IMG/VR virus record: IMGVR_UViG_3300035698_005843
Span: 1-10,945 of that record
DNA length: 10,945 bases
Origin: a virus
Direction: 5' to 3' (one strand)
Positions 1 to 10,945 of the stretch are shown piece by piece. A program made the translations under genes and the position numbers. The notes under the pieces were generated by a model. The model ran no database searches and was not told the origin of the DNA. It worked only from the letters and a program-made list of their open reading frames with translations. Positions within the stretch are counted from its first letter, which is position 1. Each line of letters opens with the position of its first letter.

Positions 1-127
1 CAGCCAGACCCGGAACCAGTTCCGGATCCGGCTCCGGTTCCAGATCCGGTTGAGGAAAAGCCGGATCTTATTAAGAAAGCAAACGAAGCCGCTGCCCGCC
101 TGGAAAAGGCTAATGTTGACATGGCAG
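1..127. repeat. Terminal direct repeat, copy 1 (identical to 10819-10945). Indicates circular closure or terminal redundancy of a 10,818-bp genome.
   Basis: Base-by-base comparison: 1-127 (cagccagacccgg...gttgacatggcag) equals the last 127 bases of the window. Confidence 0.95.
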
Positions 128-291
128 CATTGATCCAAAAACAGGAACAACTGCAAGTTGAAAAGACACTTGGAGGGGAAGCCCACGCAGGCACGCTACA
201 CAAGACCAAAGAGGAGAAAAATGTGGATAATGCTAAAGAGTTCCTTCGAGGCACTGGGTACGAAGATGAAATTTTTGAGCAAGAAGTGTAA
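1..291 (+). CDS. 3' part of the wrap-around ORF (full gene 10786..10818 + 1..291, 107 aa). Helical and charged. Putative scaffolding-like protein just upstream of the capsid genes.
   Basis: Open frame 1 from base 1 to the TAA at 289-291. Translation: ...ALIQKQEQLQVEKTLGGEAHAGTLHKTKEEKNVDNAKEFLRGTGYEDEIFEQEV. The position between the portal block and the capsid genes is typical for scaffold proteins. The function is inferred only. Confidence 0.45.
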   Translation, partial: QPDPEPVPDPAPVPDPVEEKPDLIKKANEAAARLEKANVDMAALIQKQEQLQVEKTLGGEAHAGTLHKTKEEKNVDNAKEFLRGTGYEDEIFEQEV

Positions 292-376
292 GAAATGCGG
301 CAAGCTCCGGAAATTCCTGGCAGGATCTGAACGAGACAAAAAACAGATCTGCGGGGAATGCTGGCACTGGAAATAA
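266..376 (+). CDS. 36-aa zinc-ribbon mini-protein (MKFLSKKCKKCGKLRKFLAGSERDKKQICGECWHWK), CxxC-x17-CxxC.
   Basis: Internal ATG of the 158..376 ORF. The upstream part of that ORF overlaps the scaffold-like frame and starts at a TTG. Paralogous in pattern to the C-terminus of 10568..10789. Confidence 0.5.
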   Translation: MKFLSKKCKKCGKLRKFLAGSERDKKQICGECWHWK

Positions 377-381
377 CAAGT

Positions 382-394
382 TTTAAATAGTAGG
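382..394 (+). promoter_or_regulatory. TTTAAATAGTAGG motif (TATA-box-like) in the 47-nt gap before the capsid gene block.
   Basis: An exact 13-nt copy also occurs at 6620-6632. Both sit in the only short intergenic gaps. TTTAAATA fits the archaeal TATA consensus (about TTTAWATA). Confidence 0.4.
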
Positions 395-423
395 CTACCC
401 AAAAAGTATCTTGGTGATTGAAT

Positions 424-825
424 ATGGCTAATGAAGCGGTTATAATCGAATTATTTAATGGTGGCAAACCTGCGGATTTCACATGCGCAGACGGCACAAC
501 TATTCTAAAGGGTACATTGCTGGAGCTTACTTCTCCACGCACAGTTATTGCAAATACAAATGATAATGCTCCTGTCGTCGGTATAGCAGCAGCTGAAAAA
601 GTTGCAAACGATGGCTCTGTCACAATTGCGGCATATCAAGATGGAGTTTTCGACATGCTGACTGATAGCGGAATAGATGCAGTCGGCGCATTGATGGCAA
701 ACTCAGCCACAGAAAATACGATACAGGGTGCAGATGCTACTGATGTAATACAGGGTTCAGTAATTGGTAAAGTTCTTGAAACCTGTACAAATGGTGGCAC
801 ACATGCGGTAAGGGTGAATCTCTAA
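424..825 (+). CDS. Putative head decoration protein (DUF2190-like pattern), 133 aa.
   Basis: ATG at 424, preceded by GGTGA at 413-417. The ORF-track start at 418 is a TTG. The protein is small and Gly/Val/Ala-rich, apparently beta-rich (..VVGIAAAEKVANDGSVTIAAYQDGVFDM..GALMAN..VIGKVLE..). It lies immediately upstream of the major capsid gene, the usual place for this family. Confidence 0.55.
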   Translation: MANEAVIIELFNGGKPADFTCADGTTILKGTLLELTSPRTVIANTNDNAPVVGIAAAEKVANDGSVTIAAYQDGVFDMLTDSGIDAVGALMANSATENTIQGADATDVIQGSVIGKVLETCTNGGTHAVRVNL

Positions 826-826
826 A

Positions 827-1675
827 ATGGCAGATTCCACAGGCGAAGCAGATTTAAGAGCAGAAAATTTTTCGAGTATTGTAAAAGGTTTTGCATTACA
901 AGAGTATAAGATGAAACAGCTGTGCATGATTGAAAGTTCAAGTGCATGGACTGAAACATACTATCAAGAAACAGCAGCCGATCTCACAGCAGGCGGTAAC
1001 AGAGATGTCGAAGGTGTATCAAGACTAGCTAATTTCCCCTACGGAGAAGTTACCTGGACAAAAGTTTCCGCTAGCAATATAAAGCATGCAATGGAAGGCG
1101 TACTGTCATGGGAAGATGTGAAAACCAATAACATTCCCATGATCGCACGGACATTACTAAGGATCGCACGCGCAGTTGCAAAGTCAATAGATGGCGTAAT
1201 TGCCGCTAAGATAGTTTCCGATGCTGGCAATACCCAAGCTGCAAATGCAACATGGGATAATGCTATCATAGCAAATCGGGATCCCATTCAGGACATCCTC
1301 AATGCGAAATCGCTCATTTCCATTGACAACTACAATCCTGATAAAAACTCCTTCCTTCTTGTCCACCCCACAGGGCTCTCGCATCTGCTCGGCAATCCCA
1401 ACATTCGGAATGCTGGTCAATTCTACACAGATGCAGTCACAAGAAACGGCAAAGTCGGTCAACTATTGGGCTTGACAGTCATAAGCTCAAATTCAGTTAC
1501 CGATGGTGGTGCTCAGATAGTAATCGCTAGAGAAGCCCTCACCTGGAAATCAGTTGTCGGCCTCACTACGAAAACTATTGAGGATCCAGGGATCAAATAT
1601 ACTATTCGATCCTTTGAAGTCGGCCAGATCCAGGTATCAAACCCGGATGCAATTTGCAAAATAACAGGTGTATAA
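827..1675 (+). CDS. Major capsid protein, HK97-fold type, 282 aa.
   Basis: Size, position after the scaffold-like and decoration-like genes, and sequence character typical of the Phage_capsid family (..NIPMIARTLLRIARAVAKSIDGVI.., ..FLLVHPTGLSHLL.., ..LLGLTVISSNSV..AQIVIAREAL..). Confidence 0.8.
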   Translation: MADSTGEADLRAENFSSIVKGFALQEYKMKQLCMIESSSAWTETYYQETAADLTAGGNRDVEGVSRLANFPYGEVTWTKVSASNIKHAMEGVLSWEDVKTNNIPMIARTLLRIARAVAKSIDGVIAAKIVSDAGNTQAANATWDNAIIANRDPIQDILNAKSLISIDNYNPDKNSFLLVHPTGLSHLLGNPNIRNAGQFYTDAVTRNGKVGQLLGLTVISSNSVTDGGAQIVIAREALTWKSVVGLTTKTIEDPGIKYTIRSFEVGQIQVSNPDAICKITGV

Positions 1676-1822
1676 ATGGCAAACGCACCACTTTTATACA
1701 ATGGGAGTGCAACAGATACAGCAGCTATCACCGCCGCACTGGGTACAAAAGACCCAGTAGATATTTTCATTATTCCCAATGCAGGCGGCCATGGAGTTGC
1801 AATATTCGAACAGGGGGCATAA
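1676..1822 (+). CDS. 48-aa hypothetical protein (MANAPLLYNGSATDTAAITAALGTKDPVDIFIIPNAGGHGVAIFEQGA).
   Basis: The ATG directly follows the capsid gene stop (TAAATG). The ORF fills an otherwise empty gap and is below the ORF-track length cut-off. Confidence 0.45.
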   Translation: MANAPLLYNGSATDTAAITAALGTKDPVDIFIIPNAGGHGVAIFEQGA

Positions 1823-1823
1823 A

Positions 1824-1964
1824 ATGAGCAAAGCAAATCGAAGATTAATGTATGACCAATTGGTAGCAGCTGATAAACTTTATCAGGATGATGGCGCACT
1901 CGTCAGAGAGTTCGGCATCCCCAAACCAAAATTGGCACAAAAGGTTGATAAAGTTGGCAAGTGA
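1824..1964 (+). CDS. 46-aa hypothetical protein (MSKANRRLMYDQLVAADKLYQDDGALVREFGIPKPKLAQKVDKVGK).
   Basis: Internal ATG of the 1779..1964 ORF, one base after the previous stop. The sequence looks like a natural protein. Confidence 0.5.
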   Translation: MSKANRRLMYDQLVAADKLYQDDGALVREFGIPKPKLAQKVDKVGK

Positions 1965-2097
1965 TGTAGTTCAATCCTTAACAGTGAAACAGTTAAGGAC
2001 TGGTACATATGTAAGTGGAGCCGCAACAGATAGTACAGGCTACATCATCATAAAAGATGAAGGTGGCACAGATAGAAAAGTTATGATTCAAGCGTGA
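1954..2097 (+). CDS. About 47-aa hypothetical protein, start uncertain (TTG at 1954 proposed; ORF envelope 1888..2097).
   Basis: The C-terminal part (..VVQSLTVKQLRTGTYVSGAATDSTGYIIIKDEGGTDRKVMIQA) is the only open frame here. The 1888 ATG would overlap 1824..1964 by 77 nt and gives an odd Ser-rich N-terminus. AAGG lies 9-10 nt upstream of the TTG at 1954. Confidence 0.35.
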   Translation: MASDVVQSLTVKQLRTGTYVSGAATDSTGYIIIKDEGGTDRKVMIQA

Positions 2098-2107
2098 GAA
2101 ACAGAAA

Positions 2108-2452
2108 ATGGCAGCAGATGTAATCAAAGCACTAGAATGTAAAGAATTAAAAATTAATTGTGATGGTTCTCAAATTGCATTTGATTGCAGAACCGAAGCA
2201 TCCTCAGGCCGAGCAGCATTTTTTTATTCTAATGTAAGCGGAGCTTCAGCTCAAGTTGTTTCAATACATCAAGATCATGTTACGGCAGCAATTCCAGTTT
2301 TACAACTCAGGCAAGATGATGAGAGCGAAGGATTCATTGCTTTTTCAGGTTCTGACCGTGGGGTCATAGCAGCTGCAACAGCTTCCTCAAAATCTGTTCG
2401 AGTAGAATTGGGTGGAGAAATATATAGATTAGCATTATATGTAGACGCGTAA
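2108..2452 (+). CDS. 114-aa hypothetical protein, probably structural.
   Basis: Clean ORF in the capsid/fibre gene block. No recognisable motif. Confidence 0.55.
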   Translation: MAADVIKALECKELKINCDGSQIAFDCRTEASSGRAAFFYSNVSGASAQVVSIHQDHVTAAIPVLQLRQDDESEGFIAFSGSDRGVIAAATASSKSVRVELGGEIYRLALYVDA

Positions 2453-2460
2453 TATACAAA

Positions 2461-3201
2461 ATGGTATCACTCAATAGTGCGGCAAAGCAGTTAAAAACAT
2501 CTTCTTCTAGACAGAAACCAACCGCACCAGGCGCGGCAGGTTACGACAATGCCCGAGAAAATATAGATACTCATATAAAGACTAAAGCGATTTCCTCAAA
2601 AGAACTGGAAATCGCCTCAATCAATGATGTTGTCAGGTTCGGTGGCGGATCTACATCATCTCAAGCCGCCACCGAGGTTTCCATTTGGACAGCTTCCGCT
2701 GTTAATACTACAACTGGAACCATCCGCCTTTATTGTGATAATACAGGCAATGTAGGAATAGGAAACAATGCAACCCCTACATTGATGTTAGATGTCAATC
2801 AGAAATCTGGCATATCCTCTACGGGTGCATTCTGTATAAAATTACTGAATGGCACCGGAGCAAACTCAGTTGAGGGCCAGCTTGCAGCAGTTTACACTGC
2901 CACCGCTGTCGATGAAGTATACAAAACAGCCGCAGCCAATGATTTGGGAGTAATTGGGGTAGTGCTAGAATCCGGTATTGCAGCTGGAGCACCAACCTGG
3001 ATAGTAGTCAGTGGACTAACAAATGTATTAATAGATTCAGGCGGATGCGTCAGGGGAGATAGACTAGTGAGCAGTGCAACAGCAGGCAGCGCAATTGTCA
3101 GCAACACACCAGCTGTTGCTGTACATTTCCAAGAAATAGGCCATGCAGTCGCCTCACAAATAGGCGCAGGCCTGGCCCGAACAGTAATTCATTTATTGTA
3201 A
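2461..3201 (+). CDS. Putative fibre or receptor-binding protein, 246 aa.
   Basis: Contains GNVGIGNNATPTLMLDV, which resembles the N-VGIG-T-P---LDV motif common in phage tail-fibre proteins. It is Ser/Thr/Ala/Gly-rich. The C-terminal about 100 aa shows a DUF2190-like pattern similar to the 424..825 product. Confidence 0.5.
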   Translation: MVSLNSAAKQLKTSSSRQKPTAPGAAGYDNARENIDTHIKTKAISSKELEIASINDVVRFGGGSTSSQAATEVSIWTASAVNTTTGTIRLYCDNTGNVGIGNNATPTLMLDVNQKSGISSTGAFCIKLLNGTGANSVEGQLAAVYTATAVDEVYKTAAANDLGVIGVVLESGIAAGAPTWIVVSGLTNVLIDSGGCVRGDRLVSSATAGSAIVSNTPAVAVHFQEIGHAVASQIGAGLARTVIHLL

Positions 3202-3209
3202 AATTCACA

Positions 3210-4004
3210 ATGGTTCAACAACGCAAAGTTGCAACGCGTAGTGGGGGTGTTGCAGAAAAAACAGAGAAAATCATAAATTGCATGCAGCATTATCCGGAAG
3301 GCTGCACGCCTCAAATGATTGCCCTCGCATCGTCGATAAATGTCAATACAGTCAAGTCTCTAATTCCCAAAATCCCGGAAATTAGGAAAATGATGCGCGG
3401 CTACTATAAAGTTGTTGAAAGGGGGGACGGTGCCTTTTATCCCCCACTGAAAAACTGGAACTTCCACAACTGCATTTTGTCATTCCAAACCCAAGAACCC
3501 CACAACAAACACCGCCTCGAATGTATCCAAGAGTACGGCCTGTTTTCCCTAAAATTCCAGGAAAACAAGCATGGTGTAGTGACGTGTCGTGTGTGTACCG
3601 AGTACCCCCTCAATGTGACGAGCATAGAATTGGTGTGTGTGTTGTTGAGGGAGATGTATTGGTATTATCTAACCCCCGACAAGATCACCATCCAAACCAT
3701 CGAATTCAATCATGACTACAGCAATCTCCGCCTTGACGGGCTTCAATGTGTTACAGTCGACTCCCTCGTTGAACAATTCAAAGTATACCAAAAACGCCAG
3801 GGGATGCGTATAGAGCACAAGACAAAGATACCTTTCGCCGCCGCTGACATTATCGAGATGCTCAAGAATAACCCGGAGAGCTTGGAGACAAACATGAAGC
3901 TCTCCGCCCAAAGACAAGAAATAGAGAAGCTGACACAGGCCACGACCAACAACACGGCGATCCTGTTGAAGCTAATAGATAAACAAACGGAGGCACTACA
4001 ATGA
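3210..4004 (+). CDS. 264-aa protein with an N-terminal winged-helix-like region and a C-terminal coiled coil. Candidate replication initiator or regulator.
   Basis: The N-terminus (..PEGCTPQMIALASSINVNTVKSLIPKIPEIRKMMRGYYKVV) looks like a wHTH. The C-terminus (..LETNMKLSAQRQEIEKLTQATTNNTAILLKLIDKQTEALQ) looks like a coiled coil. It is the largest non-structural ORF. The function is inferred. Confidence 0.6.
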   Translation: MVQQRKVATRSGGVAEKTEKIINCMQHYPEGCTPQMIALASSINVNTVKSLIPKIPEIRKMMRGYYKVVERGDGAFYPPLKNWNFHNCILSFQTQEPHNKHRLECIQEYGLFSLKFQENKHGVVTCRVCTEYPLNVTSIELVCVLLREMYWYYLTPDKITIQTIEFNHDYSNLRLDGLQCVTVDSLVEQFKVYQKRQGMRIEHKTKIPFAAADIIEMLKNNPESLETNMKLSAQRQEIEKLTQATTNNTAILLKLIDKQTEALQ

Positions 4005-4114
4005 AAAAAGCATTAATAGAACAATACTTTTTTGAATCTTACGGGGAATGGTATCCTAAGTACACAAATGATGCACCAGAATGGACAGTGTTTGTACAGA
4101 GGTTACTAAAATGA
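4001..4114 (+). CDS. 37-aa hypothetical protein (MKKALIEQYFFESYGEWYPKYTNDAPEWTVFVQRLLK).
   Basis: ATGA overlaps at both ends (4001-4004 and 4111-4114) link it exactly to its neighbours. Confidence 0.45.
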   Translation: MKKALIEQYFFESYGEWYPKYTNDAPEWTVFVQRLLK

Positions 4115-4281
4115 AACAAGACTGCAGCAATTGTATGCATGGCGATATAGCTAAAACAGATTTTCCATGTGATCGTTGCATAAGGAAACCAAACGAATTA
4201 GATAGATGGGATGCAAGAGAGAGATGCCAGGCATGTAATCAACCTAAGCCAGTGATTCAGGGTGTGGGGGTTATAGAATGA
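4111..4281 (+). CDS. 56-aa Cys-rich zinc-finger protein (three CxxC pairs).
   Basis: MKQDCSNCMHGDIAKTDFPCDRCIRKPNELDRWDARERCQACNQPKPVIQGVGVIE. The ATG at 4111 overlaps the upstream stop. The ORF-track start at 4081 would overlap the 37-aa ORF. Confidence 0.55.
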   Translation: MKQDCSNCMHGDIAKTDFPCDRCIRKPNELDRWDARERCQACNQPKPVIQGVGVIE

Positions 4282-4406
4282 TCCCCCACACGCAAGAGGA
4301 ATATGACGAGATGCAGGAGGCAGACATAACATTCAAACAACTACAAAATGACAGTCGAAAAGCTACAAAGAGTGCTATGGCGCCTGAGGCGCTACAGCAT
4401 AGGTAA
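4278..4406 (+). CDS. Possible 42-aa ORF (MIPHTQEEYDEMQEADITFKQLQND...). Weak call.
   Basis: ATGA overlap with the previous stop, but the last 59 nt overlap 4348..4566. It fills an otherwise unexplained 66-nt gap. Confidence 0.25.
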   Translation: MIPHTQEEYDEMQEADITFKQLQNDSRKATKSAMAPEALQHR

Positions 4407-4566
4407 CAACCATCCATATAATAGCGACCTAAAGAAAGCGATTATGTATGAATGCGGGACAAGCCCGCAAACATTCAGAGATAATCGTAAGGCGCTACGC
4501 GCCCTTGGCTGGATCAAACCTTATAATCGCATAAGGATAACATTGACAGACGAGGATCTTCAGTGA
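4348..4566 (+). CDS. 72-aa helix-turn-helix DNA-binding protein.
   Basis: ..LKKAIMYECGTSPQTFRDNRKALRALGWIKPY.. has the look of an HTH recognition unit. It is the last gene before the non-coding island. Confidence 0.55.
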   Translation: MTVEKLQRVLWRLRRYSIGNNHPYNSDLKKAIMYECGTSPQTFRDNRKALRALGWIKPYNRIRITLTDEDLQ

Positions 4567-4575
4567 CAAAACAGC

Positions 4576-4581
4576 TATAAT
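4576..4581 (+). promoter_or_regulatory. Perfect TATAAT hexamer 9 nt after the stop of the HTH gene. Possible start signal for transcription of the non-coding island.
   Basis: gcTATAATgcacc. There is no properly spaced -35: TTGACA at 4543-4548 is 27 nt away and GTGACA at 4563-4568 is 7 nt away. Confidence 0.25.
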
Positions 4582-4589
4582 GCACCAGG

Positions 4590-5000
4590 CCGCCCGCCGT
4601 GAAAGACGGCGTCCGAGTCCTAAGATCGATTACGATCTTACACCTCAGGTCATAACGATGACCGATGGTGCCGGACATTTCGTCCAGATGGGCACCTCAG
4701 GACGAAATTGGAGCGGAAAAGCTAGAACGTTGGGGATGCGACTACGACGCACACTAAGCAGGCGACTACAGCTTAGTAACCCCAACAACCCAGCTTTACC
4801 AAAGCTCCATGCGGACGCCGTCTTTCACGGGATCTCAACTGTGCATCTTACTGTTCGCCTGTGGGCTCACAGCCCCGGTCGGCTGACGCCTCCCTCCCCG
4901 GCGCGGCTCCTAACGTCGCCGCCCTGCGGGCGGTATCCATGTCGTTGTGTATGTATAGCGGATGTGAGGTTGATTGCGTGGGTGGTGTGTGTACCCCTTG
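4590..5000 (+). ncRNA. Candidate structured non-coding RNA or leader of unknown class. The alternative is a DNA-level pac/cos/ori element. The boundaries are approximate.
   Basis: It is the only long non-coding stretch and is GC-rich. Many nested perfect helices are present (listed in the findings). The 161-aa ORF over it has no SD and a low-complexity Arg/Pro/Ser-rich translation. Both minus-strand frames are open across its 3' half, which fits GC-rich non-coding sequence. The strand was chosen from gene orientation and the upstream TATAAT only. Confidence 0.45.
4597..4830. repeat. Perfect 19-bp inverted repeat (arms 4597-4615 and 4812-4830) enclosing 196 nt.
   Basis: CCGTGAAAGACGGCGTCCG versus CGGACGCCGTCTTTCACGG. 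All 19 positions were checked as Watson-Crick complements. Confidence 0.95.
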
Positions 5001-5022
5001 AAAGATTTTTATCAGAAAAATT

Positions 5023-5028
5023 AGGAGG
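5023..5028 (+). promoter_or_regulatory. Strong Shine-Dalgarno (AGGAGG) for the 5035 ORF.
   Basis: AGGAGG lies 6 nt upstream of the ATG at 5035. Confidence 0.7.
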
Positions 5029-5034
5029 AAAACA

Positions 5035-5205
5035 ATGGAACCAACAAGAGACGACTGGGTATTGACCCGGGAAGAAGCAAGCAGCCAGGAAATGCAGCAT
5101 AGAATCGCGATGGAATGCGCCCAGGCTGTATTTGAAATGTGCGAATCGAAGATCAAGAGATTCCCCAAACCAAAAGACGACGATGACCCAGGAGACACCG
5201 TTTAA
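5035..5205 (+). CDS. 56-aa acidic protein upstream of, and overlapping, the terminase start. Possible small packaging subunit or regulator.
   Basis: It has the best SD in the window. MEPTRDDWVLTREEASSQEMQHRIAMECAQAVFEMCESKIKRFPKPKDDDDPGDTV. It ends at the TAA at 5203-5205, 23 nt past the proposed terL ATG. It is below the ORF-track length cut-off. Confidence 0.55.
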   Translation: MEPTRDDWVLTREEASSQEMQHRIAMECAQAVFEMCESKIKRFPKPKDDDDPGDTV

Positions 5206-6442
5206 GTGGGACAAATGGCAGCGGGAACTACTGGAAACTGATGGCGACATCACGATCCGGTCCGGGCGCCAGGTAGGAAAGAGTGAAGTCATTAGCGAGA
5301 AGGCTGTACAGTTCGCCCTCAAAAATGACAACACCACCATAATGATAATAGCAGCTAGCCAGCGGCAATCTAGCTTGTTATTTGAGAAGGTTCGGGCTAA
5401 GTTGGACATGGAAGGCGACATCTACGCCGACCAACCAACCCTAACCAAGATTGACTTACTGAATGGCAGCAGGATCTACAGTCTACCAGCTGGCCGTACT
5501 GGTTACTTTATCAGGGGCTTCACAATTGACTTGCTCATTTGTGACGAAGCCGCATATATCCCTGAGGAAGTCTGGAAAGCGGTAATTCCGATGATCGCCG
5601 TCAGTAAGAAAACTAGGGGCATGGGTGACATAATTTTACTAAGCACTCCGTTTGGCAAAGGCGGCTATTACTACAGCTCTTTCACTGATCCTGATTTCAA
5701 ATCATTTCATGTCAGCAGCGAAGATTGCCGGAGGATCCCAAAGGCTTTCTTACATAAAGAAAAACGCCGACTGACAAAAGCCGAATACAGGCAGGAATAT
5801 CTTGGAGAGTTCACTGACGAATGGAATCAATTCTTCCCGACTATACTTATCAAGAAGTGTATGACATTCATTGAATGGGATAAAGACAAAGACGGCCTAC
5901 CCGGTGCCGCGTACTACCTGGGCGAAGATATAGCAAGATACGGAGGGGATGATAATGGATTTGTGTTTGTGGAAATGGCGAAGAAACATCTCAAAGTCGT
6001 CAAAGTCGCGGAATCTAATAGGGTCAGTACAACTGATACTATCGGTAGGACAGTGGAGTATGACAAATACTGGCAATTTAAGAGAATATTCATTGATGAT
6101 GGCGGTTTGGGCGGATCAGTCACAGATGTATTACAGGAAAAGCTTGGCCGTCGTGTTATTGGATTAAACAACTCAAGCAAACGCCTCAAGATAGAAGGCG
6201 AAGAAAAAAAGAAAGGAATACTAAAGGAGGATATGTACAGCAATGCCTTAATGCTGATGGAAACTGACAAAATCGAGATCATAAGCGATCTGCGACTGCT
6301 CAGGAGCCTAAAAAGCATGACATTTGAATACACTACCTACGGCAATATTAAGATCTTTGGACCCGACAGCCACCTCGCGGAGGCTTTCGTGCGCGCATGC
6401 TGGTGTATCAAAGACAAAGGCCTCGATCTGTACATATATTAA
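5183..6442 (+). CDS. terL: Terminase large subunit (ATPase + RNase H-like nuclease), 419 aa.
   Basis: Walker A-like SGRQVGKSE. Walker B LLICDEAAYI. STPFGKGG motif. Acidic nuclease motifs GEDIARYGGDDNGF, IFIDDGGLGG and DSHLAEAF. The start is set at the ATG at 5183; the ORF-track start at 5132 is a TTG inside the 56-aa ORF. Confidence 0.9.
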   Translation: MTQETPFKWDKWQRELLETDGDITIRSGRQVGKSEVISEKAVQFALKNDNTTIMIIAASQRQSSLLFEKVRAKLDMEGDIYADQPTLTKIDLLNGSRIYSLPAGRTGYFIRGFTIDLLICDEAAYIPEEVWKAVIPMIAVSKKTRGMGDIILLSTPFGKGGYYYSSFTDPDFKSFHVSSEDCRRIPKAFLHKEKRRLTKAEYRQEYLGEFTDEWNQFFPTILIKKCMTFIEWDKDKDGLPGAAYYLGEDIARYGGDDNGFVFVEMAKKHLKVVKVAESNRVSTTDTIGRTVEYDKYWQFKRIFIDDGGLGGSVTDVLQEKLGRRVIGLNNSSKRLKIEGEEKKKGILKEDMYSNALMLMETDKIEIISDLRLLRSLKSMTFEYTTYGNIKIFGPDSHLAEAFVRACWCIKDKGLDLYIY

Positions 6443-6447
6443 AGAAA

Positions 6448-6624
6448 ATGAGCGGAATCAGATATAATGTAAAACAACGGCAAATAGTGCGGCGAATCAA
6501 CGATCTAAAGCAATTACAGCAAAAAGCCTACAATAGATGGCATTTCTACGACATAAAGATAGGCGCACTCAAATCTTTAGTTGAAAGGGAGGGGTTTGAA
6601 CAACGCATAAATGACAATATTTAA
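6448..6624 (+). CDS. 58-aa basic hypothetical protein (MSGIRYNVKQRQIVRRINDLKQLQQKAYNRWHFYDIKIGALKSLVEREGFEQRINDNI).
   Basis: The internal ATG of ORF 6397..6624 lies 5 nt after the terL stop. The longer version would overlap terL. Confidence 0.5.
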   Translation: MSGIRYNVKQRQIVRRINDLKQLQQKAYNRWHFYDIKIGALKSLVEREGFEQRINDNI

Positions 6625-6632
6625 ATAGTAGG
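6620..6632 (+). promoter_or_regulatory. Second exact copy of TTTAAATAGTAGG, 18 nt upstream of the ATG at 6651.
   Basis: Identical to 382-394. It spans the stop codon of the 58-aa ORF and the 26-nt gap. Confidence 0.4.
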
Positions 6633-6650
6633 ATTGGTAGAAAAAGGAGA

Positions 6651-7022
6651 ATGGCAAATGCAGGACAATTCGCACAAGATGCAGATATACTGCTTAGAGT
6701 TGGAACTAACGCCAGCGCTACCGTCAAAGCCGCTGGCTGGTTCGACACTATAATTCTGGATGTAGAAGCTATCGTAAACGTCCTGACAAGAACAGATTGG
6801 AGCACATTGGACTCAGCAACCACGCTAAACACCACAGTTCGCGGGATCCTGATTGATACAGGCGCCAGCCTTGCAGCAATACAGGGCATAATGTGGGATA
6901 TGTCCGGCTTCACAAGCCGAACAGAAGCCGAGGACATGGTGAATGTCCTCAGGGATACGGCATTAAGAAACATGTCAATTCTTAGAGATATGAAGCAACA
7001 GACCTTCATAAAGGAGGCATAA
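6651..7022 (+). CDS. 123-aa, mostly helical protein. Possible head-tail adaptor or head completion protein.
   Basis: Size, helical character and location at the head of the portal-containing block. There is no diagnostic motif, so the function is a guess. Confidence 0.6.
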   Translation: MANAGQFAQDADILLRVGTNASATVKAAGWFDTIILDVEAIVNVLTRTDWSTLDSATTLNTTVRGILIDTGASLAAIQGIMWDMSGFTSRTEAEDMVNVLRDTALRNMSILRDMKQQTFIKEA

Positions 7023-7477
7023 TGGTATTTGAGCATGATTATGAAAACTACCCTGAATTAACCAATAAGCAACTGCAGGAATTCCATTTCAGTTCGCCAC
7101 ACCCCCAAATTGTGGCGGACTTTTCTGCAACTGTCATTAAGGTTCATGACGGCGACACGATCACCCTAAGGACAGACTTCCGCGATTTCGATTTCCCTCT
7201 CAGATTTCTAGATATTGACGCCCCTGAAATGAATGCAGGCGGTGAAGCAGCCAGGGATTGGCTCAAATCCAAAATTCTCGGTCATGAGATCTCCGTTTCA
7301 ATTGACACAGACAACAGAGTCGGAAGGTATGGCAGGCTGCTAGGTAGAATATTCTTTAATGGAATCAACCTCGGCATGGAAATGTTATACCTGGGGCTTG
7401 TCAAGCCTTTCGGCATAAAAAAGGAGGGCCAAATACCTGATCTAGGTCAGATATTCATGATAAAACAATGGCTTTAA
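7022..7477 (+). CDS. Staphylococcal-nuclease-like (thermonuclease/SNase) protein, 151 aa.
   Basis: VIKVHDGDTITLRTD...PLRFLDIDAPEM...GGEAARDWLKSKILGHEISV...RVGRYGRLLGRIFFNGINLGMEMLYLGLVKPF matches the SNase pattern (DGDT ... R-hydrophobic-x-G-I-D-A-P-E ... Y-G-R-x-L ... G-L-A/V). Confidence 0.85.
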   Translation: MVFEHDYENYPELTNKQLQEFHFSSPHPQIVADFSATVIKVHDGDTITLRTDFRDFDFPLRFLDIDAPEMNAGGEAARDWLKSKILGHEISVSIDTDNRVGRYGRLLGRIFFNGINLGMEMLYLGLVKPFGIKKEGQIPDLGQIFMIKQWL

Positions 7478-7851
7478 ACTTCGGCTCGTCAGGATTGTTC
7501 CCAAGCACAGGGCTGCTTAATGATGATGGGTTGCTTAAAGAAAGATGGGATCAGGAAGGGAGCTCCCTCAAAGAATGGACTACAGTTGATTCCGCAGGAT
7601 CTCACAATCTATATACAGTACCCGCTAAAAAGAAAGTATTCATTACACAATTAACTTGTTCATCAAGTGTAGCGCGGTTTTGTTCATTGCAAAGGGGTAC
7701 AACGATTATAGTGACATTGCAATTAATTGGCCAAGATTCACATAGTTATACTTTTGGTTCGCCAGTAGAGTTCACAGCTGGCCAAATAGTTAATGTCAAT
7801 CAGCAAGCTGATCTGACATCATTTGTAGCAGGATGGGAAGAAAATGCATAA
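7468..7851 (+). CDS. 127-aa hypothetical protein, probably beta-rich and a virion component.
   Basis: Clean ORF overlapping its neighbours by 10 and 8 nt. No motif recognised (..LYTVPAKKKVFITQLTCSS..). Confidence 0.55.
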   Translation: MALNFGSSGLFPSTGLLNDDGLLKERWDQEGSSLKEWTTVDSAGSHNLYTVPAKKKVFITQLTCSSSVARFCSLQRGTTIIVTLQLIGQDSHSYTFGSPVEFTAGQIVNVNQQADLTSFVAGWEENA

Positions 7852-8053
7852 ATATATTGATGTTAAAAAGGTTGATGGCAAAATCATATTTGAATACGAA
7901 TTCAATAATGAGCCGGAGTTTTTCCATTTCGATATAGATACATTCACCCATGATAAACTAGCTTATGCCCTGGGTGCAAAGATGAAACTATCAGCCGATG
8001 ATATCGTGCTGACAGAAAAATTCAATCAAATAAAAACAGCGGTGACCAAATAA
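7844..8053 (+). CDS. 69-aa hypothetical protein.
   Basis: Clean ORF coupled to the portal gene by a TAATG overlap. Confidence 0.5.
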   Translation: MHKYIDVKKVDGKIIFEYEFNNEPEFFHFDIDTFTHDKLAYALGAKMKLSADDIVLTEKFNQIKTAVTK

Positions 8054-9144
8054 TGCCAGATCTAAGAATAGATGCAGCAGTAGAAGCAGGCGTAAGAAAT
8101 GTCATTACTGATTATAGCGTCGACAGCCAGGACACGGAAGGCGCAGGCACAGTAAAAGAAACTACATACCAAAATGTCAACTGGTCGCAGGATCTCGGCT
8201 ACTATAAATCCATCCCGGAATTTAAGACTGCAGTTGATGCAAAAGCGACCTGGACAATGGGTGCAGGATTTGAATCTGATGAAGTCACCACAATGTTACT
8301 TGGTAACATTAAAGGCAACGGAAAAGATTCTTTCAATACAATTCTAAAAAATATGATCAAAGTCAAGACCATTAGCCAAGATTCCTTCGCTGAAGTTATC
8401 CGTGACAAAGATAATGTTCTTGTCAACATAAAACCCCTCGATCCTGCATCTATGGTTATAGTGCAGGATCAACGCGGGAGAATCAAACGCTACGAACAAG
8501 TCAGCAAGACCAAAATTCCCAACCTAAAATTTAAACCAGAATCAATATTCCACCTCAGCCATGAGAGAATAGCTGACGAGATCCACGGAGTCAGGATCAT
8601 TGAATCATTGAAATGGCTGATCCTGGCAAGAAATGAAGCTATGTCGGACTGGAAACGTGTTCTGCATAGAAACATAGATCCGCTTTGGATCATCCACATG
8701 GATACAGACGATACTACAGAGATTGCAGGATTCAAAAAGAAATATGATTCCGCCCGGGCCAATGGCGAAAACATGTATGTCCCTAAAGGCGTAGTTGTTC
8801 CCGAACAGGTCACAACTGCCGCTAATGCTACACTCAACCCACTTAACTGGATCAATCAGCTGAATGATTATTTTTTCCAGGCTGTCAATGTTCCACAGAT
8901 CATAATCGGCAATGCTAAAGAATTCACAGACGCCAGCGGAAAAATAGTCTATCTTTCCTATGAGCAAAGCGTAAAGGCCGAACAGTTGTACATTGAGGAG
9001 CAGGTACTTGGTCAGCTAAATCTTGAGATTGCGCTTACATTCCCCGCAAGCTTGCAAAATGAATTAATCAGCGACAGAGATCAGGAATCAGATCTTCAGG
9101 CCTCACAACCTGATGATACAACAGCAGAATTGGAGGGAGCCTAA
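8053..9144 (+). CDS. Portal protein, 363 aa.
   Basis: Size, acidic C-terminal tail (..DRDQESDLQASQPDDTTAELEGA) and general resemblance to HK97-family portals (..IFHLSHERIADEIHGVRIIESL..NIDPLWIIH..MYVPKGV..). A genome with a TerL and an HK97-type capsid protein needs a portal, and this is the only candidate. Confidence 0.7.
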   Translation: MPDLRIDAAVEAGVRNVITDYSVDSQDTEGAGTVKETTYQNVNWSQDLGYYKSIPEFKTAVDAKATWTMGAGFESDEVTTMLLGNIKGNGKDSFNTILKNMIKVKTISQDSFAEVIRDKDNVLVNIKPLDPASMVIVQDQRGRIKRYEQVSKTKIPNLKFKPESIFHLSHERIADEIHGVRIIESLKWLILARNEAMSDWKRVLHRNIDPLWIIHMDTDDTTEIAGFKKKYDSARANGENMYVPKGVVVPEQVTTAANATLNPLNWINQLNDYFFQAVNVPQIIIGNAKEFTDASGKIVYLSYEQSVKAEQLYIEEQVLGQLNLEIALTFPASLQNELISDRDQESDLQASQPDDTTAELEGA

Positions 9145-9335
9145 TGCAAGTAAAAATCAACAATGATAGGAAAGTCGACATTAAGATCATACTTTTCGGA
9201 CTAGCATGCTTAACAACTTTGGAAATAGTTGCACTGTGTAATGGCATCAATGGAACAATGTTCACAATGGTAATTGCAATCATTGCCGGAATAACTGGCT
9301 TTGTAGTTCCAACACCAAATCTAATTAAGAAATAA
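9144..9335 (+). CDS. 63-aa membrane protein with two predicted hydrophobic helices. Holin-like or virion membrane-active protein.
   Basis: IKIILFGLACLTTLEIVALC and MFTMVIAIIAGITGFVV are hydrophobic segments. TAATG overlaps at both ends. Confidence 0.5.
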   Translation: MQVKINNDRKVDIKIILFGLACLTTLEIVALCNGINGTMFTMVIAIIAGITGFVVPTPNLIKK

Positions 9336-10555
9336 TGGTAGTCGTAAATCGCGGTAATTTGAGGCCAAGTATAAGGCGGAAACTCCCCGGCGGAGAAAAA
9401 AGAACAACAAGTGCAATTAGGCGTAGCTCTAAATCTAGCACGAAAACAAGCTCACGATCCACCCCAAGAACAAAAGTGACAGATCACCGCCAACCTCAGG
9501 AGATTGCAGCAACGCGAACGCCTATAAATAGGAGTACTGTCAGAGCAGCCACCGAACAGGAAAAGTTCGCTGGTACTCCCCAGGGCCAGGTAATCAAAGG
9601 ATTCCAGCAGGGATTGACAGGCAATTTTCCTACTGAGGATTTACAAACATTACCTCTGTCCTATCAGTTTGGTCTTATAGGTGGGGCTCTCACATTACCT
9701 TTGTCATTTTCAGCACAGTCTGCATCAGGTATGTCAGCTTTAGGTCAATCCACAAGAATTGGGGCCCCTAATACAGTGGATTTTCTAGGTCAGGTTTCTG
9801 GCCCTAGTAGATCAATTCCAAGAATAGCCCTCAATACGAAAACCGCAAAATTGACAAATGATATATTAAAAAAAACATTTAGTACCGGAGCATTGGCAGC
9901 AGCTGGTGGTTGGGCAGGAGCAGTATTTTTAGGCAATTGGGGACAAGCAGAAGCACCTGAACCATTAGGAATAGCATTGAATACAATTTTGATACCTGCA
10001 GCAAGAGATTCTGGTAACTGGACTGCAGTTGATGAAGCCATTGAAATGCAAAATGAAATAAATAATTTACCCTGGTGGGAACAAGTTGGCCTTTGGTCAC
10101 CGATCAGTCCAATTATAGGAATCCCAAATAAAATTAAGGGATCTATTGCCGGCACAAAAGTGGTTTCGAAAGCAATTGAGGATTTAAAGTCACAACAAGC
10201 TACAGGCGAATCAGACGATGATAAATGGACAAGAATAAGAGCAGAACAGGCTGCTCAAGAAAAGGCAGCTGTTGATTATTATAATCAACAGAGAAAAATC
10301 CAGTTTGATTATGAACAAGCATCCCGACAAGCAGCAGCTACAGCCAGAGCAGCTGATGATGCTTCAGAACGTAGACAAGAAATAAAAGCTATGCAAGAAG
10401 ATGCAGAATATTGGGCAGAGCAACGAGAAAAAGAAAGAAAACGAGAAGCGGAAGATAGGCTAGCAATAGCAGAATTTTGGATTGCATATCGTAAAAGAAT
10501 GCAAGAAATAGCAGACGACAACAGGCCGTCTAATTTAAACTTCGGCCTATTGTAG
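9335..10555 (+). CDS. 406-aa tripartite protein: basic Ser/Thr/Arg/Lys-rich N-terminus, Gly/Ala-rich hydrophobic middle, and a long charged coiled-coil C-terminus. Candidate internal, ejection or tail-associated protein.
   Basis: Composition read from the translation: RRKLPGGEKRTTSAIRRSSKSSTKTSSRSTPRTK; TGALAAAGGWAGAVFLGNWG; RAEQAAQEKAA...EQREKERKREAEDRLA. The function is inferred. Confidence 0.6.
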   Translation: MVVVNRGNLRPSIRRKLPGGEKRTTSAIRRSSKSSTKTSSRSTPRTKVTDHRQPQEIAATRTPINRSTVRAATEQEKFAGTPQGQVIKGFQQGLTGNFPTEDLQTLPLSYQFGLIGGALTLPLSFSAQSASGMSALGQSTRIGAPNTVDFLGQVSGPSRSIPRIALNTKTAKLTNDILKKTFSTGALAAAGGWAGAVFLGNWGQAEAPEPLGIALNTILIPAARDSGNWTAVDEAIEMQNEINNLPWWEQVGLWSPISPIIGIPNKIKGSIAGTKVVSKAIEDLKSQQATGESDDDKWTRIRAEQAAQEKAAVDYYNQQRKIQFDYEQASRQAAATARAADDASERRQEIKAMQEDAEYWAEQREKERKREAEDRLAIAEFWIAYRKRMQEIADDNRPSNLNFGLL

Positions 10556-10567
10556 GAGGAGAGAAAA

Positions 10568-10789
10568 ATGAGCGAATTAACCAAGTACCAGACTATAGAA
10601 TTACTTAAAGAATTGATAGACCGAGAAGTCGGCGCACCAGTTTGTGAAACTGTTGTAGATGAAGAAGTGCCAGCCGATGGCCAGTATGCAATCAAGTGCT
10701 CAAAATGCGGCAAAGATTCAACAGTACCATTCAAACCACGCGACACAAACCATAATCTACTGTGCCGCGATTGTTGGAGGACAAAATGA
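10568..10789 (+). CDS. 73-aa protein with a C-terminal zinc ribbon (CSKC-x18-CRDCW).
   Basis: Good SD (GGAGGAG at 10555-10561). ..AIKCSKCGKDSTVPFKPRDTNHNLLCRDCWRTK. The stop overlaps the start of the scaffold-like ORF (ATGA). Confidence 0.6.
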   Translation: MSELTKYQTIELLKELIDREVGAPVCETVVDEEVPADGQYAIKCSKCGKDSTVPFKPRDTNHNLLCRDCWRTK

Positions 10790-10945
10790 CAGAAGAAGAC
10801 GAACAGGAAGAACCAACGCAGCCAGACCCGGAACCAGTTCCGGATCCGGCTCCGGTTCCAGATCCGGTTGAGGAAAAGCCGGATCTTATTAAGAAAGCAA
10901 ACGAAGCCGCTGCCCGCCTGGAAAAGGCTAATGTTGACATGGCAG
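10786..10945 (+). CDS. 5' part of the wrap-around ORF (continues at position 1). Acidic, Pro-rich N-terminus (MTEEDEQEEPTQPDPEPVPDPAPVPDPVEEKPDLIKKANEAAARLEKANVDMA...). Putative scaffolding-like protein.
   Basis: The ATG at 10786 overlaps the upstream stop (ATGA). The frame is continuous with frame 1 at window position 1, because 10819-10786=33. Confidence 0.6.
   Translation, partial: MTEEDEQEEPTQPDPEPVPDPAPVPDPVEEKPDLIKKANEAAARLEKANVDMA
10819..10945. repeat. Terminal direct repeat, copy 2 (identical to 1-127).
   Basis: Same comparison as for copy 1. It lies inside the ORF that starts at 10786. Confidence 0.95.

Follow-up and report, generated by a model that had tools for sequence, protein, structure and literature searches.

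Genome organisation and completeness

The window, by which we mean the whole 10,945-nt stretch of DNA analysed, carries about 26 plausible ORFs, around half of them shorter than 75 aa, all on the plus strand and with a coding density of 95%; the earlier note had counted roughly 27 genes, with the same share of short ones. Positions 1..127 are the left copy of a terminal overlap and match positions 10819-10945 exactly, which gives a unit of 10,818 bp. As 127 nt is a typical assembler k-mer overlap, it indicates a circular or concatemeric template and does not show the physical ends. At least seven related IMG/VR contigs, from different samples and with a gene order in common, close on themselves independently as units of 10,865-11,674 bp, and the contigs of 110 relatives cluster at 10.6-12.1 kb. 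As had been proposed from its sequence, and as the overlap and the self-closing relatives bear out, the window represents one family member's genome in full.

The assembler-made overlap and two related contigs of 21.4 and 25.2 kb might raise the suspicion that the contig derives from a larger virus, as a fragment or by misassembly, or that it is a remnant, either defective or domesticated. However, the two long contigs are head-to-tail repeats of one ~12-kb gene order, and relatives beyond ~12.5 kb are seen only in this form: all 58 homologs of the 264-aa protein described below lie on contigs of at most 12.5 kb, and the best 120 of 1,023 capsid-protein homolog clusters are all on contigs of at most 12.2 kb. 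With the hallmark genes intact at this coding density, and closure recurring at 10.9-11.7 kb, this explanation, raised in part by the earlier note (fragment or misassembly), is effectively refuted.

Head and packaging genes

Four head and packaging proteins are the element's own: a capsid protein, a cement protein, a portal and a large terminase of the ATPase and nuclease type. The capsid protein, portal and TerL recognised earlier all score above curated Pfam thresholds. The HK97-fold major capsid protein (282 aa, 827..1675) matches PF25209 with 46.3 bits (cutoff 27) and phrog_1650 at 5e-23; the large terminase subunit (TerL, 5183..6442, in an ORF that opens with TTG 5132 and has its likely start at ATG 5183) matches PF03237 with 47.3 bits (cutoff 22) and phrog_2 at 2e-44; and the portal protein (363 aa, 8053..9144) matches PF06074 with 25.7 bits (cutoff 23.9) and phrog_9232 at 8e-14. 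The best cultured match of TerL is the haloarchaeal Halogranum tailed virus 1 (HGTV-1; 32% identity, 2e-48), followed by bacterial phages at 2e-34 or weaker, and the weak cultured-virus matches of the capsid protein and portal are to bacterial phages (Clostridium, Bacillus). The capsid cement or decoration-type protein (424..825; ORF opening with TTG 418, likely start ATG 424), also suspected previously, reaches 19.4 bits against PF09956 in the window, below the cutoff of 24, and 28.4 bits in the homolog of the relative L011. Its gene occurs in 25 of the 27 large relatives, in some as a tandem duplicate.

Two further assignments of the earlier note fared differently, the fibre-like protein being upheld by gene architecture (see below) and the scaffold-like protein staying a candidate by position and composition. 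The latter (107 aa) is encoded across the contig junction (10786-10818, then 1-291), upstream of the cement and capsid genes; it is acidic and Pro-rich, then helical, ends in a conserved GTG(F/Y)E(D/S) motif, and gave no match in a PHROGs search. The corresponding segment was detected in 21 of the 27 large relatives, where the full gene codes for ~85-119 aa. A 56-aa helical protein (5035..5205), whose gene overlaps the TerL start, is small-terminase-like by position, and in relatives its slot is occupied by a related small gene with the motif RDD(W/Y)ELTLKEL. Finally, a 123-aa helical core protein (6651..7022), present in all 27 relatives, is a head-tail adaptor candidate by position, with sub-threshold adaptor PHROG matches in single members only.

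Putative appendage proteins

The fibre or receptor-binding-type protein (2461..3201) has a weak tail-fibre PHROG match, and its N-terminal ~50 aa are kept across the family, with the remainder replaced in relatives. Receptor-binding-type proteins of the family share a conserved ~50-aa N-terminus and have C-termini varying from 205 to 575 aa, and the variable appendage C-termini of relatives include Beta_helix (pectinesterase-like), Laminin_G_3, CBM_5_12 and F5/8-type-C (discoidin) domains. Upstream, a 114-aa protein (2108..2452) is a candidate modular virion appendage; in the relatives L002 and L004, its homolog forms the N-terminal part of a protein of 313 aa. A 127-aa protein starting with MALNFG (7468..7851) is a candidate spike or fibre anchor; several proteins of relatives (134-567 aa, Beta_helix proteins among them) start with M-x(1-2)-LNFG and, where checked, sit directly after adaptor-like or SNase genes as it does. 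The conserved-anchor, swapped-tip pattern is typical of direct host-receptor recognition, and conserved fibre and spike N-termini with swappable sugar-binding C-termini argue for an adsorption apparatus of the element's own.

A 406-aa all-alpha protein (9335..10555) is a candidate internal, ejection or scaffold-type protein. A basic, disordered N-terminal stretch of ~160 aa gives way to a bundle of helices plus three long ones, and the protein ends in a near-invariant ...PSxLNFG(L/I)(L/I). Its AlphaFold model found non-specific coiled-coil matches only with Foldseek, and the predicted fold is not that of a tube, sheath, nozzle or enzyme.

Small genes, DNA-binding proteins and a structured element

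A staphylococcal-nuclease-like (SNase) nuclease (7022..7477; PF00565, 31.5 bits, cutoff 21; phrog_452, 6e-15) is present in 20 of the 27 relatives. The family-specific 264-aa protein (3210..4004) combines an N-terminal winged helix with an alpha/beta domain and is a candidate replication initiator or transcription regulator. Its invariant polar residues are H86, N87, E165, N167, Y193, Q194, K195, R200, E202 and K204, and neither sequence nor AlphaFold/Foldseek searches recognised a catalytic fold; divergent homologs match archaeal-type winged-helix families, and the best viral fold match of the model is an uncultured archaeal virus protein. It is found in only about a third of the large relatives and is missing from many complete ones, such as L062. 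A 72-aa helix-turn-helix (HTH) protein (4348..4566) is conserved in 17 of the 27, and its gene always adjoins, on the upstream side, a GC-rich structured non-coding element (4575..5010). This element of ~430 nt, with GC of up to 71% per 100 nt, contains a perfect 19-bp stem (4597-4615 with 4812-4830) around ~196 nt of hairpins, has no Rfam match and is a candidate origin, pac site or ncRNA. An ORF of 161 aa at 4580-5065 is not conserved in relatives and was rejected as a gene.

Among the remaining genes, a small Zn-ribbon protein (CxxC...CGxCWxW; 266..376, in ORF 158-376) is conserved in relatives and overlaps the junction-spanning gene in a different frame. Only 1779-1964 of three small overlapping ORFs (48, 61 and 69 aa; 1676..2097) is widely conserved (14 of 27), and three small ORFs at 4001..4406, one coding for a CxxC Zn-finger protein (4081-4281), are window-specific. 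A 69-aa protein (7844..8053) has no detectable conservation. Two hydrophobic helices can be read in a 63-aa membrane protein (9144..9335), for which a holin-like role is speculative, and a treble-clef Zn-finger protein (10568..10789) matches PF23477 with 38.6 bits (cutoff 27). The SNase-like nuclease, the winged-helix and Zn-finger proteins, the structured element and the promoters described below were not mentioned in the earlier note.

Archaeal-type promoters

The chief new finding concerns transcription: to judge by its sequences, the family uses an archaeal BRE+TATA promoter, cGAAAnnTTTAWATA. In 576 kb of dereplicated sequence, 71 such sites lie on the coding strand vs 7 on the opposite strand, and 50 of the 61 sites with a downstream ORF fall 20-40 nt before its ATG, whereas sigma-70-type sites show no enrichment, with 18 observed against an expectation of 19.0. 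Family-wide, cGAAAnnTTTA(A/T)ATA precedes the two best-conserved operon starts, with a GGTGAT ribosome-binding site downstream of it. The motif agrees with the BRE (MRCCGAAAAG) and TATA (TWTATATA) consensus of Methanocaldococcus jannaschii, a consensus from that one archaeon (PMC2602779). In the window, P1 (371..394; TATA box TTTTAAATA at 381-389) lies ~35 nt upstream of ATG 424, P2 (GAAAGATTTTTATC, 4998..5013) ~22 nt upstream of ATG 5035, and P3 (6609..6632; TATA box ATTTAAATA) ~24 nt upstream of ATG 6651, all on the plus strand. P1 and P3 are the two copies of a 24-nt direct repeat (D2), and P2 closes a ~60-nt block conserved across relatives. The three promoters evidently head three co-directional operons read by a host TBP/TFB-type transcription machinery.

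Functions looked for and host domain

Pfam and PHROGs searches with all ORFs of the window brought up no gene for replication, integration, a tail tube or lysis, nor did two AlphaFold models compared by Foldseek reveal such a function. Neither the window nor a family-wide Pfam census, in which 74 clusters represented the proteins of 90 related loci, yielded a polymerase, primase, helicase or integrase, and a lysin, tail tube, tape measure and sheath were likewise not found; in window and family searches nothing could be identified as a DNA conduit, be it a tail tube, a nozzle, a knob or another kind. The census also lacked an HNH endonuclease, maturation protease and Rep-primase module of the kind known from capsid-forming PICIs (cf-PICIs), and neither an integrated copy nor an att site turned up in over 1,000 capsid-protein clusters and in six GTDB hits. 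The earlier statement that these functions are not recognisable therefore agrees with all of these searches, and the hidden replication module or tail genes that it had allowed for did not emerge from profile or structure comparison.

The earlier note did not take up the host domain. Archaea are most likely the hosts of the family, as its promoters indicate; further hints are the HGTV-1 match of TerL, the archaeal-type winged-helix and archaeal-virus fold matches of the 264-aa protein and its homologs, and the bins of family contigs. The missing lysin and polymerase, unremarkable in archaeal viruses, would then be accounted for and not anomalous. GTDB bins with family contigs are archaeal in four of six cases, the others being Bacteroidota and Saccharibacteria, and one family contig was binned in a Parcubacteria MAG. 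Such bacterial bins, together with the Clostridium and Bacillus phage matches of capsid protein and portal, and Shine-Dalgarno sequences compatible with either domain, would suit a minimal phage that is autonomous but has a bacterial host, either an ultra-small one (CPR/Patescibacteria) or another. However, the bin labels disagree (six phyla in two domains), as expected from composition/coverage mis-binning of small free contigs, and the Saccharibacteria-binned contig (L090) itself has three BRE+TATA sites on the coding strand. That promoter is archaeal in type and specific in strand and position, and sigma-70 sites are not enriched; further, a phage of a murein-walled host normally needs an endolysin, and the family-wide Pfam census found none in any member. 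Such a bacterial phage is accordingly improbable.

Comparison with known systems

Mycoplasma virus P1 and Salmonella phage astrithr are protein-primed podoviruses of bacteria; they encode a B-family polymerase of their own, package with a phi29-like ATPase, and have lysis genes as well as recognisable proteins of a tail knob or collar. Unlike them, the window has a TerL whose N-terminal domain is of the T4 terminase type (PF03237); it also has archaeal promoters, is smaller (10.8 kb), and shows no polymerase or recognisable tail knob. The two phages, the smallest cultured tailed ones (11.7 and 11.6 kb), share with it a capsid of the HK97 lineage, packaging at a portal-based vertex, a genome of ~11-12 kb and a predicted ~T=3 capsid (PMC7762592). 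HGTV-1, with the closest cultured TerL, is an archaeal tailed virus with an HK97-type head and portal, and the family's host is probably archaeal too; however, at 143.9 kb it is 13 times larger and, besides replication genes, has a complete contractile tail. The smallest archaeal HK97 virus that we found cited in the literature is Verda V2 (19.5 kb).

The Streptomyces satellite MiniFlayer (17,449 bp), seen by electron microscopy attached to its helper's neck, resembles the family in having a terminase, portal, capsid protein and its own fibre or adsorption module, with neither integrase nor primase (PMC10690885). Scaffold, head-tail adaptor and small capsid are also shared, the family's scaffold and adaptor being candidates and its small capsid a prediction. 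MiniFlayer differs in its bacterial host, in a genome larger by 60%, and in having an HNH endonuclease and a recognisable TerS (PMC10690885); neither the window DNA nor its capsid protein matched it in a phage collection, and no sequence relationship was seen. The cf-PICIs similarly form small HK97-type capsids of their own, package their DNA with their own terminase and portal, and lack tail genes. However, they are integrated bacterial chromosomal islands with integrase, maturation protease, TerS and HNH and without fibres, whereas the family, never seen integrated and with none of these four found, has fibre and spike genes and archaeal promoters. 'Twilight-zone' mini HK97-fold genomes from metagenomes are, like the window, closed (there by DTRs), below 11.6 kb and equipped with an HK97-fold capsid protein, tail genes being rare there, and the present family may be among the 536 capsid-bearing ones (Aguilar et al., bioRxiv 10.1101/2025.06.18.659913). 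Their dominant characterised clade, from the human gut, is ~8.9 kb, temperate (integrase) and RepA-encoding with no portal or terminase (bioRxiv 10.1101/2025.06.18.659913), unlike the present family, which has portal and terminase and neither integrase nor RepA.

Autonomous virus or satellite

The earlier note left two readings, a minimal virus dependent on its host and a satellite. We favour an autonomous minimal archaeal virus, with modest confidence, because of the modular receptor-binding-type proteins and the lack of an integrase and of any integrated copy. A MiniFlayer-like satellite, which would make and fill its own small capsids and obtain tails or cell entry, possibly also replication functions, from a larger co-infecting tailed virus while persisting as a free, non-integrated episome, is possible but rather unlikely. 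Helpers are indeed used in such ways, cf-PICIs and MulchRoom taking helper tails or entry and MiniFlayer riding on the neck, and cf-PICIs release DNA-filled capsids without tails. The size of the genome is close to that of the HK97-type satellites MulchRoom (14.8 kb) and MiniFlayer (17.4 kb), the window and the 74 family clusters yielded no tail tube, nozzle, sheath or tape measure and the clusters no polymerase, primase or helicase, and the gene content (TerL, portal, capsid, scaffold-like, adaptor-like and fibre genes, no integrase or primase) is nearly that of MiniFlayer, a virulent satellite which shows that a helper-dependent element can be so equipped, fibre included (PMC10690885). Against this stand the carbohydrate-binding or -degrading appendage modules on conserved anchors, the failure to find integrase, att site, integrated copy or the cf-PICI-type genes, and a literature in which we found no description of any satellite of a tailed archaeal virus.

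For the autonomous virus, we infer a life cycle in which the DNA would be copied by the host replisome. Initiation would involve small DNA-binding proteins, namely the 72-aa HTH protein, joined in some members by the 264-aa winged-helix protein (both candidate initiators), probably acting at the structured region 4575-5010 and yielding circles or concatemers. TerL, helped by the 56-aa protein encoded upstream, would cut these and pump the DNA via the portal into a capsid of very small size, ~T=3 if the model of PMC7762592 is applied to the genome length. The 123-aa core protein may then close the portal, and the 406-aa helical protein, packaged or portal-associated, may assist assembly or DNA exit. 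Adsorption would rely on short appendages built from the modular fibre and spike proteins (2108-2452, 2461-3201, 7468-7851), presumably binding host surface glycans, and release would proceed without a murein hydrolase, not needed in a host without murein. The lytic lifestyle and the packaging mode, like the virion shape and the T-number, are predictions for the family.

The best explanation of these data is a very large, uncultivated family of miniature HK97-fold (Duplodnaviria) head-tail-type viruses with units of 10.8-12.3 kb. Such miniature capsid-and-terminase viruses are apparently undescribed so far, and we found no description in the literature of archaeal head-tail viruses of 10-12 kb. 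The smallest cultured tailed phage has 11.6 kb; the present genome, at 10.8 kb, is smaller still, in keeping with its earlier placement at the extreme low end for elements that package DNA with a terminase and portal, and it lends itself to the question of the lower size limit of such viruses.

Closure and Size of the Genome

The earlier note had taken the window for a complete genome of 10.8 kb, and this holds: the two ends share an exact 127-nt repeat, leaving a unit of 10,818 bp. An assembler run at k=127 leaves a 127-nt overlap on a circular or concatemeric template; the overlap is of this assembler type and therefore demonstrates closure, not physical ends. The credible genes all lie on the plus strand, to which the window's gene coordinates below refer, with a coding density of ~95%. 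A capsid-protein search of IMG/VR gave 110 contigs of relatives clustering at 10.6-12.1 kb, seven of which are self-closing, with units of 10,865-11,674 bp, and comparative mapping revealed that gene order is conserved across the family. Homologs of the family-specific 264-aa protein (3210-4004) were found on contigs of at most 12.5 kb in 58/58 cases, and those of the capsid protein on contigs of at most 12.2 kb in 120/120 cases listed (the best 120 of 1,023 clusters).

Two larger relatives, L072 (IMGVR_UViG_3300028920_000300; 21.4 kb) and L081 (ERZ23486252 scaffold_2074; 25.2 kb), were considered as bigger genomes or integrated copies and rejected, both being head-to-tail repeats of ~12-kb units with the same gene order. 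The two units of L081 show no difference in the first 7.5 kb compared and diverge thereafter, and those of L072 are ~67-80% identical across shared segments; such dimers are due either to the assembler walking around through variants of the strain or to genuine heterodimers, as concatemers or co-integrates. That the contig might be a fragment or a misassembly, which the earlier note had named as a way for its view to fail, is hardly credible, given that seven relatives close on themselves and that the longer contigs merely repeat the ~12-kb unit.

Head and Packaging Genes

The HK97-type capsid protein, the portal and the large terminase (TerL) recognised in the earlier note each score above the curated Pfam threshold. 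The capsid protein (827-1675) matches PF25209 with 46.3 bits (cutoff 27) and phrog_1650 at 5e-23, and the family capsid profile gives weak matches to solved HK97-fold capsid proteins (E 0.003-0.2). The portal (8053-9144) matches PF06074 with 25.7 bits (cutoff 23.9) and phrog_9232 at 8e-14; the window portal does not reach the cutoff of PF04860, a family recorded in relatives. TerL (5183-6442) matches PF03237 with 47.3 bits (cutoff 22) and phrog_2 at 2e-44, the latter over residues 9-424, nuclease half included, and a PDB profile search retrieved the TerL ATPase 4zni (1.9e-9). TerL-nuclease-like motifs were recognised by eye, and a separate nuclease-domain model gave no match.

Comparative mapping identified a core set of capsid protein, TerL, portal and a 123-aa helical protein (6651-7022) in 27/27 large relatives. 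The cement/decoration-type protein encoded upstream of the capsid gene (424-825) is sub-threshold in the window, the same model reaching 28.4 bits (cutoff 24) in a relative, and is present in 25/27. Tandem diverged copies of it were noticed upstream of the capsid gene in four loci (L041:3336-4250, L060:2687-3503, L069:5331-6147 and L024:3176-4031). A small acidic protein of 107 aa, running from 10786 to 291 across the contig junction and found in 21/27, is a candidate scaffold by position and composition. In the same region, two conserved frames, the scaffold-candidate gene and a small Zn-ribbon ORF, overlap at 158-376 / 121-291. The Zn-ribbon ORF ends in CGxCWxW, and in many relatives its DNA shows recognisable conservation immediately before the first promoter (371-394); ATG 266 is its likely start, with a more extensive overlap or a product of frameshifting as possible alternatives. 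An SNase-type nuclease (7022-7477; 20/27 large relatives) and a treble-clef Zn finger (10568-10789) both exceed curated thresholds, and a 72-aa HTH protein (4348-4566) is present in 17/27. As for the 123-aa core protein, adaptor PHROGs are matched below threshold and in single members only (E 0.022 and 0.097), and the PDB gave no match; its designation as head-tail adaptor is a guess from position.

Promoters and Host Domain

A 24-nt direct repeat (371-394 and 6609-6632) containing TTTAAATA lies just upstream of two core genes, which family-wide are preceded by cGAAAnnTTTA(A/T)ATA and then by a GGTGAT ribosome-binding site. This motif agrees almost exactly with the promoter determined by experiment for Methanocaldococcus jannaschii, in which the BRE MRCCGAAAAG is directly followed by the TATA box TWTATATA (PMC2602779). 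After dereplication to 66 loci (576 kb), 71 BRE+TATA sites were counted on the coding strand vs 7 on the opposite strand, and 50/61 sites with a downstream ORF lie 20-40 nt before its ATG; sigma-70-type sites exhibit no enrichment (18 found vs 19.0 expected). In the window, three such promoters (371-394, 4998-5013 and 6609-6632) head three co-directional operons that together span the genome.

These features, together with the following affinities, make an archaeal host very probable. The closest cultured relative of TerL is that of the haloarchaeal virus HGTV-1 (2e-48), bacterial phages coming next at 2e-34 or weaker, and the best viral fold match of the 264-aa protein, among the matches listed, is a protein of an uncultured archaeal virus. 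Four of the six GTDB bins with family contigs are archaeal. A bacterial host, to which the Bacteroidota, Saccharibacteria and Parcubacteria labels of other bins would point, is improbable: the Saccharibacteria-binned contig bears the same BRE/TATA promoters as the rest of the family, so that we read the bacterial labels as mis-binning, and since labels conflict across two domains, bins are weak host evidence. Free family contigs of ~3-11 kb (L085-L090; protein P0347) also occur in public MAGs from GTDB and NCBI labelled Methanosarcinales, Pacearchaeota, 'archaeon' and the three bacterial groups, one Pacearchaeota-labelled MAG holding two different family members; such contigs are probably contamination by small viral genomes.

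Functions Missing from the Family

The earlier statement that replication, integration, tail-tube and lysis genes are missing was confirmed by Pfam and PHROGs searches of all window ORFs, which detected no polymerase, primase, helicase, Rep, integrase, tube, sheath, tape measure or lysin. Tail components (tube, nozzle, knob, sheath, tape measure) were likewise found by none of Pfam, PHROGs, PDB profiles or Foldseek, and no hidden replication or tail module was recognised by profiles and two AlphaFold models. Proteins of 90 related loci were grouped into 74 clusters, and a Pfam census of the cluster representatives found no integrase or recombinase family. What it recovered was limited to proteins of the head and of packaging, methyltransferases, SNase, Zn fingers, domains that bind sugars and regulators with a winged helix; at Pfam sensitivity, the absence is therefore family-wide. 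Given an archaeal host, the missing murein hydrolase and viral polymerase would be expected.

No integrated copies were found, every GTDB match being a free contig of at most 11.3 kb, and a search for tRNA genes or att sites detected no tRNA, either in the window or among 35 loci. In one relative, L062, the sequence GGTTCGAATCCTGCCGCCGACA at ~8357-8376 (529-548 when counted within the intergenic region 7829-8556) resembles a tRNA T-arm and 3' end and is att-like; ARAGORN found no tRNA gene there, in a family without integrase. In the pan-proteome alignment, a C-5 cytosine DNA methylase, a protein with a Methyltransf_11 domain and one with a CxxCxxCC domain turn up in single members of the family.

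Large Proteins and a Structured Non-Coding Element

AlphaFold models were made for the two largest proteins without an assigned function, of 264 and 406 aa. In that of the 264-aa protein (pLDDT 76.8), a winged helix forms the N-terminus and is joined by an alpha/beta domain in which many polar residues are invariant. Foldseek against PDB and BFVD returned only winged-helix matches and weak, non-significant TBP-like ones (TM ~0.2-0.3) among the 50 listed of ~1,000 per library. An exhaustive profile search gathered 317 representatives, and for the ten most divergent of 150 listed homologs Pfam added winged-helix matches only, several of them archaeal-type; on model and profile evidence, the winged helix is the sole established part. 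The most conserved motif, IEFNxDYxNLRLDG (residues 164-177), coincides with the sole internal segment of pLDDT <50 (167-181) and may, as modelled, be a flexible functional loop. We had considered a Rep_trans initiator, on the assumption that the FKxYQKK...R.EHKTK motif resembles rolling-circle initiators of the pT181 RepC/RepD type; Pfam gave no such match in 14 members (E <= 10) or in the ten divergent ones, the PDB profile search none, and Foldseek (PDB, BFVD) no support. In relatives, the site of the gene is occupied by a 16-member cluster of 111-180 aa proteins (e.g. L034:3847-4386) with no family match.

The model of the 406-aa protein (9335-10555; pLDDT 68.7) shows a basic, disordered N-terminus ahead of long helices. 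As a candidate tape measure, tube or nozzle it was rejected, Foldseek giving only BAR/coiled-coil noise (best E 0.22), and sequence and profile searches of the PDB were empty. Its family C-terminus carries a near-invariant PSxLNFG(L/I)(L/I) (19 unique C-termini). The gene following SNase, which in the window encodes a 127-aa protein (7468-7851), starts with M-x(1-2)-LNFG here and in six unique relatives, and the window protein shares the N-terminal MxLNFG with beta-helix, spike-like proteins. Loci of relatives at which LNFG was noted include L034:7381-9081, L042:587-1900 and L009:2217-3230. The shared LNFG may serve both kinds of protein for docking to the portal or adaptor.

Between the HTH and TerL genes, ~430 nt at 4575-5010 are non-coding, with a GC content of up to 71% vs 44% for the genome. 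The plus strand folds with an MFE of -192.7 kcal/mol (z = -8.2) and the minus strand with z = -6.2, compared with z = +1.1 for a coding control; because both strands fold well, roles as DNA and as RNA are inseparable. A perfect 19-bp long-range stem pairs 4597-4615 with 4812-4830 and encloses ~196 nt. Perfect stems of 21 bp and 20 bp stand at the same position in two relatives (L025 and L062, respectively) with unrelated sequences, and a GC spike is found at this site in every relative examined. A CGCTTCGCTC motif recurs in the HTH-TerL intergenic regions of relatives (the L025, L062 and L015 region set), and L062 has a 51-nt tandem repeat in its element. A 161-aa ORF (4580-5065) was rejected as TerS or another gene, in view of the lack of protein conservation, its odd composition and the structured GC spike. 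Rfam yielded no family match, and at E <= 1 nothing except one chance-level tmRNA match; a search of IMG/VR for close homologs that would allow a covariation test found none. The element is possibly an origin, a packaging (pac) site or a non-coding RNA.

Autonomous Virus or Satellite

The earlier note had left two readings side by side, a minimal tailed virus depending on its host and a capsid-forming element relying on a helper. We lean towards the former, as an autonomous minimal archaeal virus, which has a somewhat better than even chance of being right, on account of its own appendage genes and the lack of an integrase. In the fibre-like gene (2461-3201), the N-terminal ~50 aa are kept family-wide and the remainder is replaced (205-575 aa in relatives), and appendage positions of relatives carry Beta_helix/pectinesterase-like, Laminin_G_3, CBM_5_12 and F5/8-type-C domains. 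A conserved anchor with swapped glycan-binding tips has, judged from these sequences, the look of direct host-receptor recognition. The satellite reading, which we consider rather unlikely, has to accommodate these sugar-binding fibres and spikes as well as the lack of an integrase and of any integrated copy. It draws strength from searches that identified no DNA conduit, and from an adaptor assigned by position only. Moreover, cf-PICIs release filled capsids without tails, and MiniFlayer, a virulent Streptomyces satellite, has almost identical gene content: terminase, portal, capsid protein, scaffold, adaptor and its own fibre, used to ride on its helper, with neither integrase nor primase (PMC10690885).

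For the autonomous virus, we propose that the genome would be copied by the host replisome, with initiation or regulation through the small HTH protein, joined in part of the family by the 264-aa winged-helix protein, both perhaps acting at or near the structured GC-rich element. TerL and the 56-aa protein encoded upstream of it (5035-5205) would take circles or concatemers as packaging substrate and fill a capsid predicted to be ~T=3 by the genome-length model of PMC7762592. The portal would be closed by the 123-aa protein, modular spikes would bind host glycans, and the 406-aa helical protein could serve assembly or DNA exit. A bolder joint reading, to which we give little credence, is a fully autonomous duplodnavirus of ultra-small DPANN-type archaea that lacks a conventional tail, with a ~T=3 HK97-fold capsid, portal and terminase. 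Adsorption would then proceed by short glycan-binding spikes anchored on capsid or portal, and the packaged 406-aa protein would form a conduit on demand, by analogy with the phiX174 H protein, LNFG docking it and the spikes at the same portal/adaptor site. If true, no smaller self-sufficient virus that packages by terminase would be known, and its virion architecture would be new to the realm.

Relation to Known Systems and Significance

Capsids of the tailed-virus type, with portal and terminase, are generally assumed to face a practical minimum in size. Among cultured tailed phages the smallest measure 11.6-11.7 kb, and capsids of T=3 or T=1 have not been characterised for any tailed phage (PMC7762592); the window is smaller than these phages and differs in replication and packaging. 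Its size falls within the 'twilight zone' of the Luque group (<11.6 kb) but outside their characterised clade: the encapsulin-like mini HK97 elements of Aguilar et al. 2025 have an integrase and RepA and neither portal nor terminase, whereas the window has portal and TerL and lacks integrase and RepA. PICIs and cf-PICIs possess an integrase and integrate into the chromosome, neither of which was found in the family; cf-PICIs encode their own capsid and packaging proteins, as the family does, but no adsorption or tail genes, whereas the family adds fibre and spike genes. Unlike phi29-like podoviruses, with their protein-primed B-family polymerase and terminal protein, the window and the family census contain no polymerase family, and Rfam found no match to a phi29-like pRNA in the window.

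The family sequences are already in public databases, and open-access text yielded no literature on this family or on any 10-12-kb archaeal head-tail virus. The combination of size and host would surprise specialists, host, autonomy and virion form being what we infer. If the host is archaeal, head-tail archaeal viruses extend far below 19.5 kb, the smallest that we found cited, and the family may give a first view of the viruses of ultra-small archaea; if it needs a helper, we know of no earlier description of a capsid-forming satellite among archaeal tailed viruses, and it would be the first. Either result would be informative. The compact single-strand, three-promoter layout is attractive for in vitro reconstitution. 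The family, whose units can be as small as 10.8 kb and whose capsid proteins form more than 1,000 clusters from many samples, offers an abundant natural test of how few genes suffice for building, filling and delivering a portal/terminase capsid, and makes the question of the 'minimal tailed virus' testable.

Follow-up and report, generated by a model that had tools for sequence, protein, structure and literature searches.

The hairpins of the phage G4 complementary-strand origin, ssiA and ssiB of RSF1010 and the sso of rolling-circle plasmids are structured non-coding modules of a few hundred nucleotides that lie beside a replication control region. Such ssi and sso signals are defined by folding and not by sequence, vary among relatives and are dispensable. 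In addition, c-GNA-g is an extraordinarily stable DNA mini-hairpin that is found at the G4 complementary-strand origin and at ssiA of RSF1010, where GC stems carry these loops on one strand (PMC13037366). Here we analysed a window of 10,945 nt (the whole stretch of DNA under study, positions 1 to 10,945 of IMG/VR record IMGVR_UViG_3300035698_005843), and found that its region 4567-5034 appears to resemble these signals in the above points; the c-GNA-g loops occur across the islands of the virus family, and in the window at 4919-4933 only. We infer that 4567-5034 is the single control region of the virus and that it has two parts unlike in nature, a GC-rich hairpin island (4567-4946) and a sequence-conserved element, block B. 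The island is this genome's own version of a hairpin island of the family, and the core module makes up its bulk. Our leading reading, held tentatively, is that the hairpins act on single-stranded DNA near a replication origin.

The source virus is head-tailed, with a circular genome of ~10.8 kb and a single transcription direction, and all genes in the ORF map of the window are on the + strand. It encodes an HK97-type capsid protein, a portal and a large terminase, and the nearest cultured relative of the terminase is Halogranum tailed virus 1 (32% identity). The related genomes (~10.8-12.5 kb) also include an HK97-type capsid protein, portal and large terminase, and their size ranks the family among the smallest genomes of head-tailed viruses. 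The family appears widespread in anoxic aquatic and sediment metagenomes. The hosts of the virus and its relatives are probably archaea, possibly DPANN. We found nothing specific in the literature on this virus family or on such hairpin islands. Furthermore, PHROG and Pfam searches recognised no replication enzyme (Rep, primase or helicase) and no small terminase in the genome. Thus, this one non-coding region must bring together the signals that the virus needs for replication, expression and packaging.

Genes near the control region encode small DNA-binding proteins, and the virus has a 72-aa winged-helix (wHTH), a 66-aa zinc-ribbon and a 264-aa winged-helix protein. The 72-aa protein has 16 homologues (48-75% identity) and weak Crp-like HTH matches, and its gene lies directly 5′ of the island in the relatives too. 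On the other side of the island, the short helical ORF overlaps the terminase gene, and similar '..DDWELT..' ORFs are found 3′ of block B in relatives. We also considered the 264-aa protein as a replication initiator; its AlphaFold model reached a pLDDT of 71, a fold comparison with the PDB gave nothing at E < 1e-3, and this candidate was rejected. The features of the region are given in the table.

Table. Features of the control region and of its neighbours in the window.
Feature	Position	Strand	Remarks
72-aa winged-helix (Crp-type wHTH) gene	4348..4566	+	Conserved left neighbour of the island
Linker with TATAAT hexamer (4576-4581)	4567..4596	+	
Core hairpin module, 234 bp	4597..4830	both	Perfect 19-bp arms closing three arms of nested perfect helices
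C-rich spacer with few short hairpins	4831..4946	+	
Block B, sequence-conserved ~80-nt element	4947..5023	+	tAgCGAATcTTGA .. GT-rich .. CC.TTGAAAG-ATTTTTAT-cag-AAAAAT
56-aa helical ORF	5035..5205	+	First gene after block B; AGGAGG ribosome-binding site
Large terminase subunit	5132..6442	+	PHROG 2, E = 2e-44; Pfam Terminase_6N

The region 4567-5034 is by far the largest gap between genes and the only large non-coding stretch of the genome. An earlier note on this DNA had stated that all other gaps are shorter than 50 nt, which is not exact, for the ORF map also leaves gaps of 126, 103, 76 and 66 nt. Its hand count of about 59% G+C for 4581-4940 was accurate (59.2%, against 43.7% in the remaining window). 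The TATAAT hexamer that it saw is present, and each of its listed helices is Watson-Crick as described, except for an A-A mismatch and a bulge that it had already reported. The 3′ 90 nt of the interval are part of block B.

The fold of the region holds up and is unusual. As RNA, the + strand of 4567-5034 folds at -198.1 kcal/mol (z = -8.0; 0 of 100 shuffles as good) and the - strand at -197.8 kcal/mol (z = -6.7). For the genome background, 23 windows of 300 nt from the rest of the genome gave z = -0.68 +/- 1.24, with a minimum of -2.9; meanwhile, the 300-nt windows starting at 4567 and 4597 gave z = -10.5 and -8.1. Under DNA parameters, the excess structure is limited to 4590-4837 (z = -12.3 for the + and -13.8 for the - strand). 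Compared with shuffled sequences, the fold is thus far beyond chance (z of -8 to -13). Both strands form the same architecture, whether DNA or RNA parameters are used, and the + strand minimum-free-energy (MFE) structure uses only 3 G-U among 128 pairs, none of them in the helices listed earlier. Not all of these helices coexist. For instance, 4667-4672/4691-4696 and 4673-4676/4682-4685 can pair, but the MFE structure prefers a 9-bp helix at ~4677-4685/4701-4709, and the two are mutually exclusive alternatives. Furthermore, 4838-5034 gave z = -0.08, with 90 of 200 shuffles folding equally well, and thus the helices at 4859-4933, although present, do not collectively exceed chance. The region is composite: a structured core, a remainder that folds like its shuffles and the sequence-conserved block B.

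The arms of the core module (4597-4615/4812-4830) are 100% complementary over 19 bp, and each of them can alternatively fold on itself as a 6-bp hairpin. Inside the module, two neighbouring hairpins carry the same loop motif, CGACTAC (4738-4746 and 4762-4770). The spacer overall has no more structure than its shuffles. It includes the hairpin CCGCCC-tgc-GGGCGG (4919-4933), whose triloop is of the C-G-closed TNC type and which lies 14 nt 5′ of block B; C-rich tracts and a GC hairpin recur at this position in relatives.

We gathered 171 related loci through the neighbours of the terminase, the 72-aa protein, the 264-aa protein and the capsid protein. About 36 non-redundant related genomes (~11-12 kb) have a GC-rich hairpin island in the same slot, between the 72-aa wHTH gene and the terminase operon. 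On folding, 18 non-redundant islands of relatives had z-scores between -0.5 and -11 on either strand, and neither strand was favoured. However, none of the 171 loci could be aligned to 4567-4946. The islands share no sequence or architecture across relatives, even where the flanking proteins of two lineages have 50-75% identity. In the relative with the closest capsid protein (L007/L092; 85% identity), the downstream module differs and the contig stops before the island. Ten contigs of one lineage are identical.

This variability bears on the possibility that the islands are selfish or by-product palindromes, namely GC-rich palindromic elements or template-switch products in the only dispensable spot of the genome, with the 234-bp module as a recent MITE-like or foldback insertion that has no function for the virus. 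The perfect 19-bp arms are terminal inverted repeats of the MITE/foldback type, and the module is GC-richer than its surroundings and unique to this genome: no sequence like it was found in the 171 related loci or IMG/VR, a distant-mode DNA search of GenBank phages gave no match, and the exact 19-mer of the arm is absent from IMG/VR. The unalignable islands would fit as well, and so would the loss of the island in some relatives that keep block B or the wHTH gene (L046 and L045), the exchange of whole hairpins between close relatives, a poly-C tract whose length varies between two otherwise near-identical contigs, and an exact 14-nt direct repeat that brackets the island of L004, the only locus where bracketing repeats were significant. 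However, the arms lack a target-site duplication, their flanks being GCCCG on one side and GATCT on the other, there is no transposase, and no second copy of the module or arms was found in the window, IMG/VR, the 171 related loci or GenBank phages. In addition, the slot is filled in ~36 non-redundant genomes that have almost no spare DNA. We regard this explanation as unlikely.

Two pairs of relatives have islands that can be aligned. Between L009 and L026, the stems differ by six double substitutions and one paired indel, with no broken pair; L016 and L018 show two double substitutions and the exchange of one hairpin for another. Because the two pairs together have 8 compensatory changes and no broken pair, pairing within the strand, rather than sequence, is selected in these relatives, and the same selection would extend to the island of the window. 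The unbroken stems also argue against palindromes without function. However, it should be noted that template-switch correction of quasi-palindromes could yield such paired changes without selection, and that the fold of the window itself has no covariation support, because no relative is alignable. Three one-sided changes in the L009/L026 stems are all G-U-compatible on the + strand. Meanwhile, internal stem mismatches (4 of G-T type and 9 of A-C type) were uninformative as to strand.

The loops of the hairpins are not random. Among the 46 triloops in 36 islands, 20 are TNC, and 17 of these are closed by C-G; composition predicts 8.6% (p = 3e-10), and the enrichment of C-G-closed TNC triloops is fivefold. 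The complement of such a triloop is a c-GNA-g mini-hairpin on the - strand, and in the window the hairpin at 4919-4933, outside the core, is the only one of this type. The asymmetry of TNC over GNA (20:4) is not significant after correction for the pyrimidine-rich composition of unpaired positions (p = 0.15). In addition, the + strand of the islands includes 45 C-runs of at least 5 nt and 19 such G-runs. Neighbouring hairpins with the same loop on different stems were found in 6 of the 36 islands, and this sharing of loop motifs suggests a loop-reading protein. The non-random retention of the shared loops and of the C-G-closed TNC triloops is a further point against selfish palindromes.

The earlier note had proposed that the region is a dedicated structured RNA of 250-400 nt. 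The part of this claim that stands is the structured element: it is non-coding, its nested fold is extraordinary, and in relatives the pairing is kept by compensatory changes. The dedicated RNA is not supported, because the fold is strand-symmetric and nearly all Watson-Crick, the islands have neither architecture nor sequence in common, and some relatives have lost them. A discrete virus-encoded non-coding RNA (a regulatory RNA, a protein sponge with repeated loops or a packaging-associated RNA) is accordingly doubtful in our judgement. Such an RNA would account for the very strong fold and the compensatory changes, and neighbouring hairpins with repeated loops resemble protein-binding hairpin arrays. 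It would also be new, since no known RNA family matches: a cmscan of the window (E <= 1) against Rfam 15, which covers RNase P, SRP, tmRNA, 6S, ribozymes, pRNA, GOLLD/ROOL and HEARO among others, was empty in 4567-5034, 20 related loci gave no match at the gathering threshold, and ARAGORN found no tRNA or tmRNA. The sole cmscan match in the window was a sub-threshold tmRNA match at 527-723. However, the island is not bracketed by a conserved promoter or terminator. A promoter scan found no sigma-70 pair: the TATAAT hexamer is without a -35 partner, and no equivalent is present in relatives. A packaging-associated RNA of the phi29 type is not supported, given the empty Rfam search and the lack of a conserved fold.

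The possibility that the ATG-initiated ORF of 161 codons across the region (4580..5065) is a real gene is hardly credible, and this coding reading is already effectively refuted. No homologue was found in 5.8 billion protein clusters, and tblastn in relatives, Pfam and PHROG were also empty. Its translation is of low complexity and rich in Arg, Pro and Cys, and the ORF extends through both the conserved non-coding block B and the next gene's ribosome-binding site. In GC-rich DNA, long ORFs are to be expected. Since the ORF is not conserved as a protein, the earlier view of the region as non-coding is upheld.

The island may also work in RNA in another way, as a 3′ untranslated hairpin array on a long rightward transcript whose last gene is the 72-aa one. 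The array would block 3′-to-5′ exonucleases, aid termination or shield the terminase promoter from read-through. We consider this a possible but not a probable explanation. All genes are on the + strand, the island lies between the last gene and the promoter-like block B, and because no T-run of at least 5 nt is found from the stop codon at 4566 to block B, read-through transcription of the island is the default. Furthermore, selection on pairing only, fast turnover and loss in some relatives would fit such an array, as do the three one-sided G-U-compatible changes mentioned above. However, the + strand has no advantage in energy or z-score, G-U pairs are hardly used, no hairpin has a trailing U-tract, and there were no intrinsic terminator-like sites (stem-loop and T-run) in 4000-5300. 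A 234-nt multi-branch structure with 19 perfect closing pairs also far exceeds what is needed to block an exonuclease, and the shared loop motifs and the TNC enrichment would be left unexplained. Archaeal termination is not known to need hairpins, which would count against a terminator role if the host is archaeal. Depletion of T5-runs, as a sign of archaeal termination, was not seen after composition was allowed for.

Unlike the island, block B is conserved in sequence. A nhmmer profile found it in 50 of 172 sequences, with one copy per genome, on the + strand, and (C)GAAAG-ATTTTTAT is conserved among the relatives. It contains a T5AT element (5006-5012) and an AT-only palindrome, ATTTTT-loop-AAAAAT. 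The first T of its T-run lies 30 nt 5′ of the ATG at 5035. Of 23 genomes, 12 have the first ATG (counting ORFs of 40 aa or more) at a distance of 25-32 nt from this T, whichever gene it opens. From this spacing and conservation, block B is a putative promoter and regulatory site of the terminase operon. An A/T-rich box behind a purine-rich element would suit an archaeal-type promoter (BRE and TATA), which is expected about 25-30 nt before the transcript start. However, a Shine-Dalgarno sequence stands between this box and the start codon, and the box could also be read as a bacterial -10 element.

The position directly 5′ of the terminase operon, in a virus with no recognised small terminase, also raises the idea of a DNA packaging site: the terminase would start at a pac or cos region formed by the island, by block B or by both. 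The wHTH protein on one side and the short helical protein on the other would then be a predicted split recognition factor similar to a small terminase. In addition, the contigs of many relatives stop in the last ~700 nt before the terminase gene. However, these ends are scattered over the island and block B, and other assemblies continue across without interruption, a pattern in line with assembly breaks at a variable stretch rich in homopolymers. A fixed genome terminus (cos) at the island was rejected because of this scatter. Known pac and cos sites are recognised through their sequence. The island has no conserved sequence, and thus the packaging reading, which we find improbable, could apply to block B only.

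Function of the hairpins on single-stranded DNA remains the reading that we prefer. Once the DNA of the control region unwinds, or replication displaces a strand, either strand would snap into the same perfect stems. On the - strand, many of these stems across the family would be capped by very stable c-GNA-g mini-hairpin loops, and the folded stems may mark or hold open the region beside the AT-rich palindrome of block B. The module would then be an sso- or ssi-like single-strand initiation or origin-auxiliary signal for a virus that has no recognisable replication enzyme, and the 72-aa wHTH, the 66-aa zinc-ribbon and the 264-aa winged-helix protein would be candidates for the loop-reading protein. 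This reading is consistent with a fold that is beyond chance and the same on both strands, in the window and in relatives, with the nearly pure Watson-Crick helices and with pairing kept by compensatory changes. It also agrees with the place of the island in the only large non-coding stretch of the genome beside an AT-only palindrome, with the small DNA-binding proteins encoded nearby in a genome of no recognised replication enzyme, and with the TNC enrichment, the C-run asymmetry and the shared loops. As for ssi-type signals, there is extensive intrastrand pairing of non-coding DNA; its adjacency to a replication control region is inferred.

However, several observations weigh against it. The position of the origin is a prediction, no Rep, primase or helicase was found, and the 264-aa protein gave no informative structural match. 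No consistent direct repeats (iterons) were found in or beside the islands of the window and 13 relatives, the sole exception being a 29-nt pair in L013. Because the island is highly variable and missing in some relatives, it could be auxiliary at most. Between the 72-aa gene and the island there is no oligo-T run, so the + strand of the island is probably transcribed onto the 3′ end of the preceding mRNA, and the same hairpins would form in RNA. The non-significant TNC-GNA asymmetry, the possible template-switch origin of the paired changes and the uncorroborated fold of the window count here as well.

We also considered a more novel form, in which a small viral protein (the 72-aa wHTH, the zinc-ribbon or the 264-aa winged-helix protein) reads the loops of GC hairpin arrays and co-evolves with these loops, which differ from lineage to lineage. 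The arrays would be either a novel structured RNA, as a sponge or packaging cofactor, or hairpin-DNA initiation sites. This is a long shot. If it is true, such a device could allow a head-tailed virus of ~11 kb with ultra-small archaeal hosts to replicate or package with neither a replication enzyme nor a small terminase of its own. Hairpins that are read by a viral protein, or a new RNA, would mean a new mechanism; 3′ stabilisers or selfish palindromes would be an ordinary finding. Understanding how a lineage-private hairpin bundle and a conserved block of ~80 nt run such a minimal virus would show how little a tailed virus needs. The control region also explains a practical problem, namely that metagenome assemblies of the family break there.

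The comparison with described systems shows both likeness and difference. Bacterial REP/BIME elements and yeast mitochondrial GC clusters are also GC-rich palindromes in the intergenic DNA of a more AT-rich genome, and the module of the window, ~234 bp with perfect 19-bp inverted termini, is akin to MITEs and invertons. Unlike all of these, the island has no repeat family, second copy, target-site duplication, transposase or invertase. The pRNA of the phi29 family (RF00044, ~120-170 nt) is likewise a structured element encoded by a small tailed virus; in our case, there is no Rfam match at E <= 1 and no secondary structure is conserved among relatives, and the phi29 system does not have the gene layout seen here.

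Compared with ssi and sso signals, we found neither a Rep or primase nor rolling-circle machinery in this genome, and identified no conserved sso motifs. This virus packages through a terminase, and terminase packaging implies double-stranded DNA. Both strands fold equally well, and function on one strand is a prediction. The intergenic region (IG) of M13/f1 is also a single large non-coding island with several strong hairpins in a compact genome of one direction, and it combines replication, packaging and transcription signals. However, in M13 the hairpin sequences are conserved, with a function assigned to each hairpin on single-stranded viral DNA, whereas the hairpins here are lineage-private; the virion types are also unrelated. 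The control regions of polyomaviruses and papillomaviruses differ in that the virus encodes the initiator helicase, the promoters are divergent and nested perfect hairpins do not dominate. Nevertheless, they too are present once per small circular dsDNA genome, and their core (a GC-rich palindrome, an AT tract and promoters) is, as here, conserved and joined to a hypervariable flank.

The interval 4567-5034 is two elements merged: a hairpin module private to this lineage and a promoter-like block conserved in the virus family (block B). Each helix listed in the earlier note is Watson-Crick as claimed, and the 19-bp arms (4597-4615/4812-4830) are perfect. In addition, its estimate of about 59% G+C for 4581-4940 agreed with our count (59.2% vs 43.7% elsewhere in the window). 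The interval folded as RNA at -198.1 kcal/mol (z = -8.0 against shuffled controls), and 300-nt windows from 4567 and 4597 gave z = -10.5 and -8.1; the mean for 300-nt windows in the rest of the genome was -0.68 (sd 1.24, minimum -2.9). However, the multi-helix fold proposed across the interval holds for its 234-bp module and not for 4838-5034: with DNA parameters, z for the core 4590-4837 was -12.3 (+ strand) and -13.8 (- strand), whereas z for 4838-5034 was -0.08. Thus, the excess structure is wholly in the module, where the perfect 19-bp helix encloses three arms of nested perfect helices, with identical architecture on both strands.

The absence of a believable coding sequence was borne out. 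A search of 5.8 billion protein clusters gave no homologue of the 161-aa ORF, and tblastn did not match it in the relatives; a protein-coding reading was therefore rejected. Rfam gave no match in the region at E <= 1 and none at the gathering threshold on 20 related loci. With tRNA and tmRNA also absent, a known RNA family was ruled out. A discrete new non-coding RNA is improbable, since the - strand folds as well as the + strand (z = -6.7 for the reverse strand of 4567-5034) and G-U pairs are nearly absent from the module (3 of 128 pairs).

Window 1-127 exactly repeats 10819-10945 (127-bp terminal overlap), so the genome was assembled as a circle and is complete at 10,818 bp. For a virus that has an HK97-type capsid protein, portal and large terminase, this size is very small. 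Every credible gene is on the + strand, and several encode small proteins of the zinc-ribbon or winged-helix kind. Among the encoded proteins, none was recognised as a polymerase, primase, helicase, Rep, integrase or small terminase. The 264-aa protein (winged helix at the N-terminus, beta-sheet domain, long C-terminal helix), which may be a regulator or initiator, matched neither Pfam nor any PDB fold. Gaps elsewhere, which had been put below 50 nt, reach 126, 103, 76 and 66 nt, although 4567-5034 is by far the largest. In addition, AAATRACAAKWTTTAAATAGTAGG occurs in two copies (88% identical), at 371-394 ahead of the decoration/capsid genes (start 418) and at 6609-6632 ahead of the gene at 6651. 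Both resemble a promoter of a second type, its TTTAAATA box placed about 25-30 nt in front of the start codon. Window 1-52 (= 10819-10870) is a quasi-palindromic CCGGAACC/GGTTCCGG-rich stretch, formed by an overlapping palindrome of 30 nt (77% complementary), and appears to lie within coding sequence for a Pro/Glu/Asp-rich low-complexity segment.

Features of the window genome
Feature	Position	Strand	Remark
Capsid protein	827-1675	+	Pfam Phage_capsid_4
264-aa core protein of the virus family	3210-4004	+	58 homologues, 40-53% identity
72-aa winged-helix gene	4348-4566	+	first in conserved order
Block B	4947-5023	+	conserved in sequence across relatives
Large terminase	5132-6442	+	PHROG 2, E = 2e-44
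SNase-like nuclease	7022-7477	+	
Portal	8053-9144	+	

Relatives (171 loci) were gathered via the terminase, the capsid protein and the 72-aa and 264-aa proteins, and their complete contigs measure 10.4-12.5 kb. The conserved order is the 72-aa winged-helix gene, a non-coding island of 200-400 nt, block B (about 80 nt), small ORFs and the terminase gene. The island is not universal: in locus L046 block B directly follows a gene, and L045 has the winged-helix-like gene and no island. In both (L045 ~240-500, L046 ~608-865), a small Hjc-like ORF lies just upstream of the terminase gene; the match to this archaeal Holliday-junction resolvase in some relatives is weak (Pfam Hjc, E = 0.008, below cut-off), and the window genome has the SNase-like nuclease in its place. 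In another locus (L001:500-1520), additional genes separate block B from the terminase gene, and one of them encodes a 162-aa protein that weakly matches a methyltransferase domain. The capsid and decoration proteins of L007/L092 are the most similar to those of the window (85-90% identity); downstream of the capsid genes their gene module differs, and the family genomes are therefore mosaic.

Eighteen non-redundant islands had G+C of 0.46-0.65 and z of -0.5 to -11 (median about -4.6), similar on both strands. They share no common sequence, and two pairs alone could be aligned. The window's island matched none of the 171 loci, so the alignable homologues sought for covariation do not occur among them, and the evidence on pairing comes from those two pairs. 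In the stems of L009/L026 (79% identity) we found six double substitutions, one paired insertion, three one-sided wobble-compatible changes and 0 broken pairs. L016/L018 showed two double changes in one hairpin, with the neighbouring hairpin swapped for a different one. Thus, the islands keep their pairing but not their sequence. Part of this may have arisen without selection, by template-switch correction of quasi-palindromes. Selfish or by-product palindromes are unlikely, because nothing marks the module as a multi-copy mobile element: it lacks a target-site duplication, and no further copy turned up in this genome, in IMG/VR, in GenBank phages or in any of the 171 loci. An iteron origin was ruled out by a search for direct repeats, and no hairpin-plus-U terminator was found at the island. 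The sole iteron-like feature seen in the family is a 29-nt direct repeat in L013 (314-342/351-379, 90% identical, TTATAAAG..TATGGTACGAACGTATAA), directly upstream of an island in which G+C is very high, up to 79%.

In many relatives the contig ends upstream of the terminase gene, no more than about 700 nt from it. These ends are scattered within the island and block B, and other assemblies cross it, which rules out a fixed genome end. A packaging site, chiefly at block B, is quite improbable for the same scatter. The ends mark places where assembly broke off in a stretch that is variable and rich in homopolymers and hairpins. Since the island seems to break assemblies, metagenomes probably yield too few complete genomes of this family. 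Two near-identical contigs from different samples (L075:2950-3005, L076:1925-1980) differ in their poly-C tracts immediately upstream of block B alone, in length and interruptions (C9 vs C8; C9 vs CCCACCCCC), through either real homopolymer variation or sequencing error.

Block B was detected in 50 sequences, always as a single copy on the + strand. Its consensus is tAgCGAATcTTGA, a GT-rich stretch and (C)GAAAG-ATTTTTAT-loop-AAAAAT. The distance from the first T of the T-run to the first ATG (start of an ORF of 40 codons or more) is 25-32 nt in 12 of 23 genomes, whichever gene follows, and exactly 30 nt in the window. In our reading, block B is the terminase operon's promoter and regulatory site. 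A Shine-Dalgarno sequence lies between T-run and ATG, and archaeal TATA and bacterial -10 readings both fit. Read-through transcription of the region is probable, and an RNA 3' UTR or insulator is a possible, second-ranked reading of the island. The island of L004 is bracketed by an exact direct repeat of 14 nt, TAACTCCACCCCTT, with copies at its start (3285-3298) and inside block B just before GAAAGATTTTTAT (3664-3677). Weaker matches occur at the same places in the window (CCGTGAAAGA 4597-4606/CCTTGAAAGA 4996-5005) and in L002, L016, L038 and L040.

Among cultured viruses, the haloarchaeal Halogranum tailed virus 1 has the nearest terminase (32% identity, E = 4e-48), with bacterial phage terminases well behind. 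The closest binned contigs carry the labels Candidatus Pacearchaeota (70% terminase identity) and 'uncultured archaeon'; there are Saccharibacteria and Balneolia bins as well, and binning of small viral contigs is unreliable. Judging from these similarities, the host is likely archaeal.

We surveyed 154 perfect hairpins in 36 non-redundant islands (10.1 kb). TNC made up 20 of 46 triloops (expected from composition, 8.6%; p = 3e-10), 17 of them C-G-closed, and GNA four; this 20:4 asymmetry is non-significant after allowing for the pyrimidine-rich unpaired composition (p = 0.15), and is a lead rather than proof. The + strand has 45 C-runs of 5 nt or longer against 19 such G-runs; the C-runs cluster just before block B, after which the strand is G/T-rich. 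Furthermore, neighbouring hairpins in six islands carry the same loop on different stems, such as GTCAAGA (L026), TTGGT (L015) and CAAG (L014), and the window's inner hairpins 4737-4751 and 4753-4777 have CGACTAC in common, which suggests a factor that would read the loops.

We rank first, tentatively, a DNA-level role, in which the module would serve as an sso/ssi-like origin auxiliary. This proposed mechanism is meant to explain the strict Watson-Crick pairing, the equal folding of both strands, the mini-hairpin-type loops, the site adjoining the sole conserved non-coding block with an AT palindrome, the DNA-binding neighbours and the absence of replication genes. The complement of C-TNC-G is C-GNA-G, an extraordinarily stable DNA mini-hairpin that has been described at RSF1010 ssiA, at the complementary-strand origin of phage G4 and at phage N4 promoters (PMC13037366).

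Follow-up and report, generated by a model that had tools for sequence, protein, structure and literature searches.

What does a perfect 19-bp inverted repeat, with its arms separated by 196 nt of non-coding DNA, do in the genome of a very small virus? The window considered here (the whole stretch of DNA that was analysed, 10,945 nt) repeats its bases 1-127 at 10819-10945 and is thus a circular assembly of 10,818 bp. All of its genes are on the plus strand, and they include those for a cement-like protein, an HK97-type major capsid protein, a Cys-rich protein, an SNase-like protein, a portal and a terminase. The closest isolate match of the terminase large subunit (TerL) is haloarchaeal virus HGTV-1, at 32% identity. 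Close TerL homologues come from contigs that were binned with MAGs of Pacearchaeota and other archaea, and more distant ones from Bathyarchaeia and Nitrososphaeria genomes. Based on this MAG binning, the host is, tentatively, probably archaeal and DPANN-linked. The window is probably a member of a family of very small (~10.8 kb) tailed viruses of archaea, whose other members are represented by 11-12.5-kb contigs from sediments, saline lakes and seawater. A literature search on small DPANN tailed viruses gave nothing specific.

The repeat is located in the sole large non-coding stretch of the genome, 4567-5034, in which the GC content climbs to 0.58-0.62 (genome, 0.44). A 161-aa ORF (4580-5065) spans the stretch; we rejected it as a real gene, as it has no homologue in any relative, and thus consider the stretch non-coding. 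In the relatives, homologues of the 72-aa HTH protein are likewise encoded directly 5′ of the non-coding element. On the other side is a 56-aa protein that matches no family, whose gene precedes and overlaps that of the terminase large subunit; similar small ORFs occur in relatives. Further upstream, a 264-aa protein was searched using an AF2 model with Foldseek (PDB and BFVD), a PDB profile search and Pfam on 21 homologues, all of which returned only an N-terminal wHTH; the model has a pLDDT of 69 and no convincing structural match. Pfam and PHROGs scans of the genome recognised no polymerase, primase, helicase, Rep, integrase, recombinase or transposase. The features referred to below are as follows.

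3210-4004, plus strand: gene for the conserved 264-aa wHTH protein (N-terminal wHTH only)
4348-4566, plus strand: gene for the 72-aa winged-HTH-like protein (weak Crp-like HTH match)
4597-4615, no strand assigned: left arm of the perfect 19-bp inverted repeat, closing helix of the 5′ domain (inverted-repeat search, shuffles)
4617-4676, no strand assigned: branch 1 of the predicted fold, a GTCC/GGAC helix with two hairpins (TAAGATCG/CGATCTTA; CACC/GGTG plus GGTCAT/ATGACC)
4677-4708, no strand assigned: branch 2 of the predicted fold, hairpin ATTTCGTCC/GGACGAAAT
4709-4809, no strand assigned: branch 3 of the predicted fold, Y-shaped (TGGAGC/GCTCCA, AAAGCT/AGCTTT, GTTGGGG/CCCCAAC, TGCG/CGCA, ACTAAGC/GCTTAGT)
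4812-4830, no strand assigned: right arm of the inverted repeat (inverted-repeat search, shuffles)
4851-4872, minus strand: family-conserved hairpin ctgt-TCGCC-TGTG-GGCTC-acag, that is ctgtTCGCCTGTGGGCTCacag (motif comparison across elements)
4919-4933, minus strand: hairpin CCGCCC-TGC-GGGCGG, a C-GCA-G triloop on the minus strand (triloop survey)
4956-5012, plus strand: conserved block, TAGCGGATGTGA, a GT-rich stretch and GAAAGATTTTTAT (gapless alignment of 23 elements, spacing fixed)
5035-5205, plus strand: gene for the small, conserved, helical 56-aa protein, with a Shine-Dalgarno sequence AGGAGG at 5023-5028 (homologue in L015)
5132-6442, plus strand: terminase large subunit gene (Pfam Terminase_6N, 2.5e-12; PHROG 2, 2e-44)

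The arms, CCGTGAAAGACGGCGTCCG at 4597-4615 and CGGACGCCGTCTTTCACGG at 4812-4830, are exact reverse complements (19 of 19 positions), in agreement with an earlier note on this DNA. That note also considered a chance origin unlikely, which our controls bear out. No other perfect inverted repeat in the 10,818-bp unique genome is as long, and the runner-up measures 13 bp. We shuffled the whole genome 100 times with dinucleotides preserved; the longest perfect inverted repeat per shuffle, with the arms at any distance, had a mean length of 12.7 bp and was 16 bp at most. When the non-coding element alone was shuffled (n = 60), long-range stems were at most 10 bp. The enclosed 234-nt domain, described in the note as four-branched, is predicted to fold into a four-way junction comprising the 19-bp closing helix and three branches, two loops of branch 3 sharing the sequence CGACTAC. 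The folding energy of the plus strand as RNA is -117.8 kcal/mol (z = -12.6), and z scores for DNA are -15.2 (plus strand) and -14.3 (minus strand). The predicted fold is identical for RNA or DNA and for either strand. All 88 pairs predicted on the plus strand are Watson-Crick, with no G-U, and the minus-strand RNA gains six G-U pairs and about 10 kcal/mol. The local arm hairpin pointed out in the note (GCCGT-GAAAG-ACGGC) was also found, at 4596-4610. The note had further suggested that the repeat could form a cruciform, but a 196-nt spacer would prevent the extrusion of a classical cruciform from duplex DNA. Given this spacer, the fold can form only on a single strand, whether of RNA or of unwound DNA.

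We compared the region with 25 distinct complete HTH-to-terminase intervals and nine partial ones. All of the intervals open with a 300-450 nt GC-enriched string of hairpins between the HTH gene and the terminase genes, and the 234-nt domain is one module of a 470-nt composite region that is conserved across the virus family. The sequence of the 5′ domain is not conserved; it has no detectable similarity to the window in any relative, including the one with the best HTH homologue (75% identical), in which the domain cannot be aligned. TerL-anchored scans of IMG/VR and JGI metagenomes detected no close relative of the window (best TerL identity 73%), and an exact-protein look-up with its HTH protein gave no match. 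A perfect long-range stem of its own, 11-20 bp in length and with a span of 149-268 nt, is present in eight of 20 elements (for example, 19 bp in L010 and 20 bp in L033), and shuffles reach such stems in 0-1 of 60 cases. The other 12 have hairpins without a long closing stem, and both the branch topology and the number of hairpins differ between relatives. In two lineages represented by many contigs, the element is identical or nearly so.

One sub-lineage (L009, L033 and L037) can be aligned, and its differences are strictly compensatory Watson-Crick changes, affecting the closing stem and at least three inner hairpins. In detail, GCTCGTT/AACGAGC is replaced by GCTCATT/AATGAGC, GGGCGTCG/CGACGCCC by GGGCGTTG/CAACGCCC, and TTAGCAC/GTGCTAA by TTACGCTC/GAGCGTAA. 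The closing stem is GTGGGTACACGC in one version and GGGTAAGCACGCAACGCTGC in the other, and pairing is perfect in both. The earlier note had proposed that compensatory changes would favour RNA or a cruciform, and exact sequence conservation a protein-binding site. As pairing is kept while the arm sequences are unrelated, the result falls on the side of RNA, cruciform or single-strand structure, and argues for selection on pairing and not on sequence. For the window itself, structure rather than sequence appears to be selected, as judged by positional analogy and from the one alignable sub-lineage.

Downstream of the variable domain, about 18 of 29 elements contain a hairpin unit of the form [variable 3-7-bp stem]-TCGC-N3-8-GCTC-[stem′], whose flanks covary, and it occurs in further elements too. 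There are one to five copies per element, including tandem duplications in L058, L084 and L114. Read on the minus strand, the unit is stem-GA-GC-GNA-GC-GA-stem, in which tandem G-A mismatches flank a GCGNAGC mini-hairpin. This strand gives the greater stability in 17 of 17 cases with RNA parameters and in 16 of 17 with DNA parameters. The minus strand of L084, L088 and L093 carries GAGC-GAA-GCGA, which fits the DNA mini-hairpin type, a GNA loop with a sheared G-A pair closed by a G-C stem. The window's copy at 4851-4872 reads CTGT-GA-GCC-CACA-GGC-GA-ACAG on the minus strand, a variant with the tandem G-A mismatches and a 4-nt loop. A kink-turn or K-loop (an L7Ae site) was considered for the unit and rejected, as the tandem G-A pairs symmetrically flank a 2-3-bp helix and there is no bulge.

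Within the region, blastn similarity to relatives is limited to 4956-5012, and blastn against GenBank phages gave no match. This block corresponds to the last ~60 nt of the elements and has the pattern (A/G)CGA(A/G)T-T-GA, a GT-rich stretch, (T)CCAG, and an A/G-rich stretch with ATTTTTAT. Lying 22 nt before the ATG at 5035, it probably combines an upstream site with a BRE/TATA-like archaeal promoter for the terminase operon. The T5 run within it (5006-5010) may in addition end transcripts that arrive from upstream; from the HTH stop codon to 5006 the sequence has no T-run.

The inverted-repeat domain matches no described RNA family. Searches of 4567-5034 against Rfam 15, including phi29 pRNA, RNase P, SRP, tmRNA and introns, gave no match at E ≤ 1, and permissive thresholds gave nothing relevant in nine relatives. 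A tRNA/tmRNA scan of the window was also negative. We looked at features of the hairpins themselves that could distinguish between strands, and between DNA and RNA. Wobble pairs show no asymmetry that assigns a strand: across the family, predicted MFE structures have 208 G-U pairs on the plus and 190 on the minus strand, and the long stems contain 17 G.T and 22 A.C mismatches. Watson-Crick-only stems that fold equally on both strands are atypical for a single-sense RNA, and would be expected of DNA hairpins or of a sense/antisense RNA pair.

The loops are asymmetric. Among 71 distinct triloop hairpins in the family's elements (stems ≥4 bp), 20 are TNC on the plus strand, and thus GNA on the minus strand, versus two that are GNA on the plus strand; 16 of the 20 minus-strand GNA triloops are closed by C-G. 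A recent review (PMC13037366) describes mini-hairpins of the GCGNAGC or C-GNA-G type as extraordinarily stable in DNA form and much less so as RNA, the Tm being 76.5 °C versus 39 °C for r(GCGAAAGC), and places them in the complementary-strand origins of G4, St-1 and alpha3, RSF1010 ssiA and the early promoters of N4. In the window the strand-specific motifs are all 3′ of the 234-nt domain: there is no GNA triloop within 4597-4830, and the hairpin at 4919-4933 is the only C-GCA-G hairpin. By MFE and by nearest-neighbour DNA energies, the minus strand has only a slight advantage. A UUCG tetraloop of a plus-strand RNA was also considered and rejected, as the loops are triloops (TTC, TCC, TGC or TAC) and the stems extend in the triloop register.

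Because 4567-5034 is the only large non-coding stretch and the genome has no recognisable replication genes, we infer that the cis-acting replication and packaging sites must be here, and the region probably controls replication of the genome, its packaging or both. Within this frame we lean, at less than even probability, to an origin or single-strand-initiation region with ssDNA hairpins mainly on the minus strand. We infer both the involvement of DNA rather than RNA and replication initiation as the process. The inverted repeat would be the closing helix of the 5′ module of a control region (4567-5034) with three parts: the variable multi-hairpin domain, a GC-rich hairpin array with the stem-TCGC-N-GCTC-stem unit, and the promoter-like block of the terminase operon. 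The first two parts would act as folded single-stranded nucleic acid. When the stretch is unwound during replication, DNA hairpins may form and serve in priming or replisome loading, the analogous elements being complementary-strand origins in ssDNA phages, ssi signals in plasmids and sso in rolling-circle replicons.

This origin reading draws on the extreme stability of the folds, the occurrence of hairpins across the family, conservation of structure and not sequence, stems made only of Watson-Crick pairs, strand-specific loop motifs of DNA type, and copy-number variation. Variable copy number and tandem duplications are more typical of DNA repeats, and resemble iterons and other origin repeats. 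Several observations count against it. The Pfam and PHROGs scans revealed no replication initiator, HUH Rep or primase, the GC skew of the genome is uninformative and carries no origin signal, the window's 234-nt domain lacks a GNA triloop, and the energetic advantage of the minus strand is slight. Read-through transcripts from the upstream operon would carry the structure as RNA anyway. Moreover, a 17-nt hairpin shared with at least 120 unrelated viral contigs tracks gene direction there by 21:4 (crude ORF calls), which could mean a role at the transcript level.

The G4, St-1 and alpha3 complementary-strand origins and RSF1010 ssiA/ssiB share with the region non-coding, strand-specific GCGNAGC or C-GNA-G hairpins, free outer sequence and covarying stems (PMC13037366). 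They are, however, 40-150 nt long (~400 nt here), use known primases (DnaG, RepB′) and have a demonstrated ssDNA passage, whereas this is a dsDNA tailed archaeal virus without a recognised primase or Rep, and its 234-nt domain has no GNA motif. The sso of rolling-circle replicons and the Ff intergenic region, which combines replication and packaging signals, are likewise non-coding blocks of 200-500 nt with several imperfect hairpins, specific in orientation and conserved in structure far more than in sequence. Extensive strand-specific intrastrand pairing in a non-coding region, as defines sso and ssi signals, was found here (z of -12.6 to -15.2; triloops 20 versus 2). On the other hand, sso and Ff need an HUH Rep and an ssDNA intermediate, neither of which was found in this virus (the 264-aa protein is the only candidate for a Rep), and the ssoA motifs recognised by bacterial RNA polymerase have no meaningful match in the region.

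The strongest competitor, which we consider nearly as probable as the origin, is a structured non-coding RNA, either the long 3′ UTR of the upstream operon or a minus-strand antisense RNA. As a 3′ UTR it could be a stabiliser, or a module for processing or termination that stops at the T5 run (5006-5010); as an antisense RNA it may belong to a ColE1-type primer/antisense control pair or be a packaging RNA. The very low RNA folding energies, the GC enrichment within an AT-richer genome and the compensatory changes all agree with this, and with no T-run from the HTH stop codon to 5006, read-through RNA would include the domain. The minus strand also offers an RNA the six additional G-U pairs and ~10 kcal/mol noted above; its tandem G-A and GNA motifs are good RNA motifs as well, and the purine reading of the shared hairpin is on the sense strand in unrelated viruses (21:4, crude ORF calls). 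A sense/antisense pair would itself need equal folding of both strands and Watson-Crick-only stems. Against an RNA are the lack of any Rfam match in the window or nine relatives, the absence of a family-wide G-U asymmetry, and a topology and hairpin number that are not conserved, unlike those of catalytic or scaffold RNAs. On neither strand is the domain preceded by a conserved promoter, the promoter-like block faces away from it, and the tandem duplications and variable copy number are, again, more typical of DNA repeats. The earlier note had suggested that the repeat, as RNA, could be a processing site for a double-strand-specific RNase. An RNase III-type site is unlikely, given that the host is probably archaeal and that, to our knowledge, archaea generally lack RNase III. 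The bulge-helix-bulge of archaeal rRNA-type processing stems is also absent, and the closing helices are unbroken perfect duplexes in the window and in L010 and L033 alike.

Two known RNA systems invite comparison. The RNA II/RNA I region of ColE1-type origins is similarly a multi-stem-loop of several hundred nt beside an origin, folds on both strands, evolves fast and has G/C runs. Here, though, promoters for convergent transcripts were not identified, the host context is archaeal, and nothing shows RNase H-type primer processing. The phi29 pRNA is a structured RNA of comparable size (~120-230 nt) and adjoins the packaging genes of a very small tailed-virus genome. The present element differs from it in having no Rfam pRNA match, an architecture that varies among relatives and a closing stem in only 8 of 20 elements, and this virus has a conventional terminase large subunit, in contrast to the phi29-type ATPase and protein-primed DNA. 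Less probable still is a more specific version, namely a new, fast-evolving class of structured RNA, most plausibly minus-strand or a sense/antisense pair, that would control replication or packaging in a family that is among the smallest archaeal tailed viruses known, and whose core hairpin, GGC-GA-GC-GAA-GC-GA-GCC, would be a pan-viral recognition element, with occurrences in at least 100 unrelated viral genomes.

We regard it as unlikely that the region is a recognition site (pac or cos) for the terminase, with the hairpins or CGCTC repeats as binding or bending elements. Its position next to the genes for a small helical protein and TerL recalls lambda cosB/Nu1 and the pac sites in terS regions, and short CGCTC-type motifs are repeated. 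However, terminases act on duplex DNA, which would leave the covarying stems unexplained, and the variable 5′ domain cannot be the sequence-specific site of a conserved protein; only 4956-5012 could. Many metagenomic contigs of the relatives end within the region, as would suit a packaging site, but these ends are scattered and lie in homopolymer or hairpin tracts, which is the pattern of coverage drop-out, and are subject to ascertainment bias from the anchor gene. We thus did not take the contig ends as reliable markers of a physical terminus.

Selfish or neutral palindromic DNA of REP/BIME-, PATE- or MITE-like type, occupying the sole insertion-tolerant site, with template switching keeping the 19 bp perfect, is similarly improbable. 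Quasi-palindrome correction is expected to yield perfect arms. The rapid turnover of the 5′ domain, the tandem duplications, and a conserved hairpin unit that recurs in several copies and is spread across unrelated viral contigs, on either strand, also fit this explanation. Like REP/BIME and MITE sequences, the region contains short GC-rich imperfect palindromes with conserved cores and variable stems, in tandem arrays and with a core common to unrelated genomes. Unlike them, it has a fixed position in every family member, and the 234-nt unit is single-copy. Retention of 300-450 nt (~4% of a minimal genome) in every relative, and point-wise compensatory substitutions in internal hairpins, are difficult to reconcile with neutral or selfish DNA. 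No target-site duplication was detected at the repeat flanks (GCCCG on the left, GATCT on the right), the genome has no transposase or recombinase gene, and the 19-mer arm does not occur among 2.9 million IMG/VR contigs. On these grounds, the case for a MITE is weak despite the inverted repeats.

Least of all do we expect a two-site operator for the HTH protein (proposed in the earlier note) or an invertible phase-variable segment: the repeat adjoins the HTH gene, and its length and 196-nt spacer are within the known range of invertons, but the HTH recognition region (AIMYECGT..T..NNRKAL..LGWIK) is nearly invariant among 17 homologues while the arms of all relatives are unrelated, so that the arms are not its operator, a recombinase gene is absent, the inner segment has one orientation in the alignable relatives and near-identical contigs, and neither possibility accounts for the covarying internal hairpins. 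If the HTH protein has a conserved target in the region, this would be in the block at 4956-5012 or the TCGC/GCTC hairpin.

With an HK97-type capsid, portal and terminase, these viruses (about 11-12 kb) are among the smallest tailed viruses, and no replication genes can be recognised in them. As they devote ~4% of the genome to hairpins selected for structure and free in sequence, the region offers the best way to learn how viruses this small enlist the replication and packaging machinery of their hosts. The finding is ordinary should the region turn out to be no more than a terminator or spacer. General interest would attach to the mini-hairpin if a primase, a polymerase or an RNA-binding protein recognises it as a signal.

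The exact 17-mer of the shared hairpin (GGCTCGCTTCGCTCGCC) was detected in at least 120 IMG/VR contigs. Six of the 80 loci examined were from relatives of this virus, and most were unrelated to it. The hairpin sequence had no match in the literature searched, and Rfam searches around it in eight unrelated contigs gave no relevant match. The 21:4 bias given above refers to its purine reading on the sense strand of co-directional neighbours (crude ORF calls), an orientation opposite to that in this virus family. Outside the family the 17-mer forms an isolated GC island in sequence of 28-45% GC, without conserved flanks, and is sometimes present in multiple copies and on both strands.

The element, the non-coding stretch between the HTH gene and the terminase genes (4567–5034), contains the first two of the following features, and the others are proteins encoded elsewhere in the genome.

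4851–4872: conserved hairpin unit of the form variable stem-TCGC-N3-8-GCTC-stem′, reading GA-GC-GNA-GC-GA on the minus strand
4956–5012: block TA(A/G)CGA(A/G)T-T-GA ... GT-rich ... CCAG ... GATTTTTAT, conserved throughout the family and with fixed spacing
3210–4004: conserved 264-aa protein whose N-terminal wHTH is accompanied by an alpha/beta domain and, at the C terminus, a long coiled coil
10568–10789, 158–376 and 4081–4281: three small Cys-rich proteins of zinc-ribbon or treble-clef type

The hairpin unit occurs in one to five copies per element in the window and its relatives, and its flanks covary. Carriers among the relatives' contigs include L005, L031, L037, L040, L046, L047, L058, L081, L084, L088, L090 and L093. 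Read on the minus strand, the unit is a GCGNAGC mini-hairpin flanked by tandem G-A. In the distant relative L058 (~2290–2520; element positions 300–530), a 74-nt repeat occurs three times in tandem, each repeat comprising the TCGC/GCTC hairpin and two GC hairpins, with three copies of CTCTCTTCCCTATGTCTC on the 3′ side. This organization is iteron-like. Repetition is also seen inside the 234-nt domain closed by the 19-bp inverted repeat (4597–4830). The direct repeat CACCTCAGG is found at 4643–4651 and 4691–4699, and its two copies permit alternative pairings with GGTG/GGTGCC. CGACTAC is found at 4741–4747 and 4764–4770, in two hairpin loops of the Y-shaped arm.

The block at 4956–5012 aligns without gaps across 23 elements, and the ATG at 5035 lies 22 nt downstream of it. 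The block resembles a BRE/TATA promoter of the archaeal type, together with a site upstream of that promoter.

Many metagenomic contigs of relatives start or end within the hairpin region (L007, L008, L011, L027, L029, L032, L039, L044, L046, L049, L082, L084, L087, L092 and L095). These ends are scattered and fall in C/G homopolymers and strong hairpins; they probably reflect coverage drop-outs, and could conceivably mark a physical terminus instead. Three further contigs (L001, L006 and L009) begin at residues 29–33 of the HTH gene. The window itself has an identical 127-nt direct repeat at positions 1–127 and 10819–10945, within a low-complexity coding stretch rich in Gly, Ser and Pro that holds nested palindromes (CCGGAACCAGTTCCGGATCCGG...). 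This repeat arises where the two ends of a circular assembly overlap, and the unique genome is therefore 10,818 bp.

All 58 homologues of the 264-aa protein are from 11–12-kb contigs, and its invariant residues include FHN, YQK and EHK. Foldseek returned only weak TBP-like matches, and the protein is a candidate initiator or regulator. Two of the three small Cys-rich proteins encoded by this 10.8-kb genome share a C-terminal CxxC...CxxCW motif.

The exact 17-mer GGCTCGCTTCGCTCGCC is present in >120 viral contigs among the IMG/VR matches listed, and only 6 of the 80 loci fetched (L098–L177) are related to the window's virus. Its hairpin forms an isolated GC island within AT-rich sequence, at times in several copies per contig and on both strands. 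Where the gene context is co-directional, the sense strand carries the purine reading by 21 to 4. The hairpin matched no Rfam family, and a literature search gave no match. In some unrelated contigs (L099, L117, L144, L150, L169, L170 and L175), giant-virus MAG bins among them, AGGGGG(G)TATGGGGGA and a GGGGGAACC..GGTTCCCCC palindrome follow the 17-mer hairpin after 10–40 nt. This arrangement looks like a separate composite repeat. The unrelated contig L100 carries an OTKONC RNA (RF03053) at 2406–2568, scoring 154 bits (above the gathering score) and lying ~1.4 kb from the 17-mer hairpin. L100 has 28% GC and very few standard-code ORFs, and may use an alternative genetic code.
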